Origin: a virus
DNA: 64,000 nucleotides
IMG/VR virus record: IMGVR_UViG_3300037418_004082
Reading direction: 5' to 3' (one strand)
Translations under genes and position numbers: made by a program
Notes under the pieces: generated by a model
Databases searched by the model: none
The model's input: only the letters and a program-made list of their open reading frames with translations
Told to the model about the DNA's origin: nothing
In this document: positions 1 through 64,000 of the stretch, in pieces
How the letters are laid out: each line of letters starts with the position of its first letter
How positions within the stretch are numbered: position 1 is the stretch's first letter

Positions 1-429
1 GTCTCGTTCAAACAATCCGTTGGCAAGCCCTACGCGATGGGCGATGCGATGGCTCGCACCGGGCTCGACACGGCGCTCGTCGAGAAGCGTAGCGTGATGG
101 ACATCTCGACCTTCGAGATCGTGGCATATCACTCGAACTCCGTCATCACGACGCTGCTCGCCGGTCGCGCCCGCTCGTTGATCAACGTCAACCGGCGTAA
201 GCTGCAGAGCTACTTCAAGCTGCAGGACGTGAACCTCGCGACGCTGGGTGGGGCGTCCGCCAGCAAGGAGTACGACGACCTGTTCGAGGCGCACGTGCAG
301 GTCCAGGTGATGAGCCTGCCGGTCTGGACGGAGCATGACGAGCCCCAGGTAATCAGGAAGCTCTTGCTGCTGGTCCAGGCCAACGCCGCGCACCTGCTGC
401 AGCAGATGGAGCTGCCCACGCATGGCTAA
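1..429 (+). CDS. RuvC/poxvirus A22-like Holliday junction resolvase, 5'-truncated (tentative)
   Basis: Frame is open from base 1. LDTALVEK and C-terminal YDDLFEA resemble RuvC-family acidic motifs; the N-terminal catalytic strand lies outside the window. Confidence 0.4.
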   Translation, partial: VSFKQSVGKPYAMGDAMARTGLDTALVEKRSVMDISTFEIVAYHSNSVITTLLAGRARSLINVNRRKLQSYFKLQDVNLATLGGASASKEYDDLFEAHVQVQVMSLPVWTEHDEPQVIRKLLLLVQANAAHLLQQMELPTHG

Positions 430-709
430 CGAGACCCGGCGGAAGGTGGGCAAGGCCAAGGTCGTCCGCGACCGGGTCTGCAAGTGCTGCCACAAGCCCT
501 ACGCGTCCGTGCGCACGCCGGGTCCTCGCTGCGGGCCGTGCAAGCGTCGGTACGCGGAGGCCCAGAAGGAGCAGCGTCTCGCGCGGATGCCGGCATGGCT
601 GCAAGCGTTCGTGCTGCCGGAGATCCCGGCCAACCTCTCGCCCCTGGAGGGCCCGTCGCCGCTTAGGAGCCGGCGGCTTGGAAGGCAGCGCCTGGCCGAA
701 AGCGGTTAG
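422..709 (+). CDS. Small Zn-finger protein
   Basis: CKCC...RCGPC cysteine pairs, basic; overlaps the upstream stop. Confidence 0.6.
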   Translation: MANETRRKVGKAKVVRDRVCKCCHKPYASVRTPGPRCGPCKRRYAEAQKEQRLARMPAWLQAFVLPEIPANLSPLEGPSPLRSRRLGRQRLAESG

Positions 710-956
710 CCGGCGCGATCGCCTGGTGGAGCTGGCGCAGACCGACGGTCGTGTTGGAGTCGCTGCCCAGGTGCTTCTTGGCGAGGTTCGCCGCGCCGCC
801 CACGACGTTGGCCGCTCCCGCGTGCAGCTTCATCCCGACGTGCGCGACGGCGTGCCGGTCGATGTGCTGCGCCACGTCGAGGACATCGGAGGCGACGTTC
901 ACGAGCTGGCCGGCGTCGAAGGCGTGCTTGGCGAGGAAGACGTCGTAGGGACGCAC
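663..956 (-). CDS. Small putative internal head protein with MRP tag (97 aa)
   Basis: GTG start overlaps the stop of 956..1780 and reads MRPYDVFLAKHAF; this is the C-terminal part of the 663..1910 track ORF. Confidence 0.65.
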   Translation of the reverse strand: MRPYDVFLAKHAFDAGQLVNVASDVLDVAQHIDRHAVAHVGMKLHAGAANVVGGAANLAKKHLGSDSNTTVGLRQLHQAIAPANRFRPGAAFQAAGS

Positions 957-1780
957 TACGGCTCGCCGAAGACGAAGGTGTTGGCCTGGTTGCGCAGGAA
1001 GTAGATCGGCGCGTCGGTGCCCTCGCCGAACGGCACCAGGGCCAGGTACTCCACGCCGTGGCCGGCGGCCGCGTTGGCGGCGAGCTGCCAGACGTTCTTG
1101 AAGGAGACCTCGGTCTGCTGGCCGGCGCCGACGATGGCGGCGAACTCCAGGTTGAGCTTGGCGGGCGGCGTGGCCTGCGCGTCGGTGCGCACGCCCTGGC
1201 TGAACTTCATGCGGCCGATCACGCCCTCCGGGCCCTCCGCGGTGGGCTGCACGGCGTCCTCGTTGCGCTGGTAGAAGTCGGGGATCGCGACGATGTCCGT
1301 CAGGGTGGTGTCGCGGCCGATCACGAAGTCCGTGGCGTCGCTCACGCGGTCGAACACGTCCACCATGTTGCTCGCGCGCACGAACACGGCCAGGCCGTTG
1401 GCGTGCGCATACGCCACGGCGGCGTTCTGGTTGTCGCGCGAGCACAGCGGGTGCTCGAAGCCGAAGTCGTCGATGAACACGCCCGCGAGCGCGCTGCCGA
1501 TGGCGGCCTTCCACGCGTCCACCTGCGCCTCCCACGCGGGCAGGTCCAGGCTCGTGCCCAGGCTGGTGTAGCCGAAGAACTTGCCGATGGGGTTGTCCAC
1601 GCGGTAGGCGGCGGCCATCGACTTGAGGAAGTTCATCTCGCTGCCGGCCGCGAGCGGCAGGGCGGCCACGACCACGTCGAACTGCGCGAGCGCGCCCATC
1701 ACGGCGCCGGGGGTGGCGAGGCCGCCCAGGGTCGAGAGCGGACCGCGGAAGATCAGCAGGTTGTTCTTCGAGAAGGGCAT
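956..1780 (-). CDS. Putative TIM-barrel glycoside hydrolase-like protein
   Basis: Alternating beta/alpha pattern with KFFGYTSLG and LAGVFIDDFG, reminiscent of GH114/spherulin-4-type barrels. Confidence 0.45.
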   Translation of the reverse strand: MPFSKNNLLIFRGPLSTLGGLATPGAVMGALAQFDVVVAALPLAAGSEMNFLKSMAAAYRVDNPIGKFFGYTSLGTSLDLPAWEAQVDAWKAAIGSALAGVFIDDFGFEHPLCSRDNQNAAVAYAHANGLAVFVRASNMVDVFDRVSDATDFVIGRDTTLTDIVAIPDFYQRNEDAVQPTAEGPEGVIGRMKFSQGVRTDAQATPPAKLNLEFAAIVGAGQQTEVSFKNVWQLAANAAAGHGVEYLALVPFGEGTDAPIYFLRNQANTFVFGEP

Positions 1781-1791
1781 GGCGAGCCTCC

Positions 1792-2598
1792 TTACGGCGT
1801 GCGCGAGTAGAAGATCGAGATGGACTCACCCACCTGGGGCTTGTGGCCGTCGGCGATCGTGAAGGTCTTGCCGACGCGGGTCCACAGATCGCTGGGCAGT
1901 TCGATGGCACCGGAGATGAAGATGCGTGGCGCCGGGGTGGGGAAGACGGTCTGGCTGACCGTGAAGACGCCGTTGCCGTCGAAGCCGTCGGTGCTGTCCA
2001 CCACGCCCACGGGGGTCTCGCCTTGCATGAACGTCTGGTTGGGGCTGTCGTCCACCACGGTGCTGCCGTCGTCGGAGCCCACCTGCATCTCGATCACCTG
2101 AACCACCTCGCCCTCCTCGCGGCCGGTGGTGAACAGGATGTGCTGGTTGTCCTGCTCCGTGTAGTCGCCCTCGGCGAGCACGCTGCCGGAGAACACGAGC
2201 AACCGGTTCTGGCCCATCTGGTAGGTCTCGGGCTGGCCGCCCACGGTGAGCGCGAAGCTGGTCTGGCCGTCGGTCGCGACGATGGGGTCGTACTTCTTGA
2301 AGCGCACGCTTTTGAGGTCCAGCGCGGCCACGTCGGACGCGAGCTGGTTGAGCGTGACGGCGCCACCACCCGAGGTCGCGCCGATGCCCACGGAGCCTTC
2401 GAACACGACGTTGCCGAAGACGTGGAAGTCGTCGCCCACATGCAGGTGGCCGTCCGGGCCCAAGCGCATCAGCTTGTCGGCGGCCGACAAGCTGCCGGGC
2501 TCGCCGGAGTCCGCGATCTTGAAGCCGTGGATCGCGACGGACGACGACGCCTTTCGCTGGACGTGGTTGTGGATCGTGACGAACATCTTGCCGAACAT
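1792..2598 (-). CDS. Virion structural protein with small beta-sandwich repeats (collar/fibre-like)
   Basis: Modules ATDGQTSF...GDY...ILF...EGEVVQV and ...PQVGESISIFY match the type in 28228..29727. Confidence 0.55.
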   Translation of the reverse strand: MFGKMFVTIHNHVQRKASSSVAIHGFKIADSGEPGSLSAADKLMRLGPDGHLHVGDDFHVFGNVVFEGSVGIGATSGGGAVTLNQLASDVAALDLKSVRFKKYDPIVATDGQTSFALTVGGQPETYQMGQNRLLVFSGSVLAEGDYTEQDNQHILFTTGREEGEVVQVIEMQVGSDDGSTVVDDSPNQTFMQGETPVGVVDSTDGFDGNGVFTVSQTVFPTPAPRIFISGAIELPSDLWTRVGKTFTIADGHKPQVGESISIFYSRTP

Positions 2599-3059
2599 TA
2601 GGACACCGCCTTCGCTTCCGTGAGGATGTTCTCGCTATCCCCGTCGTACGTGAAGGTCGTCGTGACCGTGCCTTCCGTCGTCGCCTCGACGAGTTCGGTG
2701 ATGCGACCCAGCGAGTCGTAGACGGTCGGCGTGACGGTCTTGACGACGGTGGAGCCGTCCTTCTCTTTGACGTCCACCAGCATGTCGCTGGAGTCGTAGG
2801 TGTACGCGCGGTTGCGCGTGTCGATGTCGAGCGTGATGGCCTTGTTCAGGAAGAACGACGTGTTGCTGTTGCCCGCCTGGAGCTTGTCCGTGACGAGCAG
2901 GTTCTTGGCCTTGATGAAGCCATCCGCGAACACCAGCTCGCCCGCGAGCGGCAGCGTGCCGTCGGGCTGTGCCGCGAGCGACATGATCGTGAGGTTCAGG
3001 AGGGACGCGCCCGTCAGATCGACGTCGTCATCCCAGATAATTTGGCGTGCGCGGATCAT
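2598..3059 (-). CDS. Putative structural protein with YD-like repeats
   Basis: TYDSSDML, VYDSLGRI, FTYDGD; coupled to the downstream gene. Confidence 0.55.
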   Translation of the reverse strand: MIRARQIIWDDDVDLTGASLLNLTIMSLAAQPDGTLPLAGELVFADGFIKAKNLLVTDKLQAGNSNTSFFLNKAITLDIDTRNRAYTYDSSDMLVDVKEKDGSTVVKTVTPTVYDSLGRITELVEATTEGTVTTTFTYDGDSENILTEAKAVS

Positions 3060-3121
3060 GCTGACTTCTCCCCGGTCCGTCTACCTTGATCATACGCCGG
3101 AGGGGTCCAGCGTCCCCAAGG

Positions 3122-3580
3122 CTAGTCCGTGGTGATCTCCTGCAGCACCACGGCGCGCTTGAACTCGCCGCCCGGTTGGATCGTGACCACGAGCTGGATG
3201 TTGTCGGACACGAGCGGGAAGCTGCCCACGTCGAAGGTAGCCGGCGGCGACGACGGGTAGGTCTTGATGATCTGCCAGGTGGCGTTCTTGCCTTCGACGA
3301 TGACGTCCTTGTGCTTGAGCGCGTACTCGTACGTGATCGCCTCGAACACGACCACGCCGGGGCTGGTGCTCGACGAAGGGACGGAGAGCTTGTCCGTCGT
3401 GATGACGACTTCAGGCGTCGTGGACAGCACGTCCTCGCCTCGGCCGAACAGCTCGTAGCGATCCTGCGAGAGCACCTTGACGATCGCCGTCAGCCCCAGA
3501 AACACTTCCTTGGTGAGGCGCATGGGATTCTCGGCGAGCGCGAGCGCGTTCGTGAGGAGCATCTGCGTGACCTTGAACAT
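3122..3580 (-). CDS. Hypothetical beta-rich structural protein (152 aa)
   Basis: ATG at 3580 after GGAGGA, reads MFKVTQML. Confidence 0.6.
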   Translation of the reverse strand: MFKVTQMLLTNALALAENPMRLTKEVFLGLTAIVKVLSQDRYELFGRGEDVLSTTPEVVITTDKLSVPSSSTSPGVVVFEAITYEYALKHKDVIVEGKNATWQIIKTYPSSPPATFDVGSFPLVSDNIQLVVTIQPGGEFKRAVVLQEITTD

Positions 3581-3582
3581 GG

Positions 3583-4143
3583 CTATTCCTCCATGCGACG
3601 CGCGACGTCGCGGTAGTAATCGAGGGCCGACTGCTTTTCGAAGCTGAAGCCATTCTGCGAGGGCAGGTGGTACATGGGCGGTTGGGGCGGCGTTGGCGCG
3701 GGCGGGTGCACGGCATCCATCACGGCCTTGCCGGCCAGCCCGACGCCCGCGGCGTTGCCCGCCCACATCACGCCGCGCTGGACGGTCAGCTTGTTGCCCT
3801 TGGTGGAGTCCATCATGTTGATGGGGTTGAACATGCCCCCGGGGCCCTTGAGCTTCTCCGCGCCGTACTCCTTGCCGGGACCCCAGTTCATGAAGCCGCG
3901 AACCATGTCGTCGCCGCTACGCCCCGCGCGTCGCATCTGCGAGCCCGTGGTGATGAGCTTCTGCCCTACGCCCGTCGCACCCATGCCGCGCAGACCCTGG
4001 CCCGCCCATCGTGCAACGTGGCCCGCGGCGCCCGCGAGCGACGGGATCATCGTGGCCGCGCCCATGCCATTGGCGACGCCGGCCAGGGCGCCCAGGAAGG
4101 CTTCCTTCTCCAGCTCCTGCATGTAGAACTCGTGCGGCCTCAT
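3583..4143 (-). CDS. Gly/Ala-rich putative internal head protein with MRP tag (186 aa)
   Basis: Starts MRPHEFYMQELEKEAF after a GGAGG SD; hydrophobic Gly-rich segments; second motif EKQSA near the C-terminus. Confidence 0.7.
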   Translation of the reverse strand: MRPHEFYMQELEKEAFLGALAGVANGMGAATMIPSLAGAAGHVARWAGQGLRGMGATGVGQKLITTGSQMRRAGRSGDDMVRGFMNWGPGKEYGAEKLKGPGGMFNPINMMDSTKGNKLTVQRGVMWAGNAAGVGLAGKAVMDAVHPPAPTPPQPPMYHLPSQNGFSFEKQSALDYYRDVARRMEE

Positions 4144-5294
4144 GATTCCTCCATGGCGCGCCGGTAAAGCGCGGTGATGACCACCTCCGCGAGGGCGGCG
4201 TTCAAGGCGAGTCGGGTGCCACCGTGCTGGTCGGCGAACGGCTTGGGGATCTCCTTGGTGACGGTCTGCGCCCAGGCCACCAGGTCGGGCCCGGTATCGA
4301 ACGCCCAGCACACCAGCGCGGTGAGCGCGGCCGTCGTCTGTGGGATGGTCTTGGTGAAGTTGTCGAACGTGACGGCCAGGCCCTCGTCCACCAGGCGGAC
4401 GGCACGTACACGGGTCGCAAGCCCGTCGTCGAGTGCCTTGTAGAAGGCGGCCTCTGACGTGTAGGCGTTGATGCCCTCGCGCAGCACCGCCGACAGGTCC
4501 ACGTGAGCGTGCGCCTTCACGGCCTGCACGACGGCAGTCTGCTGCAGGGCGGACAGGGGTGCGAGCAGGTGCTTGATCTCCCGGCTCATGACGGCCGGGT
4601 CGATCTTGCGCGACAGCACCTTGAGCGTGGCCTTGGTCACGTGCTCCAGGACATTCTCGCCGTCGAGCGACACCACGAAGTCGTGGCTCGCGAGCAGCAG
4701 CATGTGCTTGATCCACTTCTGGTTCTTGCTGACCAACGAGATGTTGTTGGTGCAACGACGCAGGGCGGCGATGGTGTCGGCTGACACCTTCTGGATCGCA
4801 ACCGCACGCTCGTCACGGCACACGAGCATCTCGTCGTCCGTCACGATGACACGAGGCTTCTTGCCACGCAGACGCGACAAACCGAAGATGCCTTCCTGGT
4901 TGAAGTAGTGCTTGCCCTTGCCGAACACGTGGTAGCGCTTCTTCGCCAGCTCGCCCGACGCGTCGGTGTCGTTGATGACGACCATCGTCACGGTCTTCCC
5001 GTTCATGTAAGGGAAGATCCAGCCGCCGACCTCTCCGGGCAACGTCTCGAACAGCGTCTTGCTTACGACGTGCTGGAAGTGGTCCTTGCCCGGGTAGAAG
5101 CCCAGCTTGAGCTTGTCGGCGTCCGTGAACTCCGGCAGGTCGAAGCGTTCGAGCTGCTCCTGGCCGATCCGCACGAACGACTCCAGGCGCGAGGTCTTGG
5201 GCTCGTCCTTGGGCGGCAACTTGGGCAGCGGACGCAGGGGCGGCAGGCCGCGCTGGAACGGGTCGTTCAAGGGGCTGTGGGTGGGTGCGAACAT
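4140..5294 (-). CDS. Degenerate DnaG/Toprim primase-like protein
   Basis: WIFPY...GIFGL...PRVIVTDDE follows the DnaG catalytic-core layout but lacks the canonical EG and DxD motifs. Confidence 0.35.
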   Translation of the reverse strand: MFAPTHSPLNDPFQRGLPPLRPLPKLPPKDEPKTSRLESFVRIGQEQLERFDLPEFTDADKLKLGFYPGKDHFQHVVSKTLFETLPGEVGGWIFPYMNGKTVTMVVINDTDASGELAKKRYHVFGKGKHYFNQEGIFGLSRLRGKKPRVIVTDDEMLVCRDERAVAIQKVSADTIAALRRCTNNISLVSKNQKWIKHMLLLASHDFVVSLDGENVLEHVTKATLKVLSRKIDPAVMSREIKHLLAPLSALQQTAVVQAVKAHAHVDLSAVLREGINAYTSEAAFYKALDDGLATRVRAVRLVDEGLAVTFDNFTKTIPQTTAALTALVCWAFDTGPDLVAWAQTVTKEIPKPFADQHGGTRLALNAALAEVVITALYRRAMEES

Positions 5295-5296
5295 GG

Positions 5297-6010
5297 CTAG
5301 AACTGGTTGAAGGTGAAGCGGGGATCCACGGGGTTCTGCTTCGCGAGGATCTTGCGCTTGGCCTCCATGAGGTAGGCCGCGCGGTGCGCGCCTTCGGCCA
5401 GGAGTCCGACCGCACCGCCCGCGACCGCGGCGTGCAGGGGCGCCACCGACGCGAGCGCACCGGCGATGGCACCGGTGCGGGTGCCAGCGAAGCGCTTGGC
5501 GGCGAGCGCGAGGGCCGCGCCGGCCAGGGCGCCGCCGTAGGGGCCCGGGTGGAACGTCGAGATGGCGGGGTGCTTGAACTGGTAGTCGTGTTCGAACCGG
5601 TGGTCCGCGAAGTGGCCGGCGACGGGCGGCGTGATCGCGATGGCCTCGAAGGGGATCGATGCCTTCTTGGTCTTCCAGCGCAGGCGCGGATCGGTCGGGT
5701 CCTGGCCGTCGAGCAGACGGCGGCGCGCGTTCATGAGGAAGTGGTAGCGGTGCAGGGCTTCGACGCCCATGCCCGCGGCCAGGCCGCCGGAGAAGCCGGC
5801 CATCGGATGGCCGTGCTTGGCACCATAGGCGAGCCCCGCGGCGGCCGCGCCGTAGGAGAGCGGGTGCAGCATCGACATGATGGGGTGCTGCAGTTGATAA
5901 TCCGCTTCGAGGTGATGATCGGCGTAGGGGCCCGCGGGAGACGGCGCGTCACCAATCCAAGCGAACGGCGCTTCGTCGGCCTGCTTGTACCCTTGCGGGA
6001 ACTGGTTCAT
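5297..6010 (-). CDS. Putative head protein with two tandem glycine-rich hydrophobic domains (237 aa)
   Basis: Start MNQFPQGYKQA at 6010; internal duplication ADHHLEADYQLQHP / ADHRFEHDYQFKHP through QDPTDPRL / QNPVDPRF. Confidence 0.7.
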   Translation of the reverse strand: MNQFPQGYKQADEAPFAWIGDAPSPAGPYADHHLEADYQLQHPIMSMLHPLSYGAAAAGLAYGAKHGHPMAGFSGGLAAGMGVEALHRYHFLMNARRRLLDGQDPTDPRLRWKTKKASIPFEAIAITPPVAGHFADHRFEHDYQFKHPAISTFHPGPYGGALAGAALALAAKRFAGTRTGAIAGALASVAPLHAAVAGGAVGLLAEGAHRAAYLMEAKRKILAKQNPVDPRFTFNQF

Positions 6011-6020
6011 GGAGGACCTC

Positions 6021-6401
6021 ATGCTACTGGAAGACCACGACGTGCTGCTCGTGACGAGCAAGACGGCGCCGAACGTGCAGGTGATGAACGCCTTCGGGAC
6101 GCCCGTTCTGACCACGTCGCTCCCGGACGATCGGCTACCGACATCATCAGTCGAAGCAGCCGTTTATGGCCTAACGCTCGCGCGCGACATGGGCTACCGT
6201 CGGGTGGCGCACCAGGTAGAGGCCCTGGCGACGGCCAAGAAGATCGCGGCCGACGGTCGCTACCGATCCCTGCGAGACGCGTTCGAGCGCGTCGATCTGA
6301 CGGCACCGGATGATAATTCTGCGTGTCCAGCGACGTTCCTTGCCGCGAAGTCGCGCGAGGCGGACGCGGCCGTGGAAGAGCGAGACGATGACGACCCCTA
6401 A
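6021..6401 (+). CDS. RNase H-fold protein, probably inactive (126 aa)
   Basis: GGAGG SD then MLLEDH; VEAAVYGLTLARDMGYRRV resembles the RNase HI helix motif, but the catalytic Asp residues are not evident. Confidence 0.4.
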   Translation: MLLEDHDVLLVTSKTAPNVQVMNAFGTPVLTTSLPDDRLPTSSVEAAVYGLTLARDMGYRRVAHQVEALATAKKIAADGRYRSLRDAFERVDLTAPDDNSACPATFLAAKSREADAAVEERDDDDP

Positions 6402-6582
6402 CTGGAAAGAGATCGACCACAAGTTGAGCCAGGAGCGCATCAATTTCGCGCGGCCCAAGAAGCTGCTGGCGTGCCCGTGCTGCCGGTGCACGGACATCGT
6501 GGTGGTGCCCGACGAGGAGAACCCGTTGGAGCAGATCGCCACGTGCGACGACTGCGAGTACGAGTGGGTGATCCCTACCTGA
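6388..6582 (+). CDS. Small Zn-ribbon protein (64 aa)
   Basis: CPCCRC...TCDDCEYEW. Confidence 0.6.
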   Translation: MTTPNWKEIDHKLSQERINFARPKKLLACPCCRCTDIVVVPDEENPLEQIATCDDCEYEWVIPT

Positions 6583-8155
6583 TACCACCCGTCGTGGCAA
6601 GGTGGAATAGGAGCAACGCGTACACGCACACGTGGCAGAAGTCGTCGGGCGTTGCTTCGTCGTGATCGTATTTGATCTTGTCGTTTAGATTACGATCATC
6701 GAGTGGTTCTTCATAGACCGCGAGAATATCCGACGCGTAATATTCGAAGAAACCATCCCAGTACGGGAAGTTGAAGTCCTGCATACGCATCTTCACGAAG
6801 GTTTCCGTCATCGCTTGCGTGCGATTGACGTTCCACACCTCGTTCTTTTCACTCCACTTGATGAGTTCCATTTGCTCGCCCACGTACATGAAGCGATGTA
6901 CGTTCTTGCGGAGCTTTTGCTCCAGCAGGCGGCTCTGGGCGAAACCCGCACCCCAGTCCACACCGATCATGTCGGCGCCGTAGCCTTGGATGGTGGCCGC
7001 GATCATGTCCACCTGCTTGATCACGTCGCGCTCCAGGTAGCGCTCCGCGAACAGCAGCTTCAGCTTGCCCTCGCCGGTCACACCCCAGATGGCGAGCACC
7101 GTGAAGCTCTTGCGGGCGGTCGCGCCCCAGTCGATGGTCGCGAAGACCGCGAAGTAGTGCTCGTCCTGCGGGATGTAGCCCTCGTCGAGCGGCTCGTAAT
7201 CCCGGCAGCAGGCGCGCAGATCGTCCTCCGACAAGAGCGTGATGCCGGAGCCCGCGGAGTGGCCCATCACCTCGTTCAAGAAGCGGACCGGGTCGATGTC
7301 GCCGTGCTTCTTGCCGACGATCGTCGCCCACTTCTTGGCGTCCTCGGTGTGCATGGGCAAGATGATCTGCGGGATGCGGAAGCCGACCCAGGGCTTCTTG
7401 TTGGTGGTGTACTCACCGTTGGTGGCGTACCAGCGGCCCAAGCGCACGTCGCACAGCGCCTTGCACTTCTTGCAGATGAAGCCCTTCATCCCGATGTTGT
7501 CCGGGCTGGGGATGTTCCAGTGGCCGCTGGGGCATGGCACGATCCACTCGTTCATGGTGGACTTGCGCCACGTGCTCTCCAGGATGTTGCCCACGGTCTT
7601 CGCCGTGCCGGTACGCATGACGAACTGCTTGTCGGACGGCTGACCCGACATAACCTCTTCAATGACTTCGAGGTCGTCGCTCACCATGTCCTGGATCTCG
7701 TCCTCGTTCACGGTGTTGGCGGACAGACCACGTAGCGATTCCATCTGGCTTGTCGAGCCGAAGTGCATGACGGAGCCGTTCGCAAGCGTGCGCATCGACA
7801 CGTTGTTGATGCAGTCCTTGTCCATCATCCATTCCTGGATCTCCGGGGACGTCTTGATGAGCGGCGCGACACGTAGGCTGGAGAACGAGCGGCTCTGCGC
7901 CAACGACGGGTGAACGGTCAGCGATTCCCAGAAGGCAACGCCGGCCGCCTGCGACACGCAGCCCGTCGAAACGGTGGTGGACTTCGACACCTGACGGCCG
8001 GACATGATGACCGTCTTGGGGGCGTTCAGCGCGTAGACCGCCCAGAGCGGCGGGTAGTTTTCGAGCGAAAACTGCTTCCCCTTGAGGCGGAAAAGCGTTT
8101 CTGCGATCGTCCTGCGATCCGTGATAATCTCGAACGGATTGGCTTCGCTTGTCAT
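6575..8155 (-). CDS. terL: Terminase large subunit (GpA-like ATPase plus nuclease)
   Basis: Walker A-like SGRQVSKST, Walker B NEDEIQD, GTAKT coupling motif, Zn finger, nuclease motifs TIDWG, GVDWG and C-terminal PDDFCH. Start placed at MTSEANPF. Confidence 0.9.
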   Translation of the reverse strand: MTSEANPFEIITDRRTIAETLFRLKGKQFSLENYPPLWAVYALNAPKTVIMSGRQVSKSTTVSTGCVSQAAGVAFWESLTVHPSLAQSRSFSSLRVAPLIKTSPEIQEWMMDKDCINNVSMRTLANGSVMHFGSTSQMESLRGLSANTVNEDEIQDMVSDDLEVIEEVMSGQPSDKQFVMRTGTAKTVGNILESTWRKSTMNEWIVPCPSGHWNIPSPDNIGMKGFICKKCKALCDVRLGRWYATNGEYTTNKKPWVGFRIPQIILPMHTEDAKKWATIVGKKHGDIDPVRFLNEVMGHSAGSGITLLSEDDLRACCRDYEPLDEGYIPQDEHYFAVFATIDWGATARKSFTVLAIWGVTGEGKLKLLFAERYLERDVIKQVDMIAATIQGYGADMIGVDWGAGFAQSRLLEQKLRKNVHRFMYVGEQMELIKWSEKNEVWNVNRTQAMTETFVKMRMQDFNFPYWDGFFEYYASDILAVYEEPLDDRNLNDKIKYDHDEATPDDFCHVCVYALLLFHLATTGGIR

Positions 8156-8170
8156 GTCACCCGACGCGTA

Positions 8171-8179
8171 TGCTATAGT
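8171..8179 (+). promoter_or_regulatory. Extended -10 sigma70-type promoter (TGcTATAGT)
   Basis: TGnTATAGT in the divergent intergenic region upstream of 8226. Confidence 0.45.
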
Positions 8180-8225
8180 CGTAGTGTACCCGCTTTGACG
8201 TCGTTTTGGAAGGAGACCTTCACGC

Positions 8226-8627
8226 ATGTCCACGCAAACCCCCGTCTTCACGACCGGTTTCCAGTTGCCCGTCGAGCGTCAAGGTCCCAGTGACCTCGCG
8301 CCCGAGCTGCGCGTTCACGGCATGGTGTACAAGGGCCAGACGACCCCCTACACGGAGATCGAGGAGTTCACCGGCAGCAACGACGAGCTGGTGATCAAGT
8401 TCCGCGAGGTCGAGACCAACGGCGTCAAGACCAAGCGCGAGGACATGATCTTCGACGTGGACGCGGAGAACGCGGAGGTCATGCTCTCGATCCCGCAGAT
8501 CATCAGCAAGCACATGCGCCAGATGGGCGTCGCGCAGTACGACCGCGAGAAGGACCCCGACTGCAACACCATCATCAACGCGCCCACGTACAACTTCCGC
8601 CGCGTGCGCCCCAAGAAGGGTCGCTAA
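8226..8627 (+). CDS. Hypothetical protein
   Basis: GGAGA SD, coding-like GC3 bias, followed by a terminator. Confidence 0.7.
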   Translation: MSTQTPVFTTGFQLPVERQGPSDLAPELRVHGMVYKGQTTPYTEIEEFTGSNDELVIKFREVETNGVKTKREDMIFDVDAENAEVMLSIPQIISKHMRQMGVAQYDREKDPDCNTIINAPTYNFRRVRPKKGR

Positions 8628-8650
8628 CCGCGTCGCACGACGTCAACGAG

Positions 8651-8679
8651 AGGAGCCGGCAGCTTTGTCGGCTCCTTTT
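8651..8679 (+). terminator. Intrinsic terminator
   Basis: AGGAGCCGGCA-gctt-TGTCGGCTCCT followed by TTT. Confidence 0.7.
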
Positions 8680-8689
8680 GCATGGAGCG

Positions 8690-8696
8690 GATAATT
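8690..8696 (+). promoter_or_regulatory. Candidate late promoter GATAATT
   Basis: 36 nt upstream of 8733, just after a terminator. Confidence 0.6.
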
Positions 8697-8732
8697 CACT
8701 CGTCGATCGATACCAGTAGGAGACCGCCGCGC

Positions 8733-9509
8733 ATGGCCGACATCAAGCCCCAGCTCATGTCCGACGCGCACGCCATCGTTCGCCAGCACCGCTCGTCGGG
8801 CGGTGACCTGAACGAGTTGGTGGCGAAGCACGCGAACGAAAAGAGCTACAACGACCTGGTCACGCAGAACCTGGTCTGCCTCGTGAACCGCCACGGCTTC
8901 AAGATGGCCATGGAACACGAGCGCAAGGACGAGCCCGTGCTGGCCGACGCCGCGGTGGTGAAGCTCGCCCGGCATCGCCTCGCCAACGGCAGCGCGGAGC
9001 CAGTGAAGAGCGCGAGCCTCGCGGTGCCCCTCGTGTCCCAGCGCGCCCGCGACCTGAACCTGGGCAGCTTCAGCACCACGACCAAGTCCGCGGCGTTCGT
9101 GATGACGCCGGGCCTGATCGCGCACCTCAACACGGGCCGGCTGACCGCGGAGAGCGGGATCAAGCAGGCGAACGCGGAGCTGCGCCGCGTCCTGGAGCGC
9201 ATGCAGGGCGACGCCAAGCGCCTCAAGACCCTGGGCGTCGAGAAGCAGGCCGTCTGGCAGCAGATGCTGGCCGACGCGGGCGAGGAGCTGGCGTCCGTCA
9301 TCGAACCCGTGATGGACAAGACCGCGGCCGTGCAAGCCTTCCACACCCGCAAGGACCTGGAGATGCTGGTGCCTGCCGCCCTGGGCAACTTCGAGCGTAT
9401 GAAGCGCGACGCCGCGCACGCCGTGAAGGTCGCCGGCATCTTGAGCCAGTTGCAGACGGAACTGGCGGCCATCAAGCAGGACCTCGAAACCGCGAAGCAA
9501 GGAGTGTAG
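8733..9509 (+). CDS. Putative head/core protein with K-x-A motifs
   Basis: AGGAGA SD, MADIKPQL; VKSAS, TKSAA, DKTAA. Confidence 0.65.
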   Translation: MADIKPQLMSDAHAIVRQHRSSGGDLNELVAKHANEKSYNDLVTQNLVCLVNRHGFKMAMEHERKDEPVLADAAVVKLARHRLANGSAEPVKSASLAVPLVSQRARDLNLGSFSTTTKSAAFVMTPGLIAHLNTGRLTAESGIKQANAELRRVLERMQGDAKRLKTLGVEKQAVWQQMLADAGEELASVIEPVMDKTAAVQAFHTRKDLEMLVPAALGNFERMKRDAAHAVKVAGILSQLQTELAAIKQDLETAKQGV

Positions 9510-9515
9510 CGCGCC

Positions 9516-9962
9516 ATGTCGTTTTTCAACGCCCCCACGCACGTCGGCATCAGCCCCAACATGCTGCCCAACGGCGCGAACGGTCACTTCTTGCGCAACT
9601 TCGGCGTGCTCGCCGCGGGCGCCCTGGGCTTGAGCGCCGTCAACCACGTGGTCGGCCAGCGTCAGATCGGCGCGTCGTTCGACACGATGTTGCAGCGCTA
9701 CCCGGAACTGGGCCAGGAGAACCCCGACCGCGTACGTCAACTCTTCTCGTCGATCTCGAACGCCGCGCCCGACGTCGCGAAGGATCCTACCGTGACGGGC
9801 AGCTTGATCAAGAAGATGCTCAACTACGACGGCATCGATCACGCGACGTACATGGAGCTGGTCAAGACGCAGGAGTCGTTCACGAAGAACCGCAACAACC
9901 AGCTCTCGCCCATGACGTCGCTCCTGGGCCCCGCGGTGGAGTTCTCGCGCCACCTGTACTAG
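9516..9962 (+). CDS. Putative head-associated protein with one hydrophobic segment
   Basis: FGVLAAGALGLSAV followed by a helical domain; in the head operon. Confidence 0.6.
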   Translation: MSFFNAPTHVGISPNMLPNGANGHFLRNFGVLAAGALGLSAVNHVVGQRQIGASFDTMLQRYPELGQENPDRVRQLFSSISNAAPDVAKDPTVTGSLIKKMLNYDGIDHATYMELVKTQESFTKNRNNQLSPMTSLLGPAVEFSRHLY

Positions 9963-9994
9963 GGCACGTTTGGGTCGGTTTTCGGATTCCGGCT

Positions 9995-10001
9995 GATAAT
10001 T
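9995..10001 (+). promoter_or_regulatory. Candidate late promoter GATAATT
   Basis: GGCTGATAATT, 41 nt upstream of 10043. Confidence 0.6.
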
Positions 10002-10042
10002 TCCGTGAATCCGACGACCCCATTGATGGAGGCGAAAACCAC

Positions 10043-11314
10043 ATGTTCGACGCTTACGACGCTTACTTGGCCATGCAGCAGAAGCAGGCCGCCGACGCTC
10101 TGGTCCCCGGTCAGGTGGGCATGGGCCCGACGCCCGGCGTCACCGGCATGCTCGACTCCGACGGTGGCGCCGCGGAGAACTCGGCCATCGCCAACCAGCG
10201 CGCCGCCATCCAGGAAGCCGCGCTGATCCAGGGCAACGCCGATGCCGGCGCCGGCTACTCGACGCCCCCGGCGGCCCAGAGCCCCTCGCTGCAGATGGAG
10301 AACGACGTCAAGGCCGCGTTCGTCATCGACCACGCGATCAACATGGCCGAGGACATGTACCTCGACTGGAAGCTGTCGAAGGTCGCCGCGACCGACGAGC
10401 AGAAGGCTCACGCCAAGGCCGTCATGAAGGCCAACCTCGCCGGCCCCGAGCGCTCCTACGGCGCCCACAACCGCGGCACGGCCCCCACCGGCTACCAGCA
10501 GGTGCAGTCGGCGATGGAGTCCGCGCACGCCAACGCGTTCCCCAACCAGAACGCCGGCCGCCCCGCCGTCCTGGGCAACGGCCCGCAGCAGCTCGAAGGG
10601 CTGGAGCGCCTGGCCGCGACGATGGGCCCCGACCACGGCCCCAACCTGGCGCAGCGCGCCGGTGCCGCCCTGGCCGGTCTGCCCGCGAAGGCGTGGAGCG
10701 CCATCAACCACAACACCGCCACCCGCGCGGGCGCGGCCGGCGTCGCCGCCCTGGGTGCTGCCGGCGCGGGTTACGCCGCGGCGCAGAGCCAGAAGGCCGC
10801 CTCGTTCAACGGCTACACGCTGCAGAGCCCCCTGAAGCAGACCCTGGGCCGCCGTGCCATGGGCATCGTGGACGGCGCCACCCAGACCGTGCAGAACATC
10901 GCCTCCAACGTCTCGCTGCCCCAGGTTGCGGGCGCGGCGATGCTGGCCGGCGGTGGTGCGGCGGCGGGCTACGCCGCGGCGCAGAACACCGACCTGGACA
11001 AGGCGGCCTCCGTGCTGGGCCAGGCTCGCGACATGGCGGTGGCCGGCTACGGTCGGGCGCGCCAGGCGGCGGGCTCCGCCTACGGCACCGCGGCGGAGTT
11101 CGTGAACGACCACCAGTTCGCGGCCGGCGCCGCGGCGGGTGTGGGCGCGGGCGTCGCCGGCCAGATGGCCGCGCAGGCCGCTGCCCAGCAGATGGGCCTG
11201 GCCCGTCCGCAGAACCCCAGCCTGGCGGCCCAGAAGGAAGCCTCGCTGGCCTACGCGGAGAACGCCGGCATCGAGTTCGCGCTGGCCTACTTGAACGGCC
11301 AGGTCAAGCTCTAA
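10043..11314 (+). CDS. Ala/Gly-rich putative internal head (ejection/core) protein
   Basis: N-terminus MFDAYDAYLAMQQKQAA; motifs KVAA, KAAS, KEAS; repeated AGYAAAQ glycine-zipper segments. Confidence 0.7.
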   Translation: MFDAYDAYLAMQQKQAADALVPGQVGMGPTPGVTGMLDSDGGAAENSAIANQRAAIQEAALIQGNADAGAGYSTPPAAQSPSLQMENDVKAAFVIDHAINMAEDMYLDWKLSKVAATDEQKAHAKAVMKANLAGPERSYGAHNRGTAPTGYQQVQSAMESAHANAFPNQNAGRPAVLGNGPQQLEGLERLAATMGPDHGPNLAQRAGAALAGLPAKAWSAINHNTATRAGAAGVAALGAAGAGYAAAQSQKAASFNGYTLQSPLKQTLGRRAMGIVDGATQTVQNIASNVSLPQVAGAAMLAGGGAAAGYAAAQNTDLDKAASVLGQARDMAVAGYGRARQAAGSAYGTAAEFVNDHQFAAGAAAGVGAGVAGQMAAQAAAQQMGLARPQNPSLAAQKEASLAYAENAGIEFALAYLNGQVKL

Positions 11315-11336
11315 GCAGCGACCCGGGCACACGTCG

Positions 11337-11374
11337 GGGCGCGTGGGTTGACTCGTTCGACCCACGCGCCCTTT
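11337..11374 (+). terminator. Intrinsic terminator
   Basis: GGGCGCGTGGGT...ACCCACGCGCCC followed by TTT. Confidence 0.6.
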
Positions 11375-11391
11375 CACAGTGAGGCAGCACC

Positions 11392-11775
11392 ATGGCTGGA
11401 TTCTCTTTCGCGGGCCACGAAGACGACCCGATGGACGTGGTCAAGCACCCCGGCGAGGCGACCGCCGCCGGCATCGCGCACGGTGCGATGAAGGGCACCG
11501 CCCTGGGCGCGGGCCTCGGCATGCTCCACGGCATGACCGGCCGCGCCGGCATCCGCGGCACCGCCACGCGCACCCTGATCACGTCGGCCATCGGTGCCGG
11601 CGCGGGCGGCGCGCTGGGCTACCACCACGTGGACAAGAAGCGCGACGCCATCGAGCGCAGCTTCGGCAAGGTGGACCCGTTCGAGCTGCAGAAGCTCTCG
11701 CACCTGCAGGACATGTACGCCGCGGGCGTCGAGTTCGCCATCAAGGTGGCTTCCGGCGAGATCGTTCTGGAGTAG
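11392..11775 (+). CDS. Glycine-zipper protein, putative head component
   Basis: GTALGAGLG and SAIGAGAGGALG; C-terminal YAAGVEFA motif. Confidence 0.7.
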   Translation: MAGFSFAGHEDDPMDVVKHPGEATAAGIAHGAMKGTALGAGLGMLHGMTGRAGIRGTATRTLITSAIGAGAGGALGYHHVDKKRDAIERSFGKVDPFELQKLSHLQDMYAAGVEFAIKVASGEIVLE

Positions 11776-11779
11776 GACC

Positions 11780-13192
11780 ATGCACACCGACACCTCCATG
11801 GAGAAGCGTTACGCGCTGACCGACGACGCCTTCCTGGGCGCCGACGAGCAGCGCTCCGTCGTCTTGGCGGCGGGTCCGCGCGGCCTGGAGGTGGACGACC
11901 GCTTGTCGCGCGGCCAGGTGAAGACCGCGGCCGCCGAAGAAGCGATCGCGGAAGCCCTGACCATCAAGCCCGTGAAGGGCCGCATCTACCTGCTCGTCGT
12001 CGGCCTGGGCGCCCGCGAGTCGTGGGGCGACAACAACAACGGCGACGCCTTCCCGCGCAACGCCCTCCTGGGCCTGCCGCCGGCTGACGTCGTGATCGCC
12101 TTCTTCGATCGCTATAAGAGCCGCATCAAGCCGGGCTGGGGCTACAAGACCTTCCTCAAGGGTCACGTGTTCCAGGAGCACCGCAACACGAACCCGACGC
12201 TCGCGATCGGCGGCATCCACGCGACGTTCTGGAACAACCGCATGCAACGCGTCGAGAACCTCATCTGGATCGACCGCGTCAAGGGCAAGAAGTGGGCCGA
12301 TCGCGCGGACGCTGGCGGCATCGTCGGCACGTCGATGGCGTGTCGCGTGCCGTTCGATCGTTGCAGCGTGTGCGGCAACCTGGCGCCCACGCGCAACCAA
12401 TACTGCGTTCACCTGAAGCCGCGCAACCCGTTGTTCGAGCTGCGTAAGATCCGCGACGACGGCACGTCGGTCGCGATGATCAACGACTTCCCGCACTTCT
12501 TCGACGAGAGCTGCGTGGAGACACCGGCCGCGCCGGAGGCCCTGCAGATCATGAAGGTGGCCTCGGCCAACACGCTGCCGATCAAGGGCGCCGCCACCAA
12601 GCTCGCGGAGATCAAGAAGACCGGCCCCGATCTGCCGGTGGACGTGCTGTACGACGACTTCCACAGCCTATACGGCACGGAGGCGCCGATCCCGTCGATG
12701 GTCCTGGAGCAGCTCCGCCAGTACAACCTGCCGGAAGTGGTCGAGGGCTTCAAGAGCGCGGGCATGGCCTTGCGGCCCAGCGAGCTGTTCACCCTGTGCT
12801 TCGGCGATCAGGCCATCGAGCCCAAGCTGGCCTCCATCGTGGACGCGGCCGTGCTCGACGTGGAGCCCAACGGCCAGGGCGTGCACGTGGCGCAGGACAA
12901 GATGGTCATCAAGGCCGCCGGCCTCGTGAACCCGAACAACGTGGCGCGTGTCCGCCAGCTCATCGCGCCGTTCATCGAGAAGCGTTCGTACGACGAGCCG
13001 TACTTCACGAAGCGCCTGTGGCAGAGCTACACGAAGCGCGCGAGCGTGTCGCGTGTCTTCACGCCGCCCGACGAGTTGACCACCAACCTGCTGCGCGTGT
13101 ACCACGGCTTGTACAAGCACGCCTGCGGCGAGTACGGCTACGGCCTGACGCACGTGAACCGCGTGCACGAAGGCTACCACGGGAGTCTGTGA
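11780..13192 (+). CDS. Prohead (capsid maturation) protease with Zn-binding insert
   Basis: HVFQEH (catalytic His candidate), GTSMAC (Ser candidate), then CSVCGN...YCVHL; sits upstream of the scaffold and capsid genes; N-terminal VKTAAA. Confidence 0.7.
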   Translation: MHTDTSMEKRYALTDDAFLGADEQRSVVLAAGPRGLEVDDRLSRGQVKTAAAEEAIAEALTIKPVKGRIYLLVVGLGARESWGDNNNGDAFPRNALLGLPPADVVIAFFDRYKSRIKPGWGYKTFLKGHVFQEHRNTNPTLAIGGIHATFWNNRMQRVENLIWIDRVKGKKWADRADAGGIVGTSMACRVPFDRCSVCGNLAPTRNQYCVHLKPRNPLFELRKIRDDGTSVAMINDFPHFFDESCVETPAAPEALQIMKVASANTLPIKGAATKLAEIKKTGPDLPVDVLYDDFHSLYGTEAPIPSMVLEQLRQYNLPEVVEGFKSAGMALRPSELFTLCFGDQAIEPKLASIVDAAVLDVEPNGQGVHVAQDKMVIKAAGLVNPNNVARVRQLIAPFIEKRSYDEPYFTKRLWQSYTKRASVSRVFTPPDELTTNLLRVYHGLYKHACGEYGYGLTHVNRVHEGYHGSL

Positions 13193-13530
13193 TGCGCCCG
13201 ATCGACGTGTACATGACCATCAAGGCCGCGTCGAACGACGGCATGGACCCCACGCACCCTGACGTTCTGCGCCCCAAGATCGATGCCGCGAAGGACTACC
13301 TCACGCGCAACCAAGGTCACATGGCGCACTCGGCCGCCAACAACGTGCTTTACGGCCTGCTCTCCAACCCGCGTGGCGTGGGCCCGGCGTCGATCCTTGG
13401 GTCGAGCACGGGCGGCGTCCTCGACGGCATGCTCATGCGTCCGGTGACGGATGCCGGGATCGAGTTGGTGGGGCGCGGTTTGCGAAAGTTCTATGGTTTG
13501 GGCGAGAAAACAGCGTCCGTCGATAATTAA
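13192..13530 (+). CDS. Small putative internal head protein with MRP tag (112 aa)
   Basis: TGATG overlap with the protease; MRPIDVYMTIKAAS, ends EKTASVDN. Confidence 0.7.
   Translation: MRPIDVYMTIKAASNDGMDPTHPDVLRPKIDAAKDYLTRNQGHMAHSAANNVLYGLLSNPRGVGPASILGSSTGGVLDGMLMRPVTDAGIELVGRGLRKFYGLGEKTASVDN
13522..13528 (+). promoter_or_regulatory. Candidate late promoter GATAATT
   Basis: 23 nt upstream of 13552. Confidence 0.6.
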
Positions 13531-13551
13531 CTTGGCAAAGGAGGAACGTCA

Positions 13552-14124
13552 ATGTCCGGCACCGCTTACCTGCAAACCCTGATCGCCCAACTCGCCGACG
13601 GCCCGACCACCACGAAGGTCGCTGCCGAGGACGAAGATAAGAAGGGCGACAAGAAGAAGTCCGACAGCAAGGACGACGACAAGAAGGGCGGTCGCGCGTT
13701 CTTCGAGAAGATGCGCGGCAAGAAGGACGACGACAAGAAGAAGTCGGACGACAAGGACAAGGACGAGAAGGAGAAGAAGGCGAACCAGGATGCCGTCCTG
13801 GCCATGATCGCCGACCTCCCCGACGATCTCAAGAAGCTGGCCGCCGCGCAGGCGGAGTCCGAGTTCCTCCTCGAACTGGCCCAGATGAACGCCGGCCTGA
13901 CGGTCCAGAAGCAAGCCTCCGCCCAGGCGCCCGCTCTCGACGAGCGCGTCCTGTTCAACGCCGCCTACGAGGAGCACACCGCCAAGCTCGCGGCCCTCGA
14001 CCCGGAGTACGGCGCGGCGCTCGACGCCCAGCAGGAGAAGATGGCCTTCAACCAGGGCTTCAACGACACCCTGGCGGCCATCAAGGCGGGCGTCAACCCG
14101 TTCGCCGCGTTCGCGGGGCAGTAG
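13552..14124 (+). CDS. Putative scaffold/core protein, paralog 1, with Lys/Asp-rich tract
   Basis: KVAA, a K/D low-complexity region, and the KLAALDPEY domain. Confidence 0.65.
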   Translation: MSGTAYLQTLIAQLADGPTTTKVAAEDEDKKGDKKKSDSKDDDKKGGRAFFEKMRGKKDDDKKKSDDKDKDEKEKKANQDAVLAMIADLPDDLKKLAAAQAESEFLLELAQMNAGLTVQKQASAQAPALDERVLFNAAYEEHTAKLAALDPEYGAALDAQQEKMAFNQGFNDTLAAIKAGVNPFAAFAGQ

Positions 14125-14126
14125 CC

Positions 14127-14360
14127 ATGCACTACGAGCAGGCCGTCGCCCAGAACGCCTTCTGGGACACCTTGATCCAGCAGAAGCAGGCCGCCGTCCA
14201 GGATGCCTTCTTCCAGGATCTCTTCACCGCAACGGTGGAGAACCACACCGAGAAGCTCGCCGCGCTCGACCCGGAGTACGCTGCGGCCCTCGATCAAGAG
14301 CAGCAGAAGCAGGCGTTCCTGCAGGGCTTCAACGCCGTGCTCCAGAACGCCGCCGTCTAA
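14127..14360 (+). CDS. Putative scaffold/core protein, paralog 2
   Basis: KQAAVQ...HTEKLAALDPEY...AFLQGF. Confidence 0.7.
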   Translation: MHYEQAVAQNAFWDTLIQQKQAAVQDAFFQDLFTATVENHTEKLAALDPEYAAALDQEQQKQAFLQGFNAVLQNAAV

Positions 14361-14378
14361 GGGGAGCAAAGAGCCACC

Positions 14379-14630
14379 ATGTCCACCTTCTTCACCTCGT
14401 TGATGCAGCAGTACCAGGCCCAGGTCGAGCAGGAGAAGCAAGCTGCCGTCCAGGAGGCGGAAGCGTCTGCCGACCTGTTCGACGGCGTCTTCTACGACCA
14501 CACGGCCAAGCTGGCCGCGCTGGACCCGGAGTACGCCGCGCACCTGGAGAGCGAGCACCAGAAGGCCGCTGCGTTCCAGGCGGGCTTCGACGCCGTGATC
14601 GCGCAGGCCCAGCAGTTCGGGGTGCAGTAG
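14379..14630 (+). CDS. Putative scaffold/core protein, paralog 3
   Basis: KQAAVQ...HTAKLAALDPEY...AFQAGF. Confidence 0.7.
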   Translation: MSTFFTSLMQQYQAQVEQEKQAAVQEAEASADLFDGVFYDHTAKLAALDPEYAAHLESEHQKAAAFQAGFDAVIAQAQQFGVQ

Positions 14631-14631
14631 C

Positions 14632-14844
14632 ATGCCGCGCTCCTGGGCCGAAGAGCGCGCCCAGCTCCTCGACGACGCGCAGACCCTGTTGAAGGAGGCC
14701 AAGGCCACCTTCGAGCAGGTGCTGCCGGCGATGGAGCAGAACACGCTCGACCCGCAAGCGTTGATCCTGCAGAAGCAGGCCACCATCTTCAAGAACCTGA
14801 AGAAGGCGGAGCTGTGGCAGACGCTCGGAAACCCGCAGGCGTAG
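14632..14844 (+). CDS. Small helical head-module protein
   Basis: Closely coupled ORF containing QKQAT. Confidence 0.6.
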   Translation: MPRSWAEERAQLLDDAQTLLKEAKATFEQVLPAMEQNTLDPQALILQKQATIFKNLKKAELWQTLGNPQA

Positions 14845-14848
14845 CGCG

Positions 14849-15784
14849 ATGTCCGTCGGGTCGGAGCTGCATGGCCTGATCGTCAACCCCGGGAACTCCA
14901 GTTTGGTGCTCGGGGCCCTTCACCATGCCGCTTACCGTCCCGCCAACTACGCCTTCGGCCGGCTCACCGGTGGCCGCCAGCTCTGGCGCGGGCTCTCGCC
15001 GGAGACCTGGGGCGCCGCCGTCGCGAAGGCCGGCGAGAAGGTGGACTACGGCATCGGCACGCTCACGGGAGCGCAGCGCAACGAGGCCATCACGCTCCAG
15101 AAGGATCACCTGGCTCGCATCAAGCAGCACGTGGAGTCCCTGGAAGCGAACCCGCACACGGCCGTGCGTGGTCAAGAACTACGACGTCAATTCGACGAGG
15201 TGATCGCGAAGCACCACAGCCCCAACGAGACGCTGAACTCGGTCTTGCAGCACCACACGTCGAACGACGACTACAAGATCACGTTGCACGACGTGAAGTT
15301 GCCCAGCGCGACTGGAGAAGTTGGCAAGACCATCAAGAACATCGGCACCGACGCTGCCGCGCTCTACGGGTCAGCCGAACTGGTGAACCGCATCAACCGC
15401 GTCGCATCCCAACCGTCGGAGGAGAACAAGCCCATGAGCAGCACCGCCCAGGCCATCAAGGAAGCCATCGAGAAGCTGGAGAAGGCCGCCGCGCTGCTGG
15501 CCGACATCCCGAAGCGCGACGCGGCTTACAAGCAGGCGTCGGAGCTGCATCACGACGGCGCGATCGCGGAGCACGAGGTGGCGAAGTACGCCTCGCTGTT
15601 CTACGACAGCCCCGATCACGTGGACACGATCGTGTCGTCCCTGGCACGTCAAAACGACGAGACCAAGTCCGCTCGCATGGGCGAGGTCGTGACGGACGGC
15701 AACGCGAAGTCCGCGAACGCGCGTGGCGAAGGTGGTCGCTACGCGTCCTTCGATCAATTCTGCCTGAATGGTGGCGGTCGATAG
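14849..15784 (+). CDS. Putative scaffold protein, possibly with an internal start at 15434
   Basis: Coiled-coil C-terminal half with EKAAA, YKQAS, AKYAS, TKSAR; directly upstream of the decoration and capsid genes. Confidence 0.6.
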   Translation: MSVGSELHGLIVNPGNSSLVLGALHHAAYRPANYAFGRLTGGRQLWRGLSPETWGAAVAKAGEKVDYGIGTLTGAQRNEAITLQKDHLARIKQHVESLEANPHTAVRGQELRRQFDEVIAKHHSPNETLNSVLQHHTSNDDYKITLHDVKLPSATGEVGKTIKNIGTDAAALYGSAELVNRINRVASQPSEENKPMSSTAQAIKEAIEKLEKAAALLADIPKRDAAYKQASELHHDGAIAEHEVAKYASLFYDSPDHVDTIVSSLARQNDETKSARMGEVVTDGNAKSANARGEGGRYASFDQFCLNGGGR

Positions 15785-15805
15785 GATCAAATTCACGAAA
15801 CGGCT

Positions 15806-15812
15806 GATAATT
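15806..15812 (+). promoter_or_regulatory. Candidate late promoter GATAATT
   Basis: CGGCTGATAATT, 28 nt upstream of 15841. Confidence 0.65.
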
Positions 15813-15840
15813 CCCTCGACGATGTAAGGAGATGAATCCT

Positions 15841-16380
15841 ATGGCGAACGTGAGCTTCGGCAAGCCGGGTCAGGCGCGCAAGACTTTCAAGGACAAGAAG
15901 TTCGAGCTGCAGGGCGGCAACTGGTTCCGCAACCCGTGCCCGTTGGTGGCCGGCTTCGACCTGGCGAACTTCCTCAAGGACGGCATGTTCCTCGCGCCGG
16001 CCGCGGGTGGCAAGTTCGACGTCGCCGCCGACGCCGACCGCTCGGCCTACATGATCTTCACCGCGAACAGCGAGGTGATCATCCAGCAGCCCACGTCGGC
16101 CGACGACTTCCCCGGCCGCGAGCTGTCGGACACCCCGACCGGCCTGGGCGGCCCCATCCTGGGCATCTGGCCCATCGAGCTGCTGCACACCGGCGCTCGT
16201 GGCACCGCCACCGTCAACCTGGCGTCCTACGCGGTCAACACCAAGCTGACCATCGTGAACGGTCGCCTCTGCCCGGCCAACGTGGGTGGCATCTCGACCG
16301 ACAAGGTCGTGGGCTACGTCGAGGCCGACTCGTCCAGCACGGGCACCAACTCGGTGCAGTGCCGCCTCAACCTGTCCTAA
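15841..16380 (+). CDS. Head decoration/cement protein
   Basis: 179-aa beta-rich protein immediately before the major capsid gene, very strong codon bias. Confidence 0.6.
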   Translation: MANVSFGKPGQARKTFKDKKFELQGGNWFRNPCPLVAGFDLANFLKDGMFLAPAAGGKFDVAADADRSAYMIFTANSEVIIQQPTSADDFPGRELSDTPTGLGGPILGIWPIELLHTGARGTATVNLASYAVNTKLTIVNGRLCPANVGGISTDKVVGYVEADSSSTGTNSVQCRLNLS

Positions 16381-16407
16381 GCCCGCGCTGGGAGGAGTAG
16401 AAACGCC

Positions 16408-17355
16408 ATGAGCAGCACCTACGAGCAGTACACCATCCAGGAGATCAAGGCCATCAACGCTGGTTTCATCAACCAGCTCCGTGAGGGCCAGGAGTCGCAG
16501 GAGAAGGCCGCTTCCGCCATCAAGGAAGAGCTGATCCTGACGATCCTCCGCGAAGACGGCGTGTCGCGCCGCCTGATCCCCCTGCGTCCGACCTCCAACG
16601 CGGAGCTGACGCCCGACGCCGCGAACCCGGATGTCCCCGCCATGATGGTCCCCGTCGAGCCGGTGATGAACGAGTACCTGGCGACGAACGTGGACTTCAT
16701 GCAGCCCAGCAAGGAAGTCTGGTTCCGGTCGAACGTCGCGTTCATCTACTTCAAGGTGATCAAGTCGAAGACGGTCACCCTGACGGAGATGCAGCTCCTG
16801 GCGAACAACTTCCCCATCCGCTCGTACATCGAGTCGGTGGCGAAGAACGACATCCTCGTCGTCGAGGACATGAGCCTGATGGACGCCATCGAGCGTTCGG
16901 TGGCGAAGTTCCCCGGCACCAACGTGCTGTCGTCCGCCGGCCCCCTGACCAAGGACACCATCGCCGAGGGCAAGAAGGCGATGACCCGCAACCGCCTCGA
17001 CCTGGACCTCATCGTCCTGAACGAGATCACGTACGCGGACATCCTGAAGTGGAACTCGTCCGAGGTCGGTTCGATCATCGAGGCCGACATCATCGAGCAC
17101 GGTCCGAAGGGCCAGCAGGGCAACTACCGCTCGTGGCTGGGCTACAAGTGGGTGACCACGATCAACGAGGACGTGATCCCGGAGAACGTGATCTACTACC
17201 TGCCGCCCCAGCGCTACCTGGGCAACGGGTACATCCTCTCGGAGGCCGAGCAGTTCCTGGAGTTCCGCGAGGGCATCCTGCGCACCAACACGCGCGAGAT
17301 CATCGCCCGCGGCATCCTGAACCCCCGCGGCCCGATCAAGCACAACCTGACCTAA
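16408..17355 (+). CDS. Major capsid protein (HK97-fold)
   Basis: 315 aa, extreme GC3 bias, position after protease/scaffold/decoration; pattern EDMSLM...LDLDLIVLNEITYADILKW...WLGYKWVTTI. Confidence 0.8.
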   Translation: MSSTYEQYTIQEIKAINAGFINQLREGQESQEKAASAIKEELILTILREDGVSRRLIPLRPTSNAELTPDAANPDVPAMMVPVEPVMNEYLATNVDFMQPSKEVWFRSNVAFIYFKVIKSKTVTLTEMQLLANNFPIRSYIESVAKNDILVVEDMSLMDAIERSVAKFPGTNVLSSAGPLTKDTIAEGKKAMTRNRLDLDLIVLNEITYADILKWNSSEVGSIIEADIIEHGPKGQQGNYRSWLGYKWVTTINEDVIPENVIYYLPPQRYLGNGYILSEAEQFLEFREGILRTNTREIIARGILNPRGPIKHNLT

Positions 17356-17375
17356 GAGGCCGTCGCCTCGACGGA

Positions 17376-17418
17376 CTGACAACTGGCGGTCTTTCGACTA
17401 TAATGGTCGGAAGACCGC
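17376..17418 (+). promoter_or_regulatory. Overlapping terminator hairpin and sigma70-type promoter
   Basis: CTGACA-17 nt-TATAAT; the -10 is the loop of the stem GCGGTCTTTCGAC/GTCGGAAGACCGC, followed by a T-rich tract. Confidence 0.55.
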
Positions 17419-17462
17419 TCGTTTGTTTCGCATCCCACCCGCATCACAAGGAGACCCATCGA

Positions 17463-18044
17463 ATGAACATGGAAGTCGTCCGCGTCAAGAACTTGCTGGA
17501 CCACAGCCTGATCGCGGCCAACCAGACCATCGGCCCCAAGCAGATCTCGAAGCCCATCTCGAAGCGCGAGTTCCAGAAGTGGTTCGAGAAGGGCGGCCAC
17601 CGGATGTACAACCAGGATCCGGCGAAGAGCAAGTTCCAGATCCTGTACGGCGACGGTCGTGACGACGAGCCCGTGGTCGAGGACCAGGACGAGCTGCAGG
17701 ACGACCAGGCCGGCGACAACGCCCCCGAAGGCGACGTCCACACGACGTCGGGCCCCACCGGCTTCTTCGAGGCCCCCAGCGACGACGAGCAGTTCAAGCT
17801 GCCGGGCGACGATCCGTCGGGCGACCAGGAAGGCCAGGAAGGCGGCTCCGGCGACGAGCAGGAGCAGGAAGACCTGGACGAGCAAGAAGGCGGCGAGAAC
17901 GCCAACGAGGGCGGCCAGGACGAGCAGCAGGAAGATGGCGAGGGCTCCGGCGACGAGCAGGAGCAGCAGGAAGAGGAGGCCCCCGGCGAGCAGCCCGCGC
18001 CTCCCGCCCCGGCCCCCCGCCGCCGCGGCCGCAACGCCAACTAA
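17463..18044 (+). CDS. Protein with long acidic low-complexity tail
   Basis: AAGGAGA SD; E/D/Q/G-rich tract and basic end RRRGRN. Confidence 0.75.
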   Translation: MNMEVVRVKNLLDHSLIAANQTIGPKQISKPISKREFQKWFEKGGHRMYNQDPAKSKFQILYGDGRDDEPVVEDQDELQDDQAGDNAPEGDVHTTSGPTGFFEAPSDDEQFKLPGDDPSGDQEGQEGGSGDEQEQEDLDEQEGGENANEGGQDEQQEDGEGSGDEQEQQEEEAPGEQPAPPAPAPRRRGRNAN

Positions 18045-18060
18045 CCCGGGCAAGCCCAAG

Positions 18061-18095
18061 AGCCGGCCGTCGCACTCGCGGCGGCCGGTTTGTCT
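18061..18095 (+). terminator. Probable terminator
   Basis: AGCCGGCCGTCGC-actc-GCGGCGGCCGGTT followed by TGTCTT. Confidence 0.5.
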
Positions 18096-18109
18096 TGGCC
18101 CCCGCGGCC

Positions 18110-18116
18110 GATAATT
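18110..18116 (+). promoter_or_regulatory. Candidate late promoter GATAATT
   Basis: 19 nt upstream of 18136. Confidence 0.6.
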
Positions 18117-18135
18117 CCTACAGGAGGAGCTGCCC

Positions 18136-18615
18136 ATGGCCACCATGATCGAACGGCTGAAGACGGAGGATCCCCTCCTGTGCGTGACCGCGCCGATGCT
18201 GCGCAAGAAGATCCGCGATCTGCCCCGGTACAACGAGATCGTGAAGCACGAGCTGTCGGACGACGAGCTGGTGCAGGCGATCATCGACGCGATCGCGAGC
18301 TTCAACGGCATGAGCCCCTTCTTCTCCAGCTACTCGTCGGAGGACTTCCCGGACCGCTCGCTGCTGCTCGAAATGAGCATCTGCGAAGCCTACGACCAGC
18401 TCGTGCTGTGGCACGGCCGCCAGGAGCTGAACGTCCAGGACGCCGGCCTGCAGGTGCCGATCCACGAGAACTGGAAGCCCATCGCGGCCATCGTGGACCG
18501 CATCCGGGTGCGCACGGCGGACCGTGCCGCCAAGTTGAAGACGCAGCTTAACGTGCAGCGGGCGTTGGGCGGTGGCGTGAGCAGCCCGCTCTGGCTGGAG
18601 ACCCACTGGCTGTGA
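18136..18615 (+). CDS. Head-tail adaptor (neck) protein
   Basis: Helical 159-aa protein after the capsid gene: ELSDDELVQAIIDAIASFN...QELNVQDAGLQV. Confidence 0.6.
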   Translation: MATMIERLKTEDPLLCVTAPMLRKKIRDLPRYNEIVKHELSDDELVQAIIDAIASFNGMSPFFSSYSSEDFPDRSLLLEMSICEAYDQLVLWHGRQELNVQDAGLQVPIHENWKPIAAIVDRIRVRTADRAAKLKTQLNVQRALGGGVSSPLWLETHWL

Positions 18616-19568
18616 ACACGCTGATCGACCTCGCCACCGACTTCGTCTCGTTCGACCGCGTCGTGCTGCGCTGGAAGTTCCCGCAGCAGGTGATGTTCCC
18701 CGTGCAGTTCGAGCTGTGGCGCAGCGAGAACGCCACGACAGGTTATCAGAAGATCGCGACGCTCGACGACGTCACCTACATCGACAAGGTGGCGCTTCAC
18801 GCGAAGTTCAAACCGATGTACTATCGCGTCACGGCGACGGTGATGGGAACCACGTACGAGTCCGGCGTGGCGTCCTTGATGAACACGCCCGACGAGACCG
18901 TGCTGGCCCTGCAGCGTCGCGAGCGCTTCCTGCTCGCCAAGGAGGCGGGCGTGCCGGCCTACCTGTACACGCGCCGCCGCACCGGCAAGAAGTGCCCCCG
19001 CTGCACGCCGGAGAACCCGAGCATGGGCGAGGCCGGCGTGAACTGCACGCTGTGCTTCGGCGTTGGCATCGAAGGTGGCTTCTATCCGCCGTTGCCGATC
19101 TACTTGTCCAAGCAAACGCTCACGTCAAAGGGCGCGAACCTGATGGAAGGTCGCGTGAACGAGGTCAACTCGTCGAACCTCTGGACGAGCAACTGGTCGA
19201 TCATCAGCCCCGAAGACGTCGTGCGCGAGATGGTTCCGCCCAACACCATCTGGGTGGTCACGGGTGCCCAGCACAGTGACCGCCTGCGCGCTCCCGTGCG
19301 TCAACTGCTGACCGCGAACGAAAGCGACAAGGGATCGCCGCTGTACCGCCTTCCGTTGCCCGACTTCACGTTCCCGGCACGTGCGGACATCTTCCTGTTC
19401 GACCACGAGGGCGAGGACGACTTCGACAGCCTGTTCGGCCGCCTGATCGACGCCTACCTGGAGCACGACCGCCGGCCCTACGCGGCCAACGAGGTGCCCA
19501 CGGAGCTGCCTCCGCCGCCGGAGAAGCCGAAGGGCAAGAAGGACCGCCGCAGCGGGGCGTTCTACTAG
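18612..19568 (+). CDS. Neck/head-closure protein with Zn finger
   Basis: FN3-like N-terminus, RRRTGKKCPRC...CTLCFGVGIEGGFY, stopper-like C-terminal beta domain. Confidence 0.55.
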   Translation: MNTLIDLATDFVSFDRVVLRWKFPQQVMFPVQFELWRSENATTGYQKIATLDDVTYIDKVALHAKFKPMYYRVTATVMGTTYESGVASLMNTPDETVLALQRRERFLLAKEAGVPAYLYTRRRTGKKCPRCTPENPSMGEAGVNCTLCFGVGIEGGFYPPLPIYLSKQTLTSKGANLMEGRVNEVNSSNLWTSNWSIISPEDVVREMVPPNTIWVVTGAQHSDRLRAPVRQLLTANESDKGSPLYRLPLPDFTFPARADIFLFDHEGEDDFDSLFGRLIDAYLEHDRRPYAANEVPTELPPPPEKPKGKKDRRSGAFY

Positions 19569-20323
19569 GGCAAGAGCTGCGGGGGCGCCAGCACGGGCAA
19601 GCCCAAGTTGTCGGTGCCCGGGTCGGTCGCGAAGGTGAAGGTCTCCTTCACCGGCAGGTTGAGCACGTTCTTCATGGGGACGGGCCGCATGTACATGCAG
19701 CTCACGTTCTCCAACGTGAAGGTGCCGTTGACGTTCGCGCCCTTCGAGTAGCCACCGATCATGCAGCGCTCCAGGTACGTGCTGCTGATGAACTCCGCCG
19801 ACTCCGTCATGTCCACCAGGTACAAGCCGAACGGCAGCTCGATGAGGTCGCTCTCCAGGCCCACGAGCTGGAGGCTGACACGCACGTTCGCGAGGTGCGT
19901 GCTTTGCCCCTCGTGCGGCGCGAACGCGTACTGGATCTCCGGGTTGTTGACGGCCCAGCGATAGAGCATGCCCACCAGGTTGGCGCTCCACGAGAGCACG
20001 CGCTGGATGTTGACGCTGTGCACGAAGCGCCCCGGGATGGGACGGTGGTACTTCACGCCCAGCTCCGTGGCCGGCGTGAGCGTGCGCTGGGCGCTCACGC
20101 TGACGTCCTGCAAGAGGCCGATCGGCGTGAGCATGTCGATGCCGTCCGGCTGCTCCAGAATGGTGGCCGCGTTGGGCGGCCCCGACATCAGGAACGTGTG
20201 GATCGGGCTCGCGATCTCCCCGGGGAGGTCGTCGTGGTAGACCGCCTGGTTAAACGAATCCGCGACGTCGTTGCGGACGTCGCGGAAGGCGTTGTAGCGG
20301 AATTGGGCGAACGGGTCCGCCAT
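19565..20323 (-). CDS. Tail tube-like protein, paralog 2
   Basis: PIGLLQDVSVS...PATELG...PGR...IQRV, similar to 20337..21098. Confidence 0.6.
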   Translation of the reverse strand: MADPFAQFRYNAFRDVRNDVADSFNQAVYHDDLPGEIASPIHTFLMSGPPNAATILEQPDGIDMLTPIGLLQDVSVSAQRTLTPATELGVKYHRPIPGRFVHSVNIQRVLSWSANLVGMLYRWAVNNPEIQYAFAPHEGQSTHLANVRVSLQLVGLESDLIELPFGLYLVDMTESAEFISSTYLERCMIGGYSKGANVNGTFTLENVSCMYMRPVPMKNVLNLPVKETFTFATDPGTDNLGLPVLAPPQLLP

Positions 20324-20336
20324 GGTCCCTCCCGCC

Positions 20337-21098
20337 TTACGGCGCGAAGTTGGGGGCGGGGTTGACGATGGTGAACTGGCCCGCCAGCTCGTTGAGGGTG
20401 TCCATGTTGATCTTCAGGCCCACCGCCGGCACCTTGCGGGTGACGAAGAGCTGAACGCCTTCCTGGATGATGGGGCCGCCCGCGTTGAGGGCCTTGCCCG
20501 CGGTCAGGATGTGGCAGCGCTCGTAGTAGTCCTTCGAGATCAGCACGCCGCCCGCGCCGACCGTGACCAGCAGCATGCCGGTCGGCAGGCCGTACAGGTC
20601 GCTCTCCATGCTGTTGAAGTGCGTGGAGGGGACGCTGACGCCCGGCTGGCCGGAGGGCGAGTCGTCGCCCGGCTTGACGCGGAAGTCGATGGGGGTGTTG
20701 GGGAACATCTTGGCGATCCACGCGTACAGCGCGTGGCGCATGTTCGAGTGGAACGTCACGACGCGCGACAGCGAGAGCTGGTAGTTCGCCTGGCCGCGGC
20801 TGGTGCGCTTGAGGCGCGAGCCGATCTCGCCGAAGGGCTGCACGCCGTTCTGCTCGTTGTCGCTGAAGTTCTGCATCGCGCCGATGGGCACGAGGTAGTT
20901 CGCCCACGCGTCCAGGCTGGTCGCGCCCTTCTTGAAGACCGGCGGGCCGCTGAAGATGAAGCTCGTGTCGGCCGACGCCACGAAGTTCGAGTCATCCTCG
21001 AACTGCACGGTCTGGTTGAAGGGATCGACCTTGTTGACGTCGGTGGTGACGTCGTAGAGGCCGTTCACCTGACGGATCAGTTCACTGATCGAAGCCAT
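20337..21098 (-). CDS. Tail tube protein
   Basis: PIGAMQNFS...PFGEIGS...RGQ...LSLSRV; directly downstream of the sheath. Confidence 0.7.
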   Translation of the reverse strand: MASISELIRQVNGLYDVTTDVNKVDPFNQTVQFEDDSNFVASADTSFIFSGPPVFKKGATSLDAWANYLVPIGAMQNFSDNEQNGVQPFGEIGSRLKRTSRGQANYQLSLSRVVTFHSNMRHALYAWIAKMFPNTPIDFRVKPGDDSPSGQPGVSVPSTHFNSMESDLYGLPTGMLLVTVGAGGVLISKDYYERCHILTAGKALNAGGPIIQEGVQLFVTRKVPAVGLKINMDTLNELAGQFTIVNPAPNFAP

Positions 21099-21111
21099 GG
21101 ATCAAGCTCCT

Positions 21112-23031
21112 TTACTGGACGAGCCGCACGCGGGCGCGGATCTTGTTGAGCGGGGTGGGGATGGTGATGTCCGTCACCAGATCGACCGTGTCGGGCTCCA
21201 GATCGTTCTGCTCCAGGCCCACCAGCTTGCCTTCCAGCAGCACGGGGCCGATGAACGGCGTCACGTCCTGCTTGAGCAAGCTGTGGTAGCCGTCCACGAC
21301 GTTGTGGAGCAGCGTCAGCGTCGCCGCGTAGATGTTGTTGGGACCGATCAGCTTGTCCGTGCGCTCCTTGAGGCCCAGGCAGTAGAAGTCGAACGTCGTG
21401 GTGATCGACCACTCCTTGGTCTCGATGGAGCTGGTGTCGGTGGTGGTCTGGTAGTAGACCGTGGGCAGCGCGCCGGCCACGTCCTGCTCCAGGATCAGGC
21501 CGCCGGAACCGGCGATCAGACCGAGCTGATCCTCGTCGAAGTAGTCGTGACCGAAGAACACGGTCTTGATGCCGCTCACCGCGTAGTTGGTGAAGCCCTG
21601 GTGGGGCTTCGAGCCGCAACGCAGACCCGCGAGCGCGGCGGCCGCGTAGAAGCCGGGCACGATCTCGCTGCCGGCGTCGGTCTCGACCTCCACCTGCGCG
21701 TTGGTCACGTAGACCATGCGGCGGGTGCCGAAGCTCTCCGCGATCTCCGCGAGCGCCTGCGCCTGGCCGTCGAGGTCCAGCGCGCGGAACACCTTGATGT
21801 CCACGTCGTCGGTCGCGAAGTCCGCGCTGTAGGCCGCGGTGCTGTCCGCGTTGTACGCGCCGTCGGCGCCCGTGTAGAAGTGGTTGTCCAGCTCCAGCAC
21901 GCCGTTGTTCACGACGTCGGTCACGCGGTAGATCGCCGCGTGCGCGGTGTCAGCCGTGTTGTCGTTCGCGGTGACCACGACGTAGTCGCCGACGAGCACG
22001 GTGCTGCCGAAGGCCGCCAGCGGGTGGCGCACCTGCAAGCTGCCGCCCGTGCGCAGGATCTCGCCGTTGGCGAGCGTGGTCACAACCACGCGCTCCCACG
22101 GGTGCTTGCCCGACACGACGCCGCTGCGGAAGCGGCTCTTGACGGGGGCGGAGAGCTGCAGCACGTGGGTGCGCAGCATCGACGTGATGGCCGCGTTGTC
22201 GGTCAGCAGCACGATCGAGTACGCCGGCTTGTTCGAGATCGAGGCCAGGGCCGCGAGCCAGGCGGAGGGGCTGTCGTCGGTGACACCGACGGCGTAGACC
22301 ACCTCGTTGTTGGCGAGCGCGCACTGCACGCCCAGGGCCAACGGGTTGGCGGCCTGGGAGGTGCCCAGCTTGGCCTTGAAGTCGAGGCCGGTGCACTTGG
22401 TCATGCGGTTCGCGGTGAGCTGGCGCACGGCGGTGTACGACACGTGCACCTCGGCAGAGGCGATGGTCTTGCTCGACGCGGTCAGGCCGGCGGCGATCGT
22501 GATGTCGGACGCGGTGGCCGCGTAGTCGGTGCCGGCGACCAGCGTCTTGTCCGCCATCGCGCGCTCCACCGTGATGGTGCAGTTCGCGAAGGGGAAGTTG
22601 CGGTCGATCTTGATGGTCAGCGCGCCGGTCACCGCGAGCACCTTGGCCGCGTAGGTGACGCCGCTGGCGGTGACCTTCACGGTGTCGCCGGTGGCAACGC
22701 CCGAGGTGGAGAAGTTCGGCGTGGTGGCCGCGGGCAGCGACAGGGTGTCGGCCGACACGGTCACGTTGGTGGCGCCGCCGTCGTACACCGTCGCAACGAC
22801 CTTCTTGAGGACGATGAGGACGGCCGTCAATTTGACGATCGCACCCAGTTCCAAAGAAGGGTAGGCAAGTGCTACACTATTCCCATCGTACGCACCGGCC
22901 GACGCGTCGGAGACCAGTTGCGTGTTCAGGCCCACGACCACCGTGCGCAGCGCGGGCTCCGTCTGGGACGCGGTGGGCGACGGGATCTCCTGGGTGACTT
23001 CGGTCCCGGGCCGATTCATGGATTGCGTCAT
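21112..23031 (-). CDS. Contractile tail sheath protein (639 aa)
   Basis: N-terminal RPGTEVTQE; C-terminal sheath domain FTNYAVSG...LGLIAGSGGLILEQ...PTPLNKIRARV. Confidence 0.8.
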   Translation of the reverse strand: MTQSMNRPGTEVTQEIPSPTASQTEPALRTVVVGLNTQLVSDASAGAYDGNSVALAYPSLELGAIVKLTAVLIVLKKVVATVYDGGATNVTVSADTLSLPAATTPNFSTSGVATGDTVKVTASGVTYAAKVLAVTGALTIKIDRNFPFANCTITVERAMADKTLVAGTDYAATASDITIAAGLTASSKTIASAEVHVSYTAVRQLTANRMTKCTGLDFKAKLGTSQAANPLALGVQCALANNEVVYAVGVTDDSPSAWLAALASISNKPAYSIVLLTDNAAITSMLRTHVLQLSAPVKSRFRSGVVSGKHPWERVVVTTLANGEILRTGGSLQVRHPLAAFGSTVLVGDYVVVTANDNTADTAHAAIYRVTDVVNNGVLELDNHFYTGADGAYNADSTAAYSADFATDDVDIKVFRALDLDGQAQALAEIAESFGTRRMVYVTNAQVEVETDAGSEIVPGFYAAAALAGLRCGSKPHQGFTNYAVSGIKTVFFGHDYFDEDQLGLIAGSGGLILEQDVAGALPTVYYQTTTDTSSIETKEWSITTTFDFYCLGLKERTDKLIGPNNIYAATLTLLHNVVDGYHSLLKQDVTPFIGPVLLEGKLVGLEQNDLEPDTVDLVTDITIPTPLNKIRARVRLVQ

Positions 23032-23061
23032 GGTCTCCTCCGTCAAGTGGCTTTCTGGAGA

Positions 23062-23068
23062 AATTATC
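23062..23068 (-). promoter_or_regulatory. Candidate late promoter GATAATT
   Basis: CGGCTGATAATT on the minus strand, 30 nt upstream of the sheath start. Confidence 0.65.
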
Positions 23069-23112
23069 AGCCGCACCTCTCGACTTCACTAAAACCACGA
23101 GGACCCCGCAGC

Positions 23113-23529
23113 TTGACCGCATCACCTATCGAATCTCACCTGCATCTCATCACCGACGCCGTTACCGCCACCCTGAAAGAAGCCATTGCCATGTGCGACG
23201 GCGCGTTTCGGGAGTGCTGCGTGGCGATCGAGGTATCATTAAAACAGCTCGTGGACGAGCGGAAGCTTTACTGCACGGGCTTCGAGCTGACATTCGACCC
23301 GGACCAGAAGGGCGTCACGTTCAAGGCCACGAGCTACGCCACGACCCCGCCGAAGAACTTCGACTTCGAGGGGATCTGGAAGACCATCTTCATGTTATGC
23401 AACCCCAAGGGGGCGCCCGGCATGAACGGCTTCCTGCGCGTCCGTCGCGCCACCATCGCATTCGATTCGTATCCCACCGTCCAGTACGAGCCCGTGCAGC
23501 ATGAGCAAAAAGCCACTCTCCCGTCCTGA
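23113..23529 (+). CDS. Hypothetical protein (138 aa, TTG start)
   Basis: GAGGA SD; C-terminal part of the 21097..23529 track ORF; overlaps the sigma gene. Confidence 0.5.
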   Translation: MTASPIESHLHLITDAVTATLKEAIAMCDGAFRECCVAIEVSLKQLVDERKLYCTGFELTFDPDQKGVTFKATSYATTPPKNFDFEGIWKTIFMLCNPKGAPGMNGFLRVRRATIAFDSYPTVQYEPVQHEQKATLPS

Positions 23530-24406
23530 AGAGCTGGAGCTGATCCGCCTCGCACAAGCAGGTAACAGCGCCGCCATGGGACGGCTGGTCGAGGCCCACA
23601 AGCCGTTCGTCCAGTGCCTCATGCGTCATACGACGTACCCAGAGTGGATGGACATGGAAGACGTCCTGCAGGAGGGCTGCATCGGCCTGATGGACGGCGT
23701 GCTGACGTTCGACGTCGAGAGCGGCAACCGTTTGCTCACGCACGCCTACTGGAAGATCAAGAAGGCGCTCACCAACCACATGAACAAGATGGGCTACATG
23801 ATGTCCATCCCGTACCTCAAGCTCGTCGAGCTGAAGAAGCACCTCAACAAGCTGGACCGCACACCATACGACGTGACGGAAGCGGAACTGAAGAAGTTCT
23901 CCACGTTCAAAAACTTCCAACTTCTCGCGCTTTCCGTGGGCATGTGCTCGTTCGAAGCGCCCTCCTTCCGACAGTTCACGAACCAGCACGTGATTGACGA
24001 CTCGGAAGACGACAGCGTCACGGGGTCTTTCGTGACAAACGACCACAGCCTCATCTCGCGGTCGCCCGAAGAGCACTTCGTGTCCGGCAGCTTGCACGAC
24101 GACATCCACGACGTCATCGCGAGCCTGCCCGCGATCCAAGGCATCCTGCTCTCGATGTACCTGGGCGTCTACGCCTTCGACGAGAAGCACTCCCTCAAGG
24201 ACCTCGTCGGCCAGCGCGCGGAGGTCGAGGAGAACGGCGAGTTCAACCCCGGCAAGAACGGTTGCGGGGTCATGTTCGGCAAGTCGTATAATACCATTAG
24301 CAAGCTCGTCCGCGGCGCGCTGAAGACCGTGCGAAGCGAGATCGCCATCAGCATGGGTGACGTCCTCGACGATATGGGAATTAAAGCCAATGATTCTGGG
24401 TCCTAA
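23501..24406 (+). CDS. Phage-encoded sigma-70 family RNA polymerase sigma factor
   Basis: Region 1.2/2 motifs ELELIRLAQAGNSAAMGRLVEAH, MEDVLQEGCIGLM, FDVESGNRLLTHAYWKI; region-4-like C-terminus. Confidence 0.85.
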   Translation: MSKKPLSRPEELELIRLAQAGNSAAMGRLVEAHKPFVQCLMRHTTYPEWMDMEDVLQEGCIGLMDGVLTFDVESGNRLLTHAYWKIKKALTNHMNKMGYMMSIPYLKLVELKKHLNKLDRTPYDVTEAELKKFSTFKNFQLLALSVGMCSFEAPSFRQFTNQHVIDDSEDDSVTGSFVTNDHSLISRSPEEHFVSGSLHDDIHDVIASLPAIQGILLSMYLGVYAFDEKHSLKDLVGQRAEVEENGEFNPGKNGCGVMFGKSYNTISKLVRGALKTVRSEIAISMGDVLDDMGIKANDSGS

Positions 24407-24932
24407 CGGTAAGCCCTACCCGCGTCGGCGCCGTCAAACGACGGACGGTTCGCTCGCGATCAAGGACTACACGCGACGCGGCTACATGGGCCTCGTCGAG
24501 ATCAAGGGCATCTGGGACGAGCCGGGTCACGAGAACCACGGCAAGGTTGTCGAGTTCCACCGACAGAACACGATCACCTACGACGCGCGACCGGCCATGG
24601 CACGTGCCATTGCTGGCGACGATGCCGGTCACATCACCACCGTCGCGTGGGGCACCGGCTACGATGGCACCAACGGGCCCGACCGCGAGGATACCGCGCT
24701 CGCGAACCAGGTGATCACCTCCGCGGTGATCCAGCCCGTCACCTACCCCGACGACAACCAGAGCGTCATCTTCAGCAGCCAGCTCGTGCGGGGCGTGGGC
24801 AGCAACTACACCTACAACGAGGTGGGCCTCGTCACCCAGGGCGGACTTCTGTTCGCCCGCTTCGCCTTCCCCGGTCAGTTCAAGTTCCCGCAGCTCCGGC
24901 TGTCGGTGAACTGGCAGATCATCTTCATCTAG
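24390..24932 (+). CDS. Tail collar/fibre-associated protein (DUF3751-like)
   Basis: VAWGTG...DTALANQV...YNEVGL...LFARF. Confidence 0.65.
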   Translation: MILGPNGKPYPRRRRQTTDGSLAIKDYTRRGYMGLVEIKGIWDEPGHENHGKVVEFHRQNTITYDARPAMARAIAGDDAGHITTVAWGTGYDGTNGPDREDTALANQVITSAVIQPVTYPDDNQSVIFSSQLVRGVGSNYTYNEVGLVTQGGLLFARFAFPGQFKFPQLRLSVNWQIIFI

Positions 24933-24942
24933 GGGACCCACC

Positions 24943-27900
24943 ATGCAATACGGCACCTACGGCATCTACGAGGGCGGCGCGGTCACCCTCGACAACGTCC
25001 AGGCGGGCATCCGCGTGGCGCCCGCGATCCTCAAGACGCAGGACGGCCGCAAGATGGGGTTCGGCCAGGACGGCCGCTTCGTGCGCGTCCACTTCCACCA
25101 GGCCGTCGCCGGCTTCGCGTGGGAGTCCAACCGTCCCACCAGCTTCGACGCCCCGGTCTACAGCTTGGAGCTGCCGGATGATGCCGGCTTCGCCTACCTG
25201 GCCTTCGACACCGTCGAGACGACCGACGTCGTGATCATCGGCGCGCCCGCAACCGGCTACGTGATCTTCGGCAAGGTGAGCTGGCCCGCCAACGCGAACA
25301 CCATCGCGGACCTGACACTCGACTTCACGGAGCGCCAAGAGAGCCGCGTGCTTGACGCGTACGACCCGCTGAACGCGACGGAGCTGTACGACGCCGGCAT
25401 GCGTTTCGGCGACGCGCAGTTCAATGGCCCTCTCATCTCTTTCGCCGTGCAGTCGGAAGTGCTGCAGGGCGAGGCCCTCGCGAAGAACTCCGACGCGTTC
25501 GCCTACGTGGTCGTCAAGCCGACCGACGTCGTCAACGTCAACACGACGCTGACCATCGAGCCGATCCGCGTGGTGTTGCGCAAGGTCGTTGACGACCTGC
25601 CGCTCTTCCGCGCCATCCGCACGAAAGCGCCTTTCGTCTTCACGTTCGACGTGACCGGGATTCCCGGCCAACGCATCTACGTCTGGGTGGACACCACGAC
25701 GGGCGAAGTGTTCGCCGACACGCTGTACACGCCGGCCCCCGACATCGGCACCGTGCTCGTGGCCTACGGTGACGTGCCGTTCGGCGCGACCACGCTGGCG
25801 GACGTGCACTTCATCTTGGCGTCCGAGGTCGCGGAGTCGTCGGCCCAGGCCGGCACGAGCATCGTGATCCAGGACCTGACCAAGCCGGCCGGCTTCGTGA
25901 AGCCGTTCGTCGCCACTCCCAGCAGCACGATCCAGAAGGCGCTCCTGCTGGAAGACAACGTGGCCGTGGTGCGTGGCGTCGAGTACCGCTGCCCGCAGAC
26001 CCAGGTCCTCTTGCCCGACGCGGGCTTGACGGTGGGCCGCCTCGACCTCGTGTTCGCGGAGTTCTACCGCACGGTCGAGCCCGCGCCGCCGACCGATGGC
26101 AGCTTCTACCTGCACGTGCCCGGCGTGGGCTACGTCGTGGCGCGCATGCGCTATACCATCGCGGCCAACGTGAGCTACGCCGACGCCAACGACCTCCTGC
26201 TCGACGCGGCCGTGACGGCCATCGGCGGGGGTAACTTCGTGCGTCGTCCCGGCGGCGAGTTCGCGAGCCCGTTCCTGCTGGCCCACGAGACGGAGAGCTA
26301 CGCGCTGCCCGTCGCGCTGGTGTACCGCTACAGCCAGAAGCCCTTCGCCTACGACGCGATCGACGGCGGCGGCACCGGTCCCGGCAACGTGCCGACCCGG
26401 CCCGACGGCAAGCGCCACAACTTCCTCCACCGCGACGAGCTGGAGGTGGTGGCGCCGGTGCAGATGCCGGCGAACGTGCCGGCGGTCCTGGGCGCGGCCC
26501 TGGGCGCCATCCTGAAGGGCCAGCACCCCAACAAGCTGGGTGCCGCGCCCCAGGTGGTCGGCTACCACTCCGCGCGCCCCTTGCAGGTGGACGCCATCGC
26601 GCCCGCGGCCATGGGCGACGCGCACGTGCTCTCCGCGCCCGACGGCGTCCGCCGCGAGTGGACCGCCGACCCGCAGCCGTACTGGCTGGGCACCACCTTC
26701 GAGGCGGACCTCGACGGCGTGAGCACGTTCCACAACTACGAGGATGGCGCCAAGGCGCTGACGCTCAACGCGCCGCAGGACGCCCGTCTGTACCTGGGCG
26801 GCGTGGGCGGCGATCAGCCCGTGGCCGCGCTGGTCTGGGTGGACACCGGCGCGCCGGTGGTGCTGACCGGCCCCTGGGCGGTGGGCCTGGACCAGAAGTC
26901 CGCCTCCGCCACCCTGGACACCGCCGACGCGAACTACGACGCCTCCGGCACGGTGAGCCTCTCGTTCGCGGTGATCCAGGACGCGATCCACTACCCGTCG
27001 GAGACGCCGGCCCAGCTCCTGCTCGCCAAGCTGAACGGCAGCGACTACATGCTCGCGACGCCCGATCCGCGGCCGGTGGCCCTGACGTCGGCCACGGCCA
27101 CGCTGGAGCCGGTGGGCGGTCAGAACCGCGGCAGCGCGCTCTCGATCGTGGTCACCGTCACCGGCGTGGGCACGAGCCAGGTGGTCGTGCCGGCCGTGAT
27201 CGACAGCCACCTCGTGCTGGGCGTGCGCTCCGCGAGCAAGGCGGCCGACGCGAGCCCGCTGGGCATCAAGACCGTCGAGTTGGGCTCGCCCGACCTCGCC
27301 GTGACCTTCACCAGCGCGATCGCCAACGGCGAGGACGTGAACCTGGAGCTGGTGCTCGCCGGCCGCTTCGCGAACGTTCGCCCGCAGAACCGTCACCTGG
27401 GCGACTTCGCCACGGCCGGCTTCTTCACGGCGTCCATTGACGGCGGTCAGGCCGTCGTGCGCGTCGCACTTCCGCACAACCACGTGTTGCGCAGCGTGCT
27501 CGGCTTCACGCACCAGGCGGCCGGTCCGCTGGTGTACGGCGTGTACGTCGATGGCTACTTGTACCCCTGCACGCCGTCGGGCTTCGATCGCAACCTCGTC
27601 ACGCTGGCGCTCGCGCTCTCGCTCGCGGACTACGCGACCTTGCCGCTCGCGCAACAGGCGAAGTGGACGCTCGACGTCGGCGGCACGTTCTACACCCTGG
27701 CGGCCGGCACGTACCAGATCGCGTTGCCGCTCACGTGGAGCGACGCGCTCGCCACGACCGACACGTTCGTCGTGGGCTACAGCTACGACGGCCTGCCGTT
27801 CAGCCCGGCCCCTGTGGGCGAGACCTTCGAGATCCTGGCCCGCGGTTACGTGCTCGCGACCGACTCCAGCATCGCGAACCACGGCACGCACTACACGTCG

Positions 27901-28224
27901 CCCGCGACGGAGCGCCTGCCGTTGGTCCGGGGCAAGGTGAAGGGCGTGGGCGTGTCCAGCCCGCAGACGTCGATGGTGGACCCTCTGGGGGTGCGCCTGG
28001 CCGGCTTGATCCCCTTCGAGGGCACCACCTTCGCGGTGGACGGCGGCATCGACTTCGGCATGGGCATCCCCGCCCCTGACGCGGGCGTGCTCGCGTGGAT
28101 CGCGTTGGTCAAGTGGGGCCGCGCGGCGCGCGTGTTCTGCTACGTGACGGAAGGCAATGCCTTCGCCGTCGAGCAGCCGCCGCAAGCCTTCGTGAGCTAC
28201 CCCGTCGCCAACTTCGTGGAGTAG
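24943..28224 (+). CDS. Large baseplate/tail-fibre structural protein (1093 aa)
   Basis: Long beta-rich protein in the tail module. Confidence 0.6.
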   Translation: MQYGTYGIYEGGAVTLDNVQAGIRVAPAILKTQDGRKMGFGQDGRFVRVHFHQAVAGFAWESNRPTSFDAPVYSLELPDDAGFAYLAFDTVETTDVVIIGAPATGYVIFGKVSWPANANTIADLTLDFTERQESRVLDAYDPLNATELYDAGMRFGDAQFNGPLISFAVQSEVLQGEALAKNSDAFAYVVVKPTDVVNVNTTLTIEPIRVVLRKVVDDLPLFRAIRTKAPFVFTFDVTGIPGQRIYVWVDTTTGEVFADTLYTPAPDIGTVLVAYGDVPFGATTLADVHFILASEVAESSAQAGTSIVIQDLTKPAGFVKPFVATPSSTIQKALLLEDNVAVVRGVEYRCPQTQVLLPDAGLTVGRLDLVFAEFYRTVEPAPPTDGSFYLHVPGVGYVVARMRYTIAANVSYADANDLLLDAAVTAIGGGNFVRRPGGEFASPFLLAHETESYALPVALVYRYSQKPFAYDAIDGGGTGPGNVPTRPDGKRHNFLHRDELEVVAPVQMPANVPAVLGAALGAILKGQHPNKLGAAPQVVGYHSARPLQVDAIAPAAMGDAHVLSAPDGVRREWTADPQPYWLGTTFEADLDGVSTFHNYEDGAKALTLNAPQDARLYLGGVGGDQPVAALVWVDTGAPVVLTGPWAVGLDQKSASATLDTADANYDASGTVSLSFAVIQDAIHYPSETPAQLLLAKLNGSDYMLATPDPRPVALTSATATLEPVGGQNRGSALSIVVTVTGVGTSQVVVPAVIDSHLVLGVRSASKAADASPLGIKTVELGSPDLAVTFTSAIANGEDVNLELVLAGRFANVRPQNRHLGDFATAGFFTASIDGGQAVVRVALPHNHVLRSVLGFTHQAAGPLVYGVYVDGYLYPCTPSGFDRNLVTLALALSLADYATLPLAQQAKWTLDVGGTFYTLAAGTYQIALPLTWSDALATTDTFVVGYSYDGLPFSPAPVGETFEILARGYVLATDSSIANHGTHYTSPATERLPLVRGKVKGVGVSSPQTSMVDPLGVRLAGLIPFEGTTFAVDGGIDFGMGIPAPDAGVLAWIALVKWGRAARVFCYVTEGNAFAVEQPPQAFVSYPVANFVE

Positions 28225-28227
28225 ACC

Positions 28228-29727
28228 ATGACCTTCAACGCACGCGACATCGGGTTCGGCCCCGCGGGCATCTCGGTGAGCGGCCGTGCGTTGCCCGCTT
28301 TCGTGGAGCCCGCGCGCATCACGAACGACACCACGCCCTACCCCCTGCAGCGCGAGGTGCTCACCGTCGGGCTGACGCACCAGGTGCGCTTCAACCTGGC
28401 GGCCGCGCCGCCGCCGGGCGCCGTCAAGAGCCTGGTGGTGGGCAAGCTCACGTACTTCGAGCCCGACTTCGAGATCGTGGGCAAACGCCTCGTGTGGAAA
28501 CGAGGCGTGCTCCCGCTGGGCACGACGCTCGTGTTCGAGGCCGTCGGCACCGATCAGGTGCACCGGCGTCTTGACGTCGTCCCGGTCCTGACGCCGGGGC
28601 AGACGACGTTCGAGCTGTTCGCGCCGCCCGCGGGCCCGCCGGAGGTGTACGTGAACGGCCTGCGTTACGATGAGCGCGCCTTCACCGTGCGAGGCCGCAC
28701 GATCCACTGGCACGAGGCCCTGGTCCCCGGGGCTCGCTTCGTGGTGGTCTACCCCATCACGCCGGAGGGCGCGCATCTCTACCAACTTGACACCGTTCCC
28801 TTCGGTCCGCAGCACGGGTCGAACGTCGAGCTGTCGATCGAAGCACTCGACACCCTGTCGTTGCGCGTGTACTTCCGTGGTCAGCGGCTCACGCCGTTGG
28901 TGGACTACGCCGTGTCGCTCGACCAGTTGACGATTCTGACGCCCTTGGAATCGGTACATGGTGACCTGCTACAGGTCGCCATTCCGACGTCCTCGACGTT
29001 CTTCCAGGCCACCACGACGGATCGCGAGTTTCCGACCCAGGTGTTCACGAAGGCAAACGCCGTCGTCACGGCACCGGGCACGACGGTGGCCTTGCCCAAC
29101 CCGGGCGACACGAGCGTGCTGTCGGTCAACGGCCTGATGTACGCGGAGAGCAAGGGCTACACCCGCACCCCGTCGGTCCTGACCTGGGCGGATGCGTCCC
29201 TGACGTTGGCCGCGGGCGACGAGTTCAGCCTGCTGGGCTTCAACACACCCGACGCGCTGCACGTGCGCGAGTTCAACGGCCAGGTGGGCTACCCCACCTT
29301 CGACCTGGGCGAGAAGGCCGCGGACATCCGCAAGAGCCTGGTGTTCGTCTCCGCGGGCGCCAGCTACGGCGGCGAGCTGTACGCGGGCCGCCAGTACCTG
29401 TCCTTCCCCTCCGACCACGAGGTCGCCTGGACCGGCCCGTTCCCGCTCAAGGCCACCGATCGCGTGGTCGTGGTCTACCTGCGCTCCCCGGCACTGGCCG
29501 GCGCGCTGACCATCGAGACCCACCAGGTGACCATGGCGGAAGAGGGTCAGCCCTTCGCCCGCCGGATGAAGCGCGCCCCCAAGGAGCCGTCGGCCGTCGT
29601 GGCGGCGCTCAATGGCGCGCGGCTGGTGAGCCCCAAGAACTTCACGGTGAACGATGACGCCTTCGTCTACCTCGACCACGACGTGCCGCTCGCGGTCGGC
29701 GACGTGATCACCCTACTTTACCGGTAG
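28228..29727 (+). CDS. Structural protein of repeated small beta-sandwich modules
   Basis: About six repeats of V(Y/F)xNG...(Y/F)...GD...(Y/L). Confidence 0.65.
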   Translation: MTFNARDIGFGPAGISVSGRALPAFVEPARITNDTTPYPLQREVLTVGLTHQVRFNLAAAPPPGAVKSLVVGKLTYFEPDFEIVGKRLVWKRGVLPLGTTLVFEAVGTDQVHRRLDVVPVLTPGQTTFELFAPPAGPPEVYVNGLRYDERAFTVRGRTIHWHEALVPGARFVVVYPITPEGAHLYQLDTVPFGPQHGSNVELSIEALDTLSLRVYFRGQRLTPLVDYAVSLDQLTILTPLESVHGDLLQVAIPTSSTFFQATTTDREFPTQVFTKANAVVTAPGTTVALPNPGDTSVLSVNGLMYAESKGYTRTPSVLTWADASLTLAAGDEFSLLGFNTPDALHVREFNGQVGYPTFDLGEKAADIRKSLVFVSAGASYGGELYAGRQYLSFPSDHEVAWTGPFPLKATDRVVVVYLRSPALAGALTIETHQVTMAEEGQPFARRMKRAPKEPSAVVAALNGARLVSPKNFTVNDDAFVYLDHDVPLAVGDVITLLYR

Positions 29728-29881
29728 GCTTTTGCTCCTCCGGCTGCTTGGGCCGGGGCAGGAAGTGGTGGATCAGCGGCATGGCCAGGTCGTCGGCCAT
29801 GTGCACGAGACCGCCCAGCGCCTTGGGCGCCCCTTCGGCATCCATGGCGGTCTTGGCGAGGTAGAGTTCGTACGGGCGCAT
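29708..29881 (-). CDS. 57-aa putative internal head protein with MRP tag (absent from ORF track)
   Basis: GAGGT SD then MRPYELYLAKTAMDAEG...KVG; directly downstream of the portal. Confidence 0.65.
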   Translation of the reverse strand: MRPYELYLAKTAMDAEGAPKALGGLVHMADDLAMPLIHHFLPRPKQPEEQKPTGKVG

Positions 29882-29890
29882 GCGGACCTC

Positions 29891-31945
29891 CTAGATCGGC
29901 GGGTTGGCGCGCTTCGGCGGGCCGCCCTGCGGCAGGGGCTTCTCGTTGCCGCCCTTGCCCGGGGTCTGGCCGTTCACGCCGCCCTGGCCGGGCTTGGCGT
30001 TCGGACCACCCTGCTGCTGGGCTTGCCCGGCCTGGCCGAAGACGGGCTGGACGTTGAACTGCGCGAGCACCTGGTTCATGATCGCGGCGGCCAGCGGGTT
30101 GGTCTGCTCCATCTCCTGCATGGCCTGATCGCGCGCCGCCGGGTCCATGCCCGCCAACTGCTGGGCCTGGCCCTGGATGACGGCCGGATCGGTCTGCATG
30201 CGCGTCTGGAGCTGACGCGCGAGGGCCGGGTTCTGGCTCGACAGGCGCTGGATGGCACCCTCGGCGTCCTTGGGCTTCATCTTGCCCAAGACGCCGTAGA
30301 GCTGCTCCACCTGCTCGTGCGGGACGGTCGGCCCCGCCATGCCCGACTCCGGCGGCATGGCGTTCTGCAGCATGCTCTGGATGCTCTGGGCGCGCGTCGC
30401 AGCCTCCGCCGTCGCCTTCGCGTCGGAGAGTGCCTTGTCGAGGTTCTCCGCGAGGCGCTTGCGCTGCTCGTCGTCGTAGTCGAAGTCGTTGACCTGGCCC
30501 AGGTAGTTGCCGCTGATGGCACCCGCGCTCCACATCTGGAAGATGAGCGACTTCTGCTGCACGTCGTCCGCCATCTTGAACGGGAGCATGTCCACGTCAA
30601 CCTCTTCGAGGCTCGTAATCTCGCTGATGCGCTTCGCGACCCACTGGAACAAGTTGATGATGCCGTTCACCTGGTTGAGCAGGCTGTTCTCCAGCATGCG
30701 CAAGCTGACGCTCGTGCCGGTGTACTGCAGGCCGCCCCGCACGAACTCCACCGGCGCGTTCAGCGCGTTGATGATGTTGTCTTCCGTCTGCTGCATCTCG
30801 GCTTGCAGCATGAGCGCCTTGCCCTGGCCGCCCATCTGGTCGTGAGCGATGGGGATCGGGCTCACCATGATGTAGAGCGGATCCTTCTTCCACTTCTTCA
30901 GCTCCGTGCTGAAGCGCTTGCGCCAGTCGAGCAGATCGATGGGGATGGCCGTGTTGGCGCCGGTGTCCGTGCCGGGGAACACGATGCGCAAGGGCATGAT
31001 GTGCTCCAGCAGCAAGGAGAGCTGGGCGCGCTTCATCATGTTGAGGTAGAAGATGTCGCGCAGCGCCGCGATCGTGTTCGGCATGCCCCACGCGGTCTCC
31101 GTGCCGGGCAGATCCATGCTCATGCGCGCCAGGTGGTACAGGTTGCTCTTGCGGAACTTGATGCGCGGCTTGGCGTTGCGGCCCTTGGTGAGACGCGCGG
31201 CCGTGATGACGTCGATCGGCGTGTTGATCAGGCGCAGGCGGTTGCCGTCCTTGATCTTCTGGATCTCCTCGTCCGGCACGGAGTAGTAATACTCCACCTG
31301 GCCGGAGTACGGGTCGTAGTCGATGTCGAAGTTGCCCGGGTAGTAGGTGATCAGCGTCACCCGGCGCCAGTCGGAGACGAGCACGTCCTTGATCCGCGCG
31401 GCGCCCTTCTTGCCGCACTTCGGGCAGTACAGGATGAACTGCAGGTTCGGACGGTCCCAGTCCCACTTCGCGGTCTTGGCGCGCTCTTCGGCCTTGCAGT
31501 GCTTGCAGACGAGGTGACGGTCGAACGGCTGGTACACGCTCACCATCACGTTGCCGTACGCCTGGTAGTTCATGCCACACTTCATGGCGAACTCGCGCGC
31601 CTTGATGTGGTCGAAGATGTCTTCCCACGTCGTGACGAGTTCCTTCTTCGCGTCAAGGTGCTCACGGTAGTCCTTGTCGTTCTCGTTCTTCGAGATGCGC
31701 GGCGTGAAGGTGAACTTCGTGATGGGGTACTCCGCCAGCTTCTCCACGGCGGGGTTGATGGAGCTGTTCGTGATGATCGCGTAGGCGCTGAAGCGCATCA
31801 GCTCCTTGACGGTCTTCGGCAGGAAGAACGCCTCGAAGTTGAAGAACTGGCTCTGGTTCAACAGGGCCTGCTGCATCATCAGCGTGTTGCCGCCGACCAT
31901 GAAGTCGCCGGTGATGTCGTCGTTCTGGGGCGAAAGCCAACTCAT
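29891..31945 (-). CDS. Portal protein (684 aa)
   Basis: Portal-like order NPAVEKLAEYPIT, CGMNYQAYGN, WGMPNTIAALRDIFY, MGGQGKALM, ALNAPVEF; Zn-ribbon insert; Gln-rich tail. Confidence 0.7.
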   Translation of the reverse strand: MSWLSPQNDDITGDFMVGGNTLMMQQALLNQSQFFNFEAFFLPKTVKELMRFSAYAIITNSSINPAVEKLAEYPITKFTFTPRISKNENDKDYREHLDAKKELVTTWEDIFDHIKAREFAMKCGMNYQAYGNVMVSVYQPFDRHLVCKHCKAEERAKTAKWDWDRPNLQFILYCPKCGKKGAARIKDVLVSDWRRVTLITYYPGNFDIDYDPYSGQVEYYYSVPDEEIQKIKDGNRLRLINTPIDVITAARLTKGRNAKPRIKFRKSNLYHLARMSMDLPGTETAWGMPNTIAALRDIFYLNMMKRAQLSLLLEHIMPLRIVFPGTDTGANTAIPIDLLDWRKRFSTELKKWKKDPLYIMVSPIPIAHDQMGGQGKALMLQAEMQQTEDNIINALNAPVEFVRGGLQYTGTSVSLRMLENSLLNQVNGIINLFQWVAKRISEITSLEEVDVDMLPFKMADDVQQKSLIFQMWSAGAISGNYLGQVNDFDYDDEQRKRLAENLDKALSDAKATAEAATRAQSIQSMLQNAMPPESGMAGPTVPHEQVEQLYGVLGKMKPKDAEGAIQRLSSQNPALARQLQTRMQTDPAVIQGQAQQLAGMDPAARDQAMQEMEQTNPLAAAIMNQVLAQFNVQPVFGQAGQAQQQGGPNAKPGQGGVNGQTPGKGGNEKPLPQGGPPKRANPPI

Positions 31946-32715
31946 GGTGCGATCTCTTTCAGCAGCTCGTGATGCAGGTGGTCCACGTGGGCGTCGATGG
32001 CGGCCAGGCGCGAGCGCTGGACGTCGGCCGCCGGGGAGGGCAGTTGCTTGCGCACCTGGTGCGCCACCACCCGACCCACGTCGCTCGACAGGTGGTCGAG
32101 CGCCGGCTGACAGTCGGCCAGCTCGTGCGGGCAGCAGACGAGGCCCGCCCGGTGGAGCTGCACAGCGATGTACGCCTTGACCTCTTCGCTCAAGGGCGTC
32201 AGCCGGTCGATAACCCGCATGAGCCGGTGAGCCCACGCGATCTCGTGCGGGTCCAGCTCCTGCGTCAAGGTGAAGTCCACGGGCCGCCCGTTGAAGGCCA
32301 CCGCGGCCTTCTCGAACATGTGCCAGTGCTCGAAGACGTCGGGGTCGTAGAGCGTCTGGCGGGCGAACAGGAGGCTCGTGGTCTCGTGGGCGGTCAAGCC
32401 CAATGATTCCATCAGCGTTTCGGGCTCGTACTGCACCCAGACGGGCCCCAGCTCGCGTTCCGCGCGAACGGCCAAGCCCAGGGCGGTGCCGGCGGGCCGG
32501 GCGGCCTGCTTCTGGACCCCGGGCTGTTCGAGGTGCTGGACGCCGGACGTCAGCAGCCGCGCGCCCACGCGCTCGGCCACCGCCTTGCGGTCGCGCGACG
32601 AGTCCAGCAGGTCCGCAACCGACTTGAGGCCGGAGACCACCTGCTGGACCTGCTGCTCGCGTTTCGCGCGCTCCGCTTCGTCCGGCGCGCCGGGGACGCT
32701 AGGCGTGGGGAGCAC
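31942..32715 (-). CDS. Hypothetical head-module protein
   Basis: Coupled to the portal; contains QKQAA. Confidence 0.65.
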   Translation of the reverse strand: MLPTPSVPGAPDEAERAKREQQVQQVVSGLKSVADLLDSSRDRKAVAERVGARLLTSGVQHLEQPGVQKQAARPAGTALGLAVRAERELGPVWVQYEPETLMESLGLTAHETTSLLFARQTLYDPDVFEHWHMFEKAAVAFNGRPVDFTLTQELDPHEIAWAHRLMRVIDRLTPLSEEVKAYIAVQLHRAGLVCCPHELADCQPALDHLSSDVGRVVAHQVRKQLPSPAADVQRSRLAAIDAHVDHLHHELLKEIAP

Positions 32716-33748
32716 GCGCGCTGACCAGCAGCATGCGCTGCTGCGGAAGCTCCAGCTCCGCGAGCGCCGCCGCGAACTTGCGCATGTTGCCCCGCACCGC
32801 GAACGCGCCGGGCGCGATGTCCGCGAGCACGTGGTCCGGGATGCCGTGCACGATGTCCTGCAGCGCCATGTGGACGCCCGCGAGCTTGACGTTGGCGGGG
32901 TACATGTCCTCGTCCACCGGGCGGTACGCGATGGCCGGCAGGCCGATCAGACCGACGGCCTGGTCGAAGCCCGCGAGCTTGTCGAGCGTCGCGTAGGCGT
33001 CCCAGAACTCCGCGCCCAGCTCCTCGTCGTGTGCGAGCTTGCACAGCTCGTTGTACGCCGTCATGAAGCCGTCGTCGAAGCGGTGCACGGGACGGTACGC
33101 GTGCGGCAGGTCCACGTTGCGGGCGCTCGCCGCCTTGCGCAGCCCGTCGAGGTGCGCGGCCTCGTCGTGGTTCTGGCGGATGATTGCGACGCGCTGGCGC
33201 ACGGAGTCGATGACGTGCGACCGCTTCACGGCTTGCGCGGCCTGCTTCACGATGGCCGGCACCGGGATGTTGGCCTCGGTCAGTACCTCGTCGAGCACGG
33301 CGGCGGTCTTGTGGACCTCCTCCAGCGGCAGCTCGTTCGGCCGGAAGCTGTGCGCGGACGCGTAGGCCGCCTGGACCTCCGTCATCACGGGCGCCTCCGA
33401 CGCCGCCTTCTGCACCGGCTCCTCCAGCATGGGGAGGATGATGTCCTCCACACCGTGGATCGCGGCCGCGTACTTGATCTGGTCGCGGACGAAGTTGCGG
33501 TCGTCCACGTTGCCGATCTGGGAGGCGGTCTTCGTGAAGTAGAAGGCCGCCAGCCAGGTGTCCGCGGCCGTGTCGCAGGCGAACTTCTTGAGCTTGGGCC
33601 AGGCGTACAGGGTCTTCTCGGCGCGCGTGGCCTCGCCCGGGGCCTCGGCGGCCGCCTTCACGAACTCCGGGATGGCGGACTCGCCGTGGTCGTGGATGTG
33701 CCGGGTCAGCACCGCGCTGGTGGTGTCGTCGTGGTAGTCGAACAGCAT
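32699..33748 (-). CDS. Putative head protein rich in K-x-A motifs (349 aa)
   Basis: MLFDYHDD start; VKAAA, TKTAS, QKAAS, HKTAA, VKQAA, RKAAS, VKLAG. Confidence 0.7.
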   Translation of the reverse strand: MLFDYHDDTTSAVLTRHIHDHGESAIPEFVKAAAEAPGEATRAEKTLYAWPKLKKFACDTAADTWLAAFYFTKTASQIGNVDDRNFVRDQIKYAAAIHGVEDIILPMLEEPVQKAASEAPVMTEVQAAYASAHSFRPNELPLEEVHKTAAVLDEVLTEANIPVPAIVKQAAQAVKRSHVIDSVRQRVAIIRQNHDEAAHLDGLRKAASARNVDLPHAYRPVHRFDDGFMTAYNELCKLAHDEELGAEFWDAYATLDKLAGFDQAVGLIGLPAIAYRPVDEDMYPANVKLAGVHMALQDIVHGIPDHVLADIAPGAFAVRGNMRKFAAALAELELPQQRMLLVSARAPHA

Positions 33749-33761
33749 GGAAGGCGTCTCC

Positions 33762-34178
33762 CTAGTAGGCCGGAAGGCCGACGGCCTTGCGCAGAGCGGC
33801 GTAGGTGTCACGATCGCGCAGGTAGCACACCGTCACGGTCTTGATGGAATTATCGCCCCGGCGCGCCGCGTTCACCAGAAGCACGTACTTCCAGCCGCGG
33901 AAGGTCACCCGCATCGACTCGCCGTCGCCATGACGGATGGGGGCGCCGTTGACGCGCTGGCCGTCGGACTCCAGCACCTTGGTGTTGATGGAGTCCGACG
34001 TCACGTGGAGCACTTCCAGCTTGTCGTTGTCCTCCTGGCTCTTGTTGAAGTGCGGATCTTCGTCCTCCTGGAGCACGAAGGTCGTCGCCGCGTTGACCCT
34101 GTCCTTCAACAGGGCCACGATCTCGGGCGTGTGCTCGGGCTGCTTACGCGGCGCGGCCGGTTTGATGTCCATCGTCAA
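33762..34178 (-). CDS. Hypothetical protein
   Basis: AAGGAGG SD, coding-like bias. Confidence 0.65.
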   Translation of the reverse strand: MTMDIKPAAPRKQPEHTPEIVALLKDRVNAATTFVLQEDEDPHFNKSQEDNDKLEVLHVTSDSINTKVLESDGQRVNGAPIRHGDGESMRVTFRGWKYVLLVNAARRGDNSIKTVTVCYLRDRDTYAALRKAVGLPAY

Positions 34179-34187
34179 CTGTCCTCC

Positions 34188-35642
34188 TTAAGCGAGTGGT
34201 TGCCAACCTTGGATGTTGAGAACGGTCGCGACGGTGTTTAATGCCGTGTTGACCACCGTGCGTTCACCGCCCGCGCAGAAGAACGCGGCGAATACCGCGT
34301 CGTCATCCGTCACGATGGGCGCGTTGGCCGCGAAGCCACTTAGCCCCTGGTGAAGTGCATAGTTGAGTTGGTGATTGCCGCCCTGCACGGGCGGGATGAC
34401 CATGATCGATGCCGACAACGACAGGATCGACGCGAGGAAGTCGGCCACACCGTCGTCCATCGAGTCGATCAGGTTCGCCGCACGATCCGCGCCGTCGGCG
34501 ATCGTGTTGCCGGTCGTGGCGAGCGCCACCTGTCCCAGGTTCTGGGCCGCCACCGCACCCTCGCCGATCAGGTCGAGCGTCGCGATGGTCTTGTCCACGA
34601 AGGAACCCGCGCCGGGCACGAGCTTGTTGAGCGAGTCGCCCACGGTGATCGCGTGCCACACGTTCCACATGGCCGGGTCCCCGATCGTGGAGAGCGCGTC
34701 GAAGATGGTGGGCGCCTCGACGGTCAACGTGCCGGCGTCCATCTTCGCACCCTTGTGCGTCACGGCCACCGCGTGATCGCCCGCGCCCAGTTGCGACGGC
34801 AGCACCTGGCACTGCAGCGTATTTTCATCGATGAACGCGGTGGCTTGCGGGTGATCGTCCACCGTGATGAAGTCCTGCAGGTCGAAACCTTGGCCCTTCA
34901 CGCTGATGACGACGGCTTCGTCCGGCTTCACGGAGCTGGGCGTCACGGCGTCGATGTTGAACGACCCCGCCTTGAGCAGGTTGAGCGGATACACGTCGCC
35001 GTTCACGATCTTCGCGATGGGACTCGCCTCGAAGGCGCTCTTGATCCGCGTGGTCGCGGAGTCCCACAGGTCTTCCGGCAGCGACACGAGGTCGCTGAAG
35101 GCGTCGCTCACGCTGCCCAGGGCCGGGCTCGTGCCCAGCAGGTCCGACAGGGCCTTGCCGGCCGCCTCCGTGTCGCCCGTGAGCATCAGCAGCAGCACGA
35201 TGGCCGCGTCGAAGAGCGCTTCCGGCGGGCCGGCGAACAGGACGAGCACGCCGCCCGCGTAGGCGTCGTCGGCGAAGTCCGGGGCGGAGAGGTCGCTGTC
35301 GGGCGCCGTGATCCCCCGGCCGATGGTGTCGAGCACGCGCCCGAAGCCGCCGAAGTCCGGCCGCATGATGTACCAGTGGACCCCGCTGGTCCACGCGCTG
35401 TCCAGGAAGTTCGCGGCGGCGTCGGTGAGCGCCTGCACCTCGGTGCCTTGCTGGACCTGCTGGTTGTACCACGTGGCGAGCCGCTGGTTCACATCGCGCG
35501 CCTTCGTGGCCGTGCTCTGCAGGGGCGTCTTCACGCCGTCGAGTAGCCCGCGCGTGGCGTCGAGCAGGTGCGTGAACTCGTTGCCGGCGGGGCCGATGGA
35601 CTGCAGGTTGGCGGAAACCCAGAAGGGCGCGACGTTCGCCAT
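34188..35642 (-). CDS. Baseplate-region protein with IPT/TIG-like Ig domain
   Basis: IDAVTPSS...ISVKGQGF...FIDENTLQCQV. Confidence 0.55.
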   Translation of the reverse strand: MANVAPFWVSANLQSIGPAGNEFTHLLDATRGLLDGVKTPLQSTATKARDVNQRLATWYNQQVQQGTEVQALTDAAANFLDSAWTSGVHWYIMRPDFGGFGRVLDTIGRGITAPDSDLSAPDFADDAYAGGVLVLFAGPPEALFDAAIVLLLMLTGDTEAAGKALSDLLGTSPALGSVSDAFSDLVSLPEDLWDSATTRIKSAFEASPIAKIVNGDVYPLNLLKAGSFNIDAVTPSSVKPDEAVVISVKGQGFDLQDFITVDDHPQATAFIDENTLQCQVLPSQLGAGDHAVAVTHKGAKMDAGTLTVEAPTIFDALSTIGDPAMWNVWHAITVGDSLNKLVPGAGSFVDKTIATLDLIGEGAVAAQNLGQVALATTGNTIADGADRAANLIDSMDDGVADFLASILSLSASIMVIPPVQGGNHQLNYALHQGLSGFAANAPIVTDDDAVFAAFFCAGGERTVVNTALNTVATVLNIQGWQPLA

Positions 35643-35643
35643 G

Positions 35644-37020
35644 CTACCCTCCCACGATCGGTGCGAGGAACACCCACGACGCGTCGCTCGACGCCAGGTA
35701 GAACTTGGCGTAGATGACCTGGCCCGGGTTGTGACGCTTGGGCAAGCCCGCCTGCAGGGCGGCCTGCACGGCCGGGCCCATCTCCGCGACCGTGCCCTCG
35801 TAGCGGTACACGAAGACGGTGCCGATGGCGAGCGCGCCGCCCAGCTTCAGCCCGATGCCGCCCAGGCGATCGATCATCGCCTCGAAGTCCTTCACGGCCT
35901 TCTTGAGCCCGTTCTCCTGCTCGGTGTAGGAGTCCAACAGACGCTGGATGCCGGCCGCGCGATCGGCGTACGCCCCGACGATGCTGATGACCGTCTCCGC
36001 CGCGGCGTCGAGCTGCGCCTTCACGCCGTCCATCGCGTCCGCCAGGTACTTGAAGACGGGGATGGCGTCACCGATCGCGAGGTCGCCATCGTGCACGATG
36101 CCCGTGTCGGCAGGCAGCGGGATGGGATCGGCGTCGGTGCCGTCGTCGGCGTCGCCCGACGGATCGTCGGTAGGCAGCTCGGGCACGGGGCTCTCGGCAG
36201 GTGGGATGTACCCCAGGTCCTTGGTCTCGAACTCGTGCGTCGTGGTCATCAACTTGAAGTAGTACGTGCCTTCGTCAAGCGTGTCCGTCAACGTGTAGTG
36301 GTGCGTCAAGCCGTCCTGCGAGAACGCGAACGTCGCCACGAGGTCGTCGTGATGTGTGACCACGGTGGTCACCTCCAGCGTATCGGGGTCGGTCACGTCC
36401 TCGCTGGTGTCGTACTTCGTACGCAGCTCCAGCGTGTAGGCCACGTTTGCCGTCAAGGACGTGATCCAGGTGCACGACAAAAACGGTCCCGCGGTCGCGA
36501 TCTCCACGTTGCTGATCTCGTTCTCCGGCGGAGGCGGCGGGAACAAGTCGGGCATGTCGGGCCCCGACGTGAAGAAGTTGGCGAGCCCGTGGAACGCGCC
36601 TTCCGACGCCGTGAAGAAGAACACGCCCTTGACGGTGGCGGTCGGCGGGGTGTTGCCGAAGCCGCCCGCGAACTGCGCCGTGCACTGGTTGCCGAAGTCG
36701 CCCACGGTGCCCAGGTAGCTGTAGGCGTCGATGCGCAGGGCGATGCCGTTCGCGAACTCCGACAGCTTGGCGGTGATGGCCGCGACCAACCCCTGGATCA
36801 AGGCAATCAGCGCCGCGCCCGCGCCGCCCAGCGCGAGCAGCGGCAGGGCCGCGAGCATCGCCGCGAACTTGGCGACCTGGATGATGACCAGGACGACGGC
36901 TACCACGGCGCCCAGGATGCCCGGGATCACCTTGAGCGGCGCGAAGATGTTCAGCAGCGCGCCGATCCCCGGCAACGCCGCCCCCAACGATCCCTGCGAC
37001 TTGAGCTGGAACTGGGCCAC
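35644..37020 (-). CDS. Baseplate-region protein with hydrophobic N-terminus and FN3-like domain
   Basis: Long hydrophobic helices, then ISNVEIA...TWITS...YYFKL. Confidence 0.55.
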   Translation of the reverse strand: MAQFQLKSQGSLGAALPGIGALLNIFAPLKVIPGILGAVVAVVLVIIQVAKFAAMLAALPLLALGGAGAALIALIQGLVAAITAKLSEFANGIALRIDAYSYLGTVGDFGNQCTAQFAGGFGNTPPTATVKGVFFFTASEGAFHGLANFFTSGPDMPDLFPPPPPENEISNVEIATAGPFLSCTWITSLTANVAYTLELRTKYDTSEDVTDPDTLEVTTVVTHHDDLVATFAFSQDGLTHHYTLTDTLDEGTYYFKLMTTTHEFETKDLGYIPPAESPVPELPTDDPSGDADDGTDADPIPLPADTGIVHDGDLAIGDAIPVFKYLADAMDGVKAQLDAAAETVISIVGAYADRAAGIQRLLDSYTEQENGLKKAVKDFEAMIDRLGGIGLKLGGALAIGTVFVYRYEGTVAEMGPAVQAALQAGLPKRHNPGQVIYAKFYLASSDASWVFLAPIVGG

Positions 37021-37029
37021 GGATCCTCC

Positions 37030-37230
37030 TTAAGGCGACGCGTCGATCGCCGCGACGATCGGCGTCAGCAGCGCCAGCACGTACGTGTCGATGATGGTCG
37101 CGAGCTTCGCGGCCTGGGCCTGGGTGCTCGTGCCGTCGGCCGGCTTGAGCATGCCCTCCAACGACGTCGTCATGGCGGCGAGCGCGGTCGGGTGGATCCC
37201 TTGGAGAATAGCGGAAGCGGCTGACGGCAT
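37030..37230 (-). CDS. Small hypothetical protein
   Basis: AGGA SD; in the baseplate operon. Confidence 0.6.
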   Translation of the reverse strand: MPSAASAILQGIHPTALAAMTTSLEGMLKPADGTSTQAQAAKLATIIDTYVLALLTPIVAAIDASP

Positions 37231-37240
37231 ACGTTTCCTC

Positions 37241-38401
37241 CTAGTTCTTCGTGAGGTCCACGACGTGGCTCAAGATGTCGAGGCCGTCCACGAACGGGTG
37301 GCCCGCAGCGGCCGCGCCCGGCGGGAACGTGGGACCCATCGGGCTCACCAGTACCAGCTCGGTGTTGATGTACTGGATCAGCTTCTTCAGGAGGTTCACG
37401 GCGTCGGTGCCCATCACGGCGGGCTGGCCGCCCTCGCCGCCCAGGTGCACGTGCGGCGAGTTGATGGTCTTCTTCACGCCAATCGTCTCGACCGACGAGC
37501 CATCCACGTCGATCTCCTGGCTTCCGCCCACGATCAACTTCTGGTTCTTCGTGATGCCGACGCCTTGGTTGCCGTTGATCTCCGTCAACTCGTCGCCCTT
37601 GAGCCAGCGGTGCTGCACCCCGTTCTGGTCGAGCTGGAACGTAGCCACGGGCGTCTCGCAGTCCTTCGCGTGAAGCGTCCAGCTCAAGAAGGGGCTCCCC
37701 TCGCTGTCGCTCTTGCCCAGCACGAGGTCGAACGCGAACTTGTCGTCATAGGTGTTGGGGCCGTGCATGTTGCAACGCATGTGCAACTTGGTCTTGCCCT
37801 CGTCATTGAGGATCTCGATGTGCCCCCAGTCCGTGAACATCTGGAACTGACGTGACACCAGACGTGTGAGGTGGTCCACCTGCATCATCAGCAACTGGCA
37901 GAGGTCGTCTACCTTGATGCCGGCCACGCCGCCACGTAGCGCGAAGACGCTCGCGCCGTCGCTCGACCGGAAGCCCCGGTCGCCCGCGATCAAGTCGTAA
38001 GGCCGATGCGAGCGGAAGTTCTTGACCTTGTGCTCGACCACGCGGTACGGCGTGGGGGACCCGGTCAACGAAAGCCAGGTGTTGAGGGCCTTGTCGTAGT
38101 CGTCGTGCTCCGGCGGGCGGCCTTCGGCGAAGTAGCTGGCCGGCGGAAAACAATGCTCGATCGCCTCCATACCCAGCTCGTGCGTGAGCTTGCCCTTCCA
38201 TCCGGGCTCCGGCGTCGAAATGTCGCCTCCACCATCCGGGCCCGCTTCGCTGATAATTAAAACGTCGGGCAACACCTGACCGTCGGACGACAGTACCGAC
38301 GCCGTCATACGCACGGGATCCACCGTCAGGATGGTCACGTACCCGCGAGAGGCACTGTCCTCCTGGTGGACCTGATACGGATTGCGAGGCGAGCGGGACA
38401 A
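37241..38401 (-). CDS. Baseplate hub/central spike protein (gp5/VgrG-like)
   Basis: N-terminal OB-like segment (ILTVDPVRMTASV), beta-helix repeats EINGNQ/ITKNQ/IVGGSQ/VDGSS, VHLGGEG...PAVMG. Confidence 0.75.
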   Translation of the reverse strand: MSRSPRNPYQVHQEDSASRGYVTILTVDPVRMTASVLSSDGQVLPDVLIISEAGPDGGGDISTPEPGWKGKLTHELGMEAIEHCFPPASYFAEGRPPEHDDYDKALNTWLSLTGSPTPYRVVEHKVKNFRSHRPYDLIAGDRGFRSSDGASVFALRGGVAGIKVDDLCQLLMMQVDHLTRLVSRQFQMFTDWGHIEILNDEGKTKLHMRCNMHGPNTYDDKFAFDLVLGKSDSEGSPFLSWTLHAKDCETPVATFQLDQNGVQHRWLKGDELTEINGNQGVGITKNQKLIVGGSQEIDVDGSSVETIGVKKTINSPHVHLGGEGGQPAVMGTDAVNLLKKLIQYINTELVLVSPMGPTFPPGAAAAGHPFVDGLDILSHVVDLTKN

Positions 38402-38427
38402 GGTTACTCCGCGCGAGGAATGCGAAC

Positions 38428-38766
38428 GTGGGAAGCGAAAAAGATACGACGTTGAAGCGGTTCTTGGAGGCCCGGAAGTCCTTCCGGTCGGCCGTCGAGG
38501 AACTTAAGTTCCCGGCGTACTCCAAAGTGGTGACCCCTGCTTTGCATGATACCACTAAATTAGCCAAGCTGACGCGTTCATTAACCACCGACAAGCAAGT
38601 CGCCGTGCAGCAGCACGCCCACGACATCATCGCGTCGAGCCGACGCGCAGTTGCCCTGCGGAACAAGACCTTCCTCGACCACGTCGCGGACGCCAAGGCC
38701 GCGCGTCCGATGCAGGATCGGTACGAGGAGAGCCGCCTGGCGCGCTACGAAAGCGAGCGGTTCTAA
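38428..38766 (+). CDS. Hypothetical basic protein
   Basis: GAGGA SD with GTG start; coupled to the gp25-like gene. Confidence 0.55.
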   Translation: MGSEKDTTLKRFLEARKSFRSAVEELKFPAYSKVVTPALHDTTKLAKLTRSLTTDKQVAVQQHAHDIIASSRRAVALRNKTFLDHVADAKAARPMQDRYEESRLARYESERF

Positions 38767-39221
38767 TGGCCCTGTTCGGGATGTCGGCCGGCACGTTCGA
38801 GAAGATCGGCACCAACCTCTACCGCATCAACCTCAAGAAGGGCTTCAGCGAGGCGCGTTTCGCGACCGACACCGACAAGCTCCTGTTCGAGGTATTCTAT
38901 TACGTGCTGACGCCCCTCGGATCCATCCCCACGGACCCGGACGCGGGCACGCTCATCCCCAACATGATCGGCCGGGTCGCGCTCAACAGCAGCGTCTCCG
39001 CGCAGAACATGATGGTCAACGAGCTGAACCGCGCCGAAGCCGGCATCAAGTTGCGCCAGCAGCAGAACCCCGACCTGCCCGCCACCCAACGGTTGGGCCG
39101 GCTCGAAGCCGAACGCATCGAAGTCAACACGCCCGAACAAGCCATCGACATGGTGCTGGCGATCACGGACGGCACCGGGAAGCGCGTCGGCTTCACCATC
39201 ACGACCGGGCTGGGAGGCTAA
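38766..39221 (+). CDS. Baseplate wedge protein, gp25-like
   Basis: LLFEVFYYVLTPLGSIPTDPDAGT followed by LGRLEAERIEV. Confidence 0.7.
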   Translation: MALFGMSAGTFEKIGTNLYRINLKKGFSEARFATDTDKLLFEVFYYVLTPLGSIPTDPDAGTLIPNMIGRVALNSSVSAQNMMVNELNRAEAGIKLRQQQNPDLPATQRLGRLEAERIEVNTPEQAIDMVLAITDGTGKRVGFTITTGLGG

Positions 39222-39224
39222 CTC

Positions 39225-40700
39225 ATGGCGACCATCAACGACGTCATCTTGCAGCAAGCGGAGCAGTTCTTGGTGGAGGCCATCAAGGCGGGCTTCGAGG
39301 GCGACGCCGACGCGATCGACCTGCGCCCCGGCACGCCCCAGTACGACCTGTTCGTGCGGCCCCAGCTTCCCGTGCTGGCGCGCGTCATCGCCAAGCTGAA
39401 CGACGCGGACCGCAAGGCCACGCCCCTGAACTTCGACCAGCTCACCCAGACGGAGCTGTTCGCCATCGGTGACCGCTGGCAGGTCAACCCGACCACGGGC
39501 CGCAAGGCCGGCGGCTCCGTCCGCATCAAGCTGAAGGAGCGCGTGGCCGTGTCGGTGTCTCCCGCCGACGAGATCGTGCAGAACGGCCTCGTCTACCACC
39601 CGACCGCCGTGGTGGACCTGGCCGCGAGCGACCTTTCGTTCGAGTCCGTGCTGGACTACTACTACGCGGACGTCCAGATCGAGTCGGACGACGTGGGATC
39701 GAAGTACATCACGGGCATCGACACCAAGTTCACGATGGCGGCTTACGACGGCGACACGAACCTGATCGAGATCGTCGCCGTGACGCCGATCAGCGGGGGC
39801 TTCGACGTCGAGGCGAACGCCGACTACTACCAGCGCATCCGCACGACGAGCGTGGTGCGCAACTTGATCAACAACTTGAGCATCAACAACGTGCTCAAGG
39901 ACCAGTTCGCGGGTTCGATCCAGCGCTTGCTGGTGGTGGGCTACCAGGACGCGGAGATGCGCCGCGACCTCAAGACGGTGGTGGACCCCTTGTTGGGGAA
40001 CATCAGCCTGCACCTGGGTGGGCACACGGACATCTACGTGAAGACTCCGATCATCCGCAAGACCGTCGAGATCTTCGTGCCGTCGGGCGGGTTCGAGATC
40101 GATATGAGCGCGTACCTTGCCTTGCTGAAGGTGCATTCCGTCACGCGAAAGAGCGATCCTACCACGCCGCTCTACTTCGCCCTCACCAACACCCGCGTCG
40201 ATACGCGTTACTCCGCGCGTGACGGAGTGCGCCTGTTCGTGGACCCGGGCGTCGTGAACGACACGATCGTCGTGGATATGTCGTACGCGCCCGACGTCGT
40301 CGAGATCCAGGCGTTCGTGGATAGCGAGGACCAGCACGTGACGAACGCCGACCAGCTCGTGCGTTTCTTCCACCCGGTGTGGCTGTCGAGCCTGATCTAC
40401 GTGCAGGGCATTGGCACCGGCGACTCCGCCGCGTCGGCCGCGATGGAGGTGTACCTGGAGGGGCTGACGAACGCGGAGCCCCTGGCCGTGAGCCGCCTGA
40501 CCGAAGCGATCTACAAGTCGAGCGCGGTGAACGTCGTGCAGGACTACGCGCTGACCGCCCAGGTCTACTACGGCGACGGCACCCAGGTGGAGCTAACCGA
40601 CAGCAACGTGCTCGTGATCCCCGACAACCTCGCGAAGGGTTTCACGCAGCGAGTGGCGTGTTACGTGAACGAGGCGATTCGTCTCGTGCCAGTGGGTTAG
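39225..40700 (+). CDS. Baseplate J / gp6-like wedge protein
   Basis: DLRPGT...DLF, GRKAGGSV, PISGGFDVEANADYYQRI. Confidence 0.8.
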   Translation: MATINDVILQQAEQFLVEAIKAGFEGDADAIDLRPGTPQYDLFVRPQLPVLARVIAKLNDADRKATPLNFDQLTQTELFAIGDRWQVNPTTGRKAGGSVRIKLKERVAVSVSPADEIVQNGLVYHPTAVVDLAASDLSFESVLDYYYADVQIESDDVGSKYITGIDTKFTMAAYDGDTNLIEIVAVTPISGGFDVEANADYYQRIRTTSVVRNLINNLSINNVLKDQFAGSIQRLLVVGYQDAEMRRDLKTVVDPLLGNISLHLGGHTDIYVKTPIIRKTVEIFVPSGGFEIDMSAYLALLKVHSVTRKSDPTTPLYFALTNTRVDTRYSARDGVRLFVDPGVVNDTIVVDMSYAPDVVEIQAFVDSEDQHVTNADQLVRFFHPVWLSSLIYVQGIGTGDSAASAAMEVYLEGLTNAEPLAVSRLTEAIYKSSAVNVVQDYALTAQVYYGDGTQVELTDSNVLVIPDNLAKGFTQRVACYVNEAIRLVPVG

Positions 40701-40707
40701 GAGGTAC

Positions 40708-41334
40708 GTGATGAGTCTGCCAGCGTTCGTTCCCTGCTTCTGGATTGAAGAGATCGGCCAGGCGCGCCGCATGTTTCGTCGTTACCGATCGAGCATCGCA
40801 GAGCCGGTGAGCGTGTGTGATGCACGCTACGGCTACCACAACGCGCACGCGCCGCTCGACATCTCCGAAGTTCCTATCGAAGCGACGATGACGAGCACGA
40901 GCCCGAACGAGTTCAAGGACGATCCTCGCTGGCCCGTGAAGTGCGACCACTGCGACTACGTGTTCCAGCCCGACGACAACTACCAGATCTTTCAGGAACG
41001 CCTCTACCGTCGCACCGACACGGGCGAGGTGGTGGACCTGCGGACGGTGAGCCCCGGCGCGATGTGGAACGCCTGGTGGATGGCGGACCTCGACCCCGAA
41101 CGGCCTGGCCCCGACGGCAAGGTCCTGATGATCAAGCTCCCGGGCGGCCACGAGTGGTGTCCCGATCGCCCCTCGTCGAACGGCACCGGCCGCTGGCAGC
41201 GTACGGGCGACCCGACCGACCCCAAGACCCTCACCATCCGGCCCAGCATCCTGTTCGAAGGTAAGCCGCGCTTCCACGCGTACCTGACCGACGGCAAGCT
41301 GGATGTCCTGCCCGATTCGGAGCCCTGGGAGTAG
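40708..41334 (+). CDS. Hypothetical protein with Zn site and DUF6527-like C-terminus
   Basis: CDHC; W...G...TLTIRPSIL...FHAYLTDGKL. Confidence 0.6.
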   Translation: MMSLPAFVPCFWIEEIGQARRMFRRYRSSIAEPVSVCDARYGYHNAHAPLDISEVPIEATMTSTSPNEFKDDPRWPVKCDHCDYVFQPDDNYQIFQERLYRRTDTGEVVDLRTVSPGAMWNAWWMADLDPERPGPDGKVLMIKLPGGHEWCPDRPSSNGTGRWQRTGDPTDPKTLTIRPSILFEGKPRFHAYLTDGKLDVLPDSEPWE

Positions 41335-41336
41335 CC

Positions 41337-42944
41337 GTGCGCGAAGTCCTTCAAGCCATCCACCAGCAGGAGCAGCTCGGGGCACCACCCGGCGCCTACA
41401 CCGGACGCGTCGGTCGGACGGGCGGGGCCAAGGGGGTCCCCGACCGTTGGGTCGTGCTGCAGGACGTCCGGGCGGCGGATGGTCAGCCCGTCACCGATCA
41501 CGTCTGGTTCCCGGCCACGCACGAGTTCGCGCCTTACGCCCACGGCGAGCGGGTGCGCTTCGTCGCCAAGGTCAACCCCTACTTCAAGGGGCCCAGCCAC
41601 GCCCGCGAGCTGGACTACGCGTTCAGCCGACCCAAGGAGGTCATGAAAGCCGCCATGCTGCAATCTGGAGAGCCCGGCTACGCCCGTCTGTTCGCCGCGC
41701 GCTTGCGCAACCGCCTGGGCCAGGGCGACGCCTCGACGTGGGCGATCGAGCAGGAGTATAAGGCGGCCATGGAGATGAACCCCGACGCCCAGCGCAAGCT
41801 CAACGCCCTGGAAGGCTCCGAAGGCGGGTGCTTCGCCGACGGGGTGATGGAGGCGGCCAAGGAGCTGGCACGCGCGGCCGGTCGCGACCTCGTGCTACCG
41901 GAGGACGTGGTGGCGGCCGTCCGTCAGACGCCCAAGGAGGCCAGCCTGTACCGGGCCAAGATCCTCGCCAACCAGGCACTCGCACCGCACGAGATGGATG
42001 GCTTCCACGCGTTGCTGGACCGCTTCACGCGCCTCAAGGCCCGCCAGCAAGGCTTCGGTCCCGACACCCTGATCGAGGGCGGCTACGCGCACAACCCGGC
42101 GTCGAAGTCGAACTTCGTGGGCTTCAACGTGAGCCACGGCGAGCAGGCAGAGCGCGGCGGTGGCCGCTTCACGGTGCAGCACCACGTGGGCGACCCGACC
42201 GAAGGTGTGACCGACTGGCTCGCGACGGCGGAGGCCCACCGTGGGCAAGGCCAAGCCAAGCGCACGGCCGCGCTGATGGACGACGTGATGGCCGCCATGG
42301 GAGCGCGTCGCCTGGTCAGCCGACCGCAGCACCCGGCCGTCGCCAAGTACCGGGCCCAGATGGGCTACAAGCCGGGCGGCAACCCGTTCATGGGCGAGGC
42401 GGAGAAGTACGTGCCGGACACCCCGGCCGTGGCCCGGGACCGGGCGCGCTTCAAGGAGGCCGCGGAGAAGGCGCCGACGCGTGACGACTGGAAGACCCGG
42501 CCGGGCGTGCGCGCCATGGTCACTGACAGCGACGGCAAGGTGCTCCTGCTGCGTCGCCCCGACGACGAGGAGTTCCACCCCGGCACGTGGAACCTGCCGG
42601 GCGGGGCCAAGGAGGACGACGAGACCTTCCTGAACGGCGCGCTGCGCGAGCTGAAGGAGGAGACCAACCTCGACGCCTACCCGACCAGCCAGGCCCACGA
42701 GTTCAAGTTCCCGGGCGGCATGGGCAAGGCGTTCATGATGAGCCTGCGGGACGGCGCCAAGCTGAAGCTGGATCCGCGCGAGGTGGACGAGGCCGGCTGG
42801 TTCTACCCGGACCACCTGCCCAAGAAGCTCTTCCCGCAGACCGCGAGCACCGTCAAGGCGCTCTTGAAGTTGCAGGCTTCCCGCGAGAAGTCTGCCGGTT
42901 TCCGCCCGTACGAGGTGTACCTGGGCACGTACTTCCACGAGTAG
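41337..42944 (+). CDS. Multidomain protein: OB-like, histone-fold-like, GNAT acetyltransferase, Nudix hydrolase
   Basis: Nudix box GGAKEDDETFLNGALRELKEETNL; GNAT motif A HRGQGQA and AKYRAQMGY; FADGVMEAAKELARAAGRDLVLPEDV. Confidence 0.75.
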   Translation: MREVLQAIHQQEQLGAPPGAYTGRVGRTGGAKGVPDRWVVLQDVRAADGQPVTDHVWFPATHEFAPYAHGERVRFVAKVNPYFKGPSHARELDYAFSRPKEVMKAAMLQSGEPGYARLFAARLRNRLGQGDASTWAIEQEYKAAMEMNPDAQRKLNALEGSEGGCFADGVMEAAKELARAAGRDLVLPEDVVAAVRQTPKEASLYRAKILANQALAPHEMDGFHALLDRFTRLKARQQGFGPDTLIEGGYAHNPASKSNFVGFNVSHGEQAERGGGRFTVQHHVGDPTEGVTDWLATAEAHRGQGQAKRTAALMDDVMAAMGARRLVSRPQHPAVAKYRAQMGYKPGGNPFMGEAEKYVPDTPAVARDRARFKEAAEKAPTRDDWKTRPGVRAMVTDSDGKVLLLRRPDDEEFHPGTWNLPGGAKEDDETFLNGALRELKEETNLDAYPTSQAHEFKFPGGMGKAFMMSLRDGAKLKLDPREVDEAGWFYPDHLPKKLFPQTASTVKALLKLQASREKSAGFRPYEVYLGTYFHE

Positions 42945-42950
42945 GTTCGT

Positions 42951-43628
42951 ATGTCCCAGGTTAGCCGCTGGTCAGCGCGTCGTGACGACATCGTTCATCT
43001 CTTGAAGAACGGCATGTCGATCGCGGAGCTGGCCGAAACATACGGTGTTAAACCCAAGCACATGCGACGCGTGTTGCTACGAATGCACATCGACGCGTGC
43101 TGGCTGCGTAACAAGTATTGGGCCAATGTGCGTAATCTGCGAGCATTGATGGAGTCTGGTTACAGCCGTACGCAGATTGCACACCTGTACCACGTGGACG
43201 AGAACCTGGTCGAGAAGTACCTCAAGTTCCACGACCTGGATCCGCGTGATCCCGTGACCAGGTTCAAGGCCAAGTTGGCGGTTCGGGAGAACGGCTGCAT
43301 CGAGTGGACCGGGTACGTCGAGAAGGCGTCCGGCTACGGCGTGTTCACGTACAAGACGGGAACGCGTGATTATTTCTATGCGCACCGCTTCAGCTTCGTG
43401 CTGCAGCGCGGGGACATCCCGGCGGGGATGACGCTCGACCACACCTGCGTCAACAAGCGGTGCGTGAACCCGGACCACCTGGAGGTGGTGACCGCCTCGG
43501 AGAACAGCAAGCGCATGCACGCCCGCCGGAACATGCTCTGCGAGATCGCCAAGCGGCTCCTGCAGTCGGAGTACCCCTTCGTAGACCGGATCGCCCTGTT
43601 GGACCCCCTCACCCCCGGAGGTAGCTAA
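42951..43628 (+). CDS. HNH endonuclease with N-terminal HTH (free-standing homing type)
   Basis: CIEWTG...GYG...AHRFSF...LDHTCVNKRCVNPDHLEVVTASEN; MSIAELAETYGV HTH. Confidence 0.85.
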   Translation: MSQVSRWSARRDDIVHLLKNGMSIAELAETYGVKPKHMRRVLLRMHIDACWLRNKYWANVRNLRALMESGYSRTQIAHLYHVDENLVEKYLKFHDLDPRDPVTRFKAKLAVRENGCIEWTGYVEKASGYGVFTYKTGTRDYFYAHRFSFVLQRGDIPAGMTLDHTCVNKRCVNPDHLEVVTASENSKRMHARRNMLCEIAKRLLQSEYPFVDRIALLDPLTPGGS

Positions 43629-43629
43629 A

Positions 43630-43953
43630 ATGCGCCCTGCAATCGTCTATCTATTGTTGAAGGAAGCCTCCGATCAGGCCCCCGTCGCTCCCCCGCCGCT
43701 CGACCTGATGGTCGTCGGCTCCGACGTGAAGGGCCACCTGGCGGCCCGGTCCAAGGGCTACGTCCCGCTCGTCCTGCTGGGCGAGGAAGGCCAGGAACCG
43801 ACGCACCTGGTCTACACCCACCGCCGGGGGTACAACGCCGCCGTGCACGCCCTGCACGCGGACCGGTCGTCCTTCATGGCGCACGCCCGCGGGCTGCTGG
43901 CGCCGCCCACCCCCACCCCTGGGGGTAACCCCTTCTTGCCGGCGCAGGCGTAA
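43630..43953 (+). CDS. Small protein with MRP tag
   Basis: MRPAIVYLLLKEAS; last gene before the terminator. Confidence 0.65.
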   Translation: MRPAIVYLLLKEASDQAPVAPPPLDLMVVGSDVKGHLAARSKGYVPLVLLGEEGQEPTHLVYTHRRGYNAAVHALHADRSSFMAHARGLLAPPTPTPGGNPFLPAQA

Positions 43954-43983
43954 GCCCGCTCCCACAGACCCTATAAAGCTCCC

Positions 43984-44013
43984 GGCCACCCCCACCCCTG
44001 GGGGTGGCCTTTT
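43984..44013 (+). terminator. Intrinsic terminator ending the late baseplate operon
   Basis: GGCCACCCCC-acccct-GGGGGTGGCC-TTTT. Confidence 0.75.
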
Positions 44014-44095
44014 AATGCCTAAAAACAGGCTCGAAAACCCCTATCTATAGTTGTATCCCACATTTACGCCCGGTCTGCCGGGCAAGGAGGTCACT

Positions 44096-44335
44096 ATGAC
44101 GAGCACGTCCCTCGCCCAGACGAAGGTCTTGGGCTTCTCCTGCTCGAACGACCGCCAGGTGCTCTTGGCTCACGGCCGGGTCCTCAAGACGGCCCTCGAC
44201 GCGGTGGTCGCCAAGCACGGCGCGTTCACGGCCGTCGGCAACACGCTCAACGACGCCTTCATGGACGTCGTCCGCCAGTTGCGCGCGATGGACGGCTTGC
44301 AGCCGGGCCAGGTGCACAACTTCTTCCCGGACTAG
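44096..44335 (+). CDS. Hypothetical early protein
   Basis: AAGGAGG SD. Confidence 0.7.
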   Translation: MTSTSLAQTKVLGFSCSNDRQVLLAHGRVLKTALDAVVAKHGAFTAVGNTLNDAFMDVVRQLRAMDGLQPGQVHNFFPD

Positions 44336-44344
44336 GTCACCCTA

Positions 44345-44385
44345 ACCCGCGGTTGTTTGCTTACAACCGCGGGTCGCGCTATAGT
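44345..44385 (+). promoter_or_regulatory. Sigma70-type promoter with -35 inside a perfect 12-bp inverted repeat
   Basis: ACCCGCGGTTGT-TTGCTT-ACAACCGCGGGT; TTGCTT-17 nt-TATAGT. Confidence 0.6.
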
Positions 44386-44455
44386 GGAGCTGGCACCTCG
44401 AACTGCCCGTCCAGCGTGACGTTAAACGGCCGGTCTGCCGGCCAGGAGTTACATC

Positions 44456-44647
44456 GTGCACACCAAGCGCACCACCTCGTTCTCCGCCATCGGGGTCGAG
44501 TACGTCAACCACACCTACATGGGCGAGCACTACTGCGGGCACAACATCCGCCCGGTGGAAGACGGCGTCGCCGTCCGTATGGGCTACCCGCGCAAGGGCA
44601 AGTACGCCGGCTTCCGGCTGGCGATGCCCATGCGGAAGTCGGCGTAG
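44456..44647 (+). CDS. Hypothetical protein
   Basis: AGGAG SD, GTG start. Confidence 0.6.
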   Translation: MHTKRTTSFSAIGVEYVNHTYMGEHYCGHNIRPVEDGVAVRMGYPRKGKYAGFRLAMPMRKSA

Positions 44648-44659
44648 GAGGTGCCGACG

Positions 44660-45403
44660 ATGCGAGCGCCCACCCCGCAAGACCCGCTGGGGCCCGTGAA
44701 GCCTCTTCCTGCCCCCGCACACACCGTGGGAACGGTCGTGGACGTGCGAACCGTCATGGACGCGTACACGCGCCGTACGATCGTGCGCGACCTTATTCGG
44801 TACTGGTCGTCGGCCGGTGGTCGCGGTAAGCTCCGTGGCGGCCGTGGTAAAGAGTTGGTCCGTAACGCTCTATGGGTGGTCGATCACGCCACCGAAGCCA
44901 CCGTGGTCGGTGTGGCGCCCGTCTTCAACGCGACCATTGGCAACGCGGTCAACGAGTGCTACGTCGCCGGTGTACAAGGCGCGTCGTCACCTCTTGATTA
45001 TCGCTACTACATGTTGTTCAAGGCCACACGTGATGGCAACCATCTGGCCTACATCCACACAACACCTATCTTCCGTATTCACCCGTGGTATGGTCGTACA
45101 CCATCGAATTGGTCGTATCACTTCGCACGTGCATTGTACGACAAGCACGAGAAGAACATCGAGAAAGAGGTCACGTCACGTATTGTAGACCGTATGCTGG
45201 AAGATGCACGCGGTATGCAAGGGCCTGACCACCTCTCCGAAACCGAAAAGCTCGCGAAGCTGTACAAGATCAATTGGTTCCGCCCTACGACGCGAGACGA
45301 GGAGATCGCGTTCATCAACGCTATGTACGCTTGGTTGGAAACTCGCGGTCTCTTGCCCACGGACGAGCAAGAGCAACACGACAAGGAGTCCTTCGAATGC
45401 TAG
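44660..45403 (+). CDS. Hypothetical protein
   Basis: AGGAGG SD; lower-GC interior. Confidence 0.65.
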   Translation: MRAPTPQDPLGPVKPLPAPAHTVGTVVDVRTVMDAYTRRTIVRDLIRYWSSAGGRGKLRGGRGKELVRNALWVVDHATEATVVGVAPVFNATIGNAVNECYVAGVQGASSPLDYRYYMLFKATRDGNHLAYIHTTPIFRIHPWYGRTPSNWSYHFARALYDKHEKNIEKEVTSRIVDRMLEDARGMQGPDHLSETEKLAKLYKINWFRPTTRDEEIAFINAMYAWLETRGLLPTDEQEQHDKESFEC

Positions 45404-45735
45404 ACCTCGACGCTTGCAACCACTACCTCGCCGGCAAGATCGGCAACCCGGCCGTCTGGGAGAACCTCCGCAAGGCCCTGGAGGCCGCCCAGACGGAGCT
45501 GGACGACCTCACCAAGCTCCACCCCCACGGCTTCATCGTGCGGCCGGCGCCCCCGGCCAGCTCGTCCGAAGCGTGGGACCTCAAGAACCGCGCCGGCCAG
45601 TGGGTCGTCGAGACCCAGGCCAGCCTGTTCGGGTACTACCCGTCCCAGGACGCCGCGATGGTCGCGGCAAGCCAATCGGAAACCCTGTGTCCGCACAAGG
45701 TGAAACGCCTGCACTGCCGCACGTGTGGGCGCTAA
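45397..45735 (+). CDS. Hypothetical protein with terminal Cys/His cluster
   Basis: AAGGAG SD; CPHK...HCRTCG. Confidence 0.65.
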   Translation: MLDLDACNHYLAGKIGNPAVWENLRKALEAAQTELDDLTKLHPHGFIVRPAPPASSSEAWDLKNRAGQWVVETQASLFGYYPSQDAAMVAASQSETLCPHKVKRLHCRTCGR

Positions 45736-45746
45736 AAGGAGCACCC

Positions 45747-46100
45747 ATGGAACTCGAAGTTCAGACCATCACCCTGGAGTCCTCGCCCATACTGACGCAA
45801 CTGGGCGTGACCAACAACGTGCTTCACGACATCGCCAAGCCCATCTTGCTGAAGCGTGGCGTGGAGTTCAACGAACGTGGCGTCAGCATCGGCATCATCG
45901 ACGGCCTGACGCGCCAGTACCTCACGCGAAGCGGTCGCTTCGTCGAGATCACCTCCGACGGTACAGCCACGTATGTTGACGATAGTCGCGTCCAAATTGA
46001 CGCGGTTCGCGTCGGCATCAAGCTGGCCCTCGACAACGCCATCGACTCGCGCGAAACGACGCTGCGCAAGTTGAAGCGTGTTCGCAAGTCCGTCACTTAA
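45747..46100 (+). CDS. Hypothetical protein
   Basis: AAGGAG SD, MELEVQT. Confidence 0.65.
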   Translation: MELEVQTITLESSPILTQLGVTNNVLHDIAKPILLKRGVEFNERGVSIGIIDGLTRQYLTRSGRFVEITSDGTATYVDDSRVQIDAVRVGIKLALDNAIDSRETTLRKLKRVRKSVT

Positions 46101-46151
46101 CTCGTTTCGCATTTCTGATAGCCCCACACGTGGGGAAGGAGCATTCACACA

Positions 46152-46589
46152 ATGACCAAGTCGAATCTCTCGAAGGAAGCCGTGTTCGTCGCCATCGCCC
46201 AGGCGGGGCTGTTGAACGTCAACGACAACCCGACGCCCACCAAGTTCCTGGAGCTGTACGAGAACTTCGCGGAGCACTGCCGTGGTGGCAAGGCCCCGGT
46301 GACCTTCTGGGAGGCCCTCGTCATCGAGCCGACCACCACACAGGCCCTGTGCGACTGGACGGAAGAGTCGTTCGCGGAGTGGGGCCTCGTCGTACTGATG
46401 TGCGACGTCGCCATCCGCGCGTGCGGCCTGCGCGACAAGACGGTCCTCATGCTGGAGCTGCTCTCCGGCCATCCCCTGGTCTACAACAACCCCGTTATCT
46501 GCACGCTGTTCGCCGCCCTCGCGGAAGCGTACGACGTGCGCATCGTCCCCCGGGTGTACGCCAAGGGCGTCGCCCATCTGGCCGCGTAG
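46152..46589 (+). CDS. Hypothetical protein
   Basis: AAGGAG SD. Confidence 0.7.
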   Translation: MTKSNLSKEAVFVAIAQAGLLNVNDNPTPTKFLELYENFAEHCRGGKAPVTFWEALVIEPTTTQALCDWTEESFAEWGLVVLMCDVAIRACGLRDKTVLMLELLSGHPLVYNNPVICTLFAALAEAYDVRIVPRVYAKGVAHLAA

Positions 46590-46608
46590 CGGCAGGAGGT
46601 CCTTCACC

Positions 46609-47121
46609 ATGACCCAAGTGAAAGAACTGAAGAAGGCCATCAAGGCCAAGCTCGGTCCCATCTTCGCGACCATCGAGCCGGAGGTCGAGCGCCTCTGCGA
46701 GCTGGCCGACAAGCCCATCCCGGAGCCGTTCGACGGCAACGAGTTCGCGGAGCAGATGCGCGAGTTGCTGTTCACGCTGCCCGGCGTGAAGCGCCCGCGT
46801 GGCCCGCGGCCGGCGGAGCTGCGCGCCCAAGGCAAGCTGCCCGCGGCCACCGACGACAAGAAGGCGGCCAAGCAGCGGCAGGAGGCCGGCATCGGCGTGG
46901 AAGCCCAGACCCAGGATCAGGTGAACCAGGCCGTCATGTCCGGGCCGGGCTTCCGGGCCCAGGAGGTGGCCCCGGCTCCGGCCGACACCAAAAGCGAGAA
47001 GGCGTCGAAAGCCCAAGGCGGGTCCTCGCGTGGCAAGACCGGGCTGGAGTTCACGCCTGAAGTCGCTTCTGCCCTGGCAAAGAGAACCACGGCCGGAGCT
47101 GGTAAGGGCGGTCGGAAGTAG
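46609..47121 (+). CDS. Hypothetical basic protein
   Basis: AGGAGGT SD. Confidence 0.7.
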   Translation: MTQVKELKKAIKAKLGPIFATIEPEVERLCELADKPIPEPFDGNEFAEQMRELLFTLPGVKRPRGPRPAELRAQGKLPAATDDKKAAKQRQEAGIGVEAQTQDQVNQAVMSGPGFRAQEVAPAPADTKSEKASKAQGGSSRGKTGLEFTPEVASALAKRTTAGAGKGGRK

Positions 47122-47389
47122 GGAGCGCACGTGCGGAGAATGCAAGAACCTCTGCACGTCGCCCATCGCGCGTGAAGGTCTCAACGGTCACACGGCGGCC
47201 ACCATCGCCCTGACCGACGACGACAAGAGCTGCGCGGAGCTGGGGCAGAAGGCGGCCTTCGTGGCCTGCGCCGCCTTCGATCCCCTTCCCAAGGTCAAGC
47301 AGGCCACACCTTCTAAGGTTGGTACGCCAACCTCATCGCGGTCTTCACGGAGGAAACCGGTTCATGCACATGACCCGCGACGAGGCTAA
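47030..47389 (+). CDS. Possible Cys-rich protein, start uncertain
   Basis: TCGECKNLC...CAEL...CAAF fills the gap between neighbours; no clean start codon. Confidence 0.3.
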   Translation: MARPGWSSRLKSLLPWQREPRPELVRAVGSRERTCGECKNLCTSPIAREGLNGHTAATIALTDDDKSCAELGQKAAFVACAAFDPLPKVKQATPSKVGTPTSSRSSRRKPVHAHDPRRG

Positions 47390-47507
47390 AGCTTCATTCG
47401 TCATCGCCACGGTCATCACGAACCTCGTGGTGCACCTGACGTTGGCACTTAATCCCGCGTTGTCCGACGCGTCGTTGTTATCGCAGGGGATCGAACCCCC
47501 GAAGTAA
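47364..47507 (+). CDS. Small hydrophobic protein
   Basis: GGAGG SD, one TM-like segment. Confidence 0.45.
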   Translation: MHMTRDEAKASFVIATVITNLVVHLTLALNPALSDASLLSQGIEPPK

Positions 47508-47518
47508 AGGAGCCCATT

Positions 47519-47731
47519 GTGCACACGCACTCTCCTAACTGTCACTACAATCCGCGCTACTTCCAGTACATCAAGTCGATGAAAGCCGTGAAGGCTCACT
47601 CGATGATGGTGCGTCATACGTTCGTGCAGTTGACGCCGGGCGTGCTGGTTGACGCGGAGACACACAAACCGGTGGGACCGATGGACAAGGTCGAACTCAC
47701 GCACATCGCGATGCGCATGTCGTACTCGTAG
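47519..47731 (+). CDS. Hypothetical protein
   Basis: AAGGAG SD, GTG start. Confidence 0.55.
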   Translation: MHTHSPNCHYNPRYFQYIKSMKAVKAHSMMVRHTFVQLTPGVLVDAETHKPVGPMDKVELTHIAMRMSYS

Positions 47732-47872
47732 GCATTGACGTGAGGCCCACCGACAATACCCCTTACGTTCACGACGAGTTCGACTGCTACATCTCCTGCG
47801 AGGAGGTCTACGGCGACTCGCCGCTGGCGTACAACCGTGCCGCGCTAGATGCGGCAGAGGACCAACACGCCC

Positions 47873-48496
47873 ATGCCAAGAACGCCTAAGCCTTGCCGTT
47901 GGCTGGAAAAGAAGAAAGCCAGCTACCAGCGGAAGGGCCACACCGCCAAGGTTGTCACCGTCTGGCGTGACGGGGATGACCACCACGAGCTGTGGATCGA
48001 GCGCCACAAGCTGCAGGGTCCGTTGACGCTGCTTCCGCACGGCAAGCCCTACGGCGCGCCGTACTCGCGGCTCGTACCCACGGGGTTGGACTGGCCGGAC
48101 CTCCGGCAGAAGTTGTCCACGTCGGTGTGGGAACTCGACCCGCACAACCCCGGCGAGGTCTGCCGTCGTGTCGGCCTGGGTAACTGCTGGCCGTCGGGCA
48201 AGCACTACGCGTTCTGGACGTCGAACCAGACCAAGAACGACGTCGCTCGTGACGAGCGGTTCAACGAGACGCTCGATCACGAGGCGGAAGAAAACGGCCT
48301 GGGTATCGAGTGGAACGACGGGTATCCGTACGTGTTCGAGCAAAAGGACGTGAGCGACCTCGTGCCCGGCGACATGGTTGCCTACGGGCACGTCGTATGG
48401 ACGATCGTCCCGGAGTTTTGTGAAGACAACGATCACGACATCACGTCCGATAACTTCATCACGATGTACGCCCAGACGGAGCGGGAGGCCAGTTAA
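47873..48496 (+). CDS. Hypothetical protein
   Basis: GAGGA SD, MPRTPKPC. Confidence 0.65.
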   Translation: MPRTPKPCRWLEKKKASYQRKGHTAKVVTVWRDGDDHHELWIERHKLQGPLTLLPHGKPYGAPYSRLVPTGLDWPDLRQKLSTSVWELDPHNPGEVCRRVGLGNCWPSGKHYAFWTSNQTKNDVARDERFNETLDHEAEENGLGIEWNDGYPYVFEQKDVSDLVPGDMVAYGHVVWTIVPEFCEDNDHDITSDNFITMYAQTEREAS

Positions 48497-48580
48497 CGGC
48501 TAACCCACCGCGGGCACCACGAGACGTGCCCGCGTGGGCACGTCGTTTGCGTGCGTATGCGCACGAAGGAGGATGACACC

Positions 48581-49120
48581 TTGCCTCGTAAAGCTGCCGC
48601 GGCTGTTGCCGCTCCCGCCCCCGACACCGCCCTCGTGACGGCCGCTGTCACCCTCAAGCACAAGGCGTCGAGCCCTGCCAAGCTGATGCAGAACGTCTTC
48701 AAGACCTACCAGGAGTTGGTCTCCACCAAGCTCGCTCGCAAGCAGCTCCACGACCAGCTCATGGCGACGCCGCCGGGCCAGCAGCTCTCCGCCTACGACA
48801 CCCAGATCCAGGCGCTCACGGAGCAGCTCAAGGGCCTGCTCAAGGACACGCGGGGCGTCGTCGAGACCCCCTTCGGCAAGGTGGGTTACGAGATCCGCCG
48901 CAAGGTCACCTACACGCCCGGCCTGATTCGCAAGCTGCTGCCCGACTTCGCGAAGCAGCTCATCGGCGAGACCGTGGACACCAAAACGGTGGACGCGTTC
49001 GTGAAGGCCGGCATCAAGTCGAAGACCATGGACGAGTCGATCGCGGAGGACCTCGCCAACGAGGCCGACGTGGACGAGACCTCGGCGTGGATCGACAAGC
49101 CGCTCGCCGAAACCAAGTAG
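48581..49120 (+). CDS. Coiled-coil protein, weakly Gam-like
   Basis: GGAGG SD with TTG start; helix followed by VETPFGKVGYEIRRK. Confidence 0.55.
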   Translation: MPRKAAAAVAAPAPDTALVTAAVTLKHKASSPAKLMQNVFKTYQELVSTKLARKQLHDQLMATPPGQQLSAYDTQIQALTEQLKGLLKDTRGVVETPFGKVGYEIRRKVTYTPGLIRKLLPDFAKQLIGETVDTKTVDAFVKAGIKSKTMDESIAEDLANEADVDETSAWIDKPLAETK

Positions 49121-49132
49121 TTCCCCATCCCC

Positions 49133-49166
49133 GGGAGGCGGTACTGACGCCCGCCGCCTCCCTTTT
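49133..49166 (+). terminator. Terminator-like hairpin
   Basis: GGGAGGCGG-tactgacgcccg-CCGCCTCCC-TTTT. Confidence 0.6.
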
Positions 49167-49172
49167 AGAGGT

Positions 49173-50309
49173 ATGCCTCCAATGACCAAGACCATCGACC
49201 TTTCCGCCGGCCTGCCCAGCGTCCTCACGGACGACAACGTGCAGGTGCCCATCCTGGGCGTCATCATGACGTGGAGCCTGTCGAGCCTCGCCGTGCCACG
49301 GACCGACCTGATCAAGGCGTGGACCGACGCCGGCTTCGACGACAAGTACATCCCCAAGGAGATCCGCATGCGCAGCCGCGTGCTGCGGGTCCTCAAGGAG
49401 ATGGAGCTGAACGGCTTCGCCCGCCGCATCAAGGAGACGGTGGACGAAGCCGCCTGGGCGCTCGTCGCGGAGAAGATCGACCAGGCGAACCTGAACATCG
49501 ACTTCAACGTCGAGGACCGCCTGGTCTACAACAAGAAGGACAAGACCGTCACCGTGACGGACCCTGCCTTCCAGCCCACGGTGGACGCGCTGCTCGACCA
49601 GTTCGGCGATCGCTTCCTGACCAACGACATCCGCGGCATGGTACTCGACGCCGTGAAGGACGCGGGTGGCATCGCCTGGCGCGACAACGGCGGCGTCTAC
49701 TTCATCCCGGCGAGCCGGCTGTGGGTGGTGAACGCGCTGCAGAAGTTCCTGGACGCGTTCCCGAAGTCCGGCAGCTACGTGCGGCGCCTCAACCTGGTCA
49801 ACACGCCGGACGACCGCAAGGGGGTGCAGAGCGCCTTCAACGGCGACCTCGACAGCAACATCGCCCAGATCACCCGCAAGCTCGACGAGCTGGAGGGCAA
49901 GGTTCTCGTGGGCGGTGAGGTGCTGGTGCGCGTCGAGCCCAACGGCGAGGTGACGTTGCTGGGTCCGGTGGACGACCAGGACTTCGAGACCAAGGAGGTC
50001 GGCGCGCCCGACAAGCTCATCGTGACGATGGGCGGTGCGACGTTCGAGCTGATGGTGCTCAACCGTCTCGACCCCATGAAGGTCCAGGTGAGCAACGCGC
50101 CGCGTAAGGCCGTCGAGGGCACCTTCTTCGTGAAGCGCGAGGTGACGAGCGCCACGCGCATGTCTACCTGGCACAACCGCCAGAAGGAAGTGCTCGCCGA
50201 ACGGCAGAAGCTCGCGATGTACACGGACCTGCTGAAGTTCCGTGGCGACGTCTACGAGAAGAAGCTCGCGGAGATCGAAGACCGCATCAAGCAGAACCTG
50301 CTCGGCTAA
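49173..50309 (+). CDS. DUF6744-like protein
   Basis: WSL...IPKEIR...LTNDIRGMV...GGIAWRDNGGVYFIP...MYTDLL; upstream of an AAA/VWA pair. Confidence 0.6.
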   Translation: MPPMTKTIDLSAGLPSVLTDDNVQVPILGVIMTWSLSSLAVPRTDLIKAWTDAGFDDKYIPKEIRMRSRVLRVLKEMELNGFARRIKETVDEAAWALVAEKIDQANLNIDFNVEDRLVYNKKDKTVTVTDPAFQPTVDALLDQFGDRFLTNDIRGMVLDAVKDAGGIAWRDNGGVYFIPASRLWVVNALQKFLDAFPKSGSYVRRLNLVNTPDDRKGVQSAFNGDLDSNIAQITRKLDELEGKVLVGGEVLVRVEPNGEVTLLGPVDDQDFETKEVGAPDKLIVTMGGATFELMVLNRLDPMKVQVSNAPRKAVEGTFFVKREVTSATRMSTWHNRQKEVLAERQKLAMYTDLLKFRGDVYEKKLAEIEDRIKQNLLG

Positions 50310-50330
50310 CCCTTCTTTTACGTGAACCCC

Positions 50331-50361
50331 GCGAGCGGCAACGAAGCAATCGCTCGCTTTT
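50331..50361 (+). terminator. Terminator-like hairpin
   Basis: GCGAGCG...CGCTCGC-TTTT. Confidence 0.5.
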
Positions 50362-50378
50362 GAAAGGACTATACGAAC

Positions 50379-51569
50379 ATGACCCGTACCGCTTCCGCCC
50401 CCGCCCTCTCCCTGGCCGCCGTTTCCGGCAAGCTGCAGGCCATCCGCCAGGAGCTGAACGCCGTGTGCTTCGAGCGCGGCCCCGTCGTCAACGCCATCCT
50501 GCTCGCGCTCGTCGCGAAGCAGAACGTCATCCTGCTGGGGCCCCCGGGCACCGGCAAGTCGATGCTCGTGCGCGAGGTCGTCCGCCGCGTGACCAACACG
50601 CGCGACTTCGAGAAGATGCTCAACAAGTTCATCTCGCCCGAAGAGCTGTTCGGCCCCGTGTCGATGACCAAGCTCCAGCAGGACGTGTTCGAGCGCGTGA
50701 TCGACGGCTATTTGCCGGACGTGCACATCGCGTTCCTCGACGAGGTCGGCAAGTGCTCGACGGCGGCGCTGAACACGATGCTGGACGTGATGATCGACAA
50801 GGTCTTCCGCAACGGCAACCAGACCATCAACGTGCCGATGATGTCGGTCATCGGCGCCTCGAACGAGGTGCCGTCGGAGGAGGGCCTGCAGGCGCTGTGG
50901 GACCGCTTCCTGCTGCGCTTCGAGGTCAAGCGCCTGTCGCCCGCCGGCCGCTTCAAGATGATGCGCGCGGAGTGCGACGGCCTGTACAACCAGGCGCCCA
51001 CGGCCACGATGGACCTGCAGGAGCTGCAGTGGATCCAGGCGCAGCTCTACAACGTCGTCGTGTCCGACGACGTGCTGTCCGACCTGAACGCGCTGGTCGG
51101 CGAGCTGGACCAGGAAGGCGTATCGCCGACCGACCGCCGCGTCGCGTTGTGCACGCGGTTGGTGCGTGCCAGCGCGCTCATCAACGGCCGCATGGACGTG
51201 ACCGAAGACGACGTCGAGGTACTGCAGGACGTGCTGTGGGACAACCTGGAAGACATCCAGACGGCCCGCAAGTACGTCATCAAGCACTCGAACCCGCTGA
51301 AGAGCCGGGCCGTCGAGATCCTCGACTCCGTCAAGGCGACGCACGAGAAGGTGATGGACCTGGTGCGGCAGCACAACGGCGACGTCACGCACACCCAGCA
51401 GCAGACCATGGCCGACAACAGCGAGGTCATGAAGCTCAAGAAGGAGCTGCAGGAGTCCATCAAGCGCAACTCCGGCGCGCCCTGCCTGCAGGACTTGAAG
51501 GACATGCTGGACGACGTCGAGCGCCTGCAGAAGGAGTTCGTCGAAGCCGGCACCGGCCTCAAGATGTAA
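50379..51569 (+). CDS. MoxR-family (RavA-like) AAA+ ATPase
   Basis: Walker A GPPGTGKS, Walker B IAFLDE, AALNTML, GASNE, ALWDRF. Confidence 0.9.
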   Translation: MTRTASAPALSLAAVSGKLQAIRQELNAVCFERGPVVNAILLALVAKQNVILLGPPGTGKSMLVREVVRRVTNTRDFEKMLNKFISPEELFGPVSMTKLQQDVFERVIDGYLPDVHIAFLDEVGKCSTAALNTMLDVMIDKVFRNGNQTINVPMMSVIGASNEVPSEEGLQALWDRFLLRFEVKRLSPAGRFKMMRAECDGLYNQAPTATMDLQELQWIQAQLYNVVVSDDVLSDLNALVGELDQEGVSPTDRRVALCTRLVRASALINGRMDVTEDDVEVLQDVLWDNLEDIQTARKYVIKHSNPLKSRAVEILDSVKATHEKVMDLVRQHNGDVTHTQQQTMADNSEVMKLKKELQESIKRNSGAPCLQDLKDMLDDVERLQKEFVEAGTGLKM

Positions 51570-51575
51570 CGCCCC

Positions 51576-51605
51576 GGGCACGCGAGCGCCGTTGCTCGCG
51601 TGCCC
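51576..51605 (+). other. Perfect 12-bp intergenic hairpin
   Basis: GGGCACGCGAGC-gccgtt-GCTCGCGTGCCC between the AAA and VWA genes. Confidence 0.55.
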
Positions 51606-51623
51606 TCCCTTGGAGGCATCCCC

Positions 51624-53099
51624 ATGAACATCATACGCACCTCGCCCATGGACGTCGGCAACTGGTCCGTCGCCCTGGCGCAGAGCGTACCGCTCCAGAC
51701 GACGGTGACCCAGGGAGAACAGAAGTTCCCGGGTTTCCACGACCTGGTGGCGGACGTGTTCCAGGCGCTCTATCAGCCGGCTCCCGTCTTCGACAACCAG
51801 AAGACGATCACGCTGCACGAGTTCCTGCTACGCGACATCGTCTACACCCAGGAGTTCGCCAACCTGGCGCCGATCAGCCAGACCAACCTCATCAACAGCG
51901 CGGTCGCCGCCAACGTTCTCGCGGAGCAGATCCTGCAACGCATGAGCACGTCGATGGCCGACCGGTTGGCGGAGGAATGGCGCGCCTCCAACGCTCTGGC
52001 CCAGGCCGAAGCGGAGGTGGCGACCCTCCAGGCCGCGGTCGCCGCCAACCCGGGTGACCCCGCGTTGCAGCAGCAACTGGCCGAAGCCCAGGCCCGGCTG
52101 CAGGCCGCGTACGACGAGCTGACCGCGCAGCTCCCCATCGAGACCCTGCAAGGCGACACCGATAAGATGCGCAACACGGCGCGCCAGGCGTCGGCGCAGG
52201 CCATCACCGCGGTCAACGAGCTGATCGAGCTGGAGACCGTCTTCGGCACCGATCGCGCGGCCAGCCTGCAGACGAAGCTGCACCTGCAGCAGAAGATCCG
52301 CGGCAACCGCAAGATGCAGATGCTCGCGGCCTTGGCGGGCCGTATGCGCCGCATCGCGCTCGCCAAGAAGAACTCGGTCGTTCGGCACTTCAAGCAGGAG
52401 ATCATGGGCGTCACGGTGGGCAAGGACCTGGCCCACGTGGTGCCCGCGGAGCTGGGCTTGTTGGGCAACCCCACCACCAAGCCGCTCTTCCTCAAGAAGT
52501 TCCACGAGGGCCAGCTCATGGTCTACGACCAGAAGGGCGAGGAGAAGCTGGGCCAAGGGCCGATGGTCCTCCTCGTGGACTCCACGGGCTCGATGCGGGG
52601 CGAGCCGGAGGTGTGGAGCAAGGCCGTCGTGCTGGGCTTCCTCGCCATCGCGGAGTCGGAGAAGCGCGACGTGTTCGTCGCGGCCTTTGGCTCGTCAGGC
52701 GACGACCTCGTGACGTGGTCGTTCCTCTACAAGAGCGACCCGCGCAGCGTCAAGTCGTCGGACATCCTGGGTTTCGCGGAATACTTCATGGACGCGAGCG
52801 GCACCGATCTGGAGAAGCCGCTGCTCTGGGCCGCGAAGTTCATCGCCAAGCCCGACAAGCCGCAGAACGCGGCCGACGTCGTGATGTTGACCGACGGCGA
52901 GAGCCGTTTCAGCGGCCGGTTCCTGCAGCAATGGAAGACCCTGCAGGAAGCCACCGGGTTCCATTCGTTCGGCGTGATGATCGGCACGTCAAGCGGTATG
53001 GCAACCCTTCGTCAAGCCATCCAAAACGTCGTGTACGTGACCGACCTGACCCAGGACGGTGACGTGACCGACGTGCTATTCAAAGGAGTCGTACACTAA
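51624..53099 (+). CDS. VWA-domain protein (ViaA-like)
   Basis: MIDAS DSTGSM, GTDLEKPL, MLTDG; EIMGVTVGKDLAHVVPAEL. Confidence 0.85.
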   Translation: MNIIRTSPMDVGNWSVALAQSVPLQTTVTQGEQKFPGFHDLVADVFQALYQPAPVFDNQKTITLHEFLLRDIVYTQEFANLAPISQTNLINSAVAANVLAEQILQRMSTSMADRLAEEWRASNALAQAEAEVATLQAAVAANPGDPALQQQLAEAQARLQAAYDELTAQLPIETLQGDTDKMRNTARQASAQAITAVNELIELETVFGTDRAASLQTKLHLQQKIRGNRKMQMLAALAGRMRRIALAKKNSVVRHFKQEIMGVTVGKDLAHVVPAELGLLGNPTTKPLFLKKFHEGQLMVYDQKGEEKLGQGPMVLLVDSTGSMRGEPEVWSKAVVLGFLAIAESEKRDVFVAAFGSSGDDLVTWSFLYKSDPRSVKSSDILGFAEYFMDASGTDLEKPLLWAAKFIAKPDKPQNAADVVMLTDGESRFSGRFLQQWKTLQEATGFHSFGVMIGTSSGMATLRQAIQNVVYVTDLTQDGDVTDVLFKGVVH

Positions 53100-53353
53100 T
53101 GGGACGTCGCTTTACGGCCGCCACGGCCAAGGAGATCGTGAACACGATCGAGAATAACGCCACCGACCTGCGCGAGTGGACGGAAACGGCCGCGGAACTC
53201 GCCGACGCGGTCGATGACGCCAAGGACCAGGCCAAACTCCCCAGCCAGTTGACGGAGGAGGAGAAGGAGTTCCTCGTCAACGACAGCGACGACTTCACCA
53301 TCATCCCCACGGCACTGTGGTCGAAGATCACCGACCGCGCGAGCGAGCTGTAG
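53099..53353 (+). CDS. Hypothetical acidic protein
   Basis: AAGGAG SD, TAATG coupling. Confidence 0.65.
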   Translation: MGRRFTAATAKEIVNTIENNATDLREWTETAAELADAVDDAKDQAKLPSQLTEEEKEFLVNDSDDFTIIPTALWSKITDRASEL

Positions 53354-53355
53354 CC

Positions 53356-53517
53356 ATGCACGAAGCTCTGCCTGGCTACGATGCCTGGAAGCTCGCGTCG
53401 CCTCCCGAAGACCCCCGTCGCTTCCGCGAGGATGACAACGAGGTGGAAGAGGAGATCGACGAGCTGGACGACGGTGACGCGTCGTTCGACCAGGAGCGCG
53501 ACGATGCCGCTGTATGA
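53356..53517 (+). CDS. Small acidic protein
   Basis: MHEALPGYDAWKLASPP. Confidence 0.55.
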   Translation: MHEALPGYDAWKLASPPEDPRRFREDDNEVEEEIDELDDGDASFDQERDDAAV

Positions 53518-53710
53518 CGACGCGGCCGATGTTCCGCCGCCCGATCAAAAGCTGATCGACGCGCTGAACACGGCCCTGGCGCACATCGAAGGCCGTCGCC
53601 ACATCTTCTCGACCCGGGACCCCAAGACCGTCGCCGGCATCCTGCGGCAGGCCCTGGGTGACCGCGTGAACGAAGACCGCGGCAAGGACTTCGGCCCTCC
53701 CACCCCTTAA
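53504..53710 (+). CDS. Hypothetical protein
   Basis: AGGAG SD, MPLYDD. Confidence 0.55.
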   Translation: MPLYDDAADVPPPDQKLIDALNTALAHIEGRRHIFSTRDPKTVAGILRQALGDRVNEDRGKDFGPPTP

Positions 53711-53718
53711 CCCCACCC

Positions 53719-53750
53719 GGCGCGGTACAGACGACTGCCGCGCCCCCTTT
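53719..53750 (+). terminator. Terminator-like hairpin
   Basis: GGCGCGG-tacagacgactg-CCGCGCC-cccTTT. Confidence 0.45.
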
Positions 53751-53768
53751 ACGAAAGGCTGGTCCGCC

Positions 53769-54257
53769 ATGCCCACTACCACCCGCCTCACCAAGAAGGC
53801 CGCCCGCGAACGCCTGGACGAGTGCATCCAGGCCCCGGAGCCGCCGCGTACCCTGAACATCATCCAGCAGATGTTCCAGGCCATCCGGCAGCGCCCGGAG
53901 CTGCTGACGCACCACATCGCCGACTTCACCGTGATCGACACGGAGTTGATCAGCATGGCCCGCAAGGGCGATATGTTCGCCTGGTCCGTCCGTCCGTCGG
54001 GCACGCACCTGTTCTACCTGAACACCGATCGCGGCGCCCGCAACGCCATCGCGATGGCCCGGGAAGGCAAGTTCGGCACCGAAGACATCACGTGGTTCGT
54101 CATCAAAGTCACGTGGCGCAACGAAGCCAGTTCGGAGATCGTGACCGGTTGGCCGGAAGGCACCTTGAAGCCCGCGACGGCCAAGCAGGTGATCAGCCTG
54201 GCAGAGACCGTGCACCATCACAGCCGGGGCCGTGAGCACATCATCTGGGAGTCCTAG
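53769..54257 (+). CDS. Hypothetical protein
   Basis: Strong GC3 bias. Confidence 0.7.
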   Translation: MPTTTRLTKKAARERLDECIQAPEPPRTLNIIQQMFQAIRQRPELLTHHIADFTVIDTELISMARKGDMFAWSVRPSGTHLFYLNTDRGARNAIAMAREGKFGTEDITWFVIKVTWRNEASSEIVTGWPEGTLKPATAKQVISLAETVHHHSRGREHIIWES

Positions 54258-54259
54258 CG

Positions 54260-54904
54260 ATGGTCACGGACGACGACCTGGCGCGCGTGGACATCACCCA
54301 CGAGGACATCATGCAGGTCTTCAAGCGGCCCGACCACGTGATGTTCTTCTCCGACGTGCCGGCTGGCAAGCACGGCGAAGACGAGATGTTCACGCACTGG
54401 GCGCTGGGCCCGGTGCTCCTGACGCGCGACGCCAACTTGCTCGCGAAGAGCAACGCCGTCGCGCTGCTCAAGCATCTGGACACGATGCCGGAGCTGGTGA
54501 ACGACTGGGAGGTGCTGCGCCTGCAGCACTTCGCCAGCGGCTGGGTCGAGCACCTGGCCTTCCGGGCCCTCGACGCCGACCTGCAGCCCACCCGGATGTT
54601 CCGGGTGATCAAGCACTGGTGCGACGGCCTGGAGGAGTATCCAGTGGCCGACGAAGAGCACTACTACAAGCTTCGTCGGCAAGAAGAGCTGGACAACATC
54701 TACCGGACGATCGAGCACAAGATCGGCTGGTGGCCGAGGCCCATCCAGGGCATCGAAGACCAGGTGCACCAGTGGCTCTGGCAGAACCGCCAGCAGGCCC
54801 TGGAGCTGACCAACGACACCACCGTCGCGGACCCTACCGAAGACGATGTCCGCGCGGCCCTGGTAGCCCTGGGCTACCGCATCCCACCCAAAGACGAGGA
54901 GTAG
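54260..54904 (+). CDS. Hypothetical protein
   Basis: Strong GC3 bias, GGAG SD. Confidence 0.7.
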   Translation: MVTDDDLARVDITHEDIMQVFKRPDHVMFFSDVPAGKHGEDEMFTHWALGPVLLTRDANLLAKSNAVALLKHLDTMPELVNDWEVLRLQHFASGWVEHLAFRALDADLQPTRMFRVIKHWCDGLEEYPVADEEHYYKLRRQEELDNIYRTIEHKIGWWPRPIQGIEDQVHQWLWQNRQQALELTNDTTVADPTEDDVRAALVALGYRIPPKDEE

Positions 54905-54914
54905 TACATTGTCC

Positions 54915-55064
54915 ATGAGAGTCGAGCTGGGGATCCACGCCCAGCAACAAGGGCTCGCTCTGGTCCGCCAGGGCAGCAAGTGGCAGGTCAAGAACGTGAA
55001 GACCGGTAAGTTGCGCTACGTGGCTCATCGTCTGCGCGACATCAAGCGCTATTTTGGCCTGTAA
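54915..55064 (+). CDS. Small basic protein (49 aa, absent from track)
   Basis: GAGGAG SD; MRVELGIHAQQQGL...RYFGL. Confidence 0.5.
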   Translation: MRVELGIHAQQQGLALVRQGSKWQVKNVKTGKLRYVAHRLRDIKRYFGL

Positions 55065-55077
55065 GGAGAACCATCAA

Positions 55078-55449
55078 ATGGCAATTCATATCGACATGGC
55101 GAAGCGCTTCGCCGCGAACCAACGTGGCTCCGGCACGAACCACACCGTGACCAGTCACGGCGACGTCTCGACGTACATCTTGTTCGGCAACGTCATCGCG
55201 ACGCTCGACCACAAGACCAACACGCTCAAGCTGTACAACTGCGGGTACGAGACCGTGTCCACGGCCAAGCCGCTGAACGCCATCCTCGCCGAGGTGCCGT
55301 TCGCCCGCAAGTGGAAGCTCAAGAGCTGGGTGCTCACCGACCCGCACGGCAACAAGCACGAGTGGGTCGAGGGCTTCACGATCCGCCCGGACAATGCCGT
55401 CGGCGAGGATACGACGAGCGGCCTGGCGCCCGCGCTGGGGGATCGATGA
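55078..55449 (+). CDS. Hypothetical phage protein
   Basis: AAGGAG SD; LFGNVIA...GYETVSTAKPLNAIL. Confidence 0.7.
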   Translation: MAIHIDMAKRFAANQRGSGTNHTVTSHGDVSTYILFGNVIATLDHKTNTLKLYNCGYETVSTAKPLNAILAEVPFARKWKLKSWVLTDPHGNKHEWVEGFTIRPDNAVGEDTTSGLAPALGDR

Positions 55450-55919
55450 CGGACCTTGCGCCGGCCCTGGCGACCGACAACGACCTGGCGCCGGCCTTGG
55501 GCACGCCCACCGTCGATGGTATCCCCGGGCACCTGCTCGCCAAGAACGAGTACGGCGACTGGATCACGTACTACTACGGCGGCAAGGTGCCCAAACTCGA
55601 TCTGGCGATCGCCCGGGTCAAGGTGGACGGCAAGTACCGCATCACGGCGCACGACTGCAGCGAGGAGTACCTCGTGCTGAACTCCGCCTACAAGGGCCAC
55701 CTGGGGCGCTTTGAGGTGGGCACCGACCCGAACGGCCGCCGGATCTACGAGTGGTCGGCCAAGCAGTTCCCGGGCCTCGTGAGCGCGCTGAAGAAGCGGT
55801 ACGAGAACGGACCCTGGGCCAGCGACACCGGCCGCAGCGAAGACCTCCGCGCCGACCAGGCGCACTCGCTCTACACCAGCGTTTTCGAGTCGCTGCACAT
55901 CGAAGCGCCCGACCTATAA
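55446..55919 (+). CDS. Hypothetical protein with LAPAL repeats
   Basis: ATGA overlap. Confidence 0.65.
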   Translation: MTDLAPALATDNDLAPALGTPTVDGIPGHLLAKNEYGDWITYYYGGKVPKLDLAIARVKVDGKYRITAHDCSEEYLVLNSAYKGHLGRFEVGTDPNGRRIYEWSAKQFPGLVSALKKRYENGPWASDTGRSEDLRADQAHSLYTSVFESLHIEAPDL

Positions 55920-55929
55920 GGAGCCTCTG

Positions 55930-56358
55930 ATGACCAAGACCGAATGGCGCCAGTACCGCTCGCTCTACCGCCGCGTCAAGCGGATGCGGAGCGCGTGGTA
56001 CGAGGCGGATAAGGCGCACCGCAAGCGGCCCTACAAGATCGCCGACATCTACAAGCTCGAAGCGTCCATCCCGAAGGACGTGCTGTTCAAGCTGTTCGAC
56101 GCCGACTTCAAGCGGGGCTGCCTCCGTGACGGCGCAGAAAACTATCGCTGGCGCACGGCCGCGTACTCGTCCACGCCGTGGTTCGAATCGCAGAGCTTGC
56201 CGTACGCGACGGCCTCTCACAACTCGCGCTTCGTGCTCACGTGCAGCCTCAAGCGCTACTGCGCCAACGTGCGCGAGTGGCGTGCGCGCGAACACGCGCC
56301 GATGCTGTCGCACGACATCGACACGGGCCTCGCGCCCACGATCGAGAAGTGCGCGTGA
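55930..56358 (+). CDS. Hypothetical basic protein
   Basis: AAGGAG SD. Confidence 0.65.
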   Translation: MTKTEWRQYRSLYRRVKRMRSAWYEADKAHRKRPYKIADIYKLEASIPKDVLFKLFDADFKRGCLRDGAENYRWRTAAYSSTPWFESQSLPYATASHNSRFVLTCSLKRYCANVREWRAREHAPMLSHDIDTGLAPTIEKCA

Positions 56359-56618
56359 TGGTGTACACGGACCTTCACGACTTCTTCCTGGGCTGGTACG
56401 CGAAGCTGGAGTGCGAGCGCAACTCGCACTCCAGCCGTCAGCATCAACTGTTGGCCCAGCTTCAGCGGGAGATGGCAGCACTCCCGGAGCTGGTCCTGAT
56501 GCAGAAACTCGACCGGGCCGTCGCCGGGTCGAACGACCTGTTCAACCCTCACCCCATCGATCACTACTTCCGCAAGGCCCTGGCTCTGCTGGAAGCAGCC
56601 TCTACCAAGGAGCCCTAA
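56358..56618 (+). CDS. Hypothetical protein
   Basis: TGATG coupling. Confidence 0.55.
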   Translation: MVYTDLHDFFLGWYAKLECERNSHSSRQHQLLAQLQREMAALPELVLMQKLDRAVAGSNDLFNPHPIDHYFRKALALLEAASTKEP

Positions 56619-56621
56619 CCC

Positions 56622-57239
56622 ATGCCGACTCCCAAGGAACACGTGCTCGCGGTCTACCCCAAGGCCGCCTCCTCGAAGAAGGGGACCCTCTGGCAGATCA
56701 TCATGCCGGATGGCCCCGACCCCGACGATCCCAGCAAGCAGCTCATCCGCGTGCTGGGGTCGGCGGGTACGGCGAACCTGGCCTGGCTGACCGCCTACGA
56801 ACGTCTGCCGGAACTCCAGCGCCACGACGAGAAGTCGCGCGACTTCGCCCTCAACTACGGCGTTGGGCCGGACAAGATGAAGGACTTCGCCCAGATGCAG
56901 GCCGATCCGCCCGACGCGGTGGCGACGATCGACGGCGTGCGCCACGAGATCCGGCACAAGCTGGGCAACGAGGATGCCGAACGGGGGCGGGCCCAGATGG
57001 ATGCCTACAAGAACGCCATGGGCATGCTACCGGCCACGCGGATGCCCGCTGTGGCGACCGCGGAACCGGAGGACCTCGACGAGGCCCCGGTCAAGGTCAA
57101 CACCAAGACCAAGAAGTACCGCGTCGTGCAGTACGTCGAGCCCAAGCCCCAGAAGCCGAAAGGCGCCAAGGAAATGAAGAAGCAGGCGCGCAAGGCAGAG
57201 CGGCAGGCCCGCAAGAAGAACCGCCGTCACCGCCGATGA
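56622..57239 (+). CDS. Hypothetical protein with basic tail
   Basis: AAGGAG SD. Confidence 0.7.
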   Translation: MPTPKEHVLAVYPKAASSKKGTLWQIIMPDGPDPDDPSKQLIRVLGSAGTANLAWLTAYERLPELQRHDEKSRDFALNYGVGPDKMKDFAQMQADPPDAVATIDGVRHEIRHKLGNEDAERGRAQMDAYKNAMGMLPATRMPAVATAEPEDLDEAPVKVNTKTKKYRVVQYVEPKPQKPKGAKEMKKQARKAERQARKKNRRHRR

Positions 57240-57409
57240 ACTTCCCTTTCCCTCCCGACGTGTCGCCGGAGCGACACGTTCGGGACGTCCTCGACACGGA
57301 GCACGCACGATTGAAGCGTGCCATCCGTCGTCAACTTCACGTGGATCGTGAACGTACCGCTCAACGCATTGTGCAGTTAGAGGTCTTGCTGCTCAACCTT
57401 CGCCGTTAA
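57236..57409 (+). CDS. Small helical protein
   Basis: ATGA overlap. Confidence 0.5.
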   Translation: MNFPFPPDVSPERHVRDVLDTEHARLKRAIRRQLHVDRERTAQRIVQLEVLLLNLRR

Positions 57410-57425
57410 CTGAAAGGAGTTCGGT

Positions 57426-57908
57426 ATGCCGAACACTGAAACTTACCGTCCGGTCCGCAAGATGTTTTCTCTGGGTGACGCCGTGTTGCTCGTCGTCACG
57501 CCCGTGGGTATCACGCACGAGCCCAGCCGCTGGCGCTTCCACGTGTCGTTTTTGCTCCAGAAGTACACGCCGTACGAACCCGGCAAGGAACAGGTCAAGC
57601 TTCCGGGGCACTGGTGCCTGGGCGTGCTCACCGACTTCGGCATCAACGTGGACACGCCCAACCCGGAACGCGAGGCCGCGGAGATGGCTCTCCGCTTCGC
57701 GGCCGATCCACCGTGGCGAGACTTCGGAGGCGGTGGCCTGACCTACACCGAACACCCGCCGTCGATCGACGACCTGCCGGCATCTTGGTCCGGGCAAGAG
57801 AAGGCGTGGTGGCGCATCCACGACGGTTTCGACTGGGAGAGCGAGATGTCGTGCAACGAGGAAGGCACGAAGGTCACGTGGCCCAACCTCGTGGACTACG
57901 TGGAATGA
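57426..57908 (+). CDS. Hypothetical protein
   Basis: AAAGGAG SD. Confidence 0.7.
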   Translation: MPNTETYRPVRKMFSLGDAVLLVVTPVGITHEPSRWRFHVSFLLQKYTPYEPGKEQVKLPGHWCLGVLTDFGINVDTPNPEREAAEMALRFAADPPWRDFGGGGLTYTEHPPSIDDLPASWSGQEKAWWRIHDGFDWESEMSCNEEGTKVTWPNLVDYVE

Positions 57909-58120
57909 AGACGCCCACGTGGACGTTCAGCGTCGTCCTCTACGACCGCACGCCTCAACGCACGCTGGGGTTCGTCGTGATCGAGGATCTCGACGAGTTC
58001 TTCCACGCCAAGCCGCTCGCGGTGTTCGATGTGATCGAGGTGGATGACTGCGGGAACGAGACGGCCGCGCGCACCACCAAAGACCTGATCACGCTGGTTT
58101 CGTTCGCCGTGACGGGTTGA
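57905..58120 (+). CDS. Hypothetical protein
   Basis: ATGA overlap. Confidence 0.55.
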   Translation: MKTPTWTFSVVLYDRTPQRTLGFVVIEDLDEFFHAKPLAVFDVIEVDDCGNETAARTTKDLITLVSFAVTG

Positions 58121-58253
58121 CGCGCAGCGTTTCGACTCGCACCACGGCGGGAGCTGGCGTCAAGGCGGTGGATAGCACCTGCATCTCTTCTTGGTGGCGC
58201 TTCTCGTCGCTCGCCATGAGTTGCTGGATCTGACGCACGATGTCCTGGGGCAT
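58089..58253 (-). CDS. Small coiled-coil protein, the only minus-strand gene called in the early region (54 aa)
   Basis: GGAGG SD; MPQDIVRQIQQLMASDEKRHQEEM. Confidence 0.45.
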   Translation of the reverse strand: MPQDIVRQIQQLMASDEKRHQEEMQVLSTALTPAPAVVRVETLRVNPSRRTKPA

Positions 58254-58363
58254 ACGGACAGGCCCTCCAAAGAATTTTGGCTTACAAGGACATGATGCGC
58301 CCGCCCCGCCCGGACGCAACCGATTTTTACATTCCGTTACACAGAAGAAAGGGCGAAGATAGA

Positions 58364-58576
58364 ATGAGCACCAACATGTTGGTTCAGATCACCGTCGGGA
58401 GCAAGGTCTACGGCGGTCCGGTCAAGTCCCGCAACAACGTGAGCAACGACCCCCAGGACCCCACCTGGTACGTCGAGTTCACGCACGACGAGAAGAGCGC
58501 GGGCCCCACCGGCCAGCCCGGCTACTGGAAGCAAGGCATCGACCCCGGCCACGTTCAGTTCGTGGAGACGAAGTAG
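58364..58576 (+). CDS. Small beta (SH3-like) protein
   Basis: VGSKVYGG...WYVEF...GHVQFV. Confidence 0.6.
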   Translation: MSTNMLVQITVGSKVYGGPVKSRNNVSNDPQDPTWYVEFTHDEKSAGPTGQPGYWKQGIDPGHVQFVETK

Positions 58577-59062
58577 ATGCCGGAGCTGGAGTACAACAAG
58601 ACCAAGCACCACCAGTCCCCCAACCTGGTCGCCTACACGCTGGCCTTTGATGGCACACCCATCGGTTACGTCTGGCCCGACCCTTTGGGGAACTGGTGGC
58701 ACGCTGCGGTCGAGCCCAAGGGCATGCCGCTTCGTCAAATTTACCGCTTCGGCACGCCCGACCTCTCGTTCACGAGCAAGGGCGAAGCGGGACAGGCCGT
58801 GCTCGAAGCGTCTAGCTGGACGAATATGCAGTGGTCCACGTACGAGCTGGCACGTGGCACCACCAAGGTGTACGACGAGTTGGAGCTGATGCTTGCCAAG
58901 GTCAAGAAAGCTTCCGACATCATCACCGAAACCCGCAAGGTCAGCTACGCCCCCGACAGCGTGACGCAACTGAAGAACGAGCTGTACGTGTTGGGGGCAC
59001 GTGTGAAAGACCTTCTCGACAAAGCGAAGGTGGAAAAGGACAAAGCATGTTTGAAAAGCTGA
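58577..59062 (+). CDS. Hypothetical protein
   Basis: Directly follows the upstream stop. Confidence 0.65.
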   Translation: MPELEYNKTKHHQSPNLVAYTLAFDGTPIGYVWPDPLGNWWHAAVEPKGMPLRQIYRFGTPDLSFTSKGEAGQAVLEASSWTNMQWSTYELARGTTKVYDELELMLAKVKKASDIITETRKVSYAPDSVTQLKNELYVLGARVKDLLDKAKVEKDKACLKS

Positions 59063-59442
59063 AAGCGGGCGATATGTCGCCCCATCCGGTTCTCAAGCTC
59101 GTTAAGGAGCAGGCTCCGAATGTGGCGATCGAGCTGTGGTGCCAGCCGCGTGAAGCAGGCGCAGACGAGCCGCGGTGGATTCCGTTCGAGGTGCGAGCGC
59201 TCTACGTGCACAAGGGCGAACTCGTCACCGGCAAGGCCGACGCGCCCCTGCTGCAGTCGAGCGTCTGGCCCGACATGCTGCCCGTGTACGTGGAGGAGGC
59301 GCTGGCTGCATTGTGGCTGCAGCTCAAGGACGAGCCGCCCGACGGTCTGCTCAACTACCCCTACTCCGCCCTACTCGCCGTGAAGGGCTTCCGCACGCGA
59401 CCGAAGGCCGAATGGTGGCCGATGCCGGAGGCGACGCCATGA
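59047..59442 (+). CDS. Hypothetical protein
   Basis: AAGGA SD, MFEKLKAG. Confidence 0.6.
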   Translation: MFEKLKAGDMSPHPVLKLVKEQAPNVAIELWCQPREAGADEPRWIPFEVRALYVHKGELVTGKADAPLLQSSVWPDMLPVYVEEALAALWLQLKDEPPDGLLNYPYSALLAVKGFRTRPKAEWWPMPEATP

Positions 59443-59741
59443 CGGCGAAGTTCCCGTTCTACGACGGCCCCTGCATCGTCAGCCTCTCGCCCGCTCCCGA
59501 CGTCAACACGTGGCTCGTCCGCGTGGACACCGTCGAGGTGGGCTTGGTCAAGCCGTACGTGAACCTTGAGCTGGCCTTCGAAGGCTTCGTCTTCGACGAC
59601 AACCCCTTCCCGTTCAACGAGCTGTGGGATGCGGCGCGTGCGTTGGTGACGGCGCAGATGTGGCGGGCGAGTACGCGCAGCAATCCGAAGAACCCACGGC
59701 CCTTCCTCGACGTCCTCCAGGACGTGGTCAAGGGCCGTTAG
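59439..59741 (+). CDS. Hypothetical protein
   Basis: GGAGG SD, ATGA overlap. Confidence 0.6.
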   Translation: MTAKFPFYDGPCIVSLSPAPDVNTWLVRVDTVEVGLVKPYVNLELAFEGFVFDDNPFPFNELWDAARALVTAQMWRASTRSNPKNPRPFLDVLQDVVKGR

Positions 59742-59757
59742 GGTGTGACGGCGCCGC

Positions 59758-59790
59758 CCACCGCTTCATCCATCGTGGGTGAGGCGGTGG
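59758..59790 (+). other. Intergenic 15-bp hairpin
   Basis: CCACCGCTTCATCCA-tcg-TGGGTGAGGCGGTGG with G-U pairs. Confidence 0.45.
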
Positions 59791-59809
59791 TCGGTCAAGG
59801 AGATAGGCT

Positions 59810-60205
59810 ATGAGTGAAAACCCCAACTTCTACGAACGCTACCGCGCTGAAGAAGCGCGGCGTAGTAAAGAGCATGAAGAAAAGATCGCCAAGTGGGACC
59901 GTGAACGTGCGCCAACCGACCCGAAAGAAGGCTGGGTCGTCGTCAACAAGAAGGCTACCAAGAAGGTCATTCACGTTACGGTAACAAGCGCTCATAACCG
60001 CAGCGAGGACCCGGACCACGACTGGTTCCACACCAGCGACGGATCGACGTACGCGCGTACTCGGATTCACGCGACTCGACGCGACGCATTGACGGAGTTG
60101 ATGCACATTTACGACAAGCTGCACGAAATGCACTCGAACAACGCTAGTAAGGCCGGCAACATGTGGGAGAAGGTCAAGCGCGAGCGCAATGCCTGCACCG
60201 ACTGA
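59810..60205 (+). CDS. Hypothetical protein
   Basis: AAGGAG SD. Confidence 0.65.
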   Translation: MSENPNFYERYRAEEARRSKEHEEKIAKWDRERAPTDPKEGWVVVNKKATKKVIHVTVTSAHNRSEDPDHDWFHTSDGSTYARTRIHATRRDALTELMHIYDKLHEMHSNNASKAGNMWEKVKRERNACTD

Positions 60206-60548
60206 CCCCTACGAGAACAAGGTCAAGATATGCGACCGTCCATGCCCCGAATGCCCCTTCGTGGGCGGTCTCAAGCTTCGGCCTGGCCGCCTGCAGGAGA
60301 TCATCCGGGAGACGAAGCAGGGCGGCCAGTTCCCGTGCCACAAGGCCATCTACGAGAAGCGCCAAAACGTGCTGTGCGCGGGCTGGGACAAGGTTGTCCG
60401 GCCCAACGCCACGCGCATGGCGGAACGGTTCGGCATTCTGGTCGAGGTGGACCTCGACACGCTACCCAAACTCACGGGTGCTGCCGCTCGTCACGAGCTG
60501 CGCAACGTGTTCACCGACGAGGAGTATGACGACAATGGCTTCGACTAA
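60189..60548 (+). CDS. Cys/His-rich phage protein
   Basis: CDRPCPECPF...FPCH...LCAGW. Confidence 0.65.
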   Translation: MPAPTDPYENKVKICDRPCPECPFVGGLKLRPGRLQEIIRETKQGGQFPCHKAIYEKRQNVLCAGWDKVVRPNATRMAERFGILVEVDLDTLPKLTGAAARHELRNVFTDEEYDDNGFD

Positions 60549-61134
60549 CGAGCCCACGGTTCCCCCTTTGACGCCCATCATCGCCGGCCGGATGGAGGTC
60601 CATCCGCAAGAGCCGTACAAGGTTGGCATGAACAAGGACAAGGAGCAGATCGAGATTCACGTGGCTGGCGAGGTTTGCACCTCGATCACCCGCGTGTTCG
60701 GTTCGGAGATCGACGACCTGATCACGGCGCTCGTGACGTACCGCGAGCGTCATCGCGGCGTGATGGAGAACCCCATCCACCTGCAGGCGTCGAGCACGGG
60801 CCTGATGGAGCGCGTGATCCGCCAGCGCTTCGGCGAGGCCAAGCGCGAGCTGGAGAACCTGGGCTACACCGTGGATCCCTACAAGAAGGACATCCACGGC
60901 AACTCGTTCTTCGTGTGGCCCGTGCGTGTCACGCGGCCCGGTGGCCGGTCGAACGAGAGCATCGTGGTCCGCGACTGCGCCGATGTCGAGACGCTCGAAG
61001 GGGTGCTCGAACACGTGCGGCCTTTCGGCCACGTGTCGCACGGCGAGCTGGACCGCATGGAGAGCGGCCGGCTCTACCGGGACTACGAGCTGGAGCGTGC
61101 GCGCGATCGCGCGGCCAAGTTCCCGGGAGAGTAG
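60535..61134 (+). CDS. Hypothetical protein
   Basis: GAGGAG SD, MASTNEPT. Confidence 0.65.
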   Translation: MASTNEPTVPPLTPIIAGRMEVHPQEPYKVGMNKDKEQIEIHVAGEVCTSITRVFGSEIDDLITALVTYRERHRGVMENPIHLQASSTGLMERVIRQRFGEAKRELENLGYTVDPYKKDIHGNSFFVWPVRVTRPGGRSNESIVVRDCADVETLEGVLEHVRPFGHVSHGELDRMESGRLYRDYELERARDRAAKFPGE

Positions 61135-61137
61135 CCC

Positions 61138-61299
61138 GTGATCCCGTTCACCTATCCGCCCGGCTGGCCTGTCTGGTCGGGCATCCCCATCGCCATCCTC
61201 TTGCTGGCGGCCATCTGGTGGCTGGATAGCCGTCAGCCGCCTCACGACAAGGAGTCCATCACCCATGACCACCAAGACCAAGCTGACCTTCGGCCTTGA
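61138..61299 (+). CDS. Small membrane protein (53 aa, absent from track)
   Basis: GGAG SD with GTG; VWSGIPIAILLLAAIWWL. Confidence 0.45.
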   Translation: MIPFTYPPGWPVWSGIPIAILLLAAIWWLDSRQPPHDKESITHDHQDQADLRP

Positions 61300-61663
61300 C
61301 GCGGCGCTGCCGCCGAACTGCCCGTTCGCGTGGGGCGCACGAGCGGTCTACGACAGCTCGAACCTCAAGAAGGGGAAGTTCGACATCCCCCTCACCAACC
61401 GGGACTCCTTCGGGCCGGTCGAGCTGCGACAGAAGATGCTCGCGACCCTGGAGAAGGGGCAGGCGCTGGAGAAGTCCGCCAAGGAGCTGTACAAGAAGGA
61501 CGTGGGCAACCACGACGACACGCACCACACGGTGTACATCGCCAATGGCTACGTCATCAAGGCACGCAGCTATGGCGGCTACATCTACCTGGTGGCCTAC
61601 CCGAACCCGGACTTCCCGGGCAACAAGGCGCTGTACGACGGCACCTACAAGACGGAGTCGTAG
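61265..61663 (+). CDS. Hypothetical phage protein
   Basis: AAGGAG SD; C-terminal GYIYLVAY. Confidence 0.7.
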   Translation: MTTKTKLTFGLDAALPPNCPFAWGARAVYDSSNLKKGKFDIPLTNRDSFGPVELRQKMLATLEKGQALEKSAKELYKKDVGNHDDTHHTVYIANGYVIKARSYGGYIYLVAYPNPDFPGNKALYDGTYKTES

Positions 61664-61665
61664 CC

Positions 61666-62244
61666 GTGTACACGATCCTCAAGAAGACCGCCCAGGTCGA
61701 TCCCCGCCCCGGCGGCACCATCACCTACTACCGCATCGAGCTGCCGGACGGCACCCACATCGGTGACGTGCGGCACGAGAGCCAGGGTCGCTGGAAGGCG
61801 TTCCTGCCGTCCGACCGCCGGCCATGCGACCCGGACACGCTGCTGATGCAGCCGGGCAAGAGCTTCGAGAAGTACAACGGCCAGAAGGCGGCGGCCGACC
61901 GCCTTCTGGAGTGGCACAACTGGTCGTCTTCGGAGAAGCTGGCCGACGTGACGCTGCGGCAGCGGCGCGCCGAAACGGAGCGCTTGCGCATCCGGCAAGG
62001 TGGTTTGCACGGCATCGTGACCGACGTAGAGAAGTGGAGCGAGCAGGTCCACACGGTCCCGGGCGTGCAGGAGAAGATGCAGCAGGCGCTGCCGCACCTC
62101 AAGGCGGCCTTCGAGCTGATGTGGGACGCCTACCGCGAGTCCATCCCCGACGACGAGCGCGAGCACGGCCTTCACAAGAACGCCTTGACCATGGGCGTCT
62201 TGTTGACGCTGGGCCGCGGTCTTCACGATCCGAGGAACAAGTAG
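61666..62244 (+). CDS. Hypothetical protein
   Basis: GGAG SD, GTG start, MYTILKK. Confidence 0.65.
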   Translation: MYTILKKTAQVDPRPGGTITYYRIELPDGTHIGDVRHESQGRWKAFLPSDRRPCDPDTLLMQPGKSFEKYNGQKAAADRLLEWHNWSSSEKLADVTLRQRRAETERLRIRQGGLHGIVTDVEKWSEQVHTVPGVQEKMQQALPHLKAAFELMWDAYRESIPDDEREHGLHKNALTMGVLLTLGRGLHDPRNK

Positions 62245-62631
62245 ATGGCCGAAAAGCCGCGCCACTTCCACCGCACCGTCGCCCTGGCGTTGTCGCCAAA
62301 GGTCTCGTTGAACTTCTTCGAGACCGTGAAGCAGCACACCAAGGCACAAGCTCTGGTTGATCAGGCACGTCGCTTTGCACGCAAAGGCCACGTGCTGCTC
62401 ATCTGGAACAACGTCGATTGGGACTACTGGGGCCCTAAAGGAAACGGGGACTCCGGTGTATTTCCTATCGGCAACTTCGTGGAGAGCCTTCGCGAAGAAG
62501 ACTACCGATACGTGCGTACCGAAGACCCGCACGACGTTACGATACACGGCACCCTAAAAGGCCCGTTCGCTCTGGACGCTCACGTGCAAGTGACGTTCAA
62601 GGCCGACGGTTTGACGGAGAGCATCGCTTGA
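62245..62631 (+). CDS. Hypothetical protein
   Basis: GAGGA SD. Confidence 0.6.
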   Translation: MAEKPRHFHRTVALALSPKVSLNFFETVKQHTKAQALVDQARRFARKGHVLLIWNNVDWDYWGPKGNGDSGVFPIGNFVESLREEDYRYVRTEDPHDVTIHGTLKGPFALDAHVQVTFKADGLTESIA

Positions 62632-63203
62632 CCAAGACCAAACCCCTCACCACCGACGAGATCCTCGGCCAGCTCGCGCAAATGAAGGGCGAGAGCGTGT
62701 CGATGAACGACCTCGTCCCCCTCATCGCGGCCGCCGCGCAGGCGCAAGTGGAGCGCAAGCGCGCCAAGGAAGAAGCGCGTCTCGACGAGCTGGTGGAGAC
62801 CCTGACGACGTGGACCACCACGTTCGACGACTTCACGAACCTGATGGAGAACTTCCGCGGCCAGGGCATGGCGCCACCCGACACCCCCGCGTGGTTGGAG
62901 TCGATCGGCTTCGACAGCTCCTTCCTGGAGGAGCTGTACCCGCAGGCGTACGCGCTGCACGAGAAGTTCGAGCAGATGCGGGATCAGGCCCAGGAGCTGC
63001 GCGACCTCCACGTGAACAAGACGCGAGCCCTGGCCGCCCTGCCGTCGGGCTGGGAGATCGGCGTCGTCCGACGGCCGACCGGCATGCACGACATCGTCAT
63101 CAACGGCGGCACCACGAAGTGGTACGGGGAGACGCCGGCCGAAGCCTGGGGTGAAGCCGCCGACGGGCTGGAAGCCTCGACCAACGAGATCCCGTGGCGA
63201 TGA
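62628..63203 (+). CDS. Hypothetical protein
   Basis: TTGA overlap, GGAG SD. Confidence 0.7.
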   Translation: MTKTKPLTTDEILGQLAQMKGESVSMNDLVPLIAAAAQAQVERKRAKEEARLDELVETLTTWTTTFDDFTNLMENFRGQGMAPPDTPAWLESIGFDSSFLEELYPQAYALHEKFEQMRDQAQELRDLHVNKTRALAALPSGWEIGVVRRPTGMHDIVINGGTTKWYGETPAEAWGEAADGLEASTNEIPWR

Positions 63204-63337
63204 GCGTGCGTAGCCTGAACTACTGGCTCTACCACGGTCTCTCGTTCAAACAGGCCGTCCGTCGTGAGCGCAAGGTGCAGTGGGTGCTGCGCCTTGTGTG
63301 GTTCCTCGTGGGCCTTGTGCTCGGAAAGGTGCTCTAA
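63200..63337 (+). CDS. Small basic membrane peptide (45 aa, absent from track)
   Basis: ATGA overlap; WVLRLVWFLVGLVLG. Confidence 0.4.
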   Translation: MSVRSLNYWLYHGLSFKQAVRRERKVQWVLRLVWFLVGLVLGKVL

Positions 63338-63341
63338 ACCT

Positions 63342-63569
63342 ATGAAACACGTCGTTAATGGTGTTACACCAGAGCGGTTCGTCAAGACCGATCGTCAAGA
63401 CGGCAAGGACATCGGATACATCCTCGTGTTCTGGTGTAACCAATGGGTCACCGCGGCGTATCGCGAAGGCGATAACGAGTGGGCTCACGGTAACTACTGG
63501 GGCGCTAACGAGAAGGAGAAGGCGATCGAAGACTTGAACAAGCGTGTCGCTAATAAGGGCCGCCTGTAG
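63342..63569 (+). CDS. Hypothetical phage protein
   Basis: QWVTA...EWAHGNYW. Confidence 0.6.
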   Translation: MKHVVNGVTPERFVKTDRQDGKDIGYILVFWCNQWVTAAYREGDNEWAHGNYWGANEKEKAIEDLNKRVANKGRL

Positions 63570-63605
63570 GCACGTAACAGAAATTGTCTGAAGAAAGGAG
63601 GGACC

Positions 63606-63887
63606 GTGCCCGCGCAGACCCCGGAGTTCTATGATGCCATCGAGCACGCCGACCTCGTTGCTCGACGAGCGCAGAACGTTGCGTTTCAAACCATGAAGGT
63701 CCTTGCAGCACTCGATGCTGCATCCAAAGAGAGCCTCGTGCGGGCGGCCTTGGAAAAGACGAAACCAAGGATCGACCGCGACGAGGTGTTCTTGGCCGCA
63801 CGACGACTGGTTGACTTTGCCGAAAGCCTATCACGCGCGGCCGACGGCTTGTCCGCGACGTTTGCAGCCGCAGCAGGATCGATATAA
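63606..63887 (+). CDS. Hypothetical helical protein
   Basis: AAAGGAGG SD, GTG start. Confidence 0.6.
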   Translation: MPAQTPEFYDAIEHADLVARRAQNVAFQTMKVLAALDAASKESLVRAALEKTKPRIDRDEVFLAARRLVDFAESLSRAADGLSATFAAAAGSI

Positions 63888-63915
63888 CAGCAACTATCTG
63901 GAAAGGAGGCCCGAC

Positions 63916-64000
63916 ATGGGCACCAAGATCGAGTTGCCGCCCGTTGGCGGCCAGTGCAGCTTCACGACCATCAAGGAGTACGCCGAGGACCGCGACCTGG
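63916..64000 (+). CDS. Hypothetical protein, 3'-truncated
   Basis: AAAGGAGG SD, MGTKIELPP; runs off the window. Confidence 0.55.
   Translation, partial: MGTKIELPPVGGQCSFTTIKEYAEDRDL

Follow-up and report, generated by a model that had tools for sequence, protein, structure and literature searches.

A short aromatic peptide beside Lys-x-Ala motifs on unrelated proteins of an uncultured phage: a possible tag for loading cargo into the capsid

The window analysed here, a stretch of 64,000 nucleotides (64 kb) from the genome of an uncultured phage, raises the question of why otherwise unrelated proteins on both strands carry a common short peptide, and whether this peptide could bring them into the phage head. 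The genome is 153 kb long, with 65% G+C and 189 called genes. With its own multisubunit RNA polymerase, and with Salmonella phage Arash as the closest isolate, the lineage is outside the T4-like group, as an earlier sequence-only reading had assumed. At the nucleotide level, no close relative turned up in the phage collection, and the comparison with the whole of Arash showed core genes as the only shared genes. Whether the small tagged proteins belong to the virion can therefore not be read across from Arash. Two related contigs, G1 and G2, were used for the comparison of orthologues.

About ten unrelated proteins carried a common peptide of 10–16 residues, an SNF2 helicase and a Nudix protein among them. 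Gene g92 (97 aa; 663..956, minus strand) began with a GTG that overlapped the stop codon of the gene before it, and its tag, codons 1–12 (921–956), ended in L-A-K-H-A. The g97 protein (186 aa; 3583..4143, minus strand; ATGA overlap, GGAGG site) had a Gly/Ala-rich hydrophobic body behind a tag of codons 1–16 (4096–4143) ending in L-E-K-E-A, and its G1 and G2 orthologues showed a variant tag. The start of g108 (112 aa; 13192..13530, plus strand) overlapped the stop of the protease gene; its tag (codons 1–14, 13192–13233) ended in T-I-K-A-A-S and was retained in G1, G2, and L029–L031. The short g127 (57 aa; 29708..29881, minus strand), directly after the portal gene, had an AGGAGG site and a tag of 12 codons (29846–29881). 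For g92 and g127, the comparison by position with G1 and G2 gave no orthologue. The tag of g142 (107 aa; 43630..43953, plus strand; GGAGG site) occupied codons 1–14 (43630–43671) and ended in L-L-K-E-A-S. Orthologues of g142 had variant tags, and in G2 the tag was internal to a fused ORF. The Ala/Gly-rich head-module protein g105 (423 aa; 10043..11314, plus strand), preceded by a GATAAT promoter-like motif, had a variant N-terminal tag lacking MRP, four K-x-A-[AS] sites, and a C-terminal tail of 22 residues behind K-E-A-S. In g140 (535 aa; 41337..42944, plus strand), an OB-like/GNAT-like/NUDIX protein, the tag was C-terminal (residues 522–535, nt 42900–42941), with K-S-A-G immediately before it. 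The SNF2 helicase (518 aa), the sixth MRP start, lay at genome position 79634, 3.9 kb upstream of the window. A glycine-zipper protein (genome 71484–72389) had a tag copy at an internal Met, and a weaker variant was located at genome 36552. The small tagged glycine-zipper proteins are probably membrane-active. Searches of the small tagged proteins against Pfam and PHROGs gave no matches.

The sequence-only reading had listed five MRP starts, at 956, 4143, and 29881 on the minus strand and at 13192 and 43630 on the plus strand, together with the variant at 10043 on the plus strand. All six were real, in frames showing the coding signature of the genome (GC1>GC2, GC3 0.84–0.94). The list itself was incomplete, because the helicase, the internal Met, the C-terminus, and the weaker variant also belong to the set. 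M-R-P starts were found in six of the 189 called genes, where 0.57 were expected (Poisson P about 3e-5), and an identical aromatic pattern followed downstream in 6/6. After removal of the leaders, the tagged proteins gave no similar pair (best BLASTP E 0.24), in agreement with their being otherwise unrelated. A scoring matrix trained solely on helicase N-termini of other phages, and thus independent of this phage, was run over all 44,262 positions of the proteome. The seven best-scoring positions were tag positions: five N-termini, one C-terminus, and one internal Met. These results show that the tag is terminal-specific, portable between unrelated proteins, and conserved as a peptide. The proposed N-terminal leader was a portable one, in the late/virion gene region, but it also occurs at C-termini and inside ORFs.

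The MRP triplet itself did not hold as the conserved consensus. In the G1/G2 orthologues and in helicase homologues from a wide lineage, the conserved core was x-P-[YF]-x-x-[YF]-hydrophobic followed by K-x-A-[AS], and MRP is a local version of a wider motif. A single internal tag with K-x-A on both flanks was observed in G2, and separate C- and N-terminal tags in G1 and G0. Every tag adjoined K-x-A-[AS/G], always on the cargo side, at N- and C-terminal tags alike, which bears out the earlier claim that the leader ends in K-x-A. Glu was absent at the border in several tags.

The border motif was enriched 2–5 times in this genome, with K-x-A-[AS] counted 44 times against 14.2 ± 3.6 expected. The z value was 5.7, rising to 8.7 with Q/E preceding. 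The controls (the reversed motif, Arg and Glu versions, T4 and phiKZ motifs) were flat; [LIM].E gave z 1.6, no enrichment, and [SAG].E was slightly depleted (z −1.9). Across 66 related head-module loci, K-x-A-[AS] occurred 1135 times against 189 ± 11 expected (6 times), and the reversed motif 174 times. By zone, the N-terminal count was 269 against 33 expected and the C-terminal count 121 against 20 expected. At the level of sequence, these counts show that K-x-A-[AS] marks the head-module proteins of the whole lineage, and that the mark depends on its direction and on the Lys. The papers searched, which did not include the primary phage G capsid paper, described no Lys-x-Ala prohead-protease motif and gave no trimming site for the phage G capsid protein.

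In the head module, the scaffold-like genes g109–g113 (13552..15784, plus strand) were rich in K-x-A-[AS], and three paralogues among them finished in a short tail behind a K-x-A site. In the major capsid protein g115 (315 aa; 16408..17355, plus strand), residues 1–12 were hypervariable, but further on K-x-A-[SN] at residues 33–36 was near-invariant, including K33 and A35. The portal protein g128 (29891..31945, minus strand) matched Arash gp204 with an E value of 6e-72. The g130 protein (349 aa; 32699..33748, minus strand) contained six K-x-A-[AS] sites against 0.24 expected, at positions conserved in G1 and G2, and is a candidate core or scaffold protein that would be cut into pieces.

The prohead protease, g107 (470 aa; 11780..13192, plus strand), had its catalytic domain at about residues 51–262 and matched the PHROG head maturation protease with an E value of 9e-7. 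Searched by sequence against PDB chains, it gave no match. His134, Ser185, and Asp193 were invariant among the homologues. The domain edges carried K-T-A-A (48–51) and K-V-A-S (259–262); K48/A50 and K259/A261 were at least 90% conserved over 80 proteases of 17% mean identity, and L-x-K-V-A-S ended the catalytic domain in 79/80 homologues. A conserved tag-like segment was also present inside the protease, near residue 330. The best match of the protease model was T4 gp21 (5jbl_B; Z 9.8, rmsd 3.1 Å over 130 residues, 20% identity), and model residues 64–262 matched the Pseudorabies, HSV, HCMV, KSHV, and EBV proteases with Z values of 6.5–8.8. Foldseek alone gave weak hits (E 0.03–0.09), and the gp21 match was clear with the second aligner only. 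The predicted structure shows g107 to have the gp21/assemblin fold. K259–S262 sat in a confidently modelled strand; a structural role, instead of cleavage, could account for the K-x-A motifs that border the protease domain and for the one in the N-arm of the capsid protein.

We lean slightly towards a removable docking tag for head assembly, by which cargo would be loaded into the capsid. In the scheme that we infer, from tag binding and encapsidation to the cut and its exact scissile bond, the tag would be a short amphipathic aromatic helix attached to its cargo via the K-x-A-[AS] site. It would bind a component of the procapsid interior, either the scaffold/core or the inner face of the capsid shell, and so trap non-structural cargo in the prohead. 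The SNF2 helicase, the Nudix/GNAT protein, and the small glycine-zipper proteins are the proposed cargo. The gp21/assemblin-fold protease would then cut at K-x-A, and the cargo would remain in the head and be delivered with the DNA. Assemblins cleave after Ala, with Ser/Thr next (PMC4498786), and by this analogy a cut after Ala is likelier than one at Lys. For the earlier proposal of a K-x-A code in place of a Glu code, the Glu-type motifs of T4 and phiKZ were not enriched, and the cut would probably lie after Ala.

To our knowledge, experimental proof of capsid-targeting tags exists only for T4 and for P1 DarB, the latter lacking a consensus. The T4 capsid-targeting sequence (CTS) is carried by IPI, IPII, IPIII, and Alt, and the prohead protease gp21 removes the leader. 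The peptide described here is similar in that a leader of about 10 residues is common to unrelated non-structural proteins, adjoins a motif that we assign to a gp21-fold protease, and would mark enzymes delivered with the DNA. The two also have a similar register (Met, basic, small, Tyr, Gln/Glu, x, aromatic, aliphatic, Ala). The resemblance noted earlier is modest: in the right register, the T4 CTS scores among the best 0.4% of positions and would take tenth place among the 189 N-termini, which is too weak for homology. The border here is K-x-A-[AS], whereas in T4 it is (L/I)-x-Glu, and unlike the T4 CTS the tag is also C-terminal and ORF-internal, in a phage with a multisubunit RNA polymerase and a 315-aa capsid protein. 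The T4 CTS is a precedent for a capsid-targeting leader (PMC8442874, PMC5694885).

A second comparison is with the herpesviruses. Herpesvirus assemblin releases its own protease domain at a flanking site and frees a short capsid-binding C-terminal tail. The protease fold matches here, K-V-A-S stands behind the catalytic domain, and many C-terminal tails follow K-x-A. Herpesvirus sites have an aliphatic P3 residue and no obligatory Lys, and we know of no N-terminal cargo tags in herpesviruses. In contrast, Lys would occupy P3 here, N-terminal cargo tags are present, and the hosts and virus realms are far apart. In phiKZ, SPN3US, and 201phi2-1, large phages with a virion RNA polymerase, a gp21-type protease processes many internal head proteins, and propeptides were proposed for targeting (PMC5694885). 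Most of those propeptides exceed 100 residues, and they lack a common consensus and end in (S/A/G)-x-Glu, unlike the tags of 10–16 residues in a genome where [SAG].E is not enriched.

A further comparison concerns the tagged helicase. In P1, the first 30 residues of DarB, a large enzyme with a helicase part, suffice for its loading into the capsid (PMC9024508); the tagged helicase has an N-terminal tag and matches DarB-like helicase families. The P1 Dar proteins have no common consensus and clipping of their signal is not known; here, about ten proteins share one consensus, which stands next to a site of protease type. A variant tag stood directly ahead of the helicase core in 74 helicase homologues, and the Arash helicase and distant members began at the core, without a tag. 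In the predicted structure, the tag helix had a pLDDT of 55 against 92–99 for the core, so that the tag is not packed. The leader as an integral structural element of the helicase was thus unsupported, being a low-confidence helix beside a well-modelled core. The promoter-like motif of the head and tail operons was also present on the tagged helicase. The one experimental link to the virion comes from Arash, where the homologue of the tagged helicase, Gp217, was abundant in virion preparations: its 38 peptides and 1148 spectra put it at a level close to that of the capsid protein (PMC10585845), within a list of 116 proteins for which the authors caution on carry-over of abundant enzymes. Weighing against the docking tag, Arash is tag-free, and several Arash head proteins showed 100% peptide coverage.

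A docking tag has to be weighed against a propeptide that only keeps proteins inactive or guides the protease and has no targeting role. The strength of the K-x-A signature on its own fits such a propeptide, as do the heterogeneous N-terminal segments, not one common tag, that distant relatives carry before the first site, and the processing of many head proteins without a common tag in phiKZ-type phages (PMC5694885). But the majority of K-x-A sites had no adjoining tag, so the protease needs none; the tag is unnecessary for marking the site and must serve another purpose. That one stereotyped aromatic helix recurs on unrelated cargo, N-terminally, C-terminally, and where domains join, implies that its carriers share a binding partner, and nothing else would bring enzymes such as the helicase and the Nudix hydrolase together with the prohead protease. 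We consider processing without targeting unlikely. That the partner is a non-capsid hub (the phage RNA polymerase, a chaperone, or the cell membrane), with the tag a short linear motif and K-x-A a coincidental helix cap, is suggested by the helicase gene, which lies inside the RNA polymerase cluster with another tagged gene just upstream, and by the Gly/Ala-rich, hydrophobic nature of several tagged proteins. Yet translation of g108 is coupled to that of the protease gene and translation of g127 to that of the portal gene, and other tagged genes are in the head module; the tag keeps to the cargo-side head-module motif at either terminus, and it is absent from the RNA polymerase subunits. Such a hub is improbable on this evidence.

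The peptide might also be a by-product of a nucleic-acid element, either a repeat that serves translation initiation or regulation or a trace left by recent recombination. The g127 and helicase tags were identical at 32/36 nt and diverged beyond the tag, and the g92 tag shared 28/36 nt, which suggests recent copying between genes. Against this, the tags encoded Arg by CGA, CGT, CGC, and AGG and Pro by three codons, placing the conservation at the peptide and not the DNA level. Orthologues of 45–65% identity kept the peptide pattern with residues and codons differing, the motif also occurred at C-termini and inside ORFs, and the regions upstream of tagged genes differed. On the codon variation, we rejected a DNA-level repeat as the cause of the shared starts, and a nucleic-acid element of any of these kinds is very improbable.

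If the docking tag is confirmed, injected proteins would become predictable from sequence by a rule that covers a large group of uncultured phages. The tag would be a candidate link between the maturation chemistries of phages and herpesviruses, and a 12-residue handle to load foreign proteins into high-G+C phage capsids. It would also place capsid-targeting logic in an unrelated, barely studied lineage, the Arash-like phages with a multisubunit RNA polymerase. A broader reading, which we hold only tentatively, is a two-part, orientation-free loading code, in which a portable aromatic docking helix at either terminus or between domains would be combined with a Lys-x-Ala code of the gp21/assemblin-fold protease, the latter common to thousands of uncultured phages. 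Such a code would unite two styles of capsid maturation in one system, that of T4 with its cargo tags at the N-terminus and that of herpesviruses with their Ala-Ser cuts and scaffold tails at the C-terminus, and the phage would inject a changeable kit of helicase, Nudix, and acetyltransferase-like enzymes and membrane-active peptides. The capsid protein of phage G had no clean K-x-A-[AS] near its start. The protease family comprised about 2,500 representatives at 50% clustering, and cultured phage G showed the same K-x-A pattern.

The six N-termini that the sequence-only reading had grouped under an MRP tag, at window 956 (−), 4143 (−), 10043 (+), 13192 (+), 29881 (−) and 43630 (+), were all located, each in a frame with a coding signature. 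The tagged ORFs mostly showed good ribosome-binding sites or translational coupling. Coupling to a landmark gene was seen twice, with the 13192 start overlapping the protease stop codon and the 29881 ORF beginning 9 bases behind the portal gene. A genome-wide scan detected a sixth M-R-P start 3.9 kb before the window, where a gene for an SNF2-type helicase (518 aa) is flanked by those for the reductase and the second polymerase chain. M-R-P starts numbered 6 among 189 genes, against 0.57 expected (P ~3e-5). After removal of the leader, no pair of tagged proteins was alike (best E 0.24).

The window represents bases 83575–147574 of one 153,476-bp virus record (G+C 65%), in which the 189 genes were called from a strong codon-position G+C signal. 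Its gene content includes a large terminase, a class II-like ribonucleotide reductase, and a multisubunit RNA polymerase, whose beta subunit is joined to the front of beta-prime while a further chain is separate. The closest isolate was Salmonella phage Arash, with ~30% protein identity; three Vibrio phages and Bacillus phage G matched more distantly. Comparison with Arash assigned the major capsid protein (window 16408–17355) and the portal (window 29891–31945, −), and a family match assigned the head maturation protease (window 11780–13192). Two syntenic related contigs, G1 (106 kb) and G2 (75 kb), encode proteins 45–72% identical to those of this virus. The large terminase orthologue of G2 (L007:3479–6310) aligned as two pieces ~1.2 kb apart (query residues 2–59 and 50–526), which suggests that the gene is interrupted by an intron, intein, or mobile gene. 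At window 5357, a one-base mismatch was observed between the window and the genome record.

A pattern search yielded two extra tags. One lay in the gene at genome 71484–72389 (L001:7485–8390), upstream of the RNA polymerase, behind an internal Met at residue 82 that has an AAGAGG site of its own. In G2, the two portions are encoded by distinct genes, and the tagged part (221 aa, with several glycine-zipper segments) begins at the tag; an internal start or a polyprotein may be involved. The other was at the extreme C-terminus of a 535-aa protein (window 41337–42944) with a Pfam NUDIX domain (E 3e-18) and weak similarity to acetyltransferases.

The leader as a class was kept on the G1 and G2 orthologues, but M-R-P did not hold as its conserved core, as positions 2 and 3 differ there. 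The constants were Pro or a small residue, an aromatic, an acidic or polar residue, any residue, Tyr/Phe, a hydrophobic residue, 1–6 further residues, and K-x-A-[AS]. The 10043 protein, which lacks M-R-P, carried the same class of leader in all three genomes. The helicase had 74 homologues from metagenomes (28–67% identity), and most of the closer ones carried the leader directly before the conserved start of the core. Others had different short N-terminal segments that still ended in E-K-x-A, whereas Arash Gp217 and several distant homologues started at the helicase core itself. The leader, being present, absent, or replaced among these proteins, is thus an evolving add-on. With a scoring matrix built from foreign helicase N-termini only, the top 7 of 44,262 proteome positions were five of the N-termini, the single C-terminal tag, and the one at the internal Met. 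AlphaFold modelled the helicase at a mean pLDDT of 92.7, with the leader as a helix (residues 3–11) at pLDDT 55 and the core at 92–99. The leader was not modelled as part of the fold, and the tag idea withstood a check that could have gone against it. Three helicase homologues (P0009, P0010, and P0020) were fused to a NUDIX domain, with the leader at the N-terminus of the fusion, and a NUDIX segment was also present within a PHROG portal family; in this lineage, Nudix hydrolases seem to recur as cargo of the head.

Downstream of the baseplate genes, the tag behaved as a movable module. In G2, a single ORF held one tag with a K-x-A site on either side, placed between an OB-like domain and a domain of the type found in the 107-aa 43630 ORF (window 43630–43953, +). 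In G1, two genes lay one base apart, the first ending in a K-A-A-S site and a C-terminal tag and the second opening with a different tag of its own. The OB-like domain of the window is joined to acetyltransferase-like and NUDIX domains, in a protein ending in K-S-A-G and the C-terminal tag. A HNH homing endonuclease gene (window 42951–43628, +; PHROG E 3e-34) separates this Nudix protein gene from the N-terminally tagged 43630 ORF. Since both flanking modules are adjacent or fused in the relatives, the HNH insertion may have helped to split a polyprotein at the tag. The aromatic pattern was kept independently in both C-terminal tags (G1 and window), which argues that these two work at that end. 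Over 36 bases, the helicase tag and that of the 57-aa ORF next to the portal gene agree at 32; the sequences diverge immediately afterwards, which suggests that the tag was recently transferred between genes.

The border motif K-[QAESTH]-A-[AS] occurred 44 times in the genome, against 14.2 ± 3.6 in within-protein shuffles. It was concentrated in the head module, the tagged proteins, and a 349-aa protein adjoining the portal operon, which had six sites (0.24 expected) at positions conserved in G1 and G2. K.A[AS] gave a z of 5.7, rising to 8.7 with a preceding Gln/Glu; in this genome, no departure from expectation was seen for its reversal, for versions with Arg or Glu, or for the T4 and phiKZ motifs. 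The signal was specific for Lys and for direction. K33 and A35 were nearly invariant in 15 capsid-protein homologues, after a hypervariable first dozen residues, and the Arash capsid protein showed the same feature near residue 27. Across 66 non-redundant viral loci with the protease (31–75% identity, 31–69% G+C), we counted 1,135 motifs against 189 ± 11 expected, and 174 reversed motifs. Enrichment was seen in the first 45 residues (269 vs 33) and the last 30 (121 vs 20). Of 64 non-redundant loci, 48 had a motif among the first 46 residues encoded by the gene that follows the protease. In cultured phage G, 10 sites (2.9 expected) were found around the protease gp19, the portal, and their neighbours. 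A module around K-L-A-A-L-D-P-E-Y was common to the three small paralogues g109–g111 (window 13552–14630, +), each of which terminated in a short tail behind a K-x-A site; the N-terminal half of g109 was also very Lys/Asp/Glu-rich. All three are scaffold candidates.

The protease family comprised 2,538 representatives, 1,640 of them at E < 1e-10. Among 80 members (17% mean column identity), His134, Ser185, and Asp193 were invariant, and K-x-A motifs at residues 48–50 and 259–261, at both edges of the catalytic domain, were at least 90% conserved; in the model they adjoined low-confidence linkers. The modelled catalytic domain (pLDDT > 93) best matched T4 gp21 (5jbl_B; Z 9.8, rmsd 3.1 Å over 130 residues, 20% identity), followed by herpesvirus assemblins (Z 6.5–8.8). 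Assemblins cleave after Ala before Ser/Thr, freeing their own protease domain and the C-terminal capsid-binding tail of the scaffold (PMC4498786). Cleavage of this kind is consistent with K-x-A being followed by A/S, with the site conserved immediately behind the catalytic domain, and with the abundance of short tails at C-termini. By analogy, the scissile bond would lie after the Ala, and K-x-A-[AS] is probably the site of this protease. A conserved tag-like helix, G-M-x-L-R-P-S-E-L-[FY] after K-x-[AL]-G, was observed in the C-terminal domain (residues ~325–341, window 12770–12810); it may dock the protease itself or be a built-in mimic.

The simplest model covering all the results would be a docking peptide joined to its cargo through a protease site, in the manner of the T4 capsid targeting sequence. 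We infer such loading and clipping as a whole with slightly better than even confidence. Most K-x-A sites had no adjacent tag, so it is not the tag that designates a site for cutting; a propeptide serving processing only is unlikely. The constancy of the tag across unrelated cargo proteins argues for a shared binding partner; a motif for another partner, unrelated to the capsid, is less probable still. The codons within the tags vary (Arg CGA, CGT, AGG, and CGC; Pro CCT, CCC, and CCG), indicating that selection acts on the peptide, and a nucleic-acid element is very improbable.

The docking peptide does resemble the T4 sequence, as proposed, though only to a modest degree. The latter has ~10 residues and is cleaved once, the cargo remaining in the head (PMC8442874, PMC5694885), whereas here the probable cleavage code, the freedom of tag position, and the lineage differ; the likeness may be convergent. 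The published literature that could be searched yielded neither an account of a prohead code based on Lys-x-Ala nor, beyond T4 and P1, a shared cargo tag.

Virion proteomics of Arash recorded 38 unique peptides and 1,148 spectra for the helicase homologue Gp217, on a par with the capsid protein (1,333 spectra) and the second polymerase chain (1,210); the authors cautioned that highly abundant enzymes could be carry-over (PMC10585845). A GATAAT-type promoter-like motif was confined to 32–107 kb of our genome. It preceded the head, tail, and polymerase operons and the 10043 gene, and directly preceded the tagged helicase. The matrix scan showed no good tag in the ~100 genes of the other regions. 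Just 15 nt separate the GATAAT motif at genome 79619 from the start codon of the downstream helicase; the helicase mRNA would therefore have a very short leader or none, without a Shine-Dalgarno site.

Follow-up and report, generated by a model that had tools for sequence, protein, structure and literature searches.

The 535-residue protein P0001, encoded in the baseplate operon of an uncultivated soil phage, is a late-operon multi-enzyme fusion of the 'polyvalent' type. Comparison with homologous genes shows it to be a chain of gene-sized modules whose boundaries are marked by a short K-x-A-type motif. The best explanation, to which we assign a probability of roughly 0.45, is that this protein is loaded into the phage head, processed at its K-x-A motifs and injected with the genome. 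The evidence is drawn from the architecture of the protein, the homologies of its modules, the statistics of the motif and the context of the gene.

The phage of record IMGVR_UViG_3300037418_004082 is an orphan of ~200 kb with high GC, and the window analyzed here is the whole 64,000-nt stretch, read on one strand. No nucleotide match to this phage was found among known phages, comparison of its proteins with those of known phages returned solely Nudix-level matches (30–47% identity), and the nearest terminase among isolated phages is 29% identical. The P0001 gene has a GC3 of 0.91 and a GTG start codon with the Shine-Dalgarno sequence GGGAG 6 nt 5' of it, and an identical protein sequence (P0002) is on record on another contig of 12 kb. 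The 535-residue reading frame of the preliminary description is real, and every peptide quoted there is present in the translation; as a whole, the observations of that description are partly confirmed and its interpretation is partly supported. Homologue and architecture searches found neither a full-length homologue of P0001 nor the OB-GNAT-Nudix combination outside the protein's own cluster, and a search of weak evidential value found no longer fused form. The reading frame is divided as follows.

41337..42944, + strand: P0001, multi-module ORF of 535 aa, GTG start
41337..41648, + strand: N-terminal domain (N-dom), N-terminal helix and OB-fold barrel, aa 1–104
41646..41657, + strand: site 1, K104-A-A-M, at the C-terminal edge of the OB domain
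41658..41759, + strand: small module GEPGYAxxFAxxLxxxLGQ, aa 108–141, from by-eye comparison
41760..41771, + strand: site 2, K142-A-A-M, directly ahead of the MEMNPD segment
41772..41933, + strand: low-confidence helical segment, aa 146–199
41934..41945, + strand: site 3, K200-E-A-S
41946..42452, + strand: minimal GNAT-fold domain with the CoA-loop motif HRGQGQA, about aa 204–372
42453..42464, + strand: site 4, K373-E-A-A, at the end of the last GNAT helix, ahead of a disordered linker
42495..42848, + strand: Nudix hydrolase domain with intact Nudix box, aa 387–504
42888..42899, + strand: site 5, K518-S-A-G, C-terminal to the Nudix domain
42903..42944, + strand: C-terminal clade-tag copy RPYEVYL (aa 523–529), then stop

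The protein begins with MREVLQAIHQQ, which belongs to the OB domain. The AF2 model of aa 1–104 has a pLDDT above 90 and forms a closed five-stranded β-barrel (strands 19–29, 38–46, 51–59, 72–84, 91–96 and 100–104), and its structural matches are the OB folds of SSB, MCM-N, cold-shock (CSD), Rho and RPA proteins at Z 5–6.5, with Foldseek E values of 7e-3 against PDB and 9e-5 against BFVD. The model confidence and these nucleic-acid-binding OB matches confirm the OB-like fold proposed from the sequence. Sequence identity to SSBs is 6–14%, and it is the resemblance of fold alone that suggests that the domain may bind ssDNA or RNA. Homologues of aa 1–107 occur as stand-alone genes in about 60 clusters, each encoding roughly 100–150 aa. 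Downstream of the barrel, the small GEPGYAxxFAxxLxxxLGQ module is common by eye to P0001, P0003 and P0004, and AF2, modeling aa 114–196 together with neighboring sequence, placed five helices there at pLDDT 47–71. Residues 146–199 match the Pfam family AAA_lid_2 at an E value of 0.03, the structure neighbors of the helical segment in the Atlas are AAA-lid-like bundles at a TM of about 0.6, which is a weak resemblance, and the Pfam search of P0001 returned no histone family. With low-confidence helices, a weak AAA-lid-type resemblance and no Pfam histone family, the histone-fold-like segment that had been described at aa 145–197 is unsupported, and so is the idea that such a fold organizes DNA.

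The two enzymatic modules differ in the strength of their profile matches. The GNAT family PF00583 scores 19.1 bits against a gathering threshold of 20.7, and the match spans aa 274–344 and the C-terminal half of the profile alone. The AF2 model of the domain (mean pLDDT 69, pTM 0.63) aligned at Z 6.2–8.0 in VIA-align, a range not decisive by itself for the GNAT fold; GNAT-fold proteins made up nearly all of the best 50 matches, and Foldseek gave its top GNAT matches a probability of at least 0.95. Moreover, aa 199–372 have the stand-alone homologues P0007, P0008 and P0052, and the acetyl-CoA pyrophosphate loop R/Q-x-x-G-x-G/A falls in one shared alignment column block as RGQGQA in P0001, RGKGYG in P0007, QRQGYG in P0008 and QGQGIG in P0052. 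The earlier GNAT assignment therefore holds for the fold and the CoA-loop motif, but a Pfam score just under the cut-off lends it weak support. In the case of the Nudix domain, PF00293 scores 66.4 bits against a cut-off of 21.1 (E 3.4e-18, profile positions 2–129 of 134) and the box GAKEDDE-TFLNGAL-RELKEETNL keeps all E and R positions, with N in place of the last G. This match and the intact box (G-x5-E-x7-R-E-L-x-E-E-x-N-L), which is conserved in P0003, P0004 and P0005, confirm the domain. The NCBIfam equivalogs reach at best 17–39 bits against cut-offs of 95–449, so that NCBIfam assigns the domain to none of the MutT, NudC, RppH, ADPRase or NadM subfamilies, and its PDB sequence matches are a mixture. 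Neither for the GNAT module nor for the close Nudix domain did IMG/VR yield further relatives, and a Pfam search of P0001 detected no zincin or other peptidase domain, MuF domain, portal anchor or ART domain.

How are these modules joined? Many unrelated genes of the clade begin with a common N-terminal tag, M-x-P-Y-[EQD]-x-[YF]-[LM]-x-K-x-A, which is closed by K-x-A. At least seven genes carry it in L008, at least eight in L005 and several in this genome; the tagged set includes one SNF2 helicase gene each in L008 and L005, the GNAT homologue of L005 and the Nudix-SNF2 fusion P0004 of L004. The tag is conserved at the peptide level, because the codons differ at synonymous positions. The RNA polymerase stretch FAYQKFL (before GMGVNVK) was considered as a further tag and rejected, as it is read as part of the conserved β C-terminal region. 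P0001 has no tag at its own N-terminus and carries it as internal relics and a C-terminal copy alone, and junctions 3 and 4 no longer have the P-Y-x-x-Y part.

Alignment with relatives identifies the junction motifs of P0001 as the K-x-A-[A/S/G/M] ends of clade tags. Site 1, which is followed in the AF2 model by a disordered stretch at aa 109–117, has the counterparts KAAS, KIAM or KIAR in relatives. Site 2 precedes the MEMNPD segment, which is comparable to MEWDPEHL and MQWDPDHL of P0003 and P0004. In the alignment, site 3 falls on the K-S-A-G, K-S-S-G and K-A-A-M with which the N-terminal tags of the stand-alone GNAT homologues end. The counterparts of site 4 ahead of the Nudix core are KQAG in P0003 and KAAA in P0004, and that of site 5 in P0004 is K-R-A-A. 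The sites of P0004 itself are at residues 12, 86, 209 and 341, and the latter two bracket its Nudix domain. An AlphaFold check for linker disorder, which the preliminary description had called for, found sites 1 and 4 adjoining stretches with pLDDT below 50. The claim that K-x-A motifs fall at domain boundaries stands insofar as these boundaries are set independently by stand-alone homologues, but the count within the protein is at chance level. P0001 taken alone has five K-x-A against 4.2 expected, which is not above chance, and three K-x-A-[ASG] against 1.06 expected, which is marginal (shuffle fraction 0.084). The residue after all five K-x-A is A, S, G or M.

The locus in relatives shows how the chain may have been assembled. 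In the three relatives that show it (G001, G002 and L002), the spot after baseplate J is occupied by the OB domain and a small C-terminal domain (C-dom) alone. G001 and L002 have N-dom and C-dom fused, and in G002 the J gene is followed by an N-dom gene ending in KAAS-AYQAYLAWVGGY and a stop, and then by a separate gene, MNPYFAYISMKAAS-C-dom. At this spot the window reads KAAM-(410 aa)-KSAG-RPYEVYL-stop, with a 410-aa cassette lying in frame between two K-x-A sites and consisting of two short helical modules, the minimal GNAT and the Nudix hydrolase. In related phages, every module is also encoded elsewhere, either on its own or within another fusion. The nearest relatives of the Nudix domain have as fusion partner an SNF2 helicase or, outside the clade, a scaffold-like protein of the capsid interior; these latter relatives are P0005 and L025 (47–54% identity), whose partner is DUF2213/Pa193_gp24 with a coiled coil. 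These Nudix-DUF2213 fusions lie at the scaffold position, between the portal/MuF and capsid genes. The only contigs that a Nudix profile search returned were that of P0004, already known, and a further one with a Nudix-DUF2213 fusion, and one PHROG portal family includes a Nudix domain.

The surroundings of P0001 in the window are as follows.

38766..40700, + strand: gp25-like gene (38766–39221) and Baseplate_J-like gene (39225–40700), upstream of P0001 in the same operon
42951..43628, + strand: free-standing HNH endonuclease gene, between P0001 and the C-dom gene
43630..43953, + strand: C-dom gene, 107 aa, opening with the tag variant MRPAIVYLLLKEAS
43984..44009, + strand: strong intrinsic terminator, ending the baseplate operon

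The genes run in the order gp25-like, Baseplate_J-like, a 208-aa gene and P0001 with gaps of 2–7 nt, and late transcription of P0001 together with the baseplate genes counts in favor of the head-loading model. It had been placed at the end of the baseplate operon; it does lie in that operon after the gp25 and J genes, but the HNH and 107-aa genes still follow it. The 107-aa product is homologous to the C-terminal half of P0006. The HNH gene is absent at this spot from G001, G002 and L002. Two explanations for it were rejected. The first places it inside a group I intron; an Rfam search of 42700–44100 found none, and the HNH reading frame fills the space between its flanking genes. The second supposes that its insertion truncated a longer polyprotein; G002 shows the same order of partial tag, stop and new tagged gene without an HNH gene. 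The 208-aa gene, the C-dom gene and a 370-aa motif-rich protein encoded elsewhere in the genome have no PHROGs or Pfam match above threshold. A faint sub-threshold match of the 208-aa gene to the Pfam family DUF6527 was seen.

A further question is whether the motif that closes the tag has a particular place in this phage. Two features of the head genes are relevant.

16504..16515, + strand: K33-A-A-S in the N-terminal region of the major capsid protein (gene 16408–17355)
11780..13192, + strand: candidate prohead protease (phrog_18299, E about 1e-6)

Taking M as a permitted fourth residue and a head-module boundary, both chosen post hoc with the data already seen, the density of K-x-A-[ASGM] per 1000 aa is 12.1 in the head module (12 proteins), 9.35 in P0001 and 1.49 in the other 129 genes, which corresponds to an enrichment of about 8-fold in head-assembly proteins and 6-fold over genome background in P0001; on the same definition, the Poisson probability of at least five sites in P0001 at the background rate is 0.0014. 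The forward motif outnumbers its reverse by 33:6 in the head module, whereas in the rest of the genome the two are about equally frequent (56:52). Sites are concentrated in proteins encoded between the terminase and capsid genes, and in the relative L015 there are 27 in 2774 aa of head-side reading frames versus one in 2179 aa of tail-side frames. The motif is not strictly confined to the head module, since the highest density (27 per 1000 aa) belongs to the 370-aa protein, which is encoded among tail genes. K-x-A-S occurs at capsid-protein residue 31–33 in three phages (this phage, L014 and L015), the sequence upstream of it having diverged. The tetrapeptide is taken as a putative cleavage motif of the prohead protease because of its concentration in head proteins and its presence at the capsid N-terminus. 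The candidate protease, assigned by a single weak PHROG match, contains K-x-A-[ASG] seven times, with five of these sites in the C-terminal half; neither Pfam nor the PDB gave a sequence match to it, and it shows no similarity to the DUF2213 of P0005.

Because of the head enrichment, the capsid site, the position of the motif at the end of the tag, the bracketing of the P0004 Nudix domain and the Nudix-scaffold fusions, the leading reading is that P0001 is head-loaded and processed. According to this model, the protein would be made late and enter the prohead, perhaps by means of its C-terminal tag copy, where the prohead protease would cut it at the five K-x-A sites. Three proteins, namely the OB-fold protein (~12 kDa), the GNAT (~19 kDa) and the Nudix enzyme (~16 kDa), and two small peptides are the predicted products, and they would accompany the DNA into the next host. 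In that host, the GNAT might acetylate a host or phage target and the Nudix enzyme might hydrolyze a nucleoside-diphosphate-X compound, candidates being NAD- or ADP-ribose-derived signals and RNA 5' ends or caps. Cleavage, packaging, injection and these substrates are thus all predictions of the model. A more ambitious proposal, which we advance tentatively and regard as somewhat improbable, is that one short peptide serves both as a prohead address at either end of a cargo and as the K-x-A cut mark, the tag being removed by a prohead protease specific for K-x-A and a small residue. Recombination through shared tag DNA would then join cargoes in frame, giving OB-GNAT-Nudix here and Nudix-SNF2 in a relative, as phage polyproteins that are cut back into injected enzymes.

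The alternative that survives best, although we consider it unlikely, is that P0001 is a multi-domain enzyme produced late by gene fusion that stays uncleaved and unpackaged in the cytoplasm, with example roles in nucleotide or RNA-end housekeeping or in counter-defense, and that its K-x-A motifs are functionless tag remnants. The junction motifs could indeed have been inherited from fused tags and have no present function: the internal copies are as degenerate as relics would be at junctions 3 and 4, the N-terminus of P0001 is untagged, the K-x-A count within the protein is near chance, and fusion and fission are frequent at this locus among relatives. However, K-x-A survives at the very junctions where the rest of the tag has decayed, all five motifs keep a small fourth-position residue, their density is head-like, and Nudix relatives are fused to the scaffold-like protein of the capsid interior. 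These points speak against the cytoplasmic reading.

A second alternative, quite unlikely in our estimation, is that the tag and its K-x-A form a docking or sorting signal for a partner outside the head, such as the phage multisubunit RNA polymerase, a replication or transcription compartment or a chaperone. P0001 might then be a transcription accessory whose OB domain binds nucleic acid, whose Nudix domain acts on RNA 5' ends and whose GNAT modifies the polymerase or a nucleoid protein. In L004, L005 and L008, stand-alone OB and GNAT genes and the Nudix-SNF2 fusion adjoin, or lie within two genes of, a fused β-β' RNA polymerase gene, with sigma-like and SNF2 genes nearby; most of these neighbors are tagged, and the RNA polymerase and sigma-like proteins themselves lack the tag. 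This arrangement in more distant relatives is compatible equally well with an intracellular, transcription-linked role. However, docking on the polymerase leaves the terminase-to-capsid concentration of the motif and the capsid N-terminal site unexplained, and in this phage and its three closest relatives the locus lies in the baseplate operon and not by the polymerase. The docking and head-loading readings can be reconciled if the polymerase cluster is itself packaged in the virion.

It is very improbable that P0001 is a baseplate or tail-tip component, anchored by its OB domain and delivering its enzymes from the tail, even though its tightly spaced position right after the gp25-like and J-like genes is kept in four related phages and OB folds occur in the tail spike proteins T4 gp5 and P2 gpV. 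The protein matches no tail or baseplate family, its OB matches are nucleic-acid-binding folds, the stand-alone OB homologues of more distant relatives lie by the RNA polymerase gene and not by tail genes, and T4 Alt is a head-packaged enzyme encoded beside baseplate genes (PMC5512222).

If the head-loading model is correct, K-x-A followed by A, S or G would be an undescribed prohead-protease specificity and would provide a sequence rule for predicting packaged and injected proteins across a clade of uncultivated large soil phages. Among the proteins so predicted to be injected would be an acetyltransferase, a Nudix hydrolase and SNF2 helicases, probably acting in the first minutes of infection, and the phage would be building virus-style polyproteins out of tagged gene cassettes. 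If that model fails, P0001 nevertheless clearly documents how modules have been shuffled at a conserved junction.

In bacteriophage T4, the capsid-targeting sequence MKTYQEFIAE directs proteins to the head, where gp21 processes the internal proteins IPI–III and Alt, the latter an injected enzyme. The clade tag resembles this system in being a short N-terminal peptide on unrelated proteins of the same phage (L008, L005 and this genome) that ends in a motif also present in head-core proteins, where its role in cleavage is putative. It differs in sequence (M-x-P-Y-E-x-Y-L-x-K-x-A versus MKTYQEFIAE) and in the putative site (K-x-A-[A/S/G] versus L/I-x-E). P0001 has no N-terminal peptide of its own; its motifs are internal and C-terminal in a multi-enzyme chain of a kind that T4 lacks, and its targeting and cleavage are putative. 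The tag and site might also serve to package foreign proteins in capsids, a use to which the T4 targeting sequence has already been put.

A K-x-A followed by a small residue is also reminiscent of the herpesvirus assemblin sites V/L-x-A|S. Among giant phages, the SPN3US prohead protease gp245 cuts at A-X-E, a short motif that recurs in propeptides (PMC10052503), and in SPN3US, phiKZ and 201phi2-1 a motif of three to four residues is likewise repeated in head, ejection and protease proteins (PMC10052503, PMC7411985). These proteases have a processed C-terminal region of their own, to which the motif-rich C-terminal half of the present candidate may correspond. The motif described here differs in having Lys first and a small residue after Ala, and its candidate protease is weakly identified and known from sequence alone.

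The preliminary description did not recognize the architecture. OB-GNAT-Nudix was indeed found only in P0001's own cluster, but polyvalent effectors and head-packaged Nudix proteins had been predicted before (PMC5512222, PMC9503650). Fusions of T4 NudE-like proteins to MuF, to the portal or to the capsid protease have been described, and head packaging of phage Nudix proteins has been predicted (Iyer et al. 2022, PMC9503650). The putative scaffolding protein gp24 of Pa193 was found attached to the inside of the capsid in mature virions (PMC11456595). P0001 shares with the head-associated Nudix proteins a Nudix domain among late or virion genes and the relatives P0005 and L025 fused to DUF2213/Pa193_gp24, and differs in that its own Nudix domain is joined to OB and GNAT domains and not to a structural domain of the head. 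Polyvalent proteins of phages and conjugative elements are multi-domain effectors predicted to be packaged and delivered with DNA (Iyer, Burroughs, Anand, de Souza, Aravind 2017, PMC5512222); their listed components include GNAT and SNF2, and Nudix is mentioned solely as a neighbor or fusion partner of another domain. P0001 resembles them in combining several effector-type domains (OB, GNAT and Nudix) within a single polypeptide of a portal-terminase phage, which has TerL, capsid protein and baseplate genes, and in the shuffling of domains between relatives. By analogy, it may be delivered with DNA, as hinted by its late operon, by the motif that it has in common with head proteins and by the Nudix-scaffold fusions of other phages. 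It differs in being small, at 535 aa, in having no internal peptidase that Pfam detects, and in having its modules bounded by a short motif that it shares with the head.

The Nudix domain proposed for the C-terminal part of the 535-aa protein under study (P0001) is borne out by PF00293 (E = 3.4e-18, aa 387-504) with every catalytic Nudix-box position present, and comparisons with PDB sequences and NCBIfam gave no assignment to a substrate-level subfamily. HMMER, run exhaustively with aa 1-385 as query, matched ~60 clusters of stand-alone proteins of ~100-150 aa to aa 1-107, and three stand-alone homologues (P0007, P0008 and P0052; 192-227 aa) to aa 199-372. The AlphaFold model of aa 1-104, built with a homologue alignment as input, is a helix and beta-barrel of pLDDT >90 that resembles OB folds of the SSB, MCM-N, cold-shock, Rho and RPA type (Z 5-6.5; Foldseek E-values of 7e-3 in the PDB and 9e-5 among viral models). 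The model thus agrees with the OB-like N-terminal domain of the preliminary description, as a predicted fold and not as a function. The GNAT region scores 19.1 bits in Pfam, below the cut-off of 20.7; however, the CoA loop R/Q-x-x-G-x-G/A is kept in P0001 and all three homologues, and the model (pLDDT 69) has helices and strands in GNAT order, with nearly all of the 50 best PDB representatives being GNAT-fold proteins (Z 6.2-8.0). We accept aa ~199-372 as a minimal GNAT fold, a putative acetyltransferase. A histone fold suggested for the intervening segment found no support. The weak likenesses are to AAA-lid-like bundles, and AlphaFold gives aa 108-198 as helices at low confidence only. This segment holds the short modules GEPGYAxxFAxxLxxxLGQ and MEMNPD, both of which occur, in different order, in the Nudix-bearing relatives P0003 and P0004.

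The virus record holding the window is 153 kb long and 74% complete by CheckV estimate, so the whole genome is about 200 kb (~65% GC). A DNA-level search of the phage collection returned no close match to the window, and the best terminase match among isolated phages has 29% identity. P0001, of which an identical copy (P0002) is recorded on a 12-kb contig, starts with GTG six bases downstream of GGGAG and is preceded, at gaps of 2-7 nt, by gp25-like, Baseplate_J-like and 208-aa genes.

38766-39221: gp25-like gene, upstream of P0001
39225-40700: Baseplate_J-like gene, upstream of P0001
41337-42944, plus strand: P0001, 535 open codons, GC3 0.91
42951-43628: HNH endonuclease gene, next after P0001
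43630-43953, plus strand: 107-aa gene of a small C-terminal domain (C-dom), after the HNH gene
43984-44009: terminator, the only strong one of the region

P0001 had been placed at the end of the baseplate operon. It does lie close to that end, yet the HNH and 107-aa genes still come between it and the terminator, so it is not the final gene. Elsewhere in the window, at 50379-53099 (plus strand), a MoxR-type AAA+ ATPase (bpMoxR, E 1e-50) is preceded by a DUF6744 protein and followed by a weakly matching VWA-domain protein, a trio kept in the relative L002.

The K-x-A sites of P0001 were described as marking domain boundaries, and this placement holds; their number within P0001 alone is unremarkable (5 observed against 4.2 expected). 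Comparison with other proteins was made with the extended motif K-x-A-[ASGM].

K-x-A-[ASGM] sites by protein set
Head module, 12 genes between terminase and capsid: 2718 aa; 33 sites; 12.1 per 1000 aa; 66% of K-x-A-x; reversed, 6
370-aa protein, 32699-33811, minus strand: 370 aa; 10 sites; 27 per 1000 aa; 83% of K-x-A-x; reversed, 0
P0001: 535 aa; 5 sites; 9.35 per 1000 aa; 100% of K-x-A-x; reversed, 1
Other 129 genes: 37,696 aa; 56 sites; 1.49 per 1000 aa; 28% of K-x-A-x, as composition predicts; reversed, 52

At the background rate, five or more sites in P0001 have a Poisson probability of 0.0014. For all of these statistics, the fourth-position M and the head-module boundary were both chosen post hoc on data already seen, and some of the head-module sites sit in paralogous segments. 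In the head set, K-x-A-[AS] outnumbers control tetrapeptides (R-x-A-[AS], E-x-A-[AS], K-x-x-A-[AS] and others) by a factor of 4-6, and the relative L015 repeats the pattern (head-side ORFs carry 27 sites over 2774 aa, tail-side ORFs 1 over 2179 aa). P0001 carries the motif at head-protein density, confined to module boundaries, and two of its sites border disordered stretches in AlphaFold models. In P0004, a Nudix-SNF2 fusion, the sites fall at residues 12, 86, 209 and 341, the last two flanking the Nudix domain. The 370-aa protein, encoded among tail-module genes, has 10 K-x-A-[ASG] sites at intervals of 20-50 aa and no family match; it could be a protein like a scaffold or core that is cut to small peptides. 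Beyond the window, a 485-aa protein (G000:C1:36552-38009) has four such sites, all in its first 85 residues, and looks like one with an N-terminal propeptide cut multiple times.

The stand-alone GNAT homologues start MNPY(Q/R)xYMxK(S/A)(S/A)G, and K-E-A-S at aa 200 of P0001 aligns with their K-S-A-G. As an N-terminal tag, this peptide (M-x-P-Y-[EQD]-x-[YF]-[LM]-x-K-x-A) heads many genes: at least seven in locus L008 and at least eight in L005, each set including an SNF2 helicase gene; three in L004, P0004 among them; and several in the window's genome, including an SNF2 gene, a 423-aa head-module gene and the 107-aa gene downstream of P0001. Because its codons vary at synonymous positions, the tag is conserved as a peptide. 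Its top-scoring copy, MRPYELYLAKTAM, opens an ORF of about 55 aa between convergent genes (29714-29881, minus strand). The variant that opens the C-dom gene (43630-43680, plus strand), beside the HNH gene, has AT-ending codons (TAT CTA TTG TTG) that look atypical for a phage of 65% GC and may reflect sequence imported with the endonuclease, or target-site divergence. On the 24-kb contig of P0007 and P0052, two tandem GNAT-type paralogues each have their own tag, with a sigma-like gene near. Terminal tags seem common throughout the wider capsid lineage, since many genes of L016, L019 and L020 (distant by capsid protein, 24-30% identity, and low in GC) open with another shared peptide (MSRWL..., MKWI..., MEWL..., MDWL...).

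Three relatives show the P0001 locus in simpler form, directly after baseplate J. In G002, a 126-aa OB gene ends ...RPLEV-KAAS-AYQAYLAWVGGY* and a separate gene, MNPYFAYISMKAAS-C-dom, follows immediately; in G001 and L002, OB and C-dom are fused into single proteins (233 and 236 aa) whose junction carries KIAR or KIAM and a tag. The window reads OB-KAAM-[410 aa]-KSAG-FRPYEVYLGTYFHE*, then the HNH gene, then MRPAIVYLLLKEAS-C-dom. By this comparison, two K-x-A sites of the OB gene enclose an in-frame four-module cassette, whose simplest origin would be recombination at the tag-coding sequence. The HNH gene stands by itself, flanked by two genes and with no intron found around it, and G002 shows the stop and restart with no HNH gene present. 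The records of G001 and G002 (36% and 51% complete) yielded neither a GNAT nor a Nudix module. In more distant relatives, OB and GNAT genes immediately precede a fused beta-beta' RNA polymerase gene, and the Nudix-SNF2 fusion gene lies two genes downstream of one. These polymerases (1431-1781 aa; L005 9724-15069, L008 8321-12625, L004 3320-7615) have sigma-like, SNF2 and, in L008, SLT-domain genes near; most neighbours are tagged, the polymerase and sigma-like genes not. A faint LAGLIDADG match suggests that the L005 polymerase may hold an intein.

What, then, would P0001 do? We rank first, at a probability of about 0.45, a model in which it would be synthesised late, loaded into the prohead and cut there at K-x-A, its products being injected. 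This ranking is based on a motif pattern like that of prohead proteases, on the density and placement of the P0001 sites, and on Nudix fusions to head-type proteins. The motif is shared by head-module proteins, a protease-like protein (phrog_18299, E about 1e-6; seven sites), the end of the tag and the capsid N-terminus, where three close phages have, at residue 31-33, ...QEKAAS-AIKEEL, ...SKLAS-VIKEEL and ...EKVAS-AIKEEL with diverged sequence upstream. In T4 the prohead-protease motif is L/I-x-E, with a capsid-targeting sequence. The K-x-A pattern resembles such motifs, as it does the A-X-E of SPN3US (PMC10052503). The closest Nudix relatives beyond the clade are fused to DUF2213/Pa193_gp24 and a coiled coil at scaffold position, in the interval from portal/MuF to capsid gene, and Pa193 gp24, a putative scaffolding protein, has been observed at the inner face of the capsid (PMC11456595); a Nudix domain is present in one PHROG portal family as well. 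Against prohead loading and cleavage, P0001 itself lacks the tag at its N-terminus, the 370-aa gene rich in the motif sits among tail genes, the protease candidate is weakly identified, and an intracellular role would account just as well for the polymerase-cluster link of the distant relatives. The main alternative, an uncleaved fusion enzyme whose junctional K-x-A sites are inherited relics, is rated somewhat less probable.

Multi-domain phage proteins of this general kind have been predicted before: polyvalent proteins include GNAT and SNF2 domains (PMC5512222), and head packaging was proposed for Nudix proteins fused to MuF, portal or capsid protease (PMC9503650). The architecture, first noted as unrecognised, is not new in kind. 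Unlike those proteins, P0001 joins OB, GNAT and Nudix domains, a combination seen in its own cluster only, has no built-in peptidase or head anchor by Pfam, and has modules bounded by a tetrapeptide common to head proteins and a clade-wide tag.
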